Shown: in pieces, positions 1-64,000 of the stretch | Layout of the letters: every line of letters starts with the position of its first letter | Numbering within the stretch: position 1 is the first letter of the stretch | NCBI GenBank assembly: GCA_019057795.1 | Contig: JAHLWS010000078.1 | Location: forward strand, 32,001-96,000 | DNA: 64,000 nt | Reading direction: 5' to 3' | DNA from: Promethearchaeota archaeon | Lineage (GTDB): Archaea; Asgardarchaeota; Lokiarchaeia; Sigyniarchaeales; SOKP01 | Made by a program: the position numbers and the translations under genes | The notes under the pieces: model-generated | Told to the model about the DNA's origin: nothing | Seen by the model: the letters and a program-made list of their open reading frames with translations, nothing else | Database searches by the model: none

Positions 1-624
1 TCCTATTTCTTTTTTATCAACACGAGCAACTTCTGCTATCTCGTTTAATGTGCGTGGTACTTTAAACCTTCTACAAGCGGCATATAGACTTGCAGCAGCA
101 ACGCCTTCAATGCTTCTCCCTCGAATAAGATGAGCTCTAACAGCGTCTCTATAAATTTTTGCAGAACATTCTCGAAGATTTTTCTGAAGATCAAGGTTTG
201 AAGCCATGCGATCTAATTCACTTAAGGCAAAAGTCAAGTTTCTTTCAGTTGCATCTGATACTCTAATCCTACTTTGCCATTTTCTCAAGCGATATATTTG
301 ACCTCTAATCTTAGCAGAGATTTCTTTACCAAAGATATCCTTATTCTTCCAATCAATCATCGTGGAGAGCCCTTTGTCGTGGATCATATAAGTCATTGGA
401 GCTCCTGTCCTAGTTCTTTTCTTTTTTTGATCTGCATCAAAAGCACGCCATTCAGGCCCCTGATCTATATGTTTTTCTGAGTGTACTAAACCACATTCTT
501 GACAAACTAATGAACCTCTATTTTCGTCAAATAGAATATTTTTACCGCATTCGCTACAATTAGTATGACTTTTTCCAAAATCAATTTCTTCGGATGCATT
601 GCTTTGGTTCCAACTTGAAATAAT
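1..624 (-). CDS. tfb: Transcription initiation factor IIB (TFB), N-terminal part; runs off the window
   Basis: Manual translation gives the zinc ribbon CSECGKN...LVCQECGLV followed by [11 protein letters not shown]. No ATG/GTG/TTG in frame before the ribbon; probable ATT start at 624 or 621 after GGTG. Confidence 0.93.
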
Positions 625-668
625 TTACACCTTTTTAGATATTTTTTTTTAAAAACTAATATAAAATA

Positions 669-917
669 CTAATGTAATTTAGCGTAGATAGTATCATTTG
701 GATTAAATTTTTTGTTAGGTAAAATATTTATAGAAACAAAGGGCAATTTTATAGGACCAAAAATTTCTTTAATATACCCAATTTCTTCATATTGTTCAGT
801 AAAAACAGGTTTATGAAAAATTGCTTCGAGGTTTTTATCCCACTTTTTGGCTCTAAAGATATGATGTTTCTTAGAATTCCCGAGAAAAAATAGATTTAGC
901 TTAATATATTTTTGCAA
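669..917 (-). CDS. gar1: H/ACA RNP protein Gar1/Naf1
   Basis: IGYIKEIFGPIKLPFVSI motif; adjacency to TFB is typical of archaea. Confidence 0.8.
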   Translation of the reverse strand: MQKYIKLNLFFLGNSKKHHIFRAKKWDKNLEAIFHKPVFTEQYEEIGYIKEIFGPIKLPFVSINILPNKKFNPNDTIYAKLH

Positions 918-1182
918 ACAACGACCCTAACTATTATTTAAAATATAGAATAGAAAATTGAAAAGTAATATTTAAATATACCCTTTATTTAAAAAGGGCT
1001 TACAAAAATGATTATTTTAATATAAATGTACGTTATTTTTAAAATCGTAATAAGCGGGAAATGGGTGGGATATATAAATCAATTATTGATTTTCGATAAA
1101 AATACAAAAATTCTGTCAGTTTTTGATTACTTTTAAAAATAAGTTTAAGAATTTCTTTTAATTGTCATCTTAATTGTATTTA

Positions 1183-2286
1183 TTATATGAAATTTTTCTG
1201 CAACTGATATTTTATCAGGCAACCACATGAGTAGCTATCGTCTTTTTTTATTAAATGATTAATATTTTGAGACAATACAAACTCTTTGAGAGAGTTTATC
1301 ATAAATTCGTTGCAATCTCTTTTTAAACAATTGTGAATTCCTCTTTTCGAGCCAGCTCCAGAGGGAGACGATATAATCCTAACTGAATCCAAGATAGTCT
1401 TGTCTTTACAAGCTTTAATTATACATTTAAATAAAGAATAAAACCAAGGTGGCCGATATCTGTTCTGATACCATAAATATTCCACTAGCGAATTTTTTTG
1501 AATGTTGAGAGGGTTGATAGAAATAGTATTAACCTTTAATTCAGCTAATTTTTGAATAGAACTAGCACAATCATCTATTGCTGTTTGTTCGTTTAGGAAT
1601 GGTGGTTTAAACAATAAATATACTCTCACACCTACATTATTTTCCTTACAAATTTGGACTGCCTTTAAAAAATCTTCGAATTTTAGGCCTTTATTTACGT
1701 ATGTATTTCTAATATAATCATTTACCGTTTCCAAACCTATTGCTACTTCGATGTACTTATTTTCTAATGTGTTTTTCATTTTTTTAAGCTTCTCACGAGT
1801 TATATAATCAACTCGAGATTCTACAACGATTTCTTTTATTTTAGGGACTTCAGCGATTTTTTTATATATATGTTCACGAACATCAGCAGATATTTCGTCG
1901 TCATCGAAAAAACTTCCAGAATTAAAAATCTTGAGGATAAAATCATCTTTATCAATAGAAATTTCCTTGATTTTTTTTTGGAAGGCATAATCAAATTGGT
2001 TGATAATGTGAACAGGGTCAATTTCTTCAATGGTAGAATCTTGAATATATCCACACATGGAACACCCTCCAGTTTCTCCTAATGCCCAACTACATCCCTT
2101 TGTTCTTAATATAGTCGTGAATTCCTTTCCTTTTTCTTTGAGCAAACGATCTTCTTTTATCCAAAAACTTACTGGTTTATCTAATCGTTCGTCTTCAAAT
2201 TTTGACTTTTTTCTAATAGCTTTAGATCTAAGTGCTTTGATTTTTTCAACGAGGAAATTATTTTCATTTAATTTTTCCGTAGACAT
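1183..2286 (-). CDS. Archaeosine biosynthesis radical SAM protein RaSEA
   Basis: ILRTKGCSW...GGCSMCGY, FNSGSFFD, IGLET, YRPPWFYS; overlaps the arcS stop. Start taken at MSTEK. Confidence 0.88.
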   Translation of the reverse strand: MSTEKLNENNFLVEKIKALRSKAIRKKSKFEDERLDKPVSFWIKEDRLLKEKGKEFTTILRTKGCSWALGETGGCSMCGYIQDSTIEEIDPVHIINQFDYAFQKKIKEISIDKDDFILKIFNSGSFFDDDEISADVREHIYKKIAEVPKIKEIVVESRVDYITREKLKKMKNTLENKYIEVAIGLETVNDYIRNTYVNKGLKFEDFLKAVQICKENNVGVRVYLLFKPPFLNEQTAIDDCASSIQKLAELKVNTISINPLNIQKNSLVEYLWYQNRYRPPWFYSLFKCIIKACKDKTILDSVRIISSPSGAGSKRGIHNCLKRDCNEFMINSLKEFVLSQNINHLIKKDDSYSCGCLIKYQLQKNFI

Positions 2287-4345
2287 TTGCAATTTTACCT
2301 GTTTTTGAATTCTTAATATAATTTGAACCAACTTCTAGGTTCCCTAATCCAATTAAACTCTTTTTATCTTTGTCGAAAATAAGCGTAAAATCTTTTGGAA
2401 CGAGATTTGGACTATAACTTACAATCCCAGGACGAAATAAGGTGTTACCCTTAATTATTTGTCCATCAAAAACTATAAAATTCGTATTTTCATTTAAAGG
2501 TAATAATCTATTCGCTCCTGAAAGATTTAATTCAATTTGTCCCGTTTTAAAATTGAATTTTCCAAGATACTCATTATTTATCAAGTCAAATATTTCTATT
2601 TGGTGTCTTCTTTCATTTTTTCTAGTCCTAATTCCATTAAAACATATTTTTTCTCCAGCCCCTGTTCCAAATTGATAATCCAATATTTTAATAAATTTAC
2701 GAGTCCAACTCTTTGAGAAATTTTTATTTTTTGGAATAGGTTTTAGTGGTTTAAACGAATCTTTTAGGTCAATAATACTGTTTTCTAAAGATTTTAAGGA
2801 TTCAATGGTAGTTAGATTGTTTTTAATTCCCGTGAAGTAAAATTTATTCTTTAGTATTAATCGAGCGTTATCTATAATTTTTAAGTATCCGGGTTCTTTT
2901 AAATAACATATAATAGGTATGTCCTTATCATATTTCTCTAGTAGTTTAATTAACATATTTGAAGCAATTGATATTTCTTCATTATCCCAATCCCCAGTTA
3001 CTGAAATGTCATATGAATTTACGGGGTATATATTTTCAAGTTGTCTAGGAATGGCTCCTAAGGGAGAAGTTAAAATTATTTCTTGAAAATCAGGAAAATC
3101 ACGAAATTTTCTAATTATGCTGTAAAATTTCTTGTGAGATTTCGACTCGGAGTACGGTTTTTTTGCCGAGCAAGGAAGTATGATAATCAATTTTGTCCAT
3201 GATTCAGGCGTAAAACTTTTCAATAATCTCTCCCGAAATTCTTGGAAATCTGGTCTATAATATGAAGATGGACCAAAACATTTAATGATCTTGTTCGCTT
3301 GAGTTATCGGAGTTTCAAGTTTCATCGCGTTAAAGTACTGTTTATCTAAGACTTTCAAAGTAGATATTATGTTCATGTCGTCAAATGAGGATTTTTCGAC
3401 GAAACCTCGAAAATCCTCCATTCGCAAATACAACTTTATTTTATTCATGTATGTATAAGCGGATATAATATTATGAAGAGTTAATTGTTCTATTTTTTCA
3501 GAAGAATATTTGTTTTCTAGGATATATTTTAATTTCCTTTTGCAAATAGAACACGAGCAGGGTAAATATTTTAATTTATAAATGGGAAGTAAATGTTCTA
3601 TAGTATCGTAGAAATTTTCAGAAGATAAATATAATAGATAGGAACAATCAATTAAATCTACTCCTAAATAGACTAAAATTGGATAAAATTTCGGAATAAT
3701 TCTACCTGAAGCCATTAAGACTAAATTATTGTCGAGCTCTTGTTTAATTTGAATAATTATATTTAAAATATTTCTATATTTACTAAATACATCAAATAGA
3801 TCGACTAAATTTAATATTCTCACATTACTGTTATCCTTAATTAAAGGAAGATATAGATCAAATAATTCGGGATACTCAAAGATCTTAATAGATAAACCAA
3901 AATCTAAATTTCGATATTGATTTAAGATTTGATTGGCGTTGGTTATAAAATGTATAATTTCGTTTTTAGCGAAATCCTTATTTATGGTCGTAGTAGGGAT
4001 ATTAAACGGAATTAAAGGTACAATATTATCCTCTGAAAATATATCAATATTATTAACTAAAATTTCTTTAAATCTTTCCATTGAACCATTGTGCTTATAA
4101 ATAAAGCCAGTATGTTTAAACTTTTCTCGTAAAAACCCAATTTTCAAATAGAATTCTTTTAAGATCAAAAATACCTCGTGGTCTTCAAATTCCTCAAGAA
4201 AACTTATATGGTTTATTAAACTTTTCTTCATCGGAATGAGGATATTAGGTGTCGATATAAACCTTTTAGATTCTTTTGAACAAATTATTCTTCCTACTCT
4301 AGAAAATCCTATTCCTTTAGTTATTAATTCAAAAAAATAATTCAT
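2264..4345 (-). CDS. arcS: Archaeosine synthase subunit alpha (TGT-like, DUF5591 and PUA domains)
   Basis: LGVDLID, LPCSCSIC, LPCSAKKPYSESKSH, TSPLG, YDISVTGDW; PUA-like C-terminus. Confidence 0.88.
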   Translation of the reverse strand: MNYFFELITKGIGFSRVGRIICSKESKRFISTPNILIPMKKSLINHISFLEEFEDHEVFLILKEFYLKIGFLREKFKHTGFIYKHNGSMERFKEILVNNIDIFSEDNIVPLIPFNIPTTTINKDFAKNEIIHFITNANQILNQYRNLDFGLSIKIFEYPELFDLYLPLIKDNSNVRILNLVDLFDVFSKYRNILNIIIQIKQELDNNLVLMASGRIIPKFYPILVYLGVDLIDCSYLLYLSSENFYDTIEHLLPIYKLKYLPCSCSICKRKLKYILENKYSSEKIEQLTLHNIISAYTYMNKIKLYLRMEDFRGFVEKSSFDDMNIISTLKVLDKQYFNAMKLETPITQANKIIKCFGPSSYYRPDFQEFRERLLKSFTPESWTKLIIILPCSAKKPYSESKSHKKFYSIIRKFRDFPDFQEIILTSPLGAIPRQLENIYPVNSYDISVTGDWDNEEISIASNMLIKLLEKYDKDIPIICYLKEPGYLKIIDNARLILKNKFYFTGIKNNLTTIESLKSLENSIIDLKDSFKPLKPIPKNKNFSKSWTRKFIKILDYQFGTGAGEKICFNGIRTRKNERRHQIEIFDLINNEYLGKFNFKTGQIELNLSGANRLLPLNENTNFIVFDGQIIKGNTLFRPGIVSYSPNLVPKDFTLIFDKDKKSLIGLGNLEVGSNYIKNSKTGKIANVYGKIK

Positions 4346-4440
4346 GTTCTTCAATTAAAGATATCATTCAAAGGTATTTAAATTAATTTTTTTCTACTTT
4401 TTTAAATTCAAGCTACAAAATAAGAATTATCAAATTAAAA

Positions 4441-5400
4441 TCAAAATAATTTAAAGTTTGTGTACGGTTTCAACTCATCAAGTACAAAATTAGTATAAGT
4501 ATCTTCCATATCTTCTGATTCGTAGAGATTTTTGATAAAATCTCCGAACTCTTCGATTTTTTTTACTCGAACAATTGCTAACAATCCGTATTGTTCGCCC
4601 ATCCTGAATAGATACACAATTTCATCTCTTCTTACTAAGCTTAGTGCCAATTCACTATATTTCGAAGAATCTTTAGGTTTAATTCTTACTATAAATTTCC
4701 CTTTAAATCCCACCTCTTTTGGCTTAAAATTTATGGAATAATTAAGTACAACGCTTGATTCTTCAAGTTTTTTTATTCTATTGTAAATAGTAGATTGTGA
4801 CAGCTCTACATTATATCTTTTCTTGAAAATTTTGGAAATTTCGTAAGTAGAAATCAATTTTAAATTTTGTTCGTTCTCCATTATTTTCAGAATATTATAA
4901 TCAATTTGGTCAAGGTTTAGATCTATTTCCAGTTCTGTTGTCGTTACATCTATTCCATTAGTTTTGAACACTTTTATCGCTTCAATTATCTGATATTTCT
5001 TAAAATAAGATGTTCCCATTATTTCATCTATTTTTAGGAGAACTTTGTTAAACTCATCAGAATCGTTAAACACAAATAGAGCAATGAGTGAGTACTCTCC
5101 AAAAATTCCATCCAGCATTTTCATTTGAGGAATTTTTAACAAATCTTCGACGATGTGTGGCTCTTTAGGGTTTGTTTTTATTTCCAAAATTACATATTTT
5201 AAATTGGGTCGAATATTAGGGTTGATATTAATAGTGAAATTTTTAATTATTCCTTTATCCTTTAACATTTCAAATTTATTTTGAAAAGTTTGTCTAGTAA
5301 TCCCCAATTCTTTTGAAATTTTTGAGATATTAGGTTTTGATTTTGTATTGACATTTTTCAATATCTCAAAAGATTTTATATGATTTTTGCTGCTCACCAT
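4441..5400 (-). CDS. Lrp/AsnC family regulator with two tandem HTH-RAM units
   Basis: ISKELGITRQT and LSQSTIYNRIKKLEE HTH motifs, each followed by a GEY/GEQY-type RAM domain. Confidence 0.8.
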   Translation of the reverse strand: MVSSKNHIKSFEILKNVNTKSKPNISKISKELGITRQTFQNKFEMLKDKGIIKNFTININPNIRPNLKYVILEIKTNPKEPHIVEDLLKIPQMKMLDGIFGEYSLIALFVFNDSDEFNKVLLKIDEIMGTSYFKKYQIIEAIKVFKTNGIDVTTTELEIDLNLDQIDYNILKIMENEQNLKLISTYEISKIFKKRYNVELSQSTIYNRIKKLEESSVVLNYSINFKPKEVGFKGKFIVRIKPKDSSKYSELALSLVRRDEIVYLFRMGEQYGLLAIVRVKKIEEFGDFIKNLYESEDMEDTYTNFVLDELKPYTNFKLF

Positions 5401-5560
5401 AATAATTTTTAAGTAATTGCTATTTAAGAATATAATTGTTTGTATAAAAATTGCATAATTTAGTTTACACTTTTTGATAATCATATTTAAATAATATCAT
5501 AAAATTATTAGATTAACATATTGTTAAAATTTATCATTTTTGTGAATAGTGAAATTGAAT

Positions 5561-6829
5561 ATGGTTAATTATAAAGTAGCTGATGAAAACCTTGCTGAAA
5601 AAGGCAAAGAAGCTCTATATGTAGCTGAATCTAAAATGCCAGTTACAGCCGAAATTATTCGTAAGAGATTTTCCAAAGAAAAGCCCTTGAAAGGCATAAC
5701 AATTGCAGGATGTTTACATATTACTAAAGAAACCGGAATTCTTGCTCGTACTTTGAAAGCAGGGGGTGCTGAAGTCTATTTATGTGGAAGTAATCCGTTA
5801 TCTACTCAAGATGATGTTGCTGCTGCCTTAGTTCAAGAAGGAATAAATGTTTTTGCGTGGCATGGAAATACAGACGAAGAATTTTATTGGTGTATTCGAG
5901 AGTGTCTCAAGGCAAAACCGAATATTTTAATTGATGATGGTGCGGATATGATTGTTACTGCTCATAAGGAGTTTCCAGAGTTGATTGAAAAGGGCACGAT
6001 AATTGCATGTCAAGAAGAAACTACCACTGGAGTAAAAAGATTTAAAGCAATGAATAAAAAAGGAGCGCTGAAAGTTCCCTTATTTCCTGTGAATGATGCA
6101 AGGTGTAAGAATCAATTTGATAACGAGTTAGGAACGGGACAAGGCATTATTTCTGCAATATACGGTATGCATGTTCTCTTCGCAGGAAAAAATGTTCTGA
6201 TTGCAGGGTTCGGGCATTGCAGCTCGGGAATGGCATTAAGAGCTAGAGGATTAGGTGCTAATGTAACGGTTACTGAAGTTGATGCAATAAAAGCTTTGCA
6301 AGCCAAATTCGCAGGATATAATGTTATGCCCATTCTTGAAGCAATTCCAGACGCTGATATTATCCTTACAGCGACAGGATGCAAGCATGTAATCCCTGCA
6401 AAAACAGAAGTATTCGATAAACTTAAGGACAACGTCATCCTTGGGAATCTTGGTCATTTCGACATTGAAATTCCAACCAAAGAATTGTATGAACATGCCA
6501 AGGAAATAAAGCCAGTTAGAACGAATGTAGAAGAATTAATCTTTCCTAATGGAAAAAAAGTTTATCTGCTAGCTAAGGGAAGGCTCGCAAATCTCGTTTT
6601 GTCTGAAGGGCATCCTAGCGAAGTTATGGATATGTCGTTTGCTCTGCAATCTTTAATGTCCGAGTACATTGTGAAAAATAAAGCCTCTTTTAAGCCGGGC
6701 ATGATTAGTATTCCGCCTGAGATAGACGATAAAGTTGGTTATTTGAAATTAAAAACCATGGGTGTTAAAATAGATAAATTAACAGACGAGCAGTACAGTT
6801 ACATTCATGGATATGAAGAAGGGACTTAA
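5561..6829 (+). CDS. ahcY: Adenosylhomocysteinase
   Basis: GCLHIT, GSNPLSTQDD, DDGAD, EETTTG, GRLANL, GHPSEVMDMSFA. Confidence 0.97.
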   Translation: MVNYKVADENLAEKGKEALYVAESKMPVTAEIIRKRFSKEKPLKGITIAGCLHITKETGILARTLKAGGAEVYLCGSNPLSTQDDVAAALVQEGINVFAWHGNTDEEFYWCIRECLKAKPNILIDDGADMIVTAHKEFPELIEKGTIIACQEETTTGVKRFKAMNKKGALKVPLFPVNDARCKNQFDNELGTGQGIISAIYGMHVLFAGKNVLIAGFGHCSSGMALRARGLGANVTVTEVDAIKALQAKFAGYNVMPILEAIPDADIILTATGCKHVIPAKTEVFDKLKDNVILGNLGHFDIEIPTKELYEHAKEIKPVRTNVEELIFPNGKKVYLLAKGRLANLVLSEGHPSEVMDMSFALQSLMSEYIVKNKASFKPGMISIPPEIDDKVGYLKLKTMGVKIDKLTDEQYSYIHGYEEGT

Positions 6830-6899
6830 ACATTTTAATAACATAATTTTTTATTTATTTTTATAATTTCTATTACTAAGCTTTTTTTTATTTTGTCTT

Positions 6900-7925
6900 T
6901 CAAGGTTTAGGATTTAAGATTTCATCTGCAGTAATATCTCCATAGATTTCATTAGCCAGTTTTCTGAGCCCATCTATTCCAAGTGGTTCTTCAAGGAGCT
7001 TATCTGAATCCCAAATCTTTAAATCTTTAAATTCTTTTTTAATTTCCTCAGAAAATTTTAATTGTATTTGACGCATTTTTTTACAGAAATTACAGTGTTT
7101 AGGATCAGGAGTCAACATATTAATGTGGACCGCATCAAGGTTAATGTATTTTTTCGTTAAATCTCTTGCGCGTTTAACTTCTTCAAAGCTAGGTTTTTCA
7201 GCTATTGAAACTAACCTTAAGGACCCTACGCTATGGATTAGTTCAGTAATTCTCTCGCCACGCTTTTCAAGATCGACTATCATATTGAATATTTCTTTAC
7301 CTAATTCCCTCCTCTTTTCCTGATCATCAAATGGTTTAAGAATTTGATGAAACATTTTAGAAAAATTCCTAATTGTTCCTTTTATTGAATTATAAAAATT
7401 TAAAGAGTATTTTAAGACGACTTTTACTTGGTCTTCTGGGATTTCAAAGAGAGCAATCATATTAGCAGTGGGAGGAAAGTCAGCTATAATGATATCAAAT
7501 TGAATATCTTGAGAAGTTATATCCTCAGCATCTAAGATTTTTTGAAAAAACATGGCGTTTTTTAAAGCCAACGGTATTGAATCGGAAGTAAAGGTAGTAT
7601 CAAAAAATTCTTCAATTTGGGGGATCCTCCCTACCAATGGCATCTGTTTCATGAGAGCTTTCATCTTATTAACTAAATCTTTAGTATATTTTTCAGCATA
7701 GATATTTGGATCGGGCTCAATTGCCCATAGATTACTTGTTATTGGCGTAATATAGTTTCCAATCTCCAGAGATAGGAGATCTGATAAATTATGGGCCATA
7801 TCAAAGGAAATGAGAAGTATTTTCTTATTTGGAAGTAGTTTTGACAGAAGCACAGCGGTAGCTGCACTTATAGAGCTTTTCCCCACTCCTCCTTTCCCTC
7901 CTAACACTATTATTCTTTCAATCAT
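6900..7925 (-). CDS. ArsA/Get3 family ATPase
   Basis: GGKGGVGKS P-loop, DMAHNLSD, C-terminal CNFC, EPLGIDGL. Confidence 0.85.
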   Translation of the reverse strand: MIERIIVLGGKGGVGKSSISAATAVLLSKLLPNKKILLISFDMAHNLSDLLSLEIGNYITPITSNLWAIEPDPNIYAEKYTKDLVNKMKALMKQMPLVGRIPQIEEFFDTTFTSDSIPLALKNAMFFQKILDAEDITSQDIQFDIIIADFPPTANMIALFEIPEDQVKVVLKYSLNFYNSIKGTIRNFSKMFHQILKPFDDQEKRRELGKEIFNMIVDLEKRGERITELIHSVGSLRLVSIAEKPSFEEVKRARDLTKKYINLDAVHINMLTPDPKHCNFCKKMRQIQLKFSEEIKKEFKDLKIWDSDKLLEEPLGIDGLRKLANEIYGDITADEILNPKP

Positions 7926-8718
7926 GTCAAACGCTTAGATGCTTTAAAATAAGAAATTAAATAATATCAAATAACGATATAATATATAAAATAAATTCAA
8001 GAATTTTAATAATTCTACATTAATTTATTGGATTTTTTTTAGGAAAAAAGACTAACTTCCCGGAAAGAGTTGGACACTCACAATCCTTGTTTCTTTCGAA
8101 ATAGAAATAAAATCTGCCGATATCCGTATTAAGTTTGTACTTTACCTTTCTTTTGATGTTATCTGACATTTTTTTTAATAATTTATTATTCCAGTAAATA
8201 CTCATAGATTTAGAATCATAATTAATCTTAAAAAAATAGCATTTTATGGAGATAATATAACGATAAGGGCGGAGCCTTAATTGAACCTTTAAATTAACAA
8301 AAGATAAATTAAAAGAATTATTTTAATAAAATAATCATCAAAAAAATGTTGATTATTAATAGATTTACTAATTAAATTTACCATTCATATTAATTAAAAT
8401 TTTAATCGAATAAGTAAAATTAAATTTTCAAAAAAATCATCAATTAAATGAAATAATAAAATCAATCAATCAAAGTATTAAATTAAAATTATTATCCAAA
8501 CTTATAACAATATATAGGAAGTAGATTCATTAGATTCATAATTCAAGCTTAATAAAGACAAATAAAAATATCTCAAAAGATAAAGCATTCAAGATCTTAG
8601 TTAGAAATAATCAATTTAACATTAGTTCCTATCTACTAGTCGGATTTTACTTCTTTTTATAAGTTTATAATTAATTTTAGATAGATTGATAAAATTAAAT
8701 GTTAAATAGAAAAAAGGA

Positions 8719-9900
8719 GTGATTAAGATTACACATACTAATGTAGATTTTACTACAAAATATATTATTGAAGCTAAATTTAAAATTAAAGGTGTCGTTG
8801 AGAAATCAGACATCGTTGGAGCGATTTTTGGACAAACTGAAGGTCTTCTTTTAGATCTCGACTTGCGAGATCTTCAAAAGTCAGGGCGTATAGGACGGAT
8901 TGAGGTTGAAAATGAATCAAAGGAAGGAATTTCCGAAGGAATCATTAAAATCCCTTCTAGCCTTACTCGTAAAGAAACTGCTCTATTAGCAGCAACTGTA
9001 GAAACGGTTTCGCGTGTTGGACCTTGTGAAGCTGAGATTCAATTAATAGAAATAAGAGATGTGAGAGAAGCTAAACGTAAACAAATAATTGAACGGGCGG
9101 CTGAACTATTAAAAGAATGGGATGAAAAATCTTTAGAACCAAGCGAAATAGAAGAACAAATCGATACGGGTATAAAACTAGGTGAAATTATCTCTTGGGG
9201 TCCAGAAGGCTTACCCGCTGGTCCTAAAATTGACTCTAGTTCAGAACTAATACTCGTTGAAGGTCGAGCAGATGTATTAAACCTATTGAGGATAGGAGTT
9301 AAAAATACAGTTGCCGTACAAGGTACTCAAGTTCCTAAGTCGATTATTAGTTTAACTAAGAAAAAAGAAAGTGTCATAGCTTTCTTGGATGGGGATCGTG
9401 GAGGGACTATTATTTTGAATGAACTTTTACAAGTTGCAAAGCTTGATTATGTGGCGCGAGCACCAGAAGGTTACGAAGTGGAAGAACTTACTCGTAAACA
9501 AATGATAAAATCTCTCCAAAATAAAAAGCCCGTAAGAACCGCACATGAGAGGAAGGTTATCGAGAGAAAAGGACATACGGGAAAGGAATCGTATTTACAT
9601 AAATTATTGAAGAAATTAAAAGTCAAAAATTACGCAATAATAGAAGAAAGCTTTAAGAAAATAGAGCCAGGCCACAGTATAGGGTTTAATAAGAGCTTAG
9701 AGAAACTATTTGAAATCCCTGTTGGAGAAATCTTTGAAAAAATTAAAGATTTTAAAGGTACGCAATTTCTAATTATTGATGGCATCTTAACGAAACGCCT
9801 GCTTTCACTTTTATTAAAATTGAAATTGAAATTTATCGCATGTAAAAACAAGGAAGAAGATTTAAGAATACCAGAACAAATAATTGTTTTCTTCTTCTAA
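8719..9900 (+). CDS. dnaG: Archaeal DnaG-type primase / exosome-associated DnaG
   Basis: GVVEKSDIVGAIFGQTEGLL, TOPRIM motifs VEGRADV and FLDGDRGG. Confidence 0.95.
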   Translation: MIKITHTNVDFTTKYIIEAKFKIKGVVEKSDIVGAIFGQTEGLLLDLDLRDLQKSGRIGRIEVENESKEGISEGIIKIPSSLTRKETALLAATVETVSRVGPCEAEIQLIEIRDVREAKRKQIIERAAELLKEWDEKSLEPSEIEEQIDTGIKLGEIISWGPEGLPAGPKIDSSSELILVEGRADVLNLLRIGVKNTVAVQGTQVPKSIISLTKKKESVIAFLDGDRGGTIILNELLQVAKLDYVARAPEGYEVEELTRKQMIKSLQNKKPVRTAHERKVIERKGHTGKESYLHKLLKKLKVKNYAIIEESFKKIEPGHSIGFNKSLEKLFEIPVGEIFEKIKDFKGTQFLIIDGILTKRLLSLLLKLKLKFIACKNKEEDLRIPEQIIVFFF

Positions 9901-9942
9901 AATTTCTAATTTTTTTTAATCATTGAATTATAGAGATTAATT

Positions 9943-10377
9943 TCAGATTTTATTACAATTGACGTTAATAGGCAAGCCATCCGCGATTGAATTTGAAACT
10001 ATACAATATTCTCTAAACTTATTGATACATAAATTGATTTCTTCAGAAGAAGCGTTTTCTTCAGGTTTAAATTTAATTTCAGCATTCACTTTAGTTAACC
10101 TTAAAAGCATTTTAGGACCTACATGAGATAATTTTCCATCTACCACGATTTCAACGCTTTTCATCTTTATATTCTTTTTTTGTAAGCAATATATAAAGGT
10201 TGTTCCTAAACACCCACCTATTCCAATTAATAAGTACTCGACGGAACTTGGACCTAGATCCGTACCGTGAAATGATGTAGGTTCGTCTACGCTAAAGTCC
10301 TTAAATTGTCTCGCAGAAGCTTTAAAATGGAGATTTTCGGTATAATTTAACGATACTTTCATGACAAAACAACTCAA
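9943..10377 (-). CDS. OsmC family protein
   Basis: DEP...GTDLGPSSVEYLLIGIGGC and CIVSNSI. Confidence 0.88.
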   Translation of the reverse strand: MSCFVMKVSLNYTENLHFKASARQFKDFSVDEPTSFHGTDLGPSSVEYLLIGIGGCLGTTFIYCLQKKNIKMKSVEIVVDGKLSHVGPKMLLRLTKVNAEIKFKPEENASSEEINLCINKFREYCIVSNSIADGLPINVNCNKI

Positions 10378-10427
10378 AAATAGAATATCTCTTACTTTTC
10401 AATAAAAATAGGAAAAATTTAAAATTG

Positions 10428-10676
10428 TTAACGGATTCCTAAGATGAAATTAATAAAGGTCCAAAGAAGTTGGATTACAAAAGATATGCCCCCTAATAAT
10501 AGTAATCCAATTCCACATATCTTAAAAATTAAAAGATATTCTTTCCTATCTGGTTTATTGGCAATTTTTATTATTCTTTTAGTATTTTGAAAAAAGACAC
10601 CAAGACGTTCGTAGATACTTAATTTTTTACTTTTATTGTATTTAGAGTATTTTTCATAACTGGGATAATTTGACAT
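10428..10676 (-). CDS. secE: Protein translocase SecE/Sec61 gamma
   Basis: RIIKIANKPDRKEY followed by one TM helix; next to ftsY. Confidence 0.88.
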   Translation of the reverse strand: MSNYPSYEKYSKYNKSKKLSIYERLGVFFQNTKRIIKIANKPDRKEYLLIFKICGIGLLLLGGISFVIQLLWTFINFILGIR

Positions 10677-10761
10677 TTTTCGTTTTTCTTCCGTTTTTTT
10701 ATATTATTTAAATTAAAACTAAATATTTAAAAAATTTAATTATTGATTAAACTTTTGATCG

Positions 10762-11676
10762 TCATTCCTCGTTAATATCAAGAATGTTCGAAATGAACAT
10801 TTCACGATTAAATGGCTCTAAATCGTCATATCCTTGTCCCGTTCCTACAAATAAAATAGGTTTTTTAGTTTCGTAAGATATTGATAACGCAGCACCACCC
10901 TTAGCGTCAGCATCTAATTTGGTTAGAATGTTTGCATCAATTCCTACGCTATTATTAAACTCTTTGGCTTGGGTTAACGCATCATTTCCAGCAAGGGAAT
11001 CTCCAATAAATAAGACTAAATCTGGTTCGGCAACTTTAACGATTTTTTGCATTTCTCTCATTAAATTTTTATTACTAACTTGTCTCCCCGCAGTATCAAC
11101 TAGTACAACATTAATTCCTTTTGCTGTTGCGTGTTGTATTGCGTCAAAAGCAACACTTGCAGGATCTGATTTATATTCATGCTTGATAACTCTAATTCCA
11201 ATATTTTGCATATGGTAAGAGAGTTGTTCAATTGCCGCCGCTCTGAACGTGTCCGAAGCCGCAGCTACAGAAGATAAATTATTATTTTTTAAATAATGAG
11301 CTATTTTTGCAATTGTAGTCGTCTTCCCAGTCCCGTTTACACCTAGAAAAACTATAATATATGGCAAGTTTTTAGAATTTTTAATATTTATCTCATCCAA
11401 TAAATTTATGTCTTTTTCAGGCGTTAAAATGTCGGTAATTACATCTTTTAAAACATCAAATAAAAATTTACTTTTTGACGATAATAGACCTATCTCTACG
11501 CCCTTAAGCGAATCTTTTATTTTATCGCAGAGGATATCTGCGGTTTCGGTAGCTACATCATTTCCAATTAATAATAAATTCAGATCGTATAAAGTATCAT
11601 CTAAACTTTTGTCAGATAAAGTCTTTTTAACGAAAATAGAGAAAACATTACTTAATTTTTTCATTGACTTAACCAC
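10762..11676 (-). CDS. ftsY: SRP receptor FtsY
   Basis: GVNGTGKTTT, DTFRAAA, DTAGR, TKLDADAKGG. Confidence 0.96.
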   Translation of the reverse strand: MVKSMKKLSNVFSIFVKKTLSDKSLDDTLYDLNLLLIGNDVATETADILCDKIKDSLKGVEIGLLSSKSKFLFDVLKDVITDILTPEKDINLLDEINIKNSKNLPYIIVFLGVNGTGKTTTIAKIAHYLKNNNLSSVAAASDTFRAAAIEQLSYHMQNIGIRVIKHEYKSDPASVAFDAIQHATAKGINVVLVDTAGRQVSNKNLMREMQKIVKVAEPDLVLFIGDSLAGNDALTQAKEFNNSVGIDANILTKLDADAKGGAALSISYETKKPILFVGTGQGYDDLEPFNREMFISNILDINEE

Positions 11677-11727
11677 ATGAATTGAAGATTAATACTATTT
11701 TAAAATAAGTGAAAAATTCAAATTATT

Positions 11728-12147
11728 TTAGCCCGTTTTACCTTGAAACATTTGGTTTATTCCTTGAAGGTTATAATCCAAGGTTATAATTCTCTCTTTT
11801 AAAAACTTTAGTTGTTCATTATGTTGTTTCATAAGTTTATTGATAAATTCAATTGATTCTTCAATTGTTTTTTCAATTACGATGTCTTGGTTAACAGCCA
11901 CAAGAACTTTTTTTGTATCTTTAATTGATCCTTTTATGTTCACTAGACCCCCAATTGGGATTAGAATCTCGTCGTTTTCATCTATTCCATCTTTTAAATT
12001 ATCAAGAGTCTTTTTTGTAGTGTATAAATTTCCAAGAGACACATTGACTATTTCAAATTGCCCTTGGAACATATCTCGTTGTTCTTTAAGATACCTGAAT
12101 TGCTGTAATTGTTTTTCAAAATTTTGATTGTTTTCCATACGAATCAA
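11728..12147 (-). CDS. pfdA: Prefoldin alpha subunit
   Basis: EILIPIGG...KVLVAV hairpins between coiled coils; synteny. Confidence 0.88.
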   Translation of the reverse strand: MIRMENNQNFEKQLQQFRYLKEQRDMFQGQFEIVNVSLGNLYTTKKTLDNLKDGIDENDEILIPIGGLVNIKGSIKDTKKVLVAVNQDIVIEKTIEESIEFINKLMKQHNEQLKFLKERIITLDYNLQGINQMFQGKTG

Positions 12148-12170
12148 CTATACTATATGTGAGAAAGTTT

Positions 12171-12398
12171 TTATTGCGATAATTCGCGAATAAGATAATC
12201 CTTACACTCTTCTTGAGAAATCACTTTAATTTCTTGAATATTTATTTGTCTTCTCAAAATGCCGATCGATGTGACTTGAGTAAGTGCTTTTTCAAGAGCA
12301 TTTTCTTCGTTTAAGGCTCTAACTTCCTTTCGAAACAAATATTTTTTATGTTTTTTTTTGTAAGTACCTATAATCCGATAAATTTTAATCTCTGACAT
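12171..12398 (-). CDS. rpl18a: 50S ribosomal protein L18Ae/LX
   Basis: KIYRIIG...FRKEVRALNEENALEK; synteny. Confidence 0.85.
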   Translation of the reverse strand: MSEIKIYRIIGTYKKKHKKYLFRKEVRALNEENALEKALTQVTSIGILRRQINIQEIKVISQEECKDYLIRELSQ

Positions 12399-12499
12399 GG
12401 GTTATCAATTCCTATGTATCAACGAATTTAAAATTGATAATTATTTTAAAAATATTAAATTTTTGCTTTTTTATTATGTATTGGTTAGCACTAAAGAAT

Positions 12500-13180
12500 T
12501 TAGAGTTTTAGAACGGATGTAAGTCTCATTAGTTCGGGTCCAGTAGACGCCATGCCAAAAATACCACTCTGGTCGTTAACAATCGCTCCTGAGGAGAGAT
12601 AAGGAATCCCTCGGTTAACAGTAGAGACGTCCGTTTCATCTACTTTTAAAATTGTAGAAATAATTTCAATCTCTTCATCAGTTGCAAGAGGGTGTACTAA
12701 ACATCCATGGTTATTCGTTAAAGATATCGATCCAGGAAGATAGTAATTGACGAATTCGTAAACTATGGTCTCGACATTTAAAGTATCTTCAATCTGTTTT
12801 TTATAATCTTTTAAAAAAGAAGAAATTATTGCGCCTTTATCATTACATAAAATCAAATTTCCAAAAGCGTTATCTAAAGATTTGAGAATTCCTATCTTAA
12901 AATTAGTATTCAGCTCATCTGAACATGTCTTTAACTTTTGAAGCTCATCGTCCCTAATTATATGGGGGACTATTATTCCATATTTATTACTTGCTGTGTA
13001 TACACCGATTAAATTAGAATTATTAACTGAAATGGGAAAAAATGGAACTTTAAACACGCTCTCAATTTTCATCATATATGGTTTAAGCAGAGTAGATGGA
13101 TATAAACCAAATAAATTATTGACTGCTAAATAGATCCCTATAGAGTTCTTCCCGAATATCTGGTACTTTAAAATCGTCAT
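12500..13180 (-). CDS. eif6: Translation initiation factor IF-6
   Basis: GNLILCNDKGA, STVNRG, TGPELMR. Confidence 0.93.
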   Translation of the reverse strand: MTILKYQIFGKNSIGIYLAVNNLFGLYPSTLLKPYMMKIESVFKVPFFPISVNNSNLIGVYTASNKYGIIVPHIIRDDELQKLKTCSDELNTNFKIGILKSLDNAFGNLILCNDKGAIISSFLKDYKKQIEDTLNVETIVYEFVNYYLPGSISLTNNHGCLVHPLATDEEIEIISTILKVDETDVSTVNRGIPYLSSGAIVNDQSGIFGMASTGPELMRLTSVLKL

Positions 13181-13357
13181 TTAACAAAACTAAGAAAATC
13201 GTTATGTGGAGTATAAAGTTTTAAACCATAAATATTTTATTAAAAATAGGTAAGTTTAATGAATCTACTACTAATAATTTAAAATATCTATTATTAGCAT
13301 TACAATATCCATTATTTTGGTCAACATTTATTAATAAAAAAATCATAATTATTATTT

Positions 13358-15607
13358 ATGATAAATTGGATTATTGCTTTCTTCTATTTTCTAGAAGAGC
13401 TTGGTTTTTTAAAAATTGAAGACATGATTACTAAGAACCTTCCAATGTTGTTAATTTGCAGATTTTTCTACTGTATCGCCTATTTTCTTAATTATCATAA
13501 GAGCTTTATTGCCGAAACTAACGATAGAAAATCTTTATTTACTCAAAAAGAGATTGTAATCTTCATTTTCAAACAATTGATCTTAATACTCTTTGGAACA
13601 ATCTATTTGGTTTTTGCTGTGTTTATTAGCTTTTATTCCTTAATGATGAGCGGAAGATACATTACCAATATTTCTGAAAAAAGAAAAAATAGATTACTGA
13701 GTATTTTAGGAAAACTTATAACTTTTTCCGCTCCACTTATTGGTATTTTATGGTATACTTTTATCGTAGCGAATTATTATTCCCTTGCTGCTATTGGAGT
13801 GAGCGTAATTGCGTTCCTTCACTATGGATTAAAAATCTCCTCCTTGTCTTTAACTAAAATCTTAGAAAAGTATAGTAAAAGGCGCATCGAGAAAATCCCT
13901 AAAATTATCCCATACCTTCTATTAATTATTTTAATTGCTTTCCCAACTACGGTAATTCTGGGAACTGGAATCTATAAAGTTCAAGAAAAGCAAACATATA
14001 TGGTCCCTATGCGAGATAATATTGAATTAGCCACGGATGTCTATTTTGCTCCTGGATCCTTTGGGGTCCCTCGCCCCGTTATTTTGATTAGAACACCTTA
14101 TGGTAAATCTGGTTGGGCGTATGATTTATATTCTCCCATTTATCTAATTCAAGACTATCATTTAGTTATTCAAGATTTACGTGGTACTCATGATTCTGAG
14201 GGAGGAGAGAGCTTTCTTCTCTTTGTAAATTCTTATAAAGATGGTGTTGATACAATTGATTGGATATTAGATCAAAGCTGGTCTAATGGAAAAATAGCTA
14301 GTGCAGGGGTTTCTGCTCTATGCCTTAACCAATATTACTATGCTGGAATGGGTCCAGATGGATTATTAGCTCAGCAATTATGGTTTGGTACACCAGAAAT
14401 GTTTGACCACGCTATCTTCCAAGGATCTTATCATAAATCCTCCGTTGAGACTTGGATAAAAAGCACTTCTCCTACGAATTGGCGTTATCAAGTGGATACA
14501 ATTTTTTCTAAAACAATCCCTAAAAATGAAATTCTTTACAACTCGACGTCGCTATCAATTCCTATAGGACCGCATTATTCAAATGTTTCTGTCTACGGAA
14601 TTCATGTTGGTGGTTGGTACGATCATTTCTTACAAGGTACTATTGATGGGTATATTGGATACGATGATTATGGGGCTACTAGGGCACAAGGACATCAAAA
14701 ATTGGTGATGGGTCCATGGACTCATGGTTCGATTTATGGCGGACAACAAGGAGAGTTACTATATCCTGGTAATTCTAATGGATTCGATTTATTGCTCGAT
14801 TGGGAGATGGAAATCTTTGATGAAGCTTTGTTAGGCATTCCTGCTGACTGGAGTAGAGCGAGAGTTGCATACTATTTAATGGGTGATGTGGATGTTGATT
14901 CGGATAACTGGAATTACTGGCGTTATGCATATGATTGGCCATTAGATCATGTAGACGATACATGGTATTTCGATGCTGAGGGAGGATTAAGTAAAACCTC
15001 TGCTGGTTTAATAAATAAAGGTTTCTCTTATTTATACGATCCTCGATACCCAGTTCCAAACTTAGGAGGTCAAAATCAGCCATTTGATCTGGCGGGTCCC
15101 ATGGATCAAACATCAATAGAAAATCGATCCGATGTTTTGATATTCGAGACTCCTATTTTAACAGAAACCGTGGAAACAGTTGGTAGAATATGGGGCAACT
15201 TGTTCATTAGTTCAAATTGTACTGACACAGATTTTACTATTAAGTTGACTGATGTATATCCTGACGGTAGATCTATGTTAGTTACTGACGGATCGTTAAC
15301 TGTTCGATATAGATATAACTACACTTCGGAAGTTTTTATGTCAGGTAATCAAAATGATGTTTATGAGCTATTAATAGATTGTTGGTCTACAGCTTATTCT
15401 TTTGCGCCAGGTCATAAAATAAGAGTAACTATTTCGAGTTCTAACTATCCTCGTTTTGCTACAAACCCTAATACTGGAGCACCACTAGCACGAGATTACT
15501 TAAATGCTAACATTGCGAATAATACTCTTCTCGTTGGACCATTATACAGTTCAAGCATCATTTTACCGAGATTAGTGAATATGAGTAGCACTCATACAAT
15601 TTATTAA
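13358..15607 (+). CDS. Membrane-anchored CocE/NonD family hydrolase
   Basis: N-terminal TM helices, VPMRDNIELATDVY, RTPY, QDLRG, GGWYD, MGPWTHG, SSSNYPRF. Confidence 0.88.
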   Translation: MINWIIAFFYFLEELGFLKIEDMITKNLPMLLICRFFYCIAYFLNYHKSFIAETNDRKSLFTQKEIVIFIFKQLILILFGTIYLVFAVFISFYSLMMSGRYITNISEKRKNRLLSILGKLITFSAPLIGILWYTFIVANYYSLAAIGVSVIAFLHYGLKISSLSLTKILEKYSKRRIEKIPKIIPYLLLIILIAFPTTVILGTGIYKVQEKQTYMVPMRDNIELATDVYFAPGSFGVPRPVILIRTPYGKSGWAYDLYSPIYLIQDYHLVIQDLRGTHDSEGGESFLLFVNSYKDGVDTIDWILDQSWSNGKIASAGVSALCLNQYYYAGMGPDGLLAQQLWFGTPEMFDHAIFQGSYHKSSVETWIKSTSPTNWRYQVDTIFSKTIPKNEILYNSTSLSIPIGPHYSNVSVYGIHVGGWYDHFLQGTIDGYIGYDDYGATRAQGHQKLVMGPWTHGSIYGGQQGELLYPGNSNGFDLLLDWEMEIFDEALLGIPADWSRARVAYYLMGDVDVDSDNWNYWRYAYDWPLDHVDDTWYFDAEGGLSKTSAGLINKGFSYLYDPRYPVPNLGGQNQPFDLAGPMDQTSIENRSDVLIFETPILTETVETVGRIWGNLFISSNCTDTDFTIKLTDVYPDGRSMLVTDGSLTVRYRYNYTSEVFMSGNQNDVYELLIDCWSTAYSFAPGHKIRVTISSSNYPRFATNPNTGAPLARDYLNANIANNTLLVGPLYSSSIILPRLVNMSSTHTIY

Positions 15608-15619
15608 TACTTCTTTTTA

Positions 15620-15856
15620 TTATTTTAGCATTTTTAAAAATTCTAATTCATCGATGAAAGTTACACCTAAATCTCTAGCTTTTTTAAAGTTCCTAGATTT
15701 AACATCGGGGTTATTTGTAACTATATACCATAAATCGTTTGAAATGGCGTCTCTTATAACACCCCCCTTCTCAATTACTTTTAATTTTGCTTCTTCTTTA
15801 TTCATAGTTTCTAAATTTCCCGAAAAGTAGAATTTTATTAAAGATAAATCAGCTAT
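15620..15856 (-). CDS. Stand-alone BRCT domain protein (ligase C-terminal-like)
   Basis: FYFSGNLETMNKEEAK...KGG...KARDLGVTFIDELEF. The first strand lies upstream of the ATG at 15805, so the start is uncertain. Confidence 0.7.
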   Translation of the reverse strand: MADLSLIKFYFSGNLETMNKEEAKLKVIEKGGVIRDAISNDLWYIVTNNPDVKSRNFKKARDLGVTFIDELEFLKMLK

Positions 15857-15985
15857 ATTTGACCATCTTCCTTAAGTGTTTAGTTTTGAAATTTTACAAC
15901 AAGAAGATTAAACGAAGTAGCTTTTAAAATTAAATGACTATTAAAAATTTTTAATTTTTAGAATAAAGATAGTGTATTTGTATGT

Positions 15986-16450
15986 TTATTCGGCCAAATA
16001 AACAACTACTAAGCCGTCAATGTTCTTAGTTGCCCTGACCTTTATCTTTCTTGGAGGCTTTTGAATGCCTCTTGACCATATCTTTTCATTTACAGGTTGC
16101 GAAATAATTAGAGATTCAGGTTTGAAATGGCGTTCCATAAATTCTCTGAGATATCTAATCGCTTTTTTTGCCCGCTTATTTCTCGGACCTCGCCGTGCTT
16201 TTGCTAGAGGAATCACATATATTCGTTCATCTATAATTTCTTCCTTAGGGGCTTCTTCCTCTTCTATTTCTTCTAATTCTTCAAGCTCTTCTTCAAAAAC
16301 TTCGCTAACTTCTTCTTCAGAAATCTCATCTAAGCTAAATTCTTCGATCTCTTCTATTTCTTCGTCTTCTACTTTTTCAACTTCTTCAGAATCAGTTAGT
16401 TCTTCCTCTAAGTCGTCCAAACTGATTTCTTTTGTTTTTTTTTTTGCCAT
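15986..16450 (-). CDS. rpl31e: 50S ribosomal protein L31e with acidic N-terminal extension
   Basis: ERIYVIPL, RAKKAI, IWSRGIQKPPRKIKVRA. Confidence 0.93.
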   Translation of the reverse strand: MAKKKTKEISLDDLEEELTDSEEVEKVEDEEIEEIEEFSLDEISEEEVSEVFEEELEELEEIEEEEAPKEEIIDERIYVIPLAKARRGPRNKRAKKAIRYLREFMERHFKPESLIISQPVNEKIWSRGIQKPPRKIKVRATKNIDGLVVVYLAE

Positions 16451-16484
16451 TTTGAATCAATAATGTTATAAATTTGTCTTTAAC

Positions 16485-16646
16485 TTAATCTCTTTTTAAT
16501 CTTGTATTTCGCCACTGTCTTCCCGAGTAGGGGTTGTTTTTAACTTTGCCTCCAGTTCTCTTAACAACCCAGGTTGGAACTGAGCGACTTTGGTTAAGCT
16601 TTTTAGCTCTTCTTAATTTTGAGGGTAGATCTTTATTACGTGCCAT
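16485..16646 (-). CDS. rpl39e: 50S ribosomal protein L39e (not in ORF track)
   Basis: Manual translation MARNKDLPSKLRRAKKLNQSRSVPTWVVKRTGGKVKNNPYSGRQWRNTRLKRD. Confidence 0.92.
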   Translation of the reverse strand: MARNKDLPSKLRRAKKLNQSRSVPTWVVKRTGGKVKNNPYSGRQWRNTRLKRD

Positions 16647-16663
16647 AATACTAATCTCAACCT

Positions 16664-17005
16664 TTATTTTTTGATATTAAATTCTTTTTTTTTTCCTGTG
16701 GTTGTAATTTGTTCTAAAATTTTTTTAAATTCTTTATCGGGTAATGGAGTAGCTCCACGCAGCTTCCCTGATTGGTACAATTGTATTAATTGTAATTCGA
16801 TCTGTTCTGCGAATTGAGGTTTTACTATTCTTATGTTTTCTAATCGTTGGCGTCCTTCTTGGCTCAATATTTGTCTCATTATTTGATATTTTTTGCTTAC
16901 ATATTCTTTTTGTTGATGTTCGGCATATTGTTGTTGGGCTGCTTGTTGCTTTAATTCTTCTAGTTTTCTTCTTCTAATGTTTTCTAATTCATCTTCTTCG
17001 CTCAA
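16664..17005 (-). CDS. PDCD5-like DNA-binding protein
   Basis: ELENIRRRKLEEL, RQRLENIRIVKP, IELQLIQL. Confidence 0.92.
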   Translation of the reverse strand: MSEEDELENIRRRKLEELKQQAAQQQYAEHQQKEYVSKKYQIMRQILSQEGRQRLENIRIVKPQFAEQIELQLIQLYQSGKLRGATPLPDKEFKKILEQITTTGKKKEFNIKK

Positions 17006-17036
17006 AGTTAGACCACAAAGAATAATTTGATTAAAT

Positions 17037-17459
17037 TTATTTTCTTAAAATTGCGTACGCAGTTCTCTCTAAGAGACTTGTCCCTTCTGGAGAAACAATC
17101 CTACCTTTTTTATCTTGTTTTACGATTAAATTGGCTTTTTCTAGCTGCTGCAACGCAACCCGGATAATTTTTCCGCTTCCTTTAGCGCTGTGATGACGCC
17201 CTGGTCCTTTTCTATTTTTTCCCCCGTAATATTTTCTGAGTTTATTAACGCCAATTGGGCCAAATTTTTTAAGTTTCCTCAATAGTGAAGCGCATCTGAT
17301 ATACCAGAAATTTTCATGATCAATTGGAGCTAATTCCTTAAAAAATGCCGTCTTCCAAAATTGACTTCCTTCAGGCGGTTTAATTTCGGGATAATCCTTC
17401 AATTTTTCTGCTAATGTTTTTATCAGTTTCTCGGGTTCTACGATATATATGCTAATAAT
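17037..17459 (-). CDS. rps19e: 30S ribosomal protein S19e
   Basis: WYIRCASLLRK, GSGKIIRVALQQLE; conserved N-terminus (IYIVEPEKLIKTLAEKL) extends upstream of the TTG at 17402 to ATT codons. Confidence 0.93.
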   Translation of the reverse strand: MISIYIVEPEKLIKTLAEKLKDYPEIKPPEGSQFWKTAFFKELAPIDHENFWYIRCASLLRKLKKFGPIGVNKLRKYYGGKNRKGPGRHHSAKGSGKIIRVALQQLEKANLIVKQDKKGRIVSPEGTSLLERTAYAILRK

Positions 17460-17537
17460 TAATACACCAAGAATTAATTATTTATGATACATTTTAAAAG
17501 ATTAAGTAGATTAAAAATTTTTTGATAATTATGGTAT

Positions 17538-17816
17538 TTGGGGACAATGAATCAAGACGAGTTTAAAAAAGTATTATTATCACAACCACATTGTACTTTG
17601 GGAAAAAAAGGAATTACAGATGAATTTATTGCTCATGTACGGCAATTGCTTAAAAGATATAAAATAATAAAAATAAAAATGTTAAAATCTATAGCAAATA
17701 AATCAAATATTAAAAGTATAGCAGACCAGATATCTCAAGCGACGGATTCACATGTTTTAGATGTAAGAGGTAAAACTATTATTGTTTCAAAGCGTCAAAT
17801 TAAAAAAAAGAATTAA
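17538..17816 (+). CDS. YhbY/CRM RNA-binding protein
   Basis: LGKKGIT, IIKIKML, VRGKTIIV. Confidence 0.85.
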   Translation: MGTMNQDEFKKVLLSQPHCTLGKKGITDEFIAHVRQLLKRYKIIKIKMLKSIANKSNIKSIADQISQATDSHVLDVRGKTIIVSKRQIKKKN

Positions 17817-17838
17817 AATTAATTGTGAAATAACCTAA

Positions 17839-18168
17839 ATGGCTAAAAATAAAAGAAAACATCAAGCTATTATTAAACAAATAGCAGATACGAGAATGAG
17901 CTATTTATTTCAAAAAGCACACGATATATTCCCAAACAATAAAGAATTAGCTAATAGGTATGTGTACTTAGCGCGACGATATGCTCAAAGAGCTAAGATT
18001 AAAATCCCCCCAATTTGGAAAAAAAGGATTTGTCATAAATGTAAGGGATTCCTTTATCCTGGAATTAATTGTAGAACGAGAATACATTCAAAAGGAAAAG
18101 GTTCTCATGTATCAACGACTTGTTTGGATTGTAATCAAACAACGCGGTATTTTTTTAAAATAAAGTAA
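17839..18168 (+). CDS. rnp4: RNase P protein component 4 (Rpp21)
   Basis: RYVYLARR, KRICHKC, TCLDC. Confidence 0.9.
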   Translation: MAKNKRKHQAIIKQIADTRMSYLFQKAHDIFPNNKELANRYVYLARRYAQRAKIKIPPIWKKRICHKCKGFLYPGINCRTRIHSKGKGSHVSTTCLDCNQTTRYFFKIK

Positions 18169-18205
18169 TTCATAGATAAAAAATATAATAAATTTCGGAT
18201 TTAAA

Positions 18206-18880
18206 ATGCCTTTAACGATAATTCTGGCAGAATGCGGACTAGAATTGATCCCCAAAGAAATTAGGAAGCATTCAGCTATCCAGAGGAACCTAAAAAGAGA
18301 TAATTATTCCTCACAACTCCTTGATAACGCATTACATCATTCTGCGATGGTTAAGTTAAAAGATGTTGGAAAAAGAGGGCGGCCTGATATTACACATAGC
18401 TGCCTATTAAACGCTTTGGGATCTCCCTTGAATAAAAGTGGTAATTTAAAACTATACATTCATACTTTAAATAATAAAATATTCGAATTTAATCCACAAA
18501 TCAAAATCACTAGAAATTATAATAGATTTAAAGGATTAATGGCAAAATTGCTAAGGGAAAATGAGATTCGAATAAAAGAATTACTTTTAATTTCGCAATT
18601 TAATGGAAATCTAAGGGATTTAGTAAAATCTTTTAAAAAGAGGGAAATCGTAATATTTTCAAGCAGGGGGGAATTAGTTAAATATCATCTCGATTTATTT
18701 GATAAAGATTTGAAAAAAAATTATATTGCTATTATTGGTGGTTTTCAAAAAGGTTATTTTACAGAAGATATCTTAAACCTAAGCGATAAAATTGTATCAA
18801 TTTCGAATTATTCTTTGGATGCGTGGGTTATCTTAAATAAAATAGTTAGCTATTATGAAATTACTAATGACATTATTTAA
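18206..18880 (+). CDS. nep1: 16S rRNA pseudouridine methyltransferase Nep1/Emg1
   Basis: LLDNALH, RGRPDITH, SPLN, RNYNRFKGLM, IGGF. Confidence 0.92.
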   Translation: MPLTIILAECGLELIPKEIRKHSAIQRNLKRDNYSSQLLDNALHHSAMVKLKDVGKRGRPDITHSCLLNALGSPLNKSGNLKLYIHTLNNKIFEFNPQIKITRNYNRFKGLMAKLLRENEIRIKELLLISQFNGNLRDLVKSFKKREIVIFSSRGELVKYHLDLFDKDLKKNYIAIIGGFQKGYFTEDILNLSDKIVSISNYSLDAWVILNKIVSYYEITNDII

Positions 18881-18989
18881 CAAAATAAGTATAAGAAAGT
18901 TTTTTTTTAATCGTTAATATATACAAATAATCAAATTTTTTTCAATACCACTTGAAAAATTCTTTTTAAGTATCTTCTGTTTTTACATT

Positions 18990-19061
18990 GCGCTCTTAGT
19001 ATAGTGGTTAGAATCTCGGGTTTCCAACCCGAGGACCCGGGTTCAATTCCCGGAGGGCGCA
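18990..19061 (+). tRNA. tRNA-Gly(TCC)
   Basis: Acceptor GCGCTCT/AGGGCGC, anticodon arm TCGGG-TTTCCAA-CCCGA, T arm CCGGG-TTCAATT-CCCGG. Confidence 0.96.
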
Positions 19062-19119
19062 TTTATTTAGTATATGCGATATCCATACCAGAGCAATAAT
19101 TATTTACCTTTTCGTCTTT

Positions 19120-19260
19120 AAATGTAATTGAGGAATTTGCAGAGGAATTTTTAGCCGCTAAGAAGTTTTATGAAAAAATAGGATTTAAATTAGATTGTAC
19201 TCAAGACATTAATGAAGATCAAATTTTCTTTGTAAAGAAAAAGAAAAAAAAGAAAAATAG
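19120..19260 (+). pseudogene. C-terminal remnant of a GNAT acetyltransferase
   Basis: Frame reads ...FLAAKKFYEKIGFKL... with no start or N-terminus. Confidence 0.45.
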
Positions 19261-19265
19261 TTCAA

Positions 19266-19460
19266 TTAAGGAGTAATTCTAACTTGTTTAATATTGTGAT
19301 TTGGAAAAAAATCGATTTTTCCTTCTTCCATTCCAGATACTAGTAATCCTGAATTCATAAATTTATAATCAGCATTTTTTAGAATAGTATCTGGTACACG
19401 AGAAGGGGTTTTACGACCTATAAACCAAATCTTAATTTCTGTTGCTTTTTCCCATTCCAT
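19266..19460 (-). CDS. Small hypothetical protein
   Basis: 64-aa ATG ORF with protein-like composition. Confidence 0.55.
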   Translation of the reverse strand: MEWEKATEIKIWFIGRKTPSRVPDTILKNADYKFMNSGLLVSGMEEGKIDFFPNHNIKQVRITP

Positions 19461-19987
19461 TTTAAATTCAACACTATAAAGTTTATTTATAATTTAGAAT
19501 TAGAAATTCAAAAACAATATTAATACTTTTTTAATATCTCTTTCTGTGATAAATTTCGTGAAACGATGATTTCACGAAGAAAAAATGGATATAAATTATG
19601 ATTAGTATTGAAGAAACTTACAATTCTAATTAAGAATCATTAAAATGTATCATCCTTCCATAGATAAATGTTTGTTTCCCTCATTTTTTCACACTTATTA
19701 AAAAAACCTCAAAATTTTAATAAAAAATCATAACAGAGTATTAAGAGTGTTATTATTGGATAATTTATTATAACCTAAAGATATATATAATCAAATTAGT
19801 ATATACATTAATTGAAGAAGCGCCCATTTTTCCATTTCCATTTTATAATCACTTAATCACTTAAAAATAATAATAAAAATAATTAAGGGCGTTTTTTCAC
19901 ATGTTTTCTTATAAACAACATGTAAGGAATAACTAATCTTAAATTTTTTATCGTATTATTGAGCTTTACTGATAATTTTACTTTAAG

Positions 19988-21136
19988 ATGACGAAGAACT
20001 TTAAAATTATTCATAGAGAATTTAAGACGGCGTTAAATAAGTTAAAATACCCTGATTCTTGGTTTTGGTGCAGATATACGATAAACCCCTACTCGGGATG
20101 CGCCCATACTTGCATATACTGCGATGCTAGGAGCCAAAGGTATTACTTAGATCAAGACTTCGAGAACGAAATTATCATAAAAACGAATATTGATAAAAAA
20201 TTAGATCAAAGAATTAAGAGAGCTCGAAAATTACTTCCCGATGTAATTGGACCTGGTGGTGTTTGTGACGCGTACCAACCAATCGAAAAAGAGGTTGAAA
20301 ACACTTTAAAAATTCTGAAAGTTATAGCTAAACACAAATTCCCCTTGAATATAGCAACAAAAAATAAAATGATTACGCGAGATATAGAGTTATTAGATAA
20401 AATCGCAGAAGATACTTGGTGTACCGTTGGTTTTTCGATCACTACGATTGACGAGGAATTGGCGCAGTTTTTAGAACCTTATTCTTCTCCACCTAAGGAA
20501 CGACTCGAAGCTTTGAAACAGATTAAAACTAAAGCTCCAAATATTCAAGTTGGGATTTATTTTATGCCAATAATACCTTTTTTAGAAGATAACGATGAAA
20601 ATTTGGAAGATGTTATCAAACAATCTAAAAAAGCGGGAGCCGATTTTATTCTTTTCTCGCCAGGTTTGACAATACGAGATCAACAAGCAGAATTTTTTAT
20701 TAAAAAATTAAAGAACAGTAAATATGAACATATCGTAAAACCTTTACTAAATTTATATAAGGGACAAATCTACCCACCTGCTGATTATGTAAAGAAATTA
20801 CACCCAAAATTGTTAAGATATTGCGAGGAGTATGGATTACCCATAAGAGAAAAGAGATGGATACCAAACGATTACCGAAAGTGGAATTACAAGATTTCTG
20901 AGTTGTTATTGAACAAAGAATATTTGGATGCTGTTAAAAACGGAAAATCAAACAATGCCATGAAATGGGCTGGTTTAAATCTAAATAATCTGGAAGAATC
21001 TATTATAAACGTGTATAAAAGAGGGGAACTATCAAAACTAAATAATTTCAATAAAAAAATAATTGAATTCGTTAAACCATATTTAGAAAAAAGTAAAGAA
21101 TCAGAACGAAAAACAGGACTTGATAAATTTCTATGA
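19988..21136 (+). CDS. SplB-like radical SAM protein (putative DNA repair)
   Basis: INPYSGCAHTCIYCDA, DAYQPIE, SITT; coupled to AlkD. Confidence 0.85.
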   Translation: MTKNFKIIHREFKTALNKLKYPDSWFWCRYTINPYSGCAHTCIYCDARSQRYYLDQDFENEIIIKTNIDKKLDQRIKRARKLLPDVIGPGGVCDAYQPIEKEVENTLKILKVIAKHKFPLNIATKNKMITRDIELLDKIAEDTWCTVGFSITTIDEELAQFLEPYSSPPKERLEALKQIKTKAPNIQVGIYFMPIIPFLEDNDENLEDVIKQSKKAGADFILFSPGLTIRDQQAEFFIKKLKNSKYEHIVKPLLNLYKGQIYPPADYVKKLHPKLLRYCEEYGLPIREKRWIPNDYRKWNYKISELLLNKEYLDAVKNGKSNNAMKWAGLNLNNLEESIINVYKRGELSKLNNFNKKIIEFVKPYLEKSKESERKTGLDKFL

Positions 21137-21876
21137 CGGAAGATATAATTGTTGAAATTAAAAATCTATTAGTGGAAAAAACTCCGCGTCTTACTCCAGA
21201 ACAGAAGTCAATGATGTACAAGATTATAAACCCCGACATCTCTAATTATGTAAAATACGGAGTAAAGGTTGCCGAGATTGAGAACATCGTAAAAAATGTT
21301 TATAATAAGTTCATATGTACATATCAAGATGCAATTGAAATATTTAAAATGTTAACTAAATCAAATGTTGAGGAGGAAAAATTCGCAGCATTCTTATTCT
21401 TAAATCGTTTTAAAAAAAACTTTAATGAAGGAACTATTCAGCTTTTCAGAGACGAATACGCTAAACATTGCCATACATGGAGCCACTGTGATAGCACTTG
21501 CGTCAGAGTTATAGGGCCGTTTCTCGGGAAACAGGGTAATGAAGAATTAGCAAAAAAAACTATCGATGAGTGGTCCAATTCTGACAATATATGGATTAAA
21601 AGAGCCTCAATGGTTATTCTACTTAAAATTACGATGATAAGAAAAGATTTTGACGAGACTTTCGTGTTTGAACTAGTGGAAAAAATGTTAAAGTATTCCG
21701 AAGCAAATTATATCGAAAAGGGAATAGGATGGCTCCTTAAGACTTGTTCTAAATATAAACCTGAAGTAATTATTGACTGTTTAACTAAAAACAAAAAAAT
21801 TCTCTCCAGACTTATCCTTAGGTACGCAAGTGAAAAACTTCCCAAGGATAAAAGGGCTTTAGTATTAAAAAAATAA
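21133..21876 (+). CDS. AlkD-like DNA alkylation repair protein
   Basis: TWSHCD, WSNSDNIWIKRAS, IEKGIGWLLK, RYASEKL. Confidence 0.88.
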   Translation: MTEDIIVEIKNLLVEKTPRLTPEQKSMMYKIINPDISNYVKYGVKVAEIENIVKNVYNKFICTYQDAIEIFKMLTKSNVEEEKFAAFLFLNRFKKNFNEGTIQLFRDEYAKHCHTWSHCDSTCVRVIGPFLGKQGNEELAKKTIDEWSNSDNIWIKRASMVILLKITMIRKDFDETFVFELVEKMLKYSEANYIEKGIGWLLKTCSKYKPEVIIDCLTKNKKILSRLILRYASEKLPKDKRALVLKK

Positions 21877-21984
21877 AAATTGAACACCTATAATTTTAAT
21901 AAATTTATATCAAGAAAGAGATATGTCCTTTTAAAGAATTCTTATTTAAATTAATAATATGGAGTATTATAAAACAATCATACT

Positions 21985-22773
21985 ATGAAGCATGTAGAAT
22001 ATAAAGGAAAACGATATAATGTATTAGACGGGAAGCTGGATCTTAGTAATTTAGGTATTAGCAATATTAATAATATTTTAGGATTAGAAAATTTGATCAA
22101 TCTAAAGGAACTGGATCTTTCAAATAATGCTATTACTGAGATTGAAGGGCTTGAAACATTAACTCATCTGGAGTTGCTAAATCTAAGAATAAACCAAATT
22201 AAAGAAATAAAAGGCCTTGAAGAGTTGACTAATTTAAAATATTTATATCTCTATAATAATCGAATATCTGAGATTAGCGGACTTGAGGCGCTCTTTAATG
22301 TGGTTGAATTGAATCTTTTTGATAATCAAATTCATAATATTAAAGGCTTAGAAAACTTGATTAATTTAAAGAAATTATATCTCGGTAGTAATCGTATAGC
22401 GATGATTGAAGGACTTGAAAATTTAATCTACTTAAAATTCTTAAATATTGAAAAGAACTTTATTACAGAACTCCAAGGTCTTGATACGCTTGAAAATCTG
22501 ATCCTTTTGGCAATTAAGAGAAATAATATTAAAGAAATTAAGTCTCTCGAGCTTTTAACTCAATTGAAAAGGTTAGAATTAGCATTTAACGAGATCACCG
22601 AGATAATGGGACTTGCCGAGCTTGAGAATCTTGAAACAATTGATCTTCGGGGAAATCCTGTATATGATAATGAACTTGAGTTTGCGACGAAAAAAATAAA
22701 AGTAAAATTGTTAGACGCCAAAGAGTTAGTTTTCTATTGTAAATGGTTTAATCGAGTCTGCGAAAATGTATAG
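21985..22773 (+). CDS. SDS22-like leucine-rich repeat protein
   Basis: About ten 22-aa repeats LxxLxLxxNxIxxIxGLxxL. Confidence 0.92.
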   Translation: MKHVEYKGKRYNVLDGKLDLSNLGISNINNILGLENLINLKELDLSNNAITEIEGLETLTHLELLNLRINQIKEIKGLEELTNLKYLYLYNNRISEISGLEALFNVVELNLFDNQIHNIKGLENLINLKKLYLGSNRIAMIEGLENLIYLKFLNIEKNFITELQGLDTLENLILLAIKRNNIKEIKSLELLTQLKRLELAFNEITEIMGLAELENLETIDLRGNPVYDNELEFATKKIKVKLLDAKELVFYCKWFNRVCENV

Positions 22774-22973
22774 AACTTTTAATGATTATATTTAATTTAA
22801 AAACTTTATATCTAATTAATAAATCTTAGATAGATAGTATTAAGATATTATTTTGTCATTTCTACTATTATACTACTATTATCAAAAAATCTAAAAAGTT
22901 GATTTCTTTCTGATTCTACTACTATTATTCTACTTCTATCAAAAACTCTACTACAAAGATTTAAATACATCAA

Positions 22974-24218
22974 TTGTTTATAGTAGTAACAGTGATTAAT
23001 ATGACAAGAGAACCTAATAAAAAAAAATATGAACGTATACTTGAACGCCTTGCGAAAGGTGATAAACAATCTTCGATTGTTATAACCGAAAAATGTTCCT
23101 ATGGTACAATTTCAGCTGCAAAACAGTGGGATACGAATGGAAGACCTATTACGATTACCTCTACAAGAAGCACATCAACAAATAGAACTAAAATTGTGCT
23201 CTCAATACCAAACTTTTGGCTTGAATGCTTAAATGAAGATATAATGTCAGGAATTTGGATAGATTATTCTGATGCAATTATTGATATTATCAGGTTTTTT
23301 TTCCGAACTCGAATGGAAGACAATCAACCTGAGCCTTCATCAGCGAGAAGAAGAGAAATTCTACATTCAAGAGAATTTAGAAGAAAAGAACCTAACCTTA
23401 GAAGAGAAGTTATGAAAGAGCTTAAAGAATCTCTTACACATGAACAAGTCCGAGATTCTGAAAATAAAAATTTAATAAATGTAATAGAATTAAAAGAATA
23501 TAAAGAGATCAAAGAAGAGCAGAGACAAGAATTTTATAAACAAAGAGAGCTAATATATTCACGATTTAATGATCAGAAAACAGAGAAATATGTTTTTAAA
23601 AATTATCACGGAGAACCATTGATAAAAGAAGAATTTGAGATATTAATGGAATTAGAGCAGCAAGTGGGGAGAATCCCTAAATGGGAAGGGGATTTTACTC
23701 GAGGAGATTATATGCCTGCGCCAACTGATATAAAGACTTATAAATTCAGTTATGTCCTTTTAGGCAATCATGTAATTATACTTAATATATGTGGTAAAGG
23801 TTTAAACTATTTACCAGAATCGATTGGTCAATTAAAATATTTACAAACTCTTGATTTAAGAAACAACAATCTAACCGAACTTCCCGAATCTATTGGAAAT
23901 TTAGAATTTCTGGAAGAGCTTATTCTCCATGATAATGCTCTCAGATCCGTTCCTAAATCTATAGGGAACCTTAAAAATCTTGGATTACTCCATTTGGACA
24001 ATAACAATCTTACAACTTTGCCTGAAACAATTTGTAACCTTAAAACATGGTATCCTATTGGATTAACTAATAATAAAATAGATTCACTCAGTGAGAAAAT
24101 TCTAAAAATGTGTATGCCGCAAGCAAAGGTTACTATATACGCGAAGGCGCACGGGATAAGAAAGAAACTGTGTGAGTTAGATTTGGTAGGAAATCCTATA
24201 ATGGAAGCAAAAAAATAA
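22974..24218 (+). CDS. LRR protein with putative N-terminal HTH and ribbon-helix-helix segments
   Basis: 23-aa LPESIGNL repeats; KIVLSIPNFWLECLNEDIMSGIWIDYSDAIIDIIR resembles an RHH. Real start probably MTREP at 23000. Confidence 0.8.
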   Translation: MFIVVTVINMTREPNKKKYERILERLAKGDKQSSIVITEKCSYGTISAAKQWDTNGRPITITSTRSTSTNRTKIVLSIPNFWLECLNEDIMSGIWIDYSDAIIDIIRFFFRTRMEDNQPEPSSARRREILHSREFRRKEPNLRREVMKELKESLTHEQVRDSENKNLINVIELKEYKEIKEEQRQEFYKQRELIYSRFNDQKTEKYVFKNYHGEPLIKEEFEILMELEQQVGRIPKWEGDFTRGDYMPAPTDIKTYKFSYVLLGNHVIILNICGKGLNYLPESIGQLKYLQTLDLRNNNLTELPESIGNLEFLEELILHDNALRSVPKSIGNLKNLGLLHLDNNNLTTLPETICNLKTWYPIGLTNNKIDSLSEKILKMCMPQAKVTIYAKAHGIRKKLCELDLVGNPIMEAKK

Positions 24219-24409
24219 GATGTAAAATGTTATTCTACTCTTAAGTCCAAGCTTAATTAGTGAAAATTGAATTTTCAGTAGATTCTTATTTTCCAATAAA
24301 TATTGTATGCATTATACTACGAAATAAGTCAATGCATCCTATTACTAATAAAACAATCCAGGTAAATTTTGGCACTTCTTTCTTCTTTACTATATTTTCT
24401 TTATCTTCT

Positions 24410-24602
24410 TTTATTATTCTTAACTCTCTCTCTTTAAAGATCTTTTTTAATTTCATCAGTTAGAAATTCTGCTATTTTTTCTATATAGACCTTACCTTTT
24501 TTCTTACTAGTTTTAGTTGGATCTCCAATAACACCAATTTCACACCAAGATATCCTGGTTGGAATCTCTCTCTTGACAAGATATTCATTTCTTCCATTCG
24601 AA
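24410..24602 (-). pseudogene. Internally deleted copy of the creatininase gene
   Basis: Segments match the 3' end, middle (ccaagatatcctggttg) and 5' end (ttcatttcttccattcgaa) of 25917-26669. Confidence 0.75.
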
Positions 24603-24643
24603 TTCTTTAAATATATTTTATTGGGAAAAATTTTAGTTTTAAC

Positions 24644-25516
24644 TTATTCCTTTGAACCGGGCTGCCATATAAACAATTCTATCGTGCAACATTCCTTAAA
24701 ACCCATCCGATTATACATATTTAAACCCATCTCAGTTGAATGAAGAATTGCAGTCTCATATCCTAATTTCTTAGCCTCGTTTAGGGGAGCAAGAGTTATC
24801 GCAGTACCAATCCCTTTACCATGTGCTTCTTCTAATGTAGTAACCAAATGAATACCTGCAACACCTGCTTTATACAATACTAATGAAGAAGCGACAGGAT
24901 TTCCATCATAATATGCTAAGAATGCACTTGCAGAGGCCCTATCCTTCAAAAGTATAAATGAGAAAGCCTCGAAAAAAAAATCAGATCGAACTTCTTTTGG
25001 AAAATCAAAACCCGTTAAAATTATGTCATTCCATACTTTTAAAGCATTCATACTTTCAATCTTTATAATCTCTACCTTATTTAAAAGTTCTCTTTCTGTG
25101 TTTAAAATTTTTAGGTTATAAGCCATCCCCTGAAGCTTGTCAAGGATGAATCCATTTTTGATTAATAACTCTCCCATATTTTTAGGAGTGCTTGATGGGC
25201 CAAGCACCCAAAGAAAGGGAACTTGTCTCTTTTCAAAATAAGTGATATTGTCCTTTATCTTTTTAATAGCATTTTCTGAGGAAATATGGCTATCTATCAC
25301 CCCATTAAAAAAAAAAAAAGGGATCCCCGTAGAGAATCTGGAGAACTCCTCAGTCTCTTCATATTGGATATGTTCAAGATCGATATGTACTATCGATCTA
25401 AAAAATTCATAAAGATTAAACTCAATTGCATGTTCAATTTCTGATTGATTTGGATTTTTAAGAATAGTTATAAATTGTTTCACTTCTAGAGTTTTGATAT
25501 AATATATTATACACAA
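24644..25516 (-). CDS. GNAT family acetyltransferase
   Basis: AGIHLVTTLEEAHGKGIGTAI, GLNMYNRMGF. Confidence 0.88.
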   Translation of the reverse strand: MCIIYYIKTLEVKQFITILKNPNQSEIEHAIEFNLYEFFRSIVHIDLEHIQYEETEEFSRFSTGIPFFFFNGVIDSHISSENAIKKIKDNITYFEKRQVPFLWVLGPSSTPKNMGELLIKNGFILDKLQGMAYNLKILNTERELLNKVEIIKIESMNALKVWNDIILTGFDFPKEVRSDFFFEAFSFILLKDRASASAFLAYYDGNPVASSLVLYKAGVAGIHLVTTLEEAHGKGIGTAITLAPLNEAKKLGYETAILHSTEMGLNMYNRMGFKECCTIELFIWQPGSKE

Positions 25517-25916
25517 AATAAGATAATATACTATATAAGAGTCGATTTTTAGTTTTACATATTTGGTAAATTTAAAGTTTTTTGGGCATTTGTGTTAATT
25601 AGGAGGAGTATGTTAAGTGTTTTATGAGGGATGGAGATATGCATTAAGTATTAAAACTTTTTAAGAAAGGCTTAATCATTATCTTATGACAAAATTCAAT
25701 TTGAACTTAGAATATAATAAGAATTTTATAAATGCTCTCGAAAACTGGAAAATTGAAGATTGGTCTAAAAATGATAAAAAAAAAAGGCTTAAATCAGAAA
25801 AACAAATTCAAAAGAGATTAAAGAATTTAAAAAAAGTATTCGTATTCTCTATCGAAGAAAAATCAATTGAAAATTTAGCTTCATTTACTCTCTATTATTC
25901 TTAACTCTCTCTCTCG

Positions 25917-26669
25917 TTAAAGATCTTTTTTAATTTCAGCAGTTAGAAATTCTACCATTTTTTCTATATAGATTTTCCCGTGTTCTTTACTTGCTTTAGT
26001 TGGATCTCCAATAACACCAATTTCAGTCAAAGAGGGCATCCCTTTCTTAATAAGCATTTCAATTTCCTTTTCTTTAAGAACTCCAAGATATCCTGGTTGA
26101 AATTTGTCTCTTTTTACAAGGTTTTCAGCGAGGAACAATATTTCAGATGTTTCTGCTTCACCAGCATGACCTCCTGCTTCTTCTATTGTTATATTTAAAC
26201 CTGCGGCAATTTTAAACTGAACATTCATAAAGCCCATCAAATCTGTAAATGCTAAAATCTTATTGTTAGTATATTTTTCCTGTGCTTCCTCAACTGCTTC
26301 TTTTAATGGAATAAAATTTCCTCCATGCGTAGGGATAAAAATAATGTTTTCAAAACCATGTTTTTGAAGACTCTCGATATAATCGTGAATTATTCCCTTT
26401 AAAGTAGATTTTTTTAATGAAATTGTTCCTGGAAAGGCTAAATGATGATCTGAACACCCCACTCTTATTGTTTGTGCTTGTAACGCATTCTTTAATTTTT
26501 GAGCGATTAAATTAACTATGACATCTGCTATTAATGCGTCTGTCTGAGTTGGTAAGTGAGGTCCATGCTGTTCAGTAGATCCTACTCCAATTATGACTGT
26601 TTTGAAACCACCATTAATCGCATCTTTAATATCAACCCAATTCATTTCTTCCATTCGAAGTGTTCTCAT
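25917..26669 (-). CDS. Creatininase family amidohydrolase
   Basis: GSTEQHGPHLP..D, HHLAFPGT, HGGN, HAGEAETS, GVIGDP. Confidence 0.92.
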   Translation of the reverse strand: MRTLRMEEMNWVDIKDAINGGFKTVIIGVGSTEQHGPHLPTQTDALIADVIVNLIAQKLKNALQAQTIRVGCSDHHLAFPGTISLKKSTLKGIIHDYIESLQKHGFENIIFIPTHGGNFIPLKEAVEEAQEKYTNNKILAFTDLMGFMNVQFKIAAGLNITIEEAGGHAGEAETSEILFLAENLVKRDKFQPGYLGVLKEKEIEMLIKKGMPSLTEIGVIGDPTKASKEHGKIYIEKMVEFLTAEIKKDL

Positions 26670-26928
26670 TTTTAATCTCTTACCTTTTTACTTTTTATTT
26701 ATTAAATTGCTTTCATTTCATAATAAATTTGTTAGAAATTGATGTTTTGTAGTTTAGACCATCTTGAACTGACTAAATTGACAAAACAATTTGATTTTTA
26801 TATTTGAAAATAGTCTTACTAGTATAATTTTTAATTTCTCTTCTCATGATTATCTATTTATTATCAAATATTTCAATCTGAAAGGTAAATTCAGAGTCTG
26901 ATTTCGATGAAAATTCCGTGGATTATTC

Positions 26929-26968
26929 TCTTCCTCTCCCGTGGCGTCCACTCCTACAAAAGTGGGTG
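26929..26968 (+). repeat. C-rich array repeat, copy 1 (divergent)
   Basis: tcttcctctcccgtggcgtccactcctacaaaagtgggtg. Confidence 0.75.
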
Positions 26969-27164
26969 CGAAATTTATTAAAAAATAATTTGACCAAATA
27001 ATTTTTATTTTAAGAGCAACATTAGTCTTATAAGGCAAGAAGTATAGAAATGAAGATTAAAAATGAATTTCAATGACGAAATTATCAAAGAACATTAGCA
27101 TTAATCTTTTTACTTTCCCCAGGTCTTAATAAGAAAGGATTAAAAAATAAAAAGACACGCTTAA

Positions 27165-28064
27165 ATGGTGATCATTAAAATGCTTGACAAAATGGAACCA
27201 AAGGAAAAAAGGATATTACAAGGAGTCGTCTTAAGTTTAATCGGAACAATTATTATAGCATATAATTTATTCCCATTATTTTACATGATGGGTCTTCCAT
27301 TTACCCTTGGAACGGTGCGCATGATAAATTATTGGATCCTTGGAATAGCCTTCATTCTTACCGGTGTCTTCACTTTAAAACCACGGAGAACGAGGAAGGG
27401 AATTATTGTGCTAGGTTCAATTTCAACCATTATAGGGGGGATACTAATTCTTTCTACCATGCAAATAATAGTTGAACTCGTTGTAAGATTTGGGGGAACT
27501 TCAATCATCTATATATTTTGGAACGATATTCCAATCTTGGCTACTTTTATGATATCAGGAACGGTTTTACTCTTACACGGACTAATCCTAATCATCACAA
27601 AACAAAAAAATATGAAGCTCATTTGGGGAGTAATTTTTGCTTCGATTGGAATAACAGTAATCGTTTGGGTGTCCCGTCCATTATACATGTCAATCATATC
27701 TTCAACATTAAACCCATTTTTTTATACGGCAATTAACTTAAACCTTATAATTATTGGTGTCTCATCACTACTTATTGGTTTTTTTTATTTTAATCCTCCT
27801 GAAAAAAAGCGCATCAAATTGCTCGTTGGGATGATTTCAATAATTTTCGGTTGCGTAATCGTTATTTTCTCGCTTTTTGGCATTTTAAGTTTTAACATGT
27901 ACTTGGAAAGATTGGAATCAGAAGGAACATTTGCAAGCGTGATGGACTTGAACTCAATTTTTGTGGTATTTATTTTGGTGGGGGTTGGATTAATAATTCA
28001 CGGTGTATTTATGATAAAAAAGAGAGATATTAAAAAGGATCGCTATCATCCCACAGACGAGTAG
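27165..28064 (+). CDS. Multi-pass membrane protein
   Basis: About 8 hydrophobic helices, apparent internal duplication. Confidence 0.75.
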   Translation: MVIIKMLDKMEPKEKRILQGVVLSLIGTIIIAYNLFPLFYMMGLPFTLGTVRMINYWILGIAFILTGVFTLKPRRTRKGIIVLGSISTIIGGILILSTMQIIVELVVRFGGTSIIYIFWNDIPILATFMISGTVLLLHGLILIITKQKNMKLIWGVIFASIGITVIVWVSRPLYMSIISSTLNPFFYTAINLNLIIIGVSSLLIGFFYFNPPEKKRIKLLVGMISIIFGCVIVIFSLFGILSFNMYLERLESEGTFASVMDLNSIFVVFILVGVGLIIHGVFMIKKRDIKKDRYHPTDE

Positions 28065-28148
28065 AATCAATCAAATAATTTGGTGAATCTTTAGAGACTG
28101 AAATACTTTAAAAAGATAAAACATTAAACTTTTTTTTTCTGCCTATTT

Positions 28149-28186
28149 ATCTCACTCCCCCGTGGTGCCTCCTCCTAAAAAAGCAG
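28149..28186 (+). repeat. C-rich array repeat, copy 2
   Basis: atctcactcccccgtggtgcctcctcctaaaaaagcag. Confidence 0.9.
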
Positions 28187-28784
28187 TCAAAATGATAAAA
28201 GCATCAATTTTAATAAGTTTTAGAGTTAAACTCTCTCTTTTATTCAAAGCAATTATTTTAGTCTCCTTCTGCCCATTTGGAAGATGGGTAAGGAGACTTT
28301 TTGTTAAAAAAACTTTTTCAACATTAATATATATGTATTTCAAATTATTTAAAGATATTGTTAATTATCGTTATTTACATCATTGATATTGGAATTCTGG
28401 ATTATATTCTTTAAGAAAATCAACTATCTACTGATTAAATTGAGCTGGATTTTAACGGTGTAAAAATTAATAGCTTAACAATCTATATAAAACAATAAAT
28501 TTCTATTGAGAACTAATGGATAAATCCATTCAAAAACTAAATTATAATCTAATTCATGCAAATTTAATACATAATCCTTAAATTAGATAAAATTGACCAC
28601 ACGATTAGGCGAAGTTCTAATAAAATTGGATAAAATTACAAATATCTATAAGTGATTATTTATCATTCCATCTAAATTTAAAATCTGAAGTAGAATTCTA
28701 ATATTTGTTGCTTAATTAGATAACCTAATATAAGTTCAGAAAATTTATAATATACATTATTTTTATTATCCCTTATTTTCTATT

Positions 28785-28822
28785 ATCCCTCCCCCGTGAT
28801 GCCCCCTCCTGAAAAAGCAGGT
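28785..28822 (+). repeat. C-rich array repeat, copy 3
   Basis: atccctcccccgtgatgccccctcctgaaaaagcaggt. Confidence 0.9.
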
Positions 28823-29004
28823 GCAAACAATACATTTAAGATATTATAAATATCTCTAAAGAATAAAATTTATTTAGAATAAATAGATTTAATTCAAAAA
28901 GATAATCTTGAAAGTTTTCTTAAGAATACTAATTTAATAATAACTATTAAAAATGTAATTTTACCATATACTTTAAAAGATAAAAAATTAAATGTGCATA
29001 TTTT

Positions 29005-29856
29005 TTGACTGATTTTAAATTACCAAAAGACTTGACGGATAAATGTACTCAAATGTTAAAAGCATATTATAATTTATATATTCTTGAGAATACTTTACGT
29101 CTATTTATTGAAAATACTGCAAAGTCTAAGTATGGAGATGACTATTGGGGAAAATTAACTATTAAAACCAAAATTGAAAGAACTATTAAAACCAGAAAGG
29201 ATAACGAGAAAAAAAATAAATGGCTTAATTTTAGAGGAGAATCAAACATATTTTATTTAGACTTTATTGATCTTAGAAGTGTTTTAATAAGTAATTGGAA
29301 TATTTTTAATGATTATTTTCCAAATCAAGAATGGATAACAAATCGTATTTCAGAACTCTATGATATTAGAAACCGAATAGCACACAATTCATTTATATAT
29401 TTAAGCGAGATTGAACAACAGACAATCGAAACTTATGCTAAATCAATCTATCAACAATTAAAAATATATAAAAATAATCTTAATTTACCAAATAATCTCA
29501 TCGTAAAAGCAGTTAAACCGAAATTTCAGGAAACATCTTTATTTAATAGATTTCAAAGACTCTTCTTTGAAAGAGATTTTAAAGAAATTTTAACCAAATG
29601 GGATATTTTTGAAGAATTATTTGATACAAATGCTTTTTATAAAATTAACAAAATTGCTAATATTTCTGGAAGTGAAACATTTATAATTCAATATAAATTT
29701 AAAGATGCTACAATGTATCTATCTCATGGTGGAGGTAAATTTGGATGTAACATAAGTATTTCCGCTAATAAATGTATTTCTGATGATAATGAAAAATTTA
29801 ATAACATTGCAAAAGAATTCTTTAAAATAATAGCAGATGGAGTTAACGATATTTAG
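29005..29856 (+). CDS. Swt1-like HEPN domain protein
   Basis: LYILENTLRLFIE and IRNRIAHN (R-x4-H). Confidence 0.78.
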   Translation: MTDFKLPKDLTDKCTQMLKAYYNLYILENTLRLFIENTAKSKYGDDYWGKLTIKTKIERTIKTRKDNEKKNKWLNFRGESNIFYLDFIDLRSVLISNWNIFNDYFPNQEWITNRISELYDIRNRIAHNSFIYLSEIEQQTIETYAKSIYQQLKIYKNNLNLPNNLIVKAVKPKFQETSLFNRFQRLFFERDFKEILTKWDIFEELFDTNAFYKINKIANISGSETFIIQYKFKDATMYLSHGGGKFGCNISISANKCISDDNEKFNNIAKEFFKIIADGVNDI

Positions 29857-30077
29857 AATGAGTTTTAAAAATTTAAAAAAGCAGGAGTTTGAAGATTTCA
29901 AAATGGGAGATTCTTGAAGCTCTATAATGATTGAAGTGTTCAGAGTTTTAGTTAATACTAAAATTAGGGTGTATTTATAAAACTGAGATTAATTGGTATG
30001 TTGAAAAATTATTAAAAAATGATCTCATTGAAATAAATAAAGATATACTCTCAATTAAAAATAAATAATGGCTTTTT

Positions 30078-31475
30078 ATGAAGAAACATATCTATATTTT
30101 TAGAATTAACTATTTAGAAGTTAGATCACCTATTAAATTATCTGAAACTATCTCTATTCTTCCTGGAAATTATGAGTTATCTCAAGATGAAGATTTAAAT
30201 TTTGACATTTCGTTTCAAATTAATAAATATTCCTATATATTTATCGAAAGAGATATTAGCTTAAAAATCAGTGATCTTAAAAAAGAGCTGAATCTTATTT
30301 TTGCTCTAATTTCCTTTTTATTATCAAATTGGATAGATATTTATCCTCAAGAAAGTTATCATATAAATTATGATACCAACAAAAGAATTATGTTAGAAAA
30401 AGGAATAATAGTTCCATTTAAAAGCTTTAAATTTAATAGACAATATTCCAGAATTTACTCAATTAAGGACAGATTTAGAAAGATTATAAATGAGATGTAT
30501 AGGATTTTTATAGAGGACCCTATTTCTGATTCGATATATTTCATTATTGGGCAGTTCCTAATCTCTAAGAGGGAAGATATTCTCTTAACAAAAGTTATTT
30601 ATGCTTGGAATGTTCTCGAGCATTTTGCTTCTAGTTATTGGGAAAATACCAATAAGACACAACTCTACATAATAAATGAAGAGAAATTTGACCAGTTAAT
30701 GAAATCTTTAAACGACACCCTCGAAGAATATATCAAAAATAAAATTAAACAAAATGATATTTATCTCTCTCAATTAGAGGTTGATTTTTATAGACAAGAT
30801 TATATAAAGCTCTTAAAAGATAAATTAAGGAATGGAGTAGATAATTTTTCTCCTATAAAATATAAGATAATTCGGATGTTTGAAATTGAAGGATTAAATA
30901 TGACAAAGCAGGAATATGAATTGATAAATAAGATGTATAAAATGAGAAATTTTATTTATCATAAAGGTGTTAAAAAAGAGGAAATTGAAAAAGAAATAAA
31001 AAAAGATCCCGCAGATTTAGCTAAAGAATTTTTAAACTTTTTAGAAATCAAAATTTGGCAATATTTTAAGTTTATTAATAAATATGCTACGCTAAATAAT
31101 GAATTGATCTCTTTTAAAGAGTGTCAGATTTCTAAAACGAGTTTAGTGGTTGAAGATTATACTGAAAAAAGGGAAATTTTAAAAAAACTGGAATTTGTGA
31201 GAGAGAAAATAGAGAAATATTCAAATAAACCAATAGAAGCTCGAATTATGGAAGTAAAAAAGGAGTTTAATACATATATAAATTTTAATTATAAAAGAGA
31301 TAGTTATGAAGATGGTTTAGTTATAGATAATTTACCTCAAGATATACATTCATATGGAAACATAATTAAATTAAAAGCCAAATTAGATGATTTAAATGTG
31401 ACTTTTAATTTTAATGGGATTTTTAAATGTGGTATATTTTCAGAAATCCTTATTGAAAAATTTATTATAGAATAA
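30078..31475 (+). CDS. HEPN domain protein (ApeA-like architecture)
   Basis: AWNVLE and MRNFIYHKG. Confidence 0.65.
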   Translation: MKKHIYIFRINYLEVRSPIKLSETISILPGNYELSQDEDLNFDISFQINKYSYIFIERDISLKISDLKKELNLIFALISFLLSNWIDIYPQESYHINYDTNKRIMLEKGIIVPFKSFKFNRQYSRIYSIKDRFRKIINEMYRIFIEDPISDSIYFIIGQFLISKREDILLTKVIYAWNVLEHFASSYWENTNKTQLYIINEEKFDQLMKSLNDTLEEYIKNKIKQNDIYLSQLEVDFYRQDYIKLLKDKLRNGVDNFSPIKYKIIRMFEIEGLNMTKQEYELINKMYKMRNFIYHKGVKKEEIEKEIKKDPADLAKEFLNFLEIKIWQYFKFINKYATLNNELISFKECQISKTSLVVEDYTEKREILKKLEFVREKIEKYSNKPIEARIMEVKKEFNTYINFNYKRDSYEDGLVIDNLPQDIHSYGNIIKLKAKLDDLNVTFNFNGIFKCGIFSEILIEKFIIE

Positions 31476-31907
31476 GACTTCTTTCTTTTCTCGCTCCTTT
31501 AGAATCGCCTCCCTCTCCTAGATATGCTGCGGGTAGTGCTGTGATCCCAATTATTCTATTCTAATAGATTTTATTGCTTCTTTATTTTTTATTTTATGAG
31601 CTCCACTCCAAGTTTCATCGAATCCATAATAACACATCATAGGCTCTCCATTATATTCTACTTACAATTTATTTTTTAAATGTGGTGGAATTTTTAATTA
31701 AACATATTCTCAAATGTATTTGTCTTTTTCTAAATAATAAAAGATAAATTCTTTTTCCTTCACCGGACTCTTATCTTCGAAAATTTTTGCCATACTATCA
31801 TCATAATGTGAAACTTTATCCATTCTTTGTTGCACTTTTTTCCTTGTGTTCTTGCCGCTTGAAAAATTACATCCCTGAAGGCAATAAAGATGGTTATTTA
31901 CAAATAT

Positions 31908-32852
31908 CTATTCTCGTTTTATCGCATTTTCTACCTTTTTATATAAAAGATTAATAAAATTAAGATAAATTTTCGCAGTTTCTGAGTCAATTTCAACATT
32001 TTCATGAGCACCGATATTTCTTATTCCTGTCATCACACCCATAAAAATAAATTTAAATCCTCTCTGTTCATCAATATCTGATAGCGTTTCTAAAGAATTA
32101 AGTTTAATAATTGGATTTTCTTCATTAAATGCTCTTGCCATAGCCCCAGATAAATCTTCTTTATGAATTTCTGCTTCTCTCTTCACAAAATTATTTAAAG
32201 ATTTAACGGCTTCAAAAATGGATTCTGGATAATGTTTATCTTTATAAAGTCCATAACTTACTTCATATAAGTCTGGATGTAAATTAAGAAATATCAAGTC
32301 TCTTCTTAAGTCAAAAAAATGGATTTTTATTAAATATATTAGTATCAAGAAAATGCTAATAATGGAAATATAAAAACTACTTTCCAGATGAATGGTATAA
32401 TCAACAGAGAAACTAGAATGAAGGTTATTCAATGAATTGTGAATCGGTAAAATAAAGCCAAAAATATTTACTAATGTGAGATTTAAAATAAACATTATTA
32501 AGCATAAAATTAGAATTACTTTTCTAGACGATATATTTTTCTTATGCATATAGTAAATTAAATCAAATAGAATAAGAAATATTCCCATTAAATATAAGAA
32601 TATCCCTGTTTGTATCCAATACCCATTAAATACAATTTGATGCAATGGATTGGGAGTACTTACTGATTCAGAATTGAATTTATCTATAAAAATGTTAAAT
32701 GCATTGAAATTAAATATTCCTAAAAAATCATCTGTACTATATTGTTGACCTGTAACTACAATAGAATATAAAGGAAGAAAATAATATAGAATTCCTAATG
32801 AAATTAAAAAAACTGTTAATATATAATCAATAATCTGTGATCTATTAATCAT
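31908..32852 (-). CDS. Membrane protein with C-terminal TIGR02391/Ymh-like domain
   Basis: Four TM helices, then IFEAVK, DEQRGFKFIFMG, IRNIGAHE. Confidence 0.75.
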   Translation of the reverse strand: MINRSQIIDYILTVFLISLGILYYFLPLYSIVVTGQQYSTDDFLGIFNFNAFNIFIDKFNSESVSTPNPLHQIVFNGYWIQTGIFLYLMGIFLILFDLIYYMHKKNISSRKVILILCLIMFILNLTLVNIFGFILPIHNSLNNLHSSFSVDYTIHLESSFYISIISIFLILIYLIKIHFFDLRRDLIFLNLHPDLYEVSYGLYKDKHYPESIFEAVKSLNNFVKREAEIHKEDLSGAMARAFNEENPIIKLNSLETLSDIDEQRGFKFIFMGVMTGIRNIGAHENVEIDSETAKIYLNFINLLYKKVENAIKRE

Positions 32853-33027
32853 GTAATTGATACCTCTGGTTAAATACTTTGACTTTATTGTAAAGTATAA
32901 ATAGTTAATATGTTTTAAAAATTATCAATTTTTGCAATAATTCAAGCAATATAGAAATTATTTAAGAGACTTTTTTCTTCTATGTCCTTCGATAAAATTG
33001 TTTAAAATCATCCCACAATCTTTTTTT

Positions 33028-33062
33028 ATCTCCCTCCCCAGTGGGGCCCCCTCCTAAAAAAT
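33028..33062 (+). repeat. C-rich array repeat, copy 4
   Basis: atctccctccccagtggggccccctcctaaaaaat. Confidence 0.9.
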
Positions 33063-33103
33063 TCGATATAAGTTTTGTTCTAAATGTGATACCTATTATT
33101 ATT

Positions 33104-34081
33104 TTAAAATTTAAAATATTTAAGAACGATATCTTTCATCCAATTAAAATTTAAAGTTAATAAAGCGTTTGAAACATATTTTTTATTATCAAATCTAGTT
33201 TCAAATGGAATTCTTATTAAAGTTGTCAGATCTGATTGCTCTAAAAGTTTTATCCCTTCAGGTGGTTTGAGCATTATTTTTCCTTTGAAATTCTCTATTT
33301 TTAAGATATCTCTATGATTTTCTTTAAGATAAATATAAATATCTTTATAAATCATCTGAATATATTCTCTAAATTGAAGTGGAGTAATCTTATACTTTTT
33401 TCTGATTAAGTTATTATACAAATTTTTTTTCCTAAGATTCCCCACTTTTCCAAAAACTTCCATATTATACCATTTTCTAGCAGCAACAATATCCTTTCTC
33501 TGAATAAAAATACTAATGACATCATCTACTATTATTCTAAAATCTAAAGTAATATTGATGAATTGAAACCTTTCGGGCATTAAGCTTGATTTTAAGAATG
33601 CTGTTAATTCATAAATCTCTGAGAAATCTTTTGTAATTCTTGGTTGTTTTGATATATTAAAAACTACAAATCTATTTACATCCAATTTGAATTTGCTATT
33701 AATAAAAATATCAATATAATCTGACTCAAGATTAATAAGATTTGATAACTTAATAAAAAAGAAATTGTCAATTAACCCAAAATATTTAGGTTCTAATCCC
33801 AGATTGTCCGAAGATTGTTGATCATATATTTCTACGTAAAACAAATCACTTGGGATTTGAATTGGATTTTTTAAATATTGCTCAAGCAGATTTTCAATAA
33901 ACGTAATTTCACTCATAAAATTATTATATGTTCTTAGTCGATAATGTAGAGTTAAATCTTCATTTTTGCCATTATATCTAAAAAAAACTAATTTGAATAT
34001 CTCATCATATTGGTTAAATTTCTCCATTAAGTTAGAAACACATTCGAATTTATCAATCTCTCCTATACTCATATTAATCAA
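33104..34081 (-). CDS. Hypothetical protein coupled to the upstream ArsR-like gene
   Basis: 325-aa ORF starting 2 nt after the preceding stop. Confidence 0.65.
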   Translation of the reverse strand: MINMSIGEIDKFECVSNLMEKFNQYDEIFKLVFFRYNGKNEDLTLHYRLRTYNNFMSEITFIENLLEQYLKNPIQIPSDLFYVEIYDQQSSDNLGLEPKYFGLIDNFFFIKLSNLINLESDYIDIFINSKFKLDVNRFVVFNISKQPRITKDFSEIYELTAFLKSSLMPERFQFINITLDFRIIVDDVISIFIQRKDIVAARKWYNMEVFGKVGNLRKKNLYNNLIRKKYKITPLQFREYIQMIYKDIYIYLKENHRDILKIENFKGKIMLKPPEGIKLLEQSDLTTLIRIPFETRFDNKKYVSNALLTLNFNWMKDIVLKYFKF

Positions 34082-34083
34082 CC

Positions 34084-35466
34084 TTATGTTTGGGCAGTCT
34101 CAACTGAGTAATTATAAATATAATCAAAATTAGCTTTGAATTCTTCAATATTACTTAGAGTAATAATTTCTTCATTAGAATAATATAGATTATTAAGAAC
34201 ATCTCTATATTGTACCTTAAAATGAAAATTAAACACACCTCGACCATTCATAATAAATTGTCCTATTAACTTGTCTAACTTTATCTCAGGAGGTATATCT
34301 TGCTCAAATTCGATAGGATCTTTCTTGTCAATTTCAATTGGTATGAGGTTATTATTATCGTCTTTTACATCTATTTCAATATTATCTATTGAGATTTGAA
34401 AATCCTTTAGACATGAAATATTTATCTCAAATAAACCATTATTTGAAGAATACTGCCGATTTTTTACTTTCAATCTCACAATTGGTTTTAATATATCAAT
34501 TTTGAGTTGTTTTTCGCTGATTTTTGATAATTTACTATCATACACCGAAATAATTAATGATTCTAAATTTACTGAATTATCACCGCTTGGCACCTTCGAT
34601 ACTAATTCAAAAGGAATATAATATAGGTTAATATTTTCATTATATAATGAAATAATATTATTTGATTCATCAAAAGTATGAATAATATTGTAAAAACTCT
34701 TTATTTTCAAATTTGGGGTTAGTTTAATTTCAATCTTAGAAATTTTAGTAGAAAATAGTTCAATCCAGACCAAAATCTTTTCATTTGGAAGAGCCCATTT
34801 GTTACAATCAGCTTTAAAGTAATCTTCTGCTTTTATATCGATTTCTTCATGTTTCTTAGTATCGATCCCACTGTAATAACCATTATAACTTTCTAATAAA
34901 CAAGAAATGAGTTTCGCTCCAAAATCGGTAATCTCATAATATGAATATTCATTTGATTTCTCAACTTTTTTAAAATAATTTTGAATCATACCTCCTAGTT
35001 CTAACTTTTGTAAATGATTACTTAAAACACTCTTATTCATTTTAGTAATTTCGATGATTTTTGTGAAAGTATATGGACCCCTTTCCCTTAACAACGAAGA
35101 TAATGCAAATCTAAATTTATTCGATACCGCTTTCAGAGCCTCAGATTGATGTAATAAAAAAGATTCCTGCAAATCGATTACAAATCTCATACCAAATTTA
35201 GTTAATTCATAAAATGAGAATTCTCTTGTTTCTTCACTTTTTAATAAATAATTTTGTACAACTCCAGCTAATTCTAGTGTTTTCAAATGATTTAAAACAA
35301 GACCATTTTCAAGATCCAATATACTTCCTAGTTTTGAAAGAGATAAATTCTTATTTTTGTATAATTGAAAAATTAGATCAATCCGAATTTTATGTCCAAG
35401 AGCTTTTAATAATAATTCAAAATCTTCAGGTATATCCTTAATATACTCTTCAAGATCTTTTGACAT
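34084..35466 (-). CDS. Double ArsR-type winged-HTH protein with beta-rich C-terminus
   Basis: LKALGHKIR...NHLKTLELAGVV and LKAVSNKFR...NHLQKLELGGMI. Confidence 0.8.
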   Translation of the reverse strand: MSKDLEEYIKDIPEDFELLLKALGHKIRIDLIFQLYKNKNLSLSKLGSILDLENGLVLNHLKTLELAGVVQNYLLKSEETREFSFYELTKFGMRFVIDLQESFLLHQSEALKAVSNKFRFALSSLLRERGPYTFTKIIEITKMNKSVLSNHLQKLELGGMIQNYFKKVEKSNEYSYYEITDFGAKLISCLLESYNGYYSGIDTKKHEEIDIKAEDYFKADCNKWALPNEKILVWIELFSTKISKIEIKLTPNLKIKSFYNIIHTFDESNNIISLYNENINLYYIPFELVSKVPSGDNSVNLESLIISVYDSKLSKISEKQLKIDILKPIVRLKVKNRQYSSNNGLFEINISCLKDFQISIDNIEIDVKDDNNNLIPIEIDKKDPIEFEQDIPPEIKLDKLIGQFIMNGRGVFNFHFKVQYRDVLNNLYYSNEEIITLSNIEEFKANFDYIYNYSVETAQT

Positions 35467-35546
35467 AGTTTAATTCATTTTATTTATTTAATAATAAATT
35501 ATATACCTAGGTATATAAAAATTAACCATTTTTAAATTTAACTTTT

Positions 35547-36098
35547 TCAAAAAATAATATTTCTGTGGATAAAAATTAAACAATGTTGATATATCTCATT
35601 CTCATCGTTATATATATAGACATTTAGCCTCTTTTCACTCATTAATCCCCTAGATACAGTGTAATTATAGTCATAAGGAATGTAAACAATCAACTTATTA
35701 GACTTTTCTTCAAAATATTTAGAATGTATTAATGAAGATAACTCAGTTATTACAGAATTGTTTTTTTCGGGGAATAATACAAATATATTAAAATCTGAAT
35801 TTTTCATTAATTTAACCATTTCAGTATAAATGTAAGCATTTCTATCTTTTTCTTTTAGTACATCCTCACTAGGTTCATGAATTACCTCATTTGCTAAGAA
35901 AGTGTTCATAAAACCTTTTTCTCTAAGGATTTTAACTAATCTATCTACAACAGGTTTGTTAATTGGATGATAAGATCCGAGTACTAAAATTTCAGTTTGG
36001 ATATGATTAATATTTAATCTTTTGAATTCTGACATCATTAAATAATATTGTACTATAGCTAAATCGATTTTTATGAAATAATAATAATAATAAATCAT
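35547..36098 (-). CDS. Hypothetical protein, possible NDT/TIR-like fold
   Basis: ILVLGSY, LREKGF, MKNSDFNIFVL, VITEL; real start probably at MMSEF. Confidence 0.5.
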   Translation of the reverse strand: MIYYYYYFIKIDLAIVQYYLMMSEFKRLNINHIQTEILVLGSYHPINKPVVDRLVKILREKGFMNTFLANEVIHEPSEDVLKEKDRNAYIYTEMVKLMKNSDFNIFVLFPEKNNSVITELSSLIHSKYFEEKSNKLIVYIPYDYNYTVSRGLMSEKRLNVYIYNDENEIYQHCLIFIHRNIIF

Positions 36099-36391
36099 TA
36101 ATATTTAAAACAAGATACATCTTGAGTTTAATAAGAGATAAATTATTATAATTTTTAAAAAAAGTTTAATTATCAGTTTCATTAACGATTTCTCTAACTA
36201 CTTGTAGAAATTTGTTTTTCTGGTTTTGCTCAAATTCTCAACATTGGAAACTATTTGTATTCTAAAAACGAATTTTGAGAAATATTGCGTGTCTTAAATC
36301 ACAATCTTCAATAATTTTGATATTGAATAATGCTCCTTATTCCTTTAACTAATTCTTTTAAATATTCTTATTATTTCTCGTTACAATATTC

Positions 36392-36430
36392 ATCTCCCTC
36401 CCCCGTGGTGCTCCCTCTTAAAAAAGTAGG
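36392..36430 (+). repeat. C-rich array repeat, copy 5
   Basis: atctccctcccccgtggtgctccctcttaaaaaagtagg. Confidence 0.92.
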
Positions 36431-36540
36431 CTCTTAATTAAGTAATTTAAACATCCCTCAACTATAATGTTTCACCTGTCAACCCATCAATCAATTGAGC
36501 CCAGATTTCTAATTTCCTTCTTAAAAATTAGGTATTTAGT

Positions 36541-36762
36541 TTATAGTTTGTTATGTGGTTTAAAATCTGGAACTTGTATTTCTTCTCCACAATTTTTACA
36601 TACAACAGTAGGAATTATACCAGATCTTATCTCTCCATGCTGCATATTCTCTAATGAGGGTTTTCCCCAATTCTTTACCTTCTCTTTTGAAAATTCATAA
36701 GGAAATGTTTCTCCACATTTTAAACATTTAATATTATGTATTTCAGTAATTAACATCACCAA
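36541..36762 (-). CDS. Small zinc-ribbon protein
   Basis: CLKCG and CKNCG; sole gene between repeat copies 5 and 6. Confidence 0.7.
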   Translation of the reverse strand: MVMLITEIHNIKCLKCGETFPYEFSKEKVKNWGKPSLENMQHGEIRSGIIPTVVCKNCGEEIQVPDFKPHNKL

Positions 36763-36842
36763 TATAAATAATTTAACTCATCTATCAAATAAATTCTTTA
36801 ATTTTTATTGTTATGGATTTTCTTTCTTTCTCTCTTTATTGA

Positions 36843-36880
36843 CTCCCTCCCCTCGATGCTGCCTCCTAAAAAAGTAGGGG
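36843..36880 (+). repeat. C-rich array repeat, copy 6
   Basis: ctccctcccctcgatgctgcctcctaaaaaagtagggg. Confidence 0.85.
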
Positions 36881-36901
36881 AAGGATTAAAAATTGCGGAA
36901 T

Positions 36902-37741
36902 TTACATTATGTTAAGACCTGCATCTTTACATCTCTCTTTTATCATTTCCAAAAATTCTTTTAAAATATCAAGATTTTTATCTGGTTCACTATAATGATA
37001 GGTTCTATCATTATGCTTAGAAATGTAGAGGGATTTACGATAAGCGTGATTTAGAATTAAATTCCATTTTTGGTATTCAATTAACATAGAATCCCCGTAT
37101 CCCGGTCTAAGCCTTCTATAATCCATTTTTAAGACCTTCTGAAGATTTTTCTCTCCAATTTCATCAAAAATCGTTTTGATATCAATATGAATATGTTCTA
37201 AATCATCTGAAGCTAATCTATTATAGAGATTCTTAAATTTTTCTTCTAAATAATTTTTTTGATAATCTCCAACATTATAAGTATGACTTGAAATAATTGT
37301 AATAGGATTAATAACTTCGCTCTTACCTAAATATCCAACCTGCTTCATGATCTTTTCTACAAATTTAATATATTCTATGGCTAAAGGTTTCTTAATAGTT
37401 TTTAAATCCAAATGTTCTAATCCATGTTGATACTTACTTCTATCTCTATGATATTTTTTCACGAATTCATTATATTTTGGTACCTTAGGATAAAAAAATT
37501 CTAAAATTCCTTTGTATAATTCCCTAAAATCCCGAGTTCTATATTTTTTATCATTCGTATATACTAAATCTTCCCTCTTCTTTTCTATTCCAATTAGCAT
37601 ACAAATTTTACTAAGTACATTATCTGCTATATAATGTCCTAATTCATATACTTCACTCATTTCATTTTTAGCTATAAATTTTCCAATCGCTAGCATTCTT
37701 TTAAGAGTATCAATGCGGTGCTTATTATCCTCAACAAACAT
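36902..37741 (-). CDS. Putative HEPN-like protein
   Basis: RDRSKYQHG (R-x4-H) in a helical N-terminal domain. Confidence 0.5.
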   Translation of the reverse strand: MFVEDNKHRIDTLKRMLAIGKFIAKNEMSEVYELGHYIADNVLSKICMLIGIEKKREDLVYTNDKKYRTRDFRELYKGILEFFYPKVPKYNEFVKKYHRDRSKYQHGLEHLDLKTIKKPLAIEYIKFVEKIMKQVGYLGKSEVINPITIISSHTYNVGDYQKNYLEEKFKNLYNRLASDDLEHIHIDIKTIFDEIGEKNLQKVLKMDYRRLRPGYGDSMLIEYQKWNLILNHAYRKSLYISKHNDRTYHYSEPDKNLDILKEFLEMIKERCKDAGLNIM

Positions 37742-38014
37742 AGTATCCTAAAATCATCAATTTTTGAAAGAAATCTATAATTCTATGATTTATAACACAA
37801 TTCAGTTATATAAATAAGAGAGGTTTAAGGATTAATAATTAATATGGCAATAACAACGAAAAATTTTGACTGTGGGTTCCTATTTCATGTTTTTATAATA
37901 TTATACTTAACAGATTCAAATTAAAATATGAATGTAATTAGGTTTTTTATTTAAATACTCAAGAAATTATGTAGTTTTAAATCATTATATCAATATATAC
38001 AAGTAAAAAAGGAA

Positions 38015-38224
38015 GTGATCGGTTTGAAACTAAAAGAAGAAGAAAGCTTTCATGGAGAATTAATTGAAACACCAGAAGAATTCATAGAGGATCTGTGCGA
38101 GAGACTCAATATCGCCTATAGCACACTAATGGAAGAAGATGATAAAATGAATCGGCTCGCTTATATCACCACTTTTCTAATCGCTTTCAAAGGAAGACTG
38201 AATCGAGTCTGCGAAAATATATAG
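38015..38224 (+). CDS. Small conserved protein, recurrent in the island (copy A)
   Basis: Clear paralog at 44239-44439; same upstream AAGGAAGTG start context. Confidence 0.8.
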   Translation: MIGLKLKEEESFHGELIETPEEFIEDLCERLNIAYSTLMEEDDKMNRLAYITTFLIAFKGRLNRVCENI

Positions 38225-38288
38225 AAATTTATGTCTGCAATTTAATAATAATTATATAAAAAGATAGATTTTAAACGGTAGTAAAAAC

Positions 38289-38951
38289 ATGCCCGAGATA
38301 ATTATTCATAAAAAACCTGACCTGAAAGAAGTTAATGGTGAAGAATTTTATCATATACAAAGGTCTAATCTCCCAATCCGTTGGGAAATTGGGCAACAAA
38401 TTGAAGTAGGAAAGGAGTATAATTATTTTTATGAATATTTTTTTGATCACCGAATGGGAGTTAAGAATTCCGCAGGTGATTTTATTTCCTTAAACTATTT
38501 GTTGGAAAAAATTATTGCTACTCATGAAGGGAAAGAGGATCCAGATTCTGATATAGAATGTATTTATGGTTATGATCTATTAAAATCGCTAAAAGATGCT
38601 TCAGTTGCAATTAAGGAATATACAATGTTATTAAGAGAAATAATATCTGAGCAAGTAAGAGTTGAAAAATTCAGCAATTTGCCATCAAGATTAAAATGTA
38701 TCTGGGTTCTTCCCAATTTAGATTCAGTTAGGTATTGGAAACCAATAATTGAGGGACGGATTTTAAAATTAAGTTTGACAGGAAAAATCTTAAAAACGGA
38801 TGCTGCTTTCCTCAAAAATGACACATTTTCTTTAAATGAATTTAAAAAACAAGCTGAATTTTATTGGGCAGGTATTAAACAAGAAGGTTCTAATGCTGAG
38901 GAAATTCTTTTCTCTGGTACTATAGTTGTATTAGAAGAAATAAAAATTTAA
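38289..38951 (+). CDS. DUF2441-like (ADP-ribosyltransferase-fold) protein
   Basis: FYHIQ, EQVRVEKFSNLPSRLKCIW, YWAG, EILFSG. Confidence 0.72.
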   Translation: MPEIIIHKKPDLKEVNGEEFYHIQRSNLPIRWEIGQQIEVGKEYNYFYEYFFDHRMGVKNSAGDFISLNYLLEKIIATHEGKEDPDSDIECIYGYDLLKSLKDASVAIKEYTMLLREIISEQVRVEKFSNLPSRLKCIWVLPNLDSVRYWKPIIEGRILKLSLTGKILKTDAAFLKNDTFSLNEFKKQAEFYWAGIKQEGSNAEEILFSGTIVVLEEIKI

Positions 38952-39091
38952 TTAATGCTACTCTCTGAAATGGTTTTGAAGTTCTCTTTATGAGCAAAAC
39001 GTTTGATTAATCTTTTTTTACTTGATGGGACAGTGAATTGCACATATTTATAGGTGTATCTATTTTTATTTGGTCTTGGATTTTCGCTCAT
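38948..39091 (-). pseudogene. Truncated ribbon-helix-helix protein
   Basis: Manual translation MSENPRPNKNRYTYKYVQFTVPSSKKRLIKRFAHKENFKTISESSIN*; second helix cut at the neighbouring gene. Confidence 0.45.
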
Positions 39092-39435
39092 TTTTCTTTT
39101 TCACCGTTTTAAGAGACACAAGGTTCGAGCCTTTTTAAATTTTGTCCCAATTTCAAAGGAAATTTGGATGGAAAGGTAAATTCAGAGTCATTTTCCCATG
39201 AAAATTTCATAAAAAATTCCCCCTCCCCTCAAATGAACGAAAAATTAAAATAAACAAGGGACTTAAAAAAACAGGAATAAAAGTTATTTTAAAGTTAAAT
39301 AAATATAAAATTACTTCTGATGGTTTGTGGCACATAAATAATGAAAAAGACCGTTCAGGACTTGAACTTTATATTAGAATTAAACACTTAGATAGATTGA
39401 GATACTAATCAAAAAGCATAATTGATCACAAATAA

Positions 39436-40428
39436 CTATTTTTTTCTTTCTGCTACAGTTTCTTCTTCTAAAGAATTACGTTTTGTTTTTTCGTCTCTTA
39501 TTACTTTTTTTACTTTTGCTCTTTCTTCAACAATTTTCTTGTCTTGTTGTTTTTCATCTTTTATTACTTTCTTCCTTTGTTTCTCTAGAATTTTTTTCAT
39601 ACTTTCAGTATATTTTTGTTGTCCCTTCTTTTGACTCAATACAGCATCTACAAGAAAAACTAATGAAGTACTAATTGATTCTGCATCTTCTAAACATTCT
39701 GTATCTGTTCTTCCATGCAACCCTTTACTTAAAGCATCGTGTAATGTTTTTAAAGGATTAAACTGTTCTGGCTTTAATATTAATGGTAATAGGTCTTTTA
39801 CGAGTGCTATTTTTTTTGTAGCAGTTTTAGTTTTTCTTACTTCTTCTAATGCTACTTGATATTTTTCTAATTCTTCCCCGCTCATTAAATCTGTAATCGA
39901 TTCTAGTAATTGTCCAATAATATCTTCGACAATTCTCCTATAATAAGCAAATGCTCCAATTCCATAACTGTGAAATTCACAGGTTTTACCTTTTTTATAA
40001 TATTCAGAATATCCCTTTAATATCTTTTTTAGAGTCTTTTCAATATTTATATCCCATGCTGGAAATTGTCCAACTTTTTCAATAGTTTTCAATCCCTTCC
40101 CCATTTTTATAGCAAAAAACCGATGAAATTTTTCACAATACGCACAAATATAATTTAGATTAACTAAATCATTTTCTTCGAGTGTTGGAGGAGGTGGTGG
40201 TTTGAATATTTTAATAACAACATCTTTTTCTTTTTTATGATTGTATTTATGAGTAAGTCTGAAAGTCCGAATTTCATTACAATTTGGACAGTACATATTT
40301 AAATTAACATCTGGCAAATCAACAATAGTAATAGGGAAAAGAAATGAATTTTTTCCAAAATCAAAATCAAATTTTTGATAGAGTGAATATTCCTCAAGAA
40401 ATTTTGCATCTGGCATGATTAATTTCAC
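39436..40428 (-). CDS. Zn-binding, DUF4145/HEPN-like protein
   Basis: CPNC and CAYC, GIGAFAYYRRIVE, LHDALSKGLH. Confidence 0.65.
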   Translation of the reverse strand: MKLIMPDAKFLEEYSLYQKFDFDFGKNSFLFPITIVDLPDVNLNMYCPNCNEIRTFRLTHKYNHKKEKDVVIKIFKPPPPPTLEENDLVNLNYICAYCEKFHRFFAIKMGKGLKTIEKVGQFPAWDINIEKTLKKILKGYSEYYKKGKTCEFHSYGIGAFAYYRRIVEDIIGQLLESITDLMSGEELEKYQVALEEVRKTKTATKKIALVKDLLPLILKPEQFNPLKTLHDALSKGLHGRTDTECLEDAESISTSLVFLVDAVLSQKKGQQKYTESMKKILEKQRKKVIKDEKQQDKKIVEERAKVKKVIRDEKTKRNSLEEETVAERKK

Positions 40429-40568
40429 CTAGAATATCTTGAAATTATAATAAATAAAAAAGAATTCAAATATTTAAATAAATAGATAGCGAAATGGTAT
40501 AGGGAATTTTTAGAGTTATTAAAATTTAAAATCAAGGTCAGATAATTAATTTAATTCTCAATTTTTTT

Positions 40569-40901
40569 TTACATTTTTATTTTCTTATACTTAGATCTAT
40601 TAAAATCATTTTTTTTTGTTTTCTTTTCCTTCTTTTCTAAAATTTCTTCTTTCTTCGTCTGAACTTCTACTTTAGAAGATTCATCATTTTCTATTCCATC
40701 CTTTCTGGATTTAGGTTTATTGTCAATCTTCTCTTTTTTTAAGGGTTCCTGCATTGCTTCCTTTACTTTTTCTTTTTCCTTATCCTTCTTTCTTTCTAAT
40801 TCTTTTACTGGTGACATTATTACTATCTTTTCTTGATATTTTTTAATTAAATTCCCTCTTAACCTAAAATACACACAACAGAAATATAAGACTTTTCCCA
40901 T
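40569..40901 (-). CDS. Highly charged hypothetical protein or remnant
   Basis: K/E-rich; its 5' end lies inside the conserved extension of the repeat. Confidence 0.4.
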   Translation of the reverse strand: MGKVLYFCCVYFRLRGNLIKKYQEKIVIMSPVKELERKKDKEKEKVKEAMQEPLKKEKIDNKPKSRKDGIENDESSKVEVQTKKEEILEKKEKKTKKNDFNRSKYKKIKM

Positions 40902-40918
40902 TTTCCTTAATAATTTGC

Positions 40919-40955
40919 ATTTCCCGCCTCTTGTTGCCCCCTCCTAAAAATGTAG
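40919..40955 (+). repeat. C-rich array repeat, copy 7 (divergent)
   Basis: atttcccgcctcttgttgccccctcctaaaaatgtag. Confidence 0.8.
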
Positions 40956-40994
40956 TTTTTTTCTCTTTATTTGCAGATTCAAGGTGTAGAACTA

Positions 40995-41702
40995 TCACCT
41001 TCTTAAAAAAGAATAATAACTTGTAAGTTTTGTAGGGTATTTCACTCCATTCCATTCTATAGTGCTATTACTCCACATATTATTACCATCATTATCATAT
41101 ATCATTTCTTCTAGGAGATTATCATATGCATCCTGAGAAATTTCGACATGATAGGGAGATCTTGCTTGATTGGCTATAGCAACTGCAAAATTAACACATT
41201 TTCCAATAAAAACTAGATCATTATTATTAGCATCCCTAGAAATTCCTGCTCTAAGAATATATACTTCACCCAAATCTATTCCAATCCCGAAATCAAGTTT
41301 TTCATATTTTTCAAAATGTTTTGAAAATTCAATGTCCAAGAACCATTTAGTTACCATTGCTGCTTCCACAGCGGTAGTTATCTGTTTCTTATAAGCACCA
41401 GCCCAAAAGGCCAAAATTGAATCTCCCTGAAAGCTTCTTATTTTTCCACCGTATTTTTGCGCTACCTTTGCAGCTACTGTCAGAAAGGCTTTATGAATTT
41501 TACCAGAAGTTTGTTTATGATGTTGAAAGAGTAAATCACTTGAATTCCTCAGATCAATACTATAGGCACATAGATTCAACTTTTTTGCTTTCTTTTTAAA
41601 AGAAACATTATCAACTGATGGAATATCTGTAATTTCAGAAACTTCATAATCCCCTGCTAAATACTCGCGCACCTGATTTTCTAAATCATTCACAAACCCC
41701 AA
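40995..41702 (-). CDS. pycC: Class III nucleotide cyclase, Pycsar PycC-like
   Basis: SIDLRNSS, FQGDSILAFW, GIGIDLGEV, NDLVFIGKCVNFA; directly downstream of a PycTM-like gene. Confidence 0.8.
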   Translation of the reverse strand: MGFVNDLENQVREYLAGDYEVSEITDIPSVDNVSFKKKAKKLNLCAYSIDLRNSSDLLFQHHKQTSGKIHKAFLTVAAKVAQKYGGKIRSFQGDSILAFWAGAYKKQITTAVEAAMVTKWFLDIEFSKHFEKYEKLDFGIGIDLGEVYILRAGISRDANNNDLVFIGKCVNFAVAIANQARSPYHVEISQDAYDNLLEEMIYDNDGNNMWSNSTIEWNGVKYPTKLTSYYSFLRR

Positions 41703-41720
41703 ATTTCTATCGCCTTCATT

Positions 41721-42275
41721 TTAAACTAATAGATTAATAAAACCACTTAAAATCAAAAATAGAATTGTTAAACCCATATTAGTTATTAAAAAGTAGATCG
41801 AATAATTGACAAACTTGAATTTTTCTTTTGCTATATAAGATAATTGATAAATTTGTTTTGAATACTCTTCCATTAAATCTTCTTCATTTAAGTCCTTTAT
41901 TTTGGAGTAATAATCATTAGAATTTTTATATTTCAATACATGTTTAAAATAAAACAATCCCTTCCGTTCTCTCTCTGACTTCTCCTTTGCTTCCCTAGGT
42001 TTAAAAACCAAAATTGTGCAAATAGTTCCACATATTGATGAACTTATCAAAACTATTGTTATTATTATGTAAAAAATTACAAATCCTTGATACTCGTCAA
42101 ATAATATTCCCGCTTTCTTAAAAACATCAGATAATAATGAAAATCCTAACCCTATAGTAATTAATAAACTGTGAATTGTCAAAGAAATATTTGCCTTAGA
42201 ATCTGCTAAAGCAATCATACCTTGAGAATCAGAATAAGCCTTTGAAAGAACTTCATTTTTGTTTTTAATATCCAT
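41721..42275 (-). CDS. pycTM: Pycsar transmembrane effector (DUF5706-like)
   Basis: IALADSKANISL, two TM helices, PR...GLFYF, QIYQLSYIAKEKF, final TM. Confidence 0.8.
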   Translation of the reverse strand: MDIKNKNEVLSKAYSDSQGMIALADSKANISLTIHSLLITIGLGFSLLSDVFKKAGILFDEYQGFVIFYIIITIVLISSSICGTICTILVFKPREAKEKSERERKGLFYFKHVLKYKNSNDYYSKIKDLNEEDLMEEYSKQIYQLSYIAKEKFKFVNYSIYFLITNMGLTILFLILSGFINLLV

Positions 42276-42440
42276 TTCTACCCTCTTTATTAAATGTGTT
42301 ATCTAATGTTATATAAAATGAATAATAAATAAATATTTTTAGTAGGTATTGTTAGACTTTAATAAAGAAATAGAAAAAAATTTTAACTATTTATAGCTTA
42401 TCAACATGAAATTGGTTATATTAAGTATAAATTTTTTATG

Positions 42441-42478
42441 ATCTCCCTCCCCCGTGTTGCTCCCTCCTAAAAAATCGG
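42441..42478 (+). repeat. C-rich array repeat, copy 8
   Basis: atctccctcccccgtgttgctccctcctaaaaaatcgg. Confidence 0.92.
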
Positions 42479-42543
42479 ACATTACTCTGATTTTATATTT
42501 TTAATTTAATCTAACATTATGAAAAAATAATGAGTATTAAAGA

Positions 42544-42623
42544 GGGAAATGGTGGGAGTTGAACCCACGCTCGTCTGATTGACGGTCAGTGATCTGCCCG
42601 CGCAGTCAGGGAGATGGTCTCCC
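42544..42623 (-). pseudogene. Degenerate tRNA-like element (anticodon GTC, Asp)
   Basis: Minus strand has T arm GTGGG-TTCAACT-CCCAC and anticodon arm CTGA-CCGTCAA-TCAG; D arm and 5' acceptor are non-canonical. Confidence 0.55.
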
Positions 42624-42709
42624 ATATTTATTATTAATATTATAAAATAAATTTAGCCTAATAAATATATACATTATAGTAAAAATAATAAAAGGCTATC
42701 TTACATATT

Positions 42710-42747
42710 ATTCCTCCCCCATGGTGCCCCCTCCTAAAAAAGTAGGT
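42710..42747 (+). repeat. C-rich array repeat, copy 9
   Basis: attcctcccccatggtgccccctcctaaaaaagtaggt. Confidence 0.92.
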
Positions 42748-42817
42748 GAATATTGAATATAATTCAACAGATATTTAAAAAAGGAATTTATATCTAATAC
42801 AAAGGCTTAAGCAAAAA

Positions 42818-43957
42818 ATGAAATCTTTAGTAATCGCACTAGATACAAATGTCTTTCTACACTGTAAAAATTTTACTCAAATACAATGGGATAAAATTTT
42901 CGGAGATGATTTTGATGAAATGCTTATCTTAATCCCTTGTATGGTTTTGAAGGAATTAGACAATTTGAAATATCAAAATAAAAATGCTTTAAAAGCACTT
43001 AATAAAATAAGAGACATTGAAACTGGAAAATTTCAAGTAAAAGCGTTCGGATTAATTTCATCGATCTTACTACCTAATTGGGATAAACTTTTAGAATTGC
43101 ATAAGCAAAAACTCTCTAGGGATGAATCTGATCACCAAATTCTTGCTGAAGTTCTACTCTATCATCAAGATAATCCACAATGTAAGGTTGTGTTTGTGAC
43201 GGGTGACTATTTACCTTCAAAGTTATCTAAAGAAATAAATATTGAATGCTTATATTGGTTGGATGAAAATTTTAGAATATATTTTGAAAAAGAGAAAATT
43301 TCTACATCAAAACTAGAACCATTGGAGATTTATTTTACTGAAGAAGAAAAATTTTCAAAAGAAATCACACTGAGTAAAACAATTATTCCTCAAGAACCTT
43401 TAAGATTGGAAGATTATGAAAAAGATTTTTCTAAACCTATCCCTCATCCATTAATCTCTCATAAACCAAAAGAAGATTTTCAGCGTGAACTTGATGATTA
43501 TAACAATAAAATGGAAGAACTTTGTCGATATGCAGAAATATATCTTAGCTTAAAAAATAATTCAAATGCCCCATTTACCAACATTGATTTGTATATTCAA
43601 ATGGAATTGGAAAAGGGTTTTAAAGTAAAATATAGTAATGATATTGAGTTTCCAGAACGACCAAAAGTTATAGGTGGTCTTACTTATTTAAAACCTATAT
43701 TTCCCTCTTATTCAGTACCTAAAGAACCAAATGTAAAATATCATAAAATTATACATATAGAAAACGAGCGTAATTATGTCTGGATTATCCAAAATAGAGT
43801 TGGAAAAATAAAGCATAACGAAACAGAAATTCTTTATCCCTTAATGTTATGGATTCCAGAATATCCATCAACAGAAAAGATAGTTATTCAGGTATCTTTT
43901 ACGCAAGATCAAGAAGGGAAGATAAATGACCAAATATTATCAATTATTCTCGTATAA
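42818..43957 (+). CDS. PIN domain protein with beta-rich C-terminal domain
   Basis: ALDTNVFLH, VLKELDNLK, SDHQILAE, FVTGD. Confidence 0.85.
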   Translation: MKSLVIALDTNVFLHCKNFTQIQWDKIFGDDFDEMLILIPCMVLKELDNLKYQNKNALKALNKIRDIETGKFQVKAFGLISSILLPNWDKLLELHKQKLSRDESDHQILAEVLLYHQDNPQCKVVFVTGDYLPSKLSKEINIECLYWLDENFRIYFEKEKISTSKLEPLEIYFTEEEKFSKEITLSKTIIPQEPLRLEDYEKDFSKPIPHPLISHKPKEDFQRELDDYNNKMEELCRYAEIYLSLKNNSNAPFTNIDLYIQMELEKGFKVKYSNDIEFPERPKVIGGLTYLKPIFPSYSVPKEPNVKYHKIIHIENERNYVWIIQNRVGKIKHNETEILYPLMLWIPEYPSTEKIVIQVSFTQDQEGKINDQILSIILV

Positions 43958-44238
43958 GATCTTAATTATAACTTATTAATTTGATGTTTTCTCTTCTTTT
44001 TAAAACACATTATTTATATATATTGATTATATTATAAACCGGTTCTTATTAAAAATCAAATAAAACATAGATAGCTTTATGATGTCCAATACAATCAAAA
44101 TCTAAGTATTATGCATTCCAAACACTACCTTAAAATCTGAATAAACTCAATTTAATAGTCTTAATAAGATTTTTTATTTTTGTACACATGAAATTATTTA
44201 ATTTCAAATTGTTTAATCAAAATATGTAAGTAAAGGAA

Positions 44239-44439
44239 GTGATCGGTTTGAGATTAGATGGAGAAGGAACCTTTTTTGGTGAAATCATCGATACTCCAGA
44301 AGAATTTGTCGAAGACCTCTGCGATAGAGTCAATACCGTCTATAGCACTGCAATGGACGAGGACGATAAAATGAATCAACTCGCCTATCTCATCGGATTT
44401 CTGATTGCTCTTAAAGGAAGGCTGAATCGAGTTTTCTGA
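44239..44439 (+). CDS. Small conserved protein, recurrent in the island (copy B, last residues frameshifted)
   Basis: TPEEFVEDLCDRVN...EDDKMNQLAY...KGRLNRV, matches 38015-38224. Confidence 0.8.
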   Translation: MIGLRLDGEGTFFGEIIDTPEEFVEDLCDRVNTVYSTAMDEDDKMNQLAYLIGFLIALKGRLNRVF

Positions 44440-44642
44440 AAATAAAGAGAATTTTCGTCTATTCCCAACGAAATGTTAGACATGAATGGGAGATAATCGA
44501 ATTTTTATATTAAATAATAGATTGGGGATAGAAGAAGATTCAATTATTGCTCCATCTTCAAATGAAATGTTTCAAATCAGCAATAATTTAGATGTACAGA
44601 TTAAAAAAGCTATAGAAGAAATTTAAAAAAACTAAACAAGAA

Positions 44643-44933
44643 ATGCAAGTGTATTACTCCTATAGCCTGAAAGGATATGTTTTAGCTAAAATGGATATTC
44701 TCACTACAAAACCTAATGAATTAAACCAGTTAAAAATAGGTGATTGGAGTGATGTTTTATTAATTTCATTAGACAACGATTTAATTAATAATTTCTTGAC
44801 AAAATTAAAATCTAAACCCCAAACTAATTTATATATTATCACATCCTCAGTGGATCCAGACACAACCTATATGAATTTAGAAAGATTTGATAATTTTGGA
44901 TTAGATCTCAAAGTATTTAAAATGATTAGATAA
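44643..44933 (+). CDS. Hypothetical protein, possibly a fragment
   Basis: 96-aa ORF with no recognised motif. Confidence 0.4.
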   Translation: MQVYYSYSLKGYVLAKMDILTTKPNELNQLKIGDWSDVLLISLDNDLINNFLTKLKSKPQTNLYIITSSVDPDTTYMNLERFDNFGLDLKVFKMIR

Positions 44934-45026
44934 CCTATTAATAATTTAATATAAAGTTTAATGAGCATTTAATAGGGTAAATATTTTCAAGTATATTAAT
45001 AAAAAAATTACATTTTAATCACACCT

Positions 45027-45770
45027 ATGTTTGAAATAATATTTTTTAATTTGATTTATATAAATGAAGATTCATATAATGGTTACTTTCCTCTCCCAAT
45101 TTCATTTTCTTCATTATATCAAATTAGATGTGAGGTAATATTGGGAAAATATTTAAAAGAAAAAAACCCTCATGTTGATGGTAAAATAAAAATTTTAGAT
45201 GGTTCTTCTAAACCGAATCCAAAAATTATTTTCGAATGTCAAACATCTGACAAGTTTGTTGATTCATTTATTTATAATCCATTAAATAAATCAAATGAAG
45301 GAGTATCAGCTTTATTATCTTATGATTTTGCAAATGTAGATCTCCCTTTCATATTATTAATTGAAATCTTTGAAATAAAGATGAAATTTATTGATTCCTT
45401 AAATACTTCAAAGAAAAATAAAAATGAAATCCTCCAGATAAACATTAGATACTTATTAAAAAATTATAAAGATGCCTTAATTAGAATTGGCACTTTAGGA
45501 GAGGCAATAGCTAAAGAATTAATGCGAAAGCTTAAAATTCCTTGGAAAGATTTTAGGGGGGCAATAAATGCTCTGGTACATAAAGATATAACCCGATCAA
45601 GAATAAATTATCAGTATCTGGGACATCTACTCTCTCCCCTTTATTATATAAGAAACCAAACTCATCATTCAGAACCTAAGATTGAAATTAATGAAACTGT
45701 AGCTGAATTTGCTATAAAGAATTTAACTTTAATATTAGAACATATTTATGATAAAAATATTAGATTTTAA
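45027..45770 (+). CDS. Protein with C-terminal HEPN-like domain
   Basis: YKDALIRIGTLGE and IRNQTHH. Confidence 0.6.
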   Translation: MFEIIFFNLIYINEDSYNGYFPLPISFSSLYQIRCEVILGKYLKEKNPHVDGKIKILDGSSKPNPKIIFECQTSDKFVDSFIYNPLNKSNEGVSALLSYDFANVDLPFILLIEIFEIKMKFIDSLNTSKKNKNEILQINIRYLLKNYKDALIRIGTLGEAIAKELMRKLKIPWKDFRGAINALVHKDITRSRINYQYLGHLLSPLYYIRNQTHHSEPKIEINETVAEFAIKNLTLILEHIYDKNIRF

Positions 45771-45914
45771 TTAAAATTATTATGGATTTCTAAGAGTATT
45801 TCTAAGAGTAATCCTTTCAATTTCTAAGAGGACCTGTCTCTGATCTGGTGTCACTTTGCTATATTTTTGCCTATCTGCCTTATATTCATTCACAGAATCA
45901 CAAACTTAAGTTTT

Positions 45915-47048
45915 TTATTTATTTCCAATAAAAAAATCTTTAAAGAGCGAAAATTGATATTCATAGTTTTTATCAATGGATTTGATATAAACTTCATAGA
46001 ACATGAAAAAGGAATTCTGAAATTTTCGGAAATCCCGGAATAGCGTTTCAAATTCTTTCAATCCCATTTCCACGGTCTTTTCCCAATACGCTTTTCCTTT
46101 TCTTTCCCGTTTTAAGTTGAATTTGAGCTTAATTTCTTCTAACTTTCGATCATATAATACATCAAATCCCCTTGCATGATTAATTGCATTTCTATAATCA
46201 ATGAGATTTTCTTTATCAGAACGTTCAATTTGTAAAGAACTGCGTGGATTAAGATAATAACCAAGACCTTTCTCAAAATCATCAAAATCATCAAAATCAT
46301 CATTTTGGTCTATTTTTTGGAGATTATAAATGGAAACAATGATCGCCTTTAAAAAAGGTTCAATAACCCTCCCAAATCTATATACAAATTCATTCATACA
46401 GTCAACAAGATCCTCATCGGAGAGCTTGAATAATTCTTGTTTTTTAGTAAAAATAATCTTTAAAAAACTTTCAATAAGATTCATTGTTGTATCGATTTTA
46501 AAATTTTCAAATTGGAGTCCAAGTTTATTATAACTAGATTTAATAAATAATGTATCCGGCTGTTGTTGGCGTTCTACATATTTTAGTGCTAATTTAAACG
46601 ATTTTACCACCTTACTCTTATTTACTTGTTCTGCACTATCCAATTCTTCGAGAAATCTTTTTTTTATCAAGTCTTCAAACTCATTACCCGTAGAAATGGA
46701 AAGTAATTCTTTATGAAAATCTACTGATTGGACAATTTGCACAGAATTTTTAACTATATCTTCAATTTGTTTTACCATTTTAGGATTTTTCTTGGAAAAT
46801 TGAGCAGTTACTTTTAAAATTGTCTCTATATATTTTTTAGGTGGCATATCTAATTGGATATTTTGTTCAAGTTCTTCACCGAGCTTAGAAGAAACCCCTA
46901 AGATTTTTATTATATTTTTAAAAAAGGAAAGCATTAGCTCTTTATTTGTATTTTTTTCTAAATCCTTTTCAAGTTCTTCTAAAGATAGTCCTTCCCCGAA
47001 TATTTCTTCAAAATATTTAAATCCTTCCTTTTCCCAATTATCATTCAT
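45915..47048 (-). CDS. HEPN-like protein
   Basis: YRNAINHA. Confidence 0.55.
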   Translation of the reverse strand: MNDNWEKEGFKYFEEIFGEGLSLEELEKDLEKNTNKELMLSFFKNIIKILGVSSKLGEELEQNIQLDMPPKKYIETILKVTAQFSKKNPKMVKQIEDIVKNSVQIVQSVDFHKELLSISTGNEFEDLIKKRFLEELDSAEQVNKSKVVKSFKLALKYVERQQQPDTLFIKSSYNKLGLQFENFKIDTTMNLIESFLKIIFTKKQELFKLSDEDLVDCMNEFVYRFGRVIEPFLKAIIVSIYNLQKIDQNDDFDDFDDFEKGLGYYLNPRSSLQIERSDKENLIDYRNAINHARGFDVLYDRKLEEIKLKFNLKRERKGKAYWEKTVEMGLKEFETLFRDFRKFQNSFFMFYEVYIKSIDKNYEYQFSLFKDFFIGNK

Positions 47049-47141
47049 TTTATTTATTCAAGTTTCTTTCATTAATTTGTCCTATCCTATAATAAATGCA
47101 ACAGAAATATATCTTTTTCCTAATTCTCTCCTATTATTATT

Positions 47142-47180
47142 ATCGCCCTCCCCCGTGGTGCCCCCTCCTAATTACTCGGG
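47142..47180 (+). repeat. C-rich array repeat, copy 10 (cctaatta variant)
   Basis: atcgccctcccccgtggtgccccctcctaattactcggg. Confidence 0.92.
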
Positions 47181-47262
47181 GAAAAATTATTTTTAATTAC
47201 CTTTATAGTGAGGAAATATGGGACTCTTAATTATTGAAGGTTAATCCGTGGAGAAGAATAAA

Positions 47263-47781
47263 CTACTCAAAAATTTTATCATACTCTTCTAAAGCTTCAA
47301 TTAAAAAGTTTTTTATCCTTTTGCGATATTTTTCATTGAGTGAATAACTTTGATTTTTACTATCTATGTGGATAAGATTTTCCTTTTTCATATTTTTAAC
47401 TCGTATTCGAATACCGCCTATTTGTGGTCCCAATTGACGAGCTGAAAAATTTTCATAATTACGCTTGTCATTTTGTCTAATAACTTGTAATATTCCCTCT
47501 CTAGTAAGTGACTCATTCATACGGAGCATATTAAGTATCATTACTTGTAAATTATTGGATTCTTTAATGAGGATATTTAATTCTTCGTTAGTCCATTCAG
47601 TTCTAAATTCACCTGAGATTTTAGAAAAATCTAATATTGGAAGCAAAAGTTTTAAAGGTTCATAATAAGTATCAACAAATTCTTGGAATAGTATTTGATT
47701 CCTAAAAGGAATTTCAATACCCCCCATTTTAATACCGACTACTTTTTGATTATCAAAGGTCGGAATTATATCAACATTCAT
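47263..47781 (-). CDS. Hypothetical protein with probable C-terminal winged helix
   Basis: LTREGIL...QLGPQIGGIR...YSLNEKY. Confidence 0.55.
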   Translation of the reverse strand: MNVDIIPTFDNQKVVGIKMGGIEIPFRNQILFQEFVDTYYEPLKLLLPILDFSKISGEFRTEWTNEELNILIKESNNLQVMILNMLRMNESLTREGILQVIRQNDKRNYENFSARQLGPQIGGIRIRVKNMKKENLIHIDSKNQSYSLNEKYRKRIKNFLIEALEEYDKIFE

Positions 47782-48199
47782 TTTTTTAATTAATATTTTA
47801 TATTTCTAGTTATTTTATAGTACGCAATCTATTTAAGTTTTCGGATCGATCACTTTTATTTTATGATTGATCACTTTTTTCGTAAGTGATTGCTATTAAA
47901 TTATAAGTTTACCAATCAAGACTCAGAGCAGATTTTGAAAGTTAAAATCATCATAAAACCGGAATTATAGTTTTTTGGAAATCACCCTCAACCGGGGAAA
48001 TTTAGGAGTACTGTTGGGATTTAGATGAATACCGAGAAATGGTTAAATCGGAAAGAGAATTCAGTAAAAGAGAAACTCGAAGCTTAAATTTAATTCTTAG
48101 CTTGACTTATCTTCTAAGAATAAAATATAAAAATTCATGAATAAAGCTATTAGATAACTGAGAATTAAGTAAGATTCAAAAAAAAATAATTAAAATATA

Positions 48200-48345
48200 T
48201 TACATAACATTTTGGGAGAGTTTAATCATGCAATAAATTCTTTTAATCCTATTTTAATAAAAAATATTTATAAGCATTACTTTTTTGTTAAATTAATAGC
48301 ATAATTATAGATCCTTAGATCTGAAAACTTAATTAAATTAAAAAT
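48200..48345 (+). repeat. 146-bp duplicated leader/promoter block, copy 1
   Basis: About 4 mismatches versus 59071-59216; contains TTTATAAG. Confidence 0.9.
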
Positions 48346-48362
48346 GAAGTTTATGAATAAAT

Positions 48363-49148
48363 ATGAGTGTTAAGAAAAAAGAGATATTATTAAAACAGAT
48401 AGAAGAGATTTTTGAGGAATTTAAATTTGTGAAAAACAATTATCGCCAAGGCCATTATCCAGTTATACATTATTATAACGCTGAAGAGGGTGCGAGAATT
48501 CAAGCTTTGTATACCAAAATAATCTCATTGGTCAGAAGGTTTTATGGTCCAGAATCTCAATATTTTATACAAGTTAAGGATTTAGCTTCTAAGCTTACTA
48601 GATCTAATTTGGAGCTGATAATTGGAGTCTTAACTGCTATTTATGATATTTTGAAGAAGGATTATGAAGATCTGGATTTAGTAAGACCTATAACTTTGAA
48701 GTTTGAGAAAATCATTGAGGACATGAATCTTAATGACCAAATTTATCAGGATGTTGTTGACGAAATTAATGGGACATATAGGCACTATTACTTTAATTCT
48801 ATGTACATAATAATTCGAAAGTTATTGGAAAATCTTGTTTATGACTGTCTCAATAAGTATTATGGAACAAATCAAATAGAATTATACTATAATACAAGTA
48901 AAAATAGACATCATGGTTTTGGTACTTTAATTGAGAATTTTAACATCTTAATTAAGGTTATGAATTTCAAAACATCAGTTGGTGATATTGAACAAAATAT
49001 TATTGATTGGCTTAAAAATTTCCAAGAAAAAGGTAATAAAAATGCACATTCTTTATTTAGTCTTGCACATCAAGAAATGGTTGAAGAAAATAAAGATAAA
49101 ATAAATGAACTTATAAAAAAATTAATTTACATAAAAGAAAAATTATAA
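48363..49148 (+). CDS. DUF4145/HEPN-like protein
   Basis: IIIRKLLENL and EKGNKNAHS. Confidence 0.6.
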   Translation: MSVKKKEILLKQIEEIFEEFKFVKNNYRQGHYPVIHYYNAEEGARIQALYTKIISLVRRFYGPESQYFIQVKDLASKLTRSNLELIIGVLTAIYDILKKDYEDLDLVRPITLKFEKIIEDMNLNDQIYQDVVDEINGTYRHYYFNSMYIIIRKLLENLVYDCLNKYYGTNQIELYYNTSKNRHHGFGTLIENFNILIKVMNFKTSVGDIEQNIIDWLKNFQEKGNKNAHSLFSLAHQEMVEENKDKINELIKKLIYIKEKL

Positions 49149-49213
49149 TTTCATCGTAAGAATAGCATATAAAATATGACCTGTACATATTTTCAAGAAA
49201 TATCGATTTTTAT

Positions 49214-50269
49214 TCATTGAACTCCAAAACTAACATTTTCCATATATTTCCTATCGAGTTCATCCCTAAGATATGAGATAATATTTAAAATTCGTGACTT
49301 AAAATCACGAACCATATAATCATCGATTTGATTATCCTGTAGAGTGCCATGAATAATTTTATGTCGCTTTTTAATGTAATCATCAAGAAAATTGAGAGTT
49401 TCATTAAAACCATTAAGATCGATATTGAAAAAGGTTTTAAACAATTTTTTTATACCCCATTTTCCAGAAACCTTTTGAAAATTAAGAATTTTCATTATTT
49501 TCGCTTGCTTTTTTAAAATTTCTTTCAATATTTCAAATCTTCCTATTTCCATTCCATTATTTCCTTGTTTTTTATGAATGTATTCATTATAAACCCCTAA
49601 ACTCTTACAAATGTTATGAATTTTTTCCCAATATCGTACATTTTTCCATTTTTCTGCTAAATCTAATTTTATTCGATCAATACCAATTTTTATCCCATTT
49701 ATCTCTTTAAATCTTGAATAATAACCTAAAATAAAGGACTTACTAATTTTTGGATCAATTATAATCCCTAGCTTTTCATAAATCTCATCATCAAACTCAT
49801 CATCTAGAACAAACCATGATTCATTATGTAGAAAAAATAAATCTCTTGTGATATTTTCAAAGGCAGATACTAGAAAAACTAGACCTACAGCATAGTGGCC
49901 ATCTTTTAGTAGATTTTCTACTCTCTGTAGATTAATAGAATAAGCATTATCTACCCTTAATTGATTTAATTTCCCTAATGCGTAGCTTTCGCCTAACTCT
50001 TGAAGCTTATCTTCTTGTTTTATCTCTTCAACTGAAACAAATAGATAGTCATCTCCTTGGCGTGGATTATTAACAAAAATACAATTTAATTCTGTATTTT
50101 TCTCATCTATTAATGCGAGTCCAACAAGGTTTTTTCTCTTAGGAAAAACTTCAATAGTAGGTTTTCCTTGAAATAGTTTAATTCCCTCTTTTTTTAAATA
50201 CTCAAGATAATATTTAATAATCTTTTTTACACTATTCAAAGGGATTTGATCCTTGATATTTTCAGTCAT
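49214..50269 (-). CDS. HEPN domain protein
   Basis: LVSAFE and KRHKIIHG. Confidence 0.62.
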   Translation of the reverse strand: MTENIKDQIPLNSVKKIIKYYLEYLKKEGIKLFQGKPTIEVFPKRKNLVGLALIDEKNTELNCIFVNNPRQGDDYLFVSVEEIKQEDKLQELGESYALGKLNQLRVDNAYSINLQRVENLLKDGHYAVGLVFLVSAFENITRDLFFLHNESWFVLDDEFDDEIYEKLGIIIDPKISKSFILGYYSRFKEINGIKIGIDRIKLDLAEKWKNVRYWEKIHNICKSLGVYNEYIHKKQGNNGMEIGRFEILKEILKKQAKIMKILNFQKVSGKWGIKKLFKTFFNIDLNGFNETLNFLDDYIKKRHKIIHGTLQDNQIDDYMVRDFKSRILNIISYLRDELDRKYMENVSFGVQ

Positions 50270-50448
50270 AAAACGAACTCCTATATCAATATTTATCTTA
50301 ATTTATAATAATTGTGATAATTAGTAAAATATTAGTAATATTTGGTATCATTTGGGAATCCTATAATTTAAATATAATTGCAGTTTAATAGGATTAAAAT
50401 CCTCCTTTATTTTAGGATCTATTTTAATAAATTAATATTGAGATAACA

Positions 50449-51309
50449 ATGATTATTGAAAAGGACTTTGAGTCTATAAGAGACAATTTAATTGAAATAA
50501 AAATAATTATTAATAAGATTGAAATTGAACTAAGAAATTCCCAAATTGATCGGTCTGAATGCAAACACTTTTTATATTCTTTATATGCCACTTTCCATAA
50601 ATTAAGGGACATTTTAATCGAATTCATAGGTGTAGAAGAGTCAAAGCTTAAAGAAGGATTTGAGAAATACATTATAATCTCCTTTGAAGAATTCATTGAT
50701 TCATATCGAAGGGAATTTAAAAGGTCTTATGCGACTTATAATTCTGGAATTTTTAATGAGATTGGAAATAAAATTAATAACATTGCTGAGATGTGTGATT
50801 CGAGAGAAGGATTGACAGGAGCTTATTATCAGGATACTAGCTATATTAAAAATAAAATATATGTGCTTATTAATGCATTTAAAATCTTCATAGAAAGAAT
50901 TAATAAATTAATCCTAAAACCAGTTAAAAAAGGTATATCTGCGACTTTTTCTATAAATGAATTTATTTTACAAAATCCATTGGGATTAAATCTGAATTGG
51001 ATAATTTCTACTTGCTATTTAAGTGCTATTGAGATATTAACAATAAGCAAAAGACAAGAATTTGGTATAGTTAAAAATAAAAAGACAGAGATGAACCTAC
51101 CTTTTGATCAAAAGTTAGATGAGTTGCTTAAAGAAGTTGAAGATAGAGGAATACAATTGGATAAGAAAATGTTAGGATTTCAAAAAATGTTGAGAGATTA
51201 TAGAACTCAGGTAATTCATTATGGATATATTCCCAATGACAAGGAATTAGGACTAATTATTGAATATGCCAATAAAACATTGTCTGAATTAAGTAAAATT
51301 AAAATATAA
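50449..51309 (+). CDS. Protein with C-terminal HEPN-like domain
   Basis: LSAIE and YRTQVIHYG. Confidence 0.6.
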   Translation: MIIEKDFESIRDNLIEIKIIINKIEIELRNSQIDRSECKHFLYSLYATFHKLRDILIEFIGVEESKLKEGFEKYIIISFEEFIDSYRREFKRSYATYNSGIFNEIGNKINNIAEMCDSREGLTGAYYQDTSYIKNKIYVLINAFKIFIERINKLILKPVKKGISATFSINEFILQNPLGLNLNWIISTCYLSAIEILTISKRQEFGIVKNKKTEMNLPFDQKLDELLKEVEDRGIQLDKKMLGFQKMLRDYRTQVIHYGYIPNDKELGLIIEYANKTLSELSKIKI

Positions 51310-51460
51310 AAGTAAAAACAAAGCTTTTAATTGATAATTTCAAATTCTTCGATACAAGAAAGAAAAAGAATCAATTTTTCTCAGTTTTTTTAAATTTTTG
51401 TCTTAACCTATAATAAATGGAATATAAATATATCTTTTTCCTTGTTCTTCAATAATCATT

Positions 51461-51496
51461 ATCTCCCTCCCCCGTGGTGCCCCCTCCTAAAAAAGT
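51461..51496 (+). repeat. C-rich array repeat, copy 11
   Basis: atctccctcccccgtggtgccccctcctaaaaaagt. Confidence 0.95.
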
Positions 51497-51550
51497 GAAT
51501 GTCTTCTCCTCTCCCAATTGCCTAGGGAATTTATTTTTAAGTAAAAGTTA

Positions 51551-52093
51551 CTATTTTATTACTTCAGGCTCAATATTTGGTCCAGGATGCCAAATTAAAA
51601 AGATATTTTCGGAATAATCTTTAGTCTTCTCTTTAAAAGTCTCTAAAATATTATTATTAAATCTATCAAATCCATTAGAGTAAATTAGCATAATTCCATA
51701 ATGATATTCTGCTTGTTCAATGAAATCTAATATTTTACCCAAATCCTTTTCTAAGTTAGAAAATTTATCTTCGATATTTCTGATTGACTTCACTTCAATT
51801 ATAACTAAATTATGATCCATATAACTACGATAATGAACAACAAAATCGGGTATTTTTGCACCAATATTCTTCTCAATTATGGGGTGAGCTTTTTTGTCAA
51901 GTTCTCCATCCAGCATATATTCATAATCATCACCCAATAATTTTCGCAACTGGTGATATAATTCATAGCAATATACTCTTTCCCGATATCTCTTGTCTGG
52001 TAATTTGTACATTGAGACAGTTATATATTTTTCATCAATCAAAGTTATGGCTTTTTTAAACTTTTCCACAAAATAATCAAAATCATTTTCCAT
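51551..52093 (-). CDS. PD-(D/E)XK nuclease-like protein
   Basis: RERVYCYELYHQL, IPDFVVH, IIEVK; sole gene between copies 11 and 12. Confidence 0.72.
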   Translation of the reverse strand: MENDFDYFVEKFKKAITLIDEKYITVSMYKLPDKRYRERVYCYELYHQLRKLLGDDYEYMLDGELDKKAHPIIEKNIGAKIPDFVVHYRSYMDHNLVIIEVKSIRNIEDKFSNLEKDLGKILDFIEQAEYHYGIMLIYSNGFDRFNNNILETFKEKTKDYSENIFLIWHPGPNIEPEVIK

Positions 52094-52194
52094 AAAATCA
52101 CTCTCATTTCGAATTAAAATTACTTTTGTCTTAACCTAATATTAACGCAATAGAAATATATCTTTTTCCATATTCTCACCTATTATTAATATAA

Positions 52195-52230
52195 ACTCCC
52201 CCGTGGTGCCCCCTCCTAAAAAAGTAGGGG
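52195..52230 (+). repeat. C-rich array repeat, copy 12
   Basis: actcccccgtggtgccccctcctaaaaaagtagggg. Confidence 0.93.
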
Positions 52231-52395
52231 TGGAAGGATGTTAAAGTGGAGATTATTTTCTATCCCATATTTTCCTCTCAATTGATAGTATTAAATAGTT
52301 GGATTAATCACTAATTCTATTATCTCTTTAACAATAAAGTAAAAAAATAATATGAGGATTTAAAGTAGTGATAATTATAAAAAGGTTAGATTATT

Positions 52396-53265
52396 ATGTC
52401 TTTAGGTGTTAAATTAAAGAGTATTTTAGGATATTATCGGGAACAGATTACATTGGTAATGGATGTAATGTTTTCAACATATTATATTTTAAAAAATGAA
52501 TATATTCAGATTAGAGATCTATTAAATAGCGAGGATTATAAAAAGAGTTATACAGAATATGCAAAAATAATAAATCAACTTGAAAATAGTGCTGATGGAA
52601 CTGGTATATATTTATCTAAACAACACCACGAAATGTTAGAGAAACACCGTGAAATGAGAAGAAATATCCCTAAATCAGAACATTTAATGAATATGACTCT
52701 CGTTTATCTCATGGCACTTTTTGAAGGTTTTAATAAAAAGTTCTTTCAAACATTGCTAATAAATAAACCTGAACAAATGAAAAACAGAAAAAAAAAAATT
52801 AATTATGAAAAATTAGTTGAATTTGATTCTATAGATAAATTGCATAAATATTTAGCAGAAGAAATAACAAATAAATTAGGATATAAGGATATCGATAAGT
52901 TTAAAAACTTTTTATCAGAGCAGTATACTATAAATTTGGATAAAGAGTTTGAAAATTGGGAAGCCTTAAGGGATAATTATTACAGAAGAAATATTATAGT
53001 TCATAATAATGGTCGTATTTCTGAATTATGTATTAAAAAGTTAAATATATCACCAGACCTTTTGAATAGTAAACCTATTATGAATATTGATTATTTAACT
53101 GGAGCTTCTAATAACCTTAAAAGCTATATGGATTTTATATTCATAACTATTAAGGTAAAGTTCAAACTAGACACATCAGTAAGAAGATTTGCTCCCTTTC
53201 CTCCTAATTTTGATAAACCAATGGTTGTTAAAAGGGGAAAAGATGAGATTTTTAATGATGATTGA
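52396..53265 (+). CDS. HEPN domain protein (RiboL-PSP-HEPN-like)
   Basis: LVYLMALFEGF and RRNIIVHNNG. Confidence 0.72.
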   Translation: MSLGVKLKSILGYYREQITLVMDVMFSTYYILKNEYIQIRDLLNSEDYKKSYTEYAKIINQLENSADGTGIYLSKQHHEMLEKHREMRRNIPKSEHLMNMTLVYLMALFEGFNKKFFQTLLINKPEQMKNRKKKINYEKLVEFDSIDKLHKYLAEEITNKLGYKDIDKFKNFLSEQYTINLDKEFENWEALRDNYYRRNIIVHNNGRISELCIKKLNISPDLLNSKPIMNIDYLTGASNNLKSYMDFIFITIKVKFKLDTSVRRFAPFPPNFDKPMVVKRGKDEIFNDD

Positions 53266-53463
53266 GAATATGTCCAAAAATAAGAATTTCCTAAAACAGA
53301 TGGATAATAGATAATGATTTTGTCGCAATTTTGATTGAAAGGTAAATTCAGAGTCTGATTTCGAAGGAAATTTAGTGAAAATTCTATAAAAGAAAAGATA
53401 TTATCTAAATACAAATCGAATTCTAAAGAAATATAATCAAAAGGTAATTCCATATAATTACTA

Positions 53464-54285
53464 TTATTTTTTTGTCTTAAGTAGCAGTTCATTATGACTT
53501 TTATATAAGTCAAGCAATTTTATTGAATTTGACAAAATTCCTAATGAATCTGCAACATTAGGGAAAAAAAGCAATTCATGTGTTAATAAATTTCTCGCTA
53601 ATTTAATATATGAGAGAAAATTGCTCTGATATTTTTTTTCATTTTTCTCAATTATACCTTTATTAATACAATCTATTGAAATTAATTCTATGTAGCTTTT
53701 TTTGCTTTTCTTATTCTCATTCTCTTCAATTAGCTCTTTATCAATCTTAAATTGATCTAATGTATATGATATTACACGACTTGCAAACAGTACAGAACAT
53801 AAAATATTTCCTTTTTCAAACATTTCTATTGATATCTCTATGTTTTTTATAATACCTAAGTCCGGTATTTGTAAATCTTCTAATTGCTCTCTTAATGAAC
53901 TTAAATCGTTTTTAATTTGAGGTGTAACTTCTTTTGGTTTTTCTTCTTCTAATAATCCTAGAATCTTTTCACATTCAGCAATTAATGGTATTAATTGCCC
54001 ATAATTGAACTTTCTCTCACTATAAGAATCGATAAATGAAATTTCTTTAATGAATTCAAAATGATTTTTGTCTAAAATATATCTTAGGAACTTTAAATTC
54101 TCATTAAAGGATTTAATTATCCCACATGATACCTCAGATGTAACTGCTAGATAAGCATCTTCAAAACTACGCTTAGATTTATTTGCCGAGTTAAGAACTG
54201 CAAAAGTATTTTTTTTTATGGAACTATATAATGCTTTTAAAGCCTTTTTGCTTTTGAGTTCTTTCTTATTCTCATTATCAGTCAT
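53464..54285 (-). CDS. Protein with C-terminal HEPN-like domain
   Basis: SVLFASRVI and ARNLLTHE. Confidence 0.6.
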   Translation of the reverse strand: MTDNENKKELKSKKALKALYSSIKKNTFAVLNSANKSKRSFEDAYLAVTSEVSCGIIKSFNENLKFLRYILDKNHFEFIKEISFIDSYSERKFNYGQLIPLIAECEKILGLLEEEKPKEVTPQIKNDLSSLREQLEDLQIPDLGIIKNIEISIEMFEKGNILCSVLFASRVISYTLDQFKIDKELIEENENKKSKKSYIELISIDCINKGIIEKNEKKYQSNFLSYIKLARNLLTHELLFFPNVADSLGILSNSIKLLDLYKSHNELLLKTKK

Positions 54286-54428
54286 AAATAAAACCCCATT
54301 TTCTTTAGTCTATTAGATTCTCTTACTTTTAGTTTCACAATTTATTATGATTAAACTTTTGTCTTTTATTTTATTTAATTACAAATATTATTTAGCTACA
54401 ATAGACATATATATTTTTCCCATTTTCT

Positions 54429-54462
54429 TTCCTGCTGTGGTGCCCCCTCCTAAAAAAGCATG
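54429..54462 (+). repeat. C-rich array repeat, copy 13 (5' part deleted)
   Basis: ttcctgctgtggtgccccctcctaaaaaagcatg. Confidence 0.85.
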
Positions 54463-54799
54463 TGTAGAAAGACCTCAAAAAAGCAAGATCTTCTAATTAC
54501 TACTTATACTTTCTTCTCCCTCTACTACTGAGCTAATAATTTCAGTTGAAATTAAAGTGAAAAAGTGATTCTTATCAGTAAGACCTTAAATCAAGGCTAA
54601 AGATTCAATAAAGGGGTTATATAATTATATTCTACCACTTATATTAAAAAAAGTATTACTAGAAGGAATTTGTGTTTTTACATATGTATTGATTAAAAAA
54701 TCTTCTCTTCTTAATTTACTTAGATCCATGTTGTTATATTATCTAGATTTAAAAGATTTAATAATTCAATATGATTGATATATTAAATAAGGTTTTTTT

Positions 54800-55954
54800 A
54801 TGGAATTAAATTATAAGATAATTGAAATTACAACCGAAGCAGCACTCAAAGATGCTTTATTTACACTTAGTGGAAAAGATAAATATTTCTTATATAGAGG
54901 TCAAAGTAATAATAATTGGTCGCTCCAGACCTCCTTAGAGAGAAAATTGGAAAATCTTAATAAAACCGAAATGGATATCGGAAAATATGAAAAGCTGGTT
55001 GTTGAAGAGTGTCAAAATAAGGATTCAAACTCATCTCCAATAGAAATAATTTCTAAAATACAACATTATGGGGGTGCTACTAGACTAATTGATTTTACAC
55101 ATCATTTTCCTGTAGCTGTGTTTTTTGCTTTTTGTGACTTTCCTTCACAAAATGTATCAATATGGGCAATATCAAGAAGAGATATACCATATATTAGTTA
55201 TAAACAATTAGAATATAATAAGGGAGATTTAGATTTATTTGAAATTGATTTTCAAAGAAGAGATCAAGAGGAAAAAGTCTGGGATTTTTATATTGATGAA
55301 TTTGTTTTTAGCAGTTTTACTAATATTAGGGATTTTATTAATAGTAAGATGGAAGATTACCCTGAGGAGTTGAAAAAATTTAAAATAGGATCCCTGGATT
55401 TATTAGCAAGTAAAGAAGATGAATTTAATTGGCAGTATCAAATGGAGCATGGAATTGAAAGTTGGGTAGTTAGATTAAATGAATTGAGTCCTAGAGACAA
55501 ATTTGTTCAAGAATCTTTAAAACAATATTGCAAAGACTTGGATAATGAACGATTATACAATCAAAGTGGATTATTTCTATTTGCTCCTAATAACAATTAT
55601 AGTTTTGAAAAAAACCTTTTTTTAGGAAAAACATGGAAAGAGCTTGAATCTAATATAATTAAAATAAAAAATCCAGATTTTAGTTAACTAGATGGCATTT
55701 GTTCTGATGTGTATAATTCATTTAGAGGTGTTATTAAATTTAATATCAGTCATTCTTTAACAAAATTTATTTTAAAGAATTTAAAAGAGGGAAAATATGA
55801 AATTTTACTACCCGATTTTTGGACTGGTGGGAATGAGAGAAAAAATAAAGAGATTGAAAATGTCAATTGGGATGGGTCTTCTATTTCCTTTCTGACATTA
55901 TTTCCAGATAAAATTGGATTTCATAAGGACTTAACTCATAAATTAATTGAATAG
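54800..55954 (+). pseudogene. FRG domain protein interrupted by one in-frame TAA (55685-55687)
   Basis: LYRGQ, QHYGGATRLIDFT, NERLYNQSGLF; the frame continues in phase to TLFPDKIGF. Confidence 0.75.
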
Positions 55955-56033
55955 TATTAAAATGTTAAAACATGCGATTAATCAACATTTTTGGTTTTTT
56001 AAATTTGTAGTTTTTGGAGCAAAATTAAATAAA

Positions 56034-56273
56034 TTAAAAAATATTGACCCATATATCTTTAGGATCTTTTATTACTTTCTGTTCTTCATCTAAAATCCCT
56101 TCAAGCCGTAATTTTTGATTAATATCCAAGTTTACTTGTAGTTTGCTTACAGAACCTACACTAGGGATGCAGATTTTATAAATTTCTTCTTGTATTTTTA
56201 ATTGAATTTCTACATTAAATCCCCTGTCATAGGATGCGTTTTGGATAATTCCTTCAATTTTTATTCTTTTCAA
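56034..56273 (-). CDS. Small beta-rich (OB-fold-like) hypothetical protein
   Basis: IKIEGII...QKLRLEG pattern. Confidence 0.45.
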   Translation of the reverse strand: MKRIKIEGIIQNASYDRGFNVEIQLKIQEEIYKICIPSVGSVSKLQVNLDINQKLRLEGILDEEQKVIKDPKDIWVNIF

Positions 56274-56468
56274 AGCATTTCCACATTTTTTTTATTTTTT
56301 GACATTTCAAGAAATAAAAATTATCTGATTTAAATATATCTGATAGATTCCACACCCCATAATTATTTTAAATTGTGATTATTATTGCTACTTCGCAACT
56401 ATTAATTCCTTAGTAGATTATATATATTTTTTTTCATTCATATAAAAGTAAAATATTTAAAATGGAAA

Positions 56469-57344
56469 ATGAGCAAAAATTACCAAATACTTCGGAATGT
56501 ACTCTTTAAATGCATTAAATGTCACAAAACTCTGAATTGTGAAGACATTTATACATTTTTAGAAGATAATATTAGTCAGATTAGAAAAGAATATGAAGAA
56601 AACATTAGATATATGATTCTTGAAGATCAGTATGTCGAAGATCCCTATGAATGCCCCATTTATGGTAGAAAGGAATTTAAATGTCCGCAATGTGGTAAAG
56701 AACTTAAAATTAAAATTGTTTTTTCTGCTTATGACAAGGAAATTTGCTCATTTTATGATATTAAGGGAGTTATACCTTTCTTTCCATTTCAAGTTTTAAT
56801 GGGGGCAAATATTAAGGAATTAATTTTAGAATTAATATTTCGCTGGATTCATATCGCGAAGAGAATTGATATAGTAACTCCTTATCTTGATCGATATGGA
56901 TATAATTTTTTAAGAAAACTACCAAGTTTTATTTATTATTATGATGATAAATCATTCATAAATATAATTACTAGAAAAGGTAAGAGAGCAACAAAAACCA
57001 AAAATGGTAAAATCATTTATGGAGAGACCGGAAAGGTGTTATTAGATAGATTATTTAAAGAAGAAGATTGTAAAACTTGCAGAGCTAATAACCCAATTAT
57101 CTCGTATGGTGATTGTATTGGGTGTATTAAATTAAGTAATCATTTAAAGTTAAAAATACCTAATATATCTCGCTCTCATTTTCACGCAAAATGGTATGCA
57201 GGTATTATAGGTAATACAGTTGAAATAATTATTACATCTCATAATTTAACTAAAATAGGTAAACTTCAACCAGAAACAGTTGGTTTATTGATTATCGATA
57301 CCATTGATTATGAAAAAAAATTCCTTTCAAAACTAAAGATTTAA
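56469..57344 (+). CDS. Zinc-ribbon plus PLD-like nuclease domain protein
   Basis: Four CxxC pairs, IVTPYLD, FHAKWY, TSHNLT. Confidence 0.7.
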   Translation: MSKNYQILRNVLFKCIKCHKTLNCEDIYTFLEDNISQIRKEYEENIRYMILEDQYVEDPYECPIYGRKEFKCPQCGKELKIKIVFSAYDKEICSFYDIKGVIPFFPFQVLMGANIKELILELIFRWIHIAKRIDIVTPYLDRYGYNFLRKLPSFIYYYDDKSFINIITRKGKRATKTKNGKIIYGETGKVLLDRLFKEEDCKTCRANNPIISYGDCIGCIKLSNHLKLKIPNISRSHFHAKWYAGIIGNTVEIIITSHNLTKIGKLQPETVGLLIIDTIDYEKKFLSKLKI

Positions 57345-57476
57345 TAACAATTTCGCCTATTAGAAATGTACGTTTGTCACCACCTTTTCTATGTTAGCAT
57401 AAAATGCTCCAAAGTATAAGTTGTAGATGGTAAGATAAAAAGCAAGCACTTGTTTAGTGTTTATATTATGTGAAAA

Positions 57477-57731
57477 TTAATAACTTGTTTTATCTTTTTG
57501 GCTTCTAATTATCAGAGCAAAAGAGTCAACAATAATATCCTTTAAATCATCACTTATAGGAAGAAGTAATAAATTCTGATATTTATCACAAAGGCTATTA
57601 AAGATTTCTTTTGTACTTTTAAGCTCAGCTTTTTTAATAGCTTCTCCATATCTTAATTTTATTTGTTTTTTTGTTTCCTTATTGAGGTCTTCTTCAAATC
57701 GATGCATTAAATTCTCAAAAAAATTAGACAT
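57477..57731 (-). CDS. Small hypothetical protein
   Basis: 84-aa helical ORF. Confidence 0.5.
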   Translation of the reverse strand: MSNFFENLMHRFEEDLNKETKKQIKLRYGEAIKKAELKSTKEIFNSLCDKYQNLLLLPISDDLKDIIVDSFALIIRSQKDKTSY

Positions 57732-57860
57732 TAATTATTCACTCTTAGAACAGCAAAAAAACTTATCATTTTAATTTTATAATAAAACTATTTTGATAAT
57801 AAAAAACCCTTATAGACAATGAATTTATTAATTTTTTCTATTTTTTTTCTCCCTATTATT

Positions 57861-57900
57861 ATCTCCCTCCCCCGTGGCGCCCCCTCCTAAAAAAGTAGGT
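57861..57900 (+). repeat. C-rich array repeat, copy 14
   Basis: atctccctcccccgtggcgccccctcctaaaaaagtaggt. Confidence 0.95.
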
Positions 57901-57989
57901 ATAGAATGATTTTAAATAACTCAAAAATAAGACAAATTTAAATTATCTTAATCCAAATTCTTTATATAAGTAAACATGAGGATGATTAT

Positions 57990-58913
57990 ATGATATCAAA
58001 GAAGAATAGCATTTGGAAATATATTTATGAAATGTTTAATAAAAGTGTTAGTGAATTAAATTCTCTTTATAATCATCCAGGTATAAAAGGACGAGAAAAT
58101 GAGGATGTTCTCATCAAGTTCCTGAAATCATTTTTACCAAGAAAATATGAGTTAACACAAAGCAAAGTTTTACTTGATAGAAATGGAAAAGAATCAACTG
58201 AGAAGGATATAATTATTTGGAACTCAGCTGAATACCCTCGTATCTTTTCAGAAACAGAATATTTCCTTATTGAAAGTGTTTCAATGTGTATAGAAGTAAA
58301 AACAACTTTAAGGAATGAAAATCTAAAAGAAACCCTTTTAAAAATCAGAGATTTAAGAAGAATGAATTATTTTAAAAGGTTGGATGGTGATCCACGATGG
58401 CAAGTACACCCCCCGCTTAATTTCATTTTCACTTATGATACAATCTGGAAGAAGTTTGGTTCAATTTTAAATTATATTACTAAGATTGTAAAAGAGAATG
58501 ATATAAAACCTAGTGAACGCTTTGATTATCTCTATATTATGCGGAAGGGAATATCATTTAACTGGGATCTCCCAGATTCCCCAACAACAAGAGGTATAGT
58601 AGATTTTTCAAAAAAATATGGGGGGAAAATACCATATAATCCTCGATGGCCTCAATTTTTTCCATCAAAACTTATAAAAGACTGCCCTATAATTTTATAT
58701 GAAAACCAAATGTGGCAAAAAGAGGGATTTAGAGAAGGATTCTTTAATGATTTAACAATAGAAAACCAAATTAAAGGTATAATTAGTTTTCTATCAAAAC
58801 TTTGTCAGTCCCTTGAAGATCAACGACTCTTCCATTCGCATAGTCTTGTTGTTTTTAGTATCCCTAATATGAAAACATCAAAGGGAGGAAGGTGTTCTGC
58901 TGAACCTTTTTAA
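57990..58913 (+). CDS. DUF6602/NucC-like restriction-fold endonuclease
   Basis: HPGIKGRENE, FLPRKY, DIIIW, IEVKTTL; sole gene between copies 14 and 15. Confidence 0.75.
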   Translation: MISKKNSIWKYIYEMFNKSVSELNSLYNHPGIKGRENEDVLIKFLKSFLPRKYELTQSKVLLDRNGKESTEKDIIIWNSAEYPRIFSETEYFLIESVSMCIEVKTTLRNENLKETLLKIRDLRRMNYFKRLDGDPRWQVHPPLNFIFTYDTIWKKFGSILNYITKIVKENDIKPSERFDYLYIMRKGISFNWDLPDSPTTRGIVDFSKKYGGKIPYNPRWPQFFPSKLIKDCPIILYENQMWQKEGFREGFFNDLTIENQIKGIISFLSKLCQSLEDQRLFHSHSLVVFSIPNMKTSKGGRCSAEPF

Positions 58914-58934
58914 ATCTTTTTTTCTCTCTTTATC

Positions 58935-58974
58935 ATCTCCCTCCCCCGTGGTGCCCCCTCCTAATTAGTAGGAG
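58935..58974 (+). repeat. C-rich array repeat, copy 15 (cctaatta variant)
   Basis: atctccctcccccgtggtgccccctcctaattagtaggag. Confidence 0.95.
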
Positions 58975-59070
58975 AAAATTAAATCAAAATTTATTTTATA
59001 TAAAATGGAAAACCTGTTAATAAGATAAGTGATCATCTGAATAATAAGCCTATTATGAATATTGATTATC

Positions 59071-59216
59071 TTACATAACATTTTGGGAGAGTTTAATCTT
59101 GCAATATATTCTTTTAATCCTATTTTAATAAAAAATATTTATAAGCATTACTTTTTTGTTAAATTAAAAGCATAATTATAGATCCTTAGATCTGAAAACT
59201 TAATTAAAATAAAAAT
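59071..59216 (+). repeat. 146-bp duplicated leader/promoter block, copy 2
   Basis: Near-identical to 48200-48345. Confidence 0.9.
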
Positions 59217-59224
59217 TAAATAAG

Positions 59225-61819
59225 ATGTCTGAATTTAATCCATTTCCTAAAAATAATACTTTAAATGAGATAGAAGAATTAAAAAAAAGATTCTTAGAAA
59301 TAAAAGAATCTCTTAATTCTATTACTAATTTAGAAGAAAAATATAAAAAGATATGGGAATTAAAAGATATTTCTCGAAAAATTAAGCTTAAATATTCATT
59401 TCTCAACAATTTAAAGCAAGCTAATTATAAAGAGCAATATAATAATTGGCTTCGGGAAGAAATTTTTTATTTTGAAACTTGTCTTAAAATGCAACTTAAT
59501 CATCTAGGTGTTCTTAGAATTGATTATAGACTTTTTCTCGACTGTGCAACATTAGAATATGAATACTTTATTGTTCTAGAAAAGGAATGTTCCCAAGAAT
59601 TTCTTGGTTTTACTTTGGATTCTATAAATTTACATTTATCACCTCATTTGACCTTGATACATCAAAACCTAAATAATTCAATACTTTATATTTTAGGTGA
59701 AATCCCAAGGTTAAAAGAAGGAGATAATTATACATTTTTCATTGAATATGAAATTCTTGGTAATCTCTATCTCCAACTCTTTAATTTTTTATCAAAATTT
59801 TATTCAGTATCATCTGGTTATACGGACATTGTTTTAAGATTGAGTTATCATTATTATTTACAGTCTATCCATTATCTAGACATACTAAATCGACAAAACC
59901 CTCAAACCCATCATATGGGCGTAAATGGAAGTAGAATTAACTTTTTCCCTTTATACTATGAATTTTTTCAAGAAGAAGGGATTTCAAGAAATAATGTGAG
60001 AGAAAAGGTAAATTATATGTTAAAAAAGTTTAATATCTTGGTTGAAAATAATGTTCTTGACAGTTTAGAAAGAGATTTAGAGGATTCTAATAAATATTTT
60101 GACAATAAAAATTATGAAGAAGCACTTCAAGGATATAACAATATTTTAAAATTAAAACCATTAGACTTTTCTGTATGGCTTAAGAAATGTACCACTTTAT
60201 TTAAATTAAAAAGAGATGATGATGCAGAAAAGTGTGTAAAGTATTTATTACAGACTGATCCAATAGATTGGGAATTGTTAAAGAAAGCTCTAAATCTTCT
60301 AATAAAATATGAAAGAAAAAACCTTGCACTCAAATATATTGAAATACATGGTAAAAAAGATTCAGAAGAAAATGAATATCTAAAGAGTTTAGGAAGGATT
60401 TATTTTAATTTAGATAGATATGAAAAAGCAGAAGAAATCTATGAAAAAGCCCTCAATATTTCTAATACAGACTTAGATGTTATAATTGCACTATCTCAAT
60501 GTAAAATCATTGGTGGTGAATTCGATTTAGCAATGGAACTAATTAAAAAAGGTAAAAGTTTCAAACCAGATGATCCAAAAATAAATGAATTATCATCTGA
60601 ATTAGAAAAAATAAAAAAAGCTCGAAAAATCATTAAAGATTTAAAGAGATTTTATGATGAGATTCAATTTGATATTATTTTGGAAAAAACTGATATAGAC
60701 CAATCTTTATTAATTAGAATTCTTGAATCGATGATTAAAAAACAAGAAATTAACGCTAAGATTAGAAGTAATTCACTAATTTTTATTGCAGAAACAAAAG
60801 TGGAAAAGCCAAAACAAATACAATCTAAAGGAATCTTTATAGGTCGGGGTGGTTATTGGGAAGTAAATCAATTTCATTTTAAAATTAAATTAAAGAATAA
60901 CAGTAGTAATGTTATTACAAATATTCGAATTATTTTAGACAAATTTCCCGAGATGTTAAAATTAGAAGGTCAAGAGTTAATGAGAATCTCTCATTTAGAA
61001 CCAGAAGGGGGATTATGGACACCTGAGTTTAAATTATATGCTGGTGATGATTGTGTTTCAGGAAAAATTCATGCAAGTATTAAATTCTTCGATTCATCAG
61101 GTAAAAGTATTGATTATGAAGTAGAACCCCTTGAAATCTCTTATATTTGCCCCCTCCTTGAAGCCAAAAATCTTAATGAAATTAATTACTTAAGACGGAC
61201 GAAAAAGATGAATAAATTAGAAAAAGAAATACAACTTAATGTAGATTATGATCCCTCAAAACTTTTAGAAGAGATTACAAATAAAATGGAGAAAATGAAT
61301 CTTGCAATTATAAAACACGATGAAAATATTAATAGTTTATATGGTTATGCAGAAGATAAGATTAATCATGATGGACTCGCATTGGAAACGGAAATTAAGA
61401 GCTTAATTGATGGACAAACGAAAATAATCATAAAAGCGATTTGTGAAAAAGAAAATAAATGTGCTTCATTATTACATAAAGCAGTAGGAGAAATCACCGA
61501 GCTTGAGTTATCTTTAGAAAAGTCAATGATTATAGATAAACTAAATATGTTTATTGATAAACCTAATGACCTAAATAAATATATTAAGAAAATTTTGAAA
61601 GCAAATTGGTCTGATGATAAAAAAGATCTATGGGCAAAAACGGTTCAAGAGATACTTGAAGATTGGAAAACTTTTAAACCAAAAAAATGGGTTAAAATTG
61701 GCAAAGCTATCTTAAAATTTACGATCTCTACAATTGCAAGTGAAAAATTGGGGGATTTAATAACCTTTGGTTTTGAAAGATTATTTGAATGGATAACAAT
61801 AAATCTCGGAGAAGCTTGA
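59225..61819 (+). CDS. TPR protein with PCI/wHTH-like and Ig/adaptin-ear-like C-terminal domains
   Basis: TPRs (YEEALQGY, LGRIYFNLDRYEKAEEIYEKAL), ILESMIKKQEINAKI, FKIKLKNNSSNVITNIRI. Confidence 0.7.
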   Translation: MSEFNPFPKNNTLNEIEELKKRFLEIKESLNSITNLEEKYKKIWELKDISRKIKLKYSFLNNLKQANYKEQYNNWLREEIFYFETCLKMQLNHLGVLRIDYRLFLDCATLEYEYFIVLEKECSQEFLGFTLDSINLHLSPHLTLIHQNLNNSILYILGEIPRLKEGDNYTFFIEYEILGNLYLQLFNFLSKFYSVSSGYTDIVLRLSYHYYLQSIHYLDILNRQNPQTHHMGVNGSRINFFPLYYEFFQEEGISRNNVREKVNYMLKKFNILVENNVLDSLERDLEDSNKYFDNKNYEEALQGYNNILKLKPLDFSVWLKKCTTLFKLKRDDDAEKCVKYLLQTDPIDWELLKKALNLLIKYERKNLALKYIEIHGKKDSEENEYLKSLGRIYFNLDRYEKAEEIYEKALNISNTDLDVIIALSQCKIIGGEFDLAMELIKKGKSFKPDDPKINELSSELEKIKKARKIIKDLKRFYDEIQFDIILEKTDIDQSLLIRILESMIKKQEINAKIRSNSLIFIAETKVEKPKQIQSKGIFIGRGGYWEVNQFHFKIKLKNNSSNVITNIRIILDKFPEMLKLEGQELMRISHLEPEGGLWTPEFKLYAGDDCVSGKIHASIKFFDSSGKSIDYEVEPLEISYICPLLEAKNLNEINYLRRTKKMNKLEKEIQLNVDYDPSKLLEEITNKMEKMNLAIIKHDENINSLYGYAEDKINHDGLALETEIKSLIDGQTKIIIKAICEKENKCASLLHKAVGEITELELSLEKSMIIDKLNMFIDKPNDLNKYIKKILKANWSDDKKDLWAKTVQEILEDWKTFKPKKWVKIGKAILKFTISTIASEKLGDLITFGFERLFEWITINLGEA

Positions 61820-61975
61820 AAAAAATAAATATAAATTAGTTTTTTTGATTCATTATTTACGTTCTATAGAGGAAAGATATAGGAGAGTGCTCTTACATAG
61901 ATATTAGCGATGATAATTCTTCCAAATAATTGTCTTATGAATTTCGGATGATTGATTTTATATATATAAATATAG

Positions 61976-62551
61976 TTATTTGAATTTTTCAATTGCTTCA
62001 AATATCAATTCTTCCATATATTTCACACATGATTCACATATAGTTATCGGATCTTTTTTTTCCAATGATTTACCCTTATGTTGAGATGGTGGATTTTTAA
62101 TAGAAATATTAGTTAAAAATTTGCCGCCTTTGTTTATTGGAATTCGTCTCTCTTTAGGTGTTCCTTTGTTTATGGTCCAATAAATACCATCTTTATGAAT
62201 ACCAATCGTAGCATCTGGTGTAGGTTTAGGGTTTACATTTGATGTTGAGAAATGGTCAATATAAACACTAGTTCCTAAAACATTTTTTCCCTCATGGAAA
62301 TCCATAGTACGTGCTTCATGAATAAATCTAAGTAATTCATCTTTTCTCATCTCATCTTGTTTTTCCTTATACCATTCTTCAAAACCATTTATTTTTTTTC
62401 CTTCTTTTTGTAATGCATATGTAATTGCTCTTGAAGGACTTAGAAATGAATTATATAAAGCTTTAAAATTCATTGCATCTTTTGTTGATTTTAATTGATT
62501 TAAGATATTACGAGAGTCTTCTAATTTTGAATTTGTATTTCCAAATACCAA
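61976..62551 (-). CDS. Putative HEPN-like protein
   Basis: NSFLSPSRAITYALQKE and ARTMDFHEG. Confidence 0.55.
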   Translation of the reverse strand: MVFGNTNSKLEDSRNILNQLKSTKDAMNFKALYNSFLSPSRAITYALQKEGKKINGFEEWYKEKQDEMRKDELLRFIHEARTMDFHEGKNVLGTSVYIDHFSTSNVNPKPTPDATIGIHKDGIYWTINKGTPKERRIPINKGGKFLTNISIKNPPSQHKGKSLEKKDPITICESCVKYMEELIFEAIEKFK

Positions 62552-62715
62552 TTTAATAATCCTCTTTAAAATTCTATCTTTATATAAAGGATACGGAATA
62601 GGGATATTTAATTTTGACTGAAATGTCTTTTTTTTTATCCTAATTTTTATGTGGAAGTTGATAAATTGAAAGAAAAATTCATGAAAGTATCAGAAAAAAT
62701 AAAGAGAATTAAAGT

Positions 62716-63348
62716 ATGAATAATGAAAAGAATGATCCAAAAATTAAAGAAATTTGGGAAATGTTATCTGGCTTTAATATATCAGAAATTCTTGGATTTA
62801 GAGTAGAGAATAATAAAGTAAACTATCGATATGCTCCAACGAGAACAGAGGCATTTACAATGCCATTTATTAAATTCAATTTTAATATAAATAAAGTAAT
62901 GAATACTTTGAATTTAGCAATCCTCTCTAAAAATGACGATTTTCACTACCATTCTCTAATGGACAATTCCCAAATATTATTGATAACTGCTTTTGAGGCA
63001 TATCTTGCTGAATTGATAAACTTTTTAAGAGAATCTGAAGGCTTGGAATTATTAGATCCAATAGAGTTAGAATTTCAAAAAAAACCCCGAATTAAAGCTG
63101 AATTTAAAGAATTAAATATTGACATTGCTCATATTAATGATGAGTTATGGAGGAGAATTTTTGCATCATTAGAAGAAGGAGGTTTGATAAAAGTAAGAAA
63201 TTCTATTGTTCATGATGGTTGGAATAATCTATGTGAGAAATTTAAATTGTTGGACTTTAAATATTTGAACTTCGCAGTCTTAACAATAGTCGAATTAATA
63301 TACAAATTGGATAGACACATTAATCGAATTTACGGAATTGTTTCTTAG
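62716..63348 (+). CDS. HEPN domain protein
   Basis: LITAFEAYL and VRNSIVHDG. Confidence 0.7.
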   Translation: MNNEKNDPKIKEIWEMLSGFNISEILGFRVENNKVNYRYAPTRTEAFTMPFIKFNFNINKVMNTLNLAILSKNDDFHYHSLMDNSQILLITAFEAYLAELINFLRESEGLELLDPIELEFQKKPRIKAEFKELNIDIAHINDELWRRIFASLEEGGLIKVRNSIVHDGWNNLCEKFKLLDFKYLNFAVLTIVELIYKLDRHINRIYGIVS

Positions 63349-63437
63349 AAATCTTTAAAGTATTCTCAATCTCGTGTCAAACTCTCTTTTAAAACGAAAT
63401 GGAAAATAAAAATGAACATCCTGAAGACTTTTGAAAT

Positions 63438-63497
63438 CACTTTTCTAATCGCTTTCAAAGGAAGGCTGAATCGAGTCTGCGAAAATATTTAGAAATT
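63438..63497 (+). pseudogene. 3' fragment of the recurrent small ORF
   Basis: cacttttctaatcgctttcaaaggaaggctgaatcgagtctgcgaaaatatttag, near-identical to the end of 38015-38224. Confidence 0.85.
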
Positions 63498-63707
63498 ACC
63501 TTACTTCTTGATTGAAAACAAAAATGATTTCTAAAATTCTTCAAAAACTATTGATTATAGTAAAAAAAATGAAAATAGATAAGGAAATAAGATTAATCCC
63601 TTAAGCCCCCTATGATTTAAGTTATCCCATAAAATGTCTATGATCATTTTTATAATATTAAGCATTTTACATCTTAATAAAGACAAAAATATATGAACTT
63701 GTTTAAA

Positions 63708-64000
63708 ATGAAAACACATAATTATCTTTTTAGAATATCATGCTTGGAATTATATTATCCCGTAATCATTGATGAAGAAATTTGCATAATTCCTAATTCT
63801 GATAACATGAGAGATGAAATTGAACCCAATCTAATTTTTATTGATTTTAATCCAGACTCATTTTCGTATTTATTAATACAGAGTGAAATTCCAATAAACA
63901 GAGAAGAATTAGAGAATCGTGCAAAAAAAGCAATCTCGATGTTGATAATCCTTATTTTAAATCCTTTATATATAGAAGAGTTTTATCATTTTAAGCATGA
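63708..64000 (+). CDS. Partial ORF, probable paralog of 30078-31475
   Basis: Manual translation MKTHNYLFRISCLELYYPVIIDEEICIIP versus MKKHIYIFRINYLEVRSPIKLSETISILP. Confidence 0.7.
   Translation, partial: MKTHNYLFRISCLELYYPVIIDEEICIIPNSDNMRDEIEPNLIFIDFNPDSFSYLLIQSEIPINREELENRAKKAISMLIILILNPLYIEEFYHFKH

Follow-up and report, generated by a model that had tools for sequence, protein, structure and literature searches.

What does a short C-rich sequence do when it recurs, always in one direction, between otherwise unrelated defence genes of an Asgard archaeon? In the 64,000-nt stretch of DNA that we analyzed (hereafter the window), a preliminary description had listed 15 copies of such a repeat. 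A profile search of the window returned exactly those 15 (E = 1e-7 to 5e-16) and bore out that all of them are intergenic and on the + strand, that their spacing runs from 0.27 to 4.4 kb, and that the first 26 kb is free of them, with nothing significant within 1-26900. A supposed stub at 39218 was missed by the profile and is merely a C-rich remnant, TTCCCCCTCCCCTC, beside a 55-nt box. When the literal 39-mer was searched with up to 3 mismatches, 3 matches were obtained in the window against 0 expected from shuffles, the remaining copies being more diverged. The copy positions given below are those of the 37-nt core, with starts taken from the profile search.

The repeat and its genomic setting

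The first copy (26930-26966), which is diverged, follows a creatininase gene (25917-26743, - strand) that forms the conserved left border of an insertion hotspot. Further along the + strand lie copy 2 (28151-28187), copy 3 (28785-28821, a GTGATG variant), copies 4 (33030-33066) and 5 (36394-36430), copy 6 with a degenerate core (36843-36879), copy 7 with a degenerate left half (40920-40956), copies 8 (42443-42479) and 9 (42710-42746), copy 10 with an AATTAC right end (47144-47180), copy 11 with a canonical core (51463-51499), copy 12 with its left end replaced (52192-52228), copy 13 with its left half replaced (54426-54462), copy 14 (57863-57899) and copy 15 with an AATTAG right end (58937-58973). 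The 4.95-Mb genome contains about 26 copies, 17 of them in a single 59-kb island on the contig of the window (C78, 58.9-102.8 kb, all +), where two lie past the window end (C78:97600 and C78:102831). A second defence island (C4/C5) carries 5 copies, again all +, and single copies with a cassette occur in ordinary intergenic hotspots on C65 and C34. The repeat is thus not scattered genome-wide in both orientations: about 22 of the 26 copies are concentrated in the two defence islands, and the direction within each array is uniform.

On its right, beyond the window, the hotspot is bounded by a conserved gene at C78:118.2 kb. The distance between the creatininase gene and this gene is 2.2-8.8 kb in four sister species, as opposed to 59 kb here, and in sister species the same hotspot is filled without the motif. 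All occurrences of the motif among the genomes and metagenomes searched were in Asgard genomes or marine-sediment metagenomes, and within the genus its distribution is patchy (12 of 42 genomes).

The motif is 37 nt long and C-rich (consensus CTCCCTCCCCCGTGGTGCCCCCTCCTAAAAAAGTAGG), with a core of 32-37 nt that is nearly invariant over about 180 copies found in Asgard MAGs and in metagenomes of marine sediment. In an alignment of 67 copies, each of 32 core positions is 88-99% conserved, including those of the GTGGTG "loop," while the flanks carry no information; the conserved block stands sharp-edged in unrelated surroundings. Its pyrimidine arms, read directly from the sequence as CCCTCCCCC-GTGGTG-CCCCCTCC, form a mirror repeat and not an inverted one. 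No inverted-repeat symmetry was found in the motif and no matching family in Rfam, and 12 folds (6 copies, both strands, 80 nt) revealed no hairpin when compared with shuffles (z from -0.63 to +1.42), the sole feature being a 4-bp CCTA/TAGG mini-stem. In one cassette family (A), the cargo is 87-90% identical, yet the 38-nt site is identical in three genomes; constraint on the site exceeds constraint on the cargo.

Copies were co-oriented in all 25 multi-copy metagenome contigs, and one contig of another genome (G058) has 10 of 10 copies in the same direction. Nearly all copies (183 of 186) are intergenic. The four orientation classes of neighboring genes are about equal (34/30/26/23), with 80 left neighbors on the + and 65 on the - strand, and 69 right neighbors on the + and 78 on the - strand; the direction of the motif is independent of that of the adjoining genes. 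The median gap from motif to gene 3′ end is about 60 nt, and the distance to gene starts is variable. T-runs, namely a T6 run on the G-rich strand and others left of the core, are found 20-85 nt past gene ends, with no accompanying stem-loop. About 17 of 172 copies, from many genomes, have a promoter-like 60-nt box (D6) attached to the core, among them copy 10, where it lies to the left; in such cases homology between copies can extend to about 110 nt. The island also contains further repeated intergenic modules (D8, D5/D9, and D11).

Shared cassettes and the point of exchange

The cargo of the island consists mostly of defence and toxin-antitoxin genes (Pycsar, HEPN, PIN, AbiTii, Shedu-like, and others). 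That some intervals hold exactly one unit, as previously proposed, was upheld for two of them. Copy 7 forms the left border of a Pycsar pair (40995-42275, - strand) composed of a PycC cyclase (40995-41702, E = 1e-56) and a PycTM effector (41721-42275); the pair takes up exactly one interval between motifs. Copy 14 forms the left border of a single-gene DUF6602 cassette (57990-58913, + strand). The "tRNA-like element" of the earlier list has a T-arm-like hairpin but received no tRNA call from ARAGORN or Rfam. A further single-gene cassette encodes a 180-aa protein (51551-52093, - strand), and copies 8 and 9 enclose a 267-nt unit that lacks an ORF but contains a sequence resembling a small structured RNA.

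Many of these units recur elsewhere. The Pycsar, DUF6602, HEPN-like, and VapBC cassettes are found in other genomes at 86-100% identity, with homology stopping no more than 10 nt from the motif; for Pycsar, HEPN-like, C5, and other cassettes it ends 1-10 nt from a copy, and in cassette families A and B the shared stretch ends at the site. The Pycsar cassette also lies between two motifs in metagenome contig L166 (90%), and the DUF6602 cassette is 100% identical in L164 and about 92% identical in L140, each time with a motif on both sides. The HEPN-like cassette, whose left border is copy 12, is common to G058/L042 (87%) and L145 (91%). An unrelated cold-seep run contains the cassette at 51551-52093 at 99.9% identity, and members of its protein family are found again beside the motif on C67 and on contigs L115 and L156. 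Near copy 6, homology to L097 begins 9 nt away.

The clearest rearrangement was seen in L164, from a near-identical metagenome strain. This contig matches window positions 57552-58964 at 100%, then 28124-28823 at 96.6%, and then the right flank of the island. The DUF6602 cassette is thereby joined to a unit that lies 30 kb upstream here, via a hybrid motif that combines the left part of copy 15 with the right part of copy 2 and whose crossover falls inside CCTCCTAA. The unit 28162-28785 consequently occupies different array positions in two close strains, and the GTGATG variant of copy 3 stays with its left-hand unit in the relative strain. The expectation that relatives differ by breaks at the repeat holds for this reordering and for at least seven other contigs, which share single cassettes with homology ending no more than 10 nt from a copy; it does not hold for a strain indel at 48104-49204, whose breakpoints are unrelated to the motif.

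Flank-sharing families allowed the exchange to be placed within the site. One left cargo with its core can be joined to three or four right partners that diverge past CCTCCT, as for copy 2, whose left flank (the end of gene1) is joined elsewhere to four different right partners. These partners retain their own A-run/GTAGG variant despite differing core variants. Across independent families, exchange falls between about position 33 and position 37-39, and the informative junctions appear to place it at CCTCCT/AAAAAA, a localization that rests on few events because only about 4-5 junctions have diagnostic variants. Comparisons of filled and empty loci gave a different picture: in three such comparisons the breakpoint lay 8-28 nt outside the site and not inside it, and the partner genome keeps the same gene without any site.

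Comparison with known systems

Could this be a known kind of array? Integron attC sites are imperfect palindromes that fold as single-stranded DNA into a hairpin (R''-L''/L'-R'). Integron cassettes are mostly promoterless and co-oriented with the array, and the integrase gene intI lies with attI and a promoter at one array end. The likeness to integrons and to CALINs is considerable, in that a one-directional row of short sites separates small cassettes, many of them single-gene or two-gene toxin-antitoxin/defence modules, and cassettes recur across genomes in differing orders. An exchange point at one edge of the site would also leave most of the site with one cassette, as in integrons. As in CALINs, no integrase adjoins the arrays, and toxin-antitoxin and defence genes abound in the cargo. 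Attempts to place the repeat among attC sites nevertheless fail, as the preliminary description had argued, since folded copies form no hairpin. The Asgard site is conserved in sequence and not in structure (32 nt near-invariant across genera), lacks a palindrome, IntI, and attI, and has neither the RYYYAAC nor the GTTRRRY box in its consensus; its cargo can be on either strand and has a promoter of its own, and the motif was found only in Asgard archaea. Integrons with attC sites have themselves been reported in Archaea (Ghaly et al., 2022; PMC9668308), with enrichment in Asgard MAGs.

The repeat is not a CRISPR repeat either, in line with the earlier view: inter-motif spacing is 268-6671 nt overall (median 1.3 kb), and the genome's own CRISPR repeat is unrelated. 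CRISPR arrays have repeats of 24-48 nt and uniform spacers of 25-70 nt. Tandem accretion at att sites (in tRNA genes, or of the dif/Xer type as in IMEX) resembles our arrays in having direct repeats of one site between successive blocks at a chromosomal hotspot. The Xer/dif site is 28 bp long, has two inverted recombinase-binding arms around a 6-8-bp spacer, and lies next to XerA or is served by it. The Asgard site lies outside tRNA genes and has no such arms, though action of the housekeeping XerA on it is conceivable; its units (0.3-6.7 kb) lack an integrase, and the site travels with cassettes to many loci. A tRNA fragment or tRNA-targeted element, in which the repeated site copies the 3′ part of a tRNA gene, was rejected: the only tRNA in the window, Gly-TCC at 18989-19062, is unrelated, and no motif copy fits a tRNA model. 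Like other defence islands, this one holds varied defence genes and is flanked by two conserved genes that adjoin each other in relatives, but ordinary hotspots lack a recurring oriented junction sequence, and here one marks almost every module border. The PeSL "mobile regulatory cassettes" of T4-type phages, reportedly described by Arbiol, Comeau and Krisch in Genome Biol Evol in 2010, consist of a promoter and a stem-loop and undergo homologous recombination in phage genomes. They too are short conserved intergenic modules, with promoter- and terminator-like signals, that flank swappable ORFs in hyperplastic regions and act as recombination joints. In the present case, however, what is conserved is a non-folding, C-rich 32-mer; only some copies have the promoter-like box, and exchange seems to occur at a fixed point.

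The preliminary description had also stated that the recombinase is absent from the window, and none was found there or in the entire 59-kb island. Neither array, nor the G058 arrays, contains or adjoins a tyrosine or serine recombinase or an IS110 or Y1 transposase, Pfam scans of island ORFs and of the G058 arrays gave no recombinase, and no Xer gene adjoins motif arrays. Matches to PF00589 were restricted to C56, C82, C22, and C78:15.4 kb, with none in C78:58.7-118.2 kb or the C4/C5 array. No recurrent enzyme-like family was found near about 125 motif-bearing loci, and a LAGLIDADG endonuclease-like gene of the island does not co-vary with the motif.

A putative cassette system and its alternatives

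We consider that the repeat is probably, at a likelihood of roughly 0.6, the recombination site of a gene-cassette system that is integron-like, has a new kind of site, and is served by an enzyme acting in trans. The clustering, the co-orientation, the cassette borders at the repeat, and the reordering through a hybrid site in L164 support the recombination- or attachment-site reading put forward earlier. Counting against it are the lack of a recombinase near the arrays, a site whose want of symmetry and hairpin is unlike attC and the core sites of known tyrosine and serine recombinases, the breakpoints 8-28 nt off the site, the motif-independent indel, and the sister hotspots filled without the site.

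The main rival, which we regard as unlikely, is that the repeat, a conserved intergenic element, has some other main function and that shuffling arises incidentally from ordinary homologous or break-induced recombination between its copies, as proposed for PeSL. That function could be as an insulator, a bidirectional terminator block, or a former of non-B DNA, either a bulged G-quadruplex on the G-rich strand or H-DNA from the mirror repeat. The lack of a recombinase associated with the arrays, the T-runs past gene ends, the 3′-end gap of about 60 nt, the homology extended by D6, the other repeated modules, and the part of gene gain and loss that ignores the motif all fit. However, an insulator or terminator needs no strict within-array co-orientation independent of gene direction, a quadruplex or triplex alone fails to explain conservation of every core position including GTGGTG, and the conserved block is sharp-edged in unrelated flanks. 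Moreover, informative exchange points fall within about 4-8 nt at one edge and are not spread over the shared 37 nt. This fixed junction at the core's right edge could also be produced if the core were an att-like target of a transposon-like or homing-type inserter, with units placed directly 3′ of CCTCCT, each bringing or regenerating the core, by tandem accretion and not by reversible exchange. We find this improbable. The singleton copies with a cassette on C65 and C34 are in its favor, as is the 226-nt insert of this genome (G000) relative to the sister species G004, which has copy 1 at its right end and is bracketed by GAAATTGAT/GAAATTTAT, resembling a 9-bp target duplication; but this is the one possible duplication, and a microhomology deletion in G004 fits equally well. 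No transposase lies nearby, the LAGLIDADG-like gene does not follow the motif, and the differing array positions of the unit 28162-28785 require excision or exchange and not insertion alone. Finally, the motif might be a mere regulatory site of co-regulated defence genes (a transcription-factor or RNA motif) or a selfish MITE/REP repeat, with no part in rearrangement. Intergenic copies beside defence genes in several genomes, some with a promoter-like box, would suit a regulatory site, but orientation is unrelated to that of the genes, distances to gene starts vary, and homology between genomes switches exactly at the motif. Island clustering, uniform within-array orientation, and the absence of inverted repeats, terminal ones included, speak against a dispersed repeat of the MITE/REP type, and neither a hairpin nor an Rfam match was found. 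This reading is already disfavoured, and we consider it very improbable.

Under the cassette-system reading, a cassette, in the C-rich orientation, would carry one to a few genes, encoded on either strand and equipped with their own promoter, and end in a 26-nt core, CTCCCTCCCCCGTGGTGCCCCCTCCT, and the following cassette would usually start with AAAAAAGTAGG. Exchange at or beside the CCTCCT/AAAAAA junction would make cassettes excisable, reinsertable at another copy, movable between genomes, and stackable one-way at hotspots, and in this manner a 2-9-kb hotspot may have grown to 59 kb, filled mostly with defence and toxin-antitoxin genes. We infer that a dedicated sequence-specific enzyme catalyzes the exchange in trans, any choice of enzyme being conjectural as well, and that cassettes may pass through a circular intermediate. 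More tentatively, and at somewhat less than even odds, this would be a previously undescribed Asgard (Loki-type) system in which an asymmetric, non-folding 26+11-nt site is cut at CCTCCT/AAAAAA by an unrecognised enzyme family whose gene would lie at another genomic locus or on a mobile element. Self-expressed cassettes for defence and toxin-antitoxin functions would move from genome to genome and accumulate at chromosomal hotspots, which would make the system an independently arisen archaeal functional counterpart of the integron.

The 37-nt sequence provides a handle for locating arrays in any Asgard genome or sediment metagenome, and the motif can be used for harvesting new defence genes because many of the cassettes here have no known family. 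A recombinase recognising a long asymmetric site would, if our reading is true, also make an interesting tool. Even under the homology-driven rival, the data show that Asgard defence islands are assembled from self-contained units. If the cassette-system reading is true, the closest prokaryotic relatives of eukaryotes would own a way to capture, shuffle, and exchange immune genes, based on a recombination site unlike any known one and on a putative dedicated enzyme.

Copies, direction and distribution of the motif

Searching the window with a profile built from copies of the motif, a 37-nt C-rich core, we found 15 copies, all on the + strand, and no significant match before 26.9 kb. The preliminary description of 15 co-oriented copies, none of them in the first 26 kb, was thus reproduced place for place, and dinucleotide shuffles gave zero matches. 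The whole genome (G000; 4.95 Mb, 31% G+C, 87 contigs) carries about 26 copies. Scatter throughout the genome, which had been named as an outcome that would count against a gene-capture array, was not seen: 17 copies lie at 58.9-102.8 kb on C78, the contig whose positions 32001-96000 make up the window, four on C5 (7.7-13.1 kb) and one near the end of C4, with single copies on C67, C34, C65 and C80. Because C4 ends with the 101 nt that C5 begins with, these contigs probably abut and their five copies form one second array.

In 67 non-redundant copies from approximately 30 genomes, a block of 32 nt, CTCCCTCCCCCGTGGTGCCCCCTCCTAAAAAA, was 88-99% conserved at every position. It is preceded by a weaker TTAT and followed by a weaker GTAGG, and the flanks carry no information. 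The motif has the symmetry of a pyrimidine mirror repeat centered on GTGGTG rather than of an inverted repeat, and G-quadruplex or H-DNA formation was considered as a possible sole explanation for it. Twelve single-strand folds revealed no structure (z-scores -0.6 to +1.4), and an attC-like hairpin was therefore rejected, as was a CRISPR relation, since the genome's own CRISPR repeat is unrelated to the motif; both results agree with what had been proposed from the sequence. A known RNA was likewise rejected because Rfam had no match at the motif, and tRNA models did not match it.

All 35 adjacent pairs in the 25 metagenome contigs with several copies were co-oriented, as were the copies of both G000 arrays and the 10 copies on a contig of another genome, G058; mixed orientation was seen once, in stretch L032. 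Nearly all copies (183 of 186) are intergenic, with gene 3′ ends about 60 nt and gene starts 155-200 nt away, and the spacing between copies has a median of 1.29 kb (range 0.27-6.7 kb). The four classes of neighboring-gene orientation were nearly equal (34, 30, 26, and 23), indicating that the element is directional for the array and not for the genes. This array-level, gene-independent direction speaks against a role as promoter, terminator or transcription factor site, and we rejected the promoter and transcription factor site readings on that basis.

An exact 24-nt pattern of the motif occurred in 33 stretches of a species-representative genome collection, all from Asgard MAGs and mostly Promethearchaeota, with one each from Hermodarchaeota and Hodarchaeota, and the motif was present in at least 120 metagenome contigs of marine-sediment type. 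Within the genus it is found in 12 of 42 species, usually in 1-2 copies, and it was absent from 16 genomes representing other families of the order; the G000 array is by far the largest seen. No contig of the viral collection carried the motif, and hence no attP on a known virus was found.

Cargo and chromosomal setting of the arrays

Genes between the copies lie on both strands. In the window they encode HEPN_Swt1, Hypoth_Ymh, wHTH, DUF2441, PIN_4, FRG and DUF6602 proteins, a complete Pycsar pair (PycC and PycTM) and many proteins without a family match. Further along C78 there are AbiTii, DUF7380, two PDDEXK_5, LAGLIDADG-like, large AAA and Shedu-like proteins, while the C4/C5 array neighbors genes for an Eco57I-type methylase, an AAA_15/21 ATPase, PIN, Schlafen-AlbA and HerA. 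The two arrays of G058 are set among nSTAND3/Cap4, AbiTii, SIR2 and R-M genes. A creatininase gene borders the C78 island on the left and a conserved gene (C78:118.2 kb) on the right; the distance between these borders is 2.2, 4.4, 6.9, and 8.8 kb in the sister species G008, G014, G004, and G012, respectively, and 59 kb in G000. Conserved genes also flank the intergenic hotspots in which the C65 and C34 singletons lie, and each of these hotspots holds a toxin-antitoxin-type block.

The interval between copies 8 and 9 is a 267-nt unit without a gene, in which some 80 nt of GC-rich, structured sequence (42520-42660, - strand; once in the genome) have an AT-rich promoter-like region on the upstream side and a T-run on the downstream side. 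The tRNA-like element previously assigned to this one-unit interval stands as far as its T-arm-like structure (GTGGGTTCAACTCCCAC) is concerned; as a tRNA it was rejected, being called by neither ARAGORN nor Rfam, and it may represent a cargo gene for a small RNA. At 39436-40428 (- strand) there is a 330-aa protein that matches phage family phrog_25239 (E = 1.5e-38) and no Pfam family. LRR protein genes (window 21985-24218; also in L005, L028, L032, and L043) are the commonest neighbors of the motif, and in four other genomes the LRR gene 3′ end is situated 8-70 nt before a copy, which suggests that this gene is a conserved chromosomal anchor for arrays.

Several other intergenic modules are repeated. 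D6, a promoter-like module, is joined to about 17 copies of the core; further ones are D8, D11 and an element of about 290 nt (window 37935-38230 and 44162-44455; C78:106598-107179; L003, L025, L040, and L164:2072-2586). The latter is found upstream of several + strand genes and, in other genomes, on the motif's right side at a distance of about 22 nt. Because it is the last element before the hotspot's conserved right-flank gene in sister species, it may be the fixed end of the array or a promoter module. A 55-nt box (…GGAAAGGTAAATTCAGAGTCTGATTTC…; window 26870-26924, 39161-39215, and 53327-53381) is joined directly to the core as CCTCCTAAATTGAATGGTAAATTCAG in several metagenome contigs. The depth bin holding it was the highest in all four runs compared, marking it as a high-copy element in these communities.

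Shared cassettes and the exchange point

An all-against-all comparison identified blocks common to several genomes (86-100% identity), with the homology breaking off at the motif. Three genomes carry family A, and its outer flanks are unrelated on both sides; family B, a VapBC-type pair, occurs in five, including C65 of G000. The HEPN-like cassette starting at 52192 is also present in G058 and in L145, where it lies 2.4 kb from the conserved right-flank gene; the DUF6602 cassette has a motif on each side in L140 and L164, and two motifs enclose the Pycsar cassette in L166. L121 again contains the last C78 cassette, and L116 and L160 contain C5 cassettes, with homology ending 1-10 nt from the motif. 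In an unrelated cold-seep run, the cassette at 51467-52161 was 99.9% identical, compared to 91-98% for neighboring blocks. Logan contigs break at the repeat; joints at motif copies with sides of 20-30 nt, and array parts without Logan contig cover, were left out of the interpretation.

The metagenome contig Ga0209977_10000023 (in which L091 runs into L164) comes from a close relative of G000. The first 1413 nt of L164 correspond to window 57552-58964 (100%) and the next 700 nt to 28124-28823 (96.6%), after which the contig enters the right flank of the island (matches to C78:106.6 kb and C78:110.6-114.4 kb); in the relative, therefore, the second cassette of G000 follows the DUF6602 cassette. 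The joint is a hybrid site in which the left part of copy 15 (58937), with its diagnostic C, is joined to the right part and flank of copy 2 (28151), placing the crossover inside CCTCCTAA. At the other end of the moved unit, a rare GTGATG variant was kept by the unit, and the A-run/GTAGG part goes with the new neighbor. L115, from the same contig, has the end of gene1 (the gene whose end forms the left flank of copy 2) and the motif in common with G000, followed by other cassettes.

The preliminary description expected strain differences to break at the repeat. This applies to the L164 reordering, but a one-gene replacement at 48104-49204 in metagenome run X7, where the gene and its upstream region are swapped for 118 nt, ignores the motif. 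A 153-nt upstream region exists in two copies (48196-48348 and 59067-59219; 96% identical) that precede unrelated genes, one for a 261-aa protein, the gene replaced in X7, and one for an 864-aa TPR protein. In G004, gene1 directly follows the creatininase gene and is flanked on neither side by a motif. Compared with G004, the G000 sequence contains an insert of 226 nt, with the motif at its end and GAAATTGAT/GAAATTTAT bracketing it, and the right breakpoint is 66 nt before the next motif. In G018 (L005), a cassette follows the motif, whereas its 93%-identical C4 counterpart in G000 has no motif, and homology starts about 10 nt past the G018 motif. The C34 comparison gave a breakpoint about 28 nt outside the motif. 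The idea that the motif on a cassette's left always moves together with that cassette was dropped after the G004, L025, and C34 comparisons.

Among 172 distinct copies, 42 pairs had only the left flank in common and 39 only the right. Of the former, 34 showed homology ending at core positions 37-50, and of the latter, 31 showed homology starting at positions 4-18, which shows only that the edges of the block are borders; a change-point fit was rejected as a crossover locator, as it recovers just the edges of the conserved block. Families with diagnostic variants were more informative. The DUF6602 end and core continue into |AATTAG, |TATTCA or |AAAAAAGCAG, the gene1 end and core have four different right partners, and where units have the same right flank, each retains its own GTGGG or AAATTGAATGG start, with core variants differing up to position 33. 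Taken with the two strain junctions, these families place the exchange between about position 33 and position 37-39, judging by a small number (approximately 4-5) of independent informative events.

Candidate enzymes and competing explanations

We found no recombinase in or adjoining any array examined, as had been noted for the window, and no enzyme-like family recurring near the approximately 125 motif loci; PHROGs and PADLOC scans of unannotated island proteins gave no recombinase-like family. A candidate group near the right end of the island (C78:107.3-111.4 kb; L013:11340-15388) comprises two paralogous PDDEXK_5 genes, a two-domain LAGLIDADG-like gene and a 143-aa partner. The LAGLIDADG endonuclease-like gene with its small partner (C78:109.7-111.4 kb) gained no support as the enzyme, showing no co-variation with the motif: homologs, many of which look like inteins, occur in 15 of 42 genus genomes and the motif in 12, with both in 5 (4.3 expected). 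Tyrosine recombinases of about 305 aa on C82 and C22 were also unsupported. A homolog exists in G058, which is rich in the motif, and three complete genomes that lack the motif have none; genus-wide, these recombinases occur in 5 of 42 genomes, of which 3 carry the motif (Fisher p about 0.13), the carriers being the nearest relatives of G000. The C82 gene (304 aa; C82:121511-124914) has its C-terminal 60 residues copied 2.3 kb away (80% identical, broken by stops), which looks like the trace of an integrated element unrelated to the motif. A weak recombinase at C78:15.4 kb and a serine recombinase on C50 had no homologs in five genomes tested and were uninformative.

We favor site-specific recombination at the motif by a putative trans-acting enzyme, with a probability of about 0.58, because a sharply bounded block of 32 nt is conserved from genus to genus, copies are strictly co-oriented and the exchange point is clustered. 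The main rival, in which a conserved intergenic element serves for homologous or break-induced recombination, is unlikely but deserves consideration. An insertion-only model, with the motif as target site, ranks below homologous recombination and seems improbable, and purely regulatory or selfish-repeat readings are very improbable. Archaeal integrons described so far are attC-based (PMC9668308), and the literature searched contained no description of the motif site and no text with its sequence. The motif system works in the same manner as integrons and CALINs, but it lacks attC hairpins, R boxes and IntI, and its cargo lies on either strand. Also at odds with a plain integron model are the absence of a recombinase from the arrays examined, the breakpoints that lie outside the motif or ignore it, and the other repeated intergenic modules. 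Two points are firmly established by our results: the motif is more strongly constrained than the cargo, and it forms the joint where self-contained modules of genes undergo exchange, reordering and stacking.
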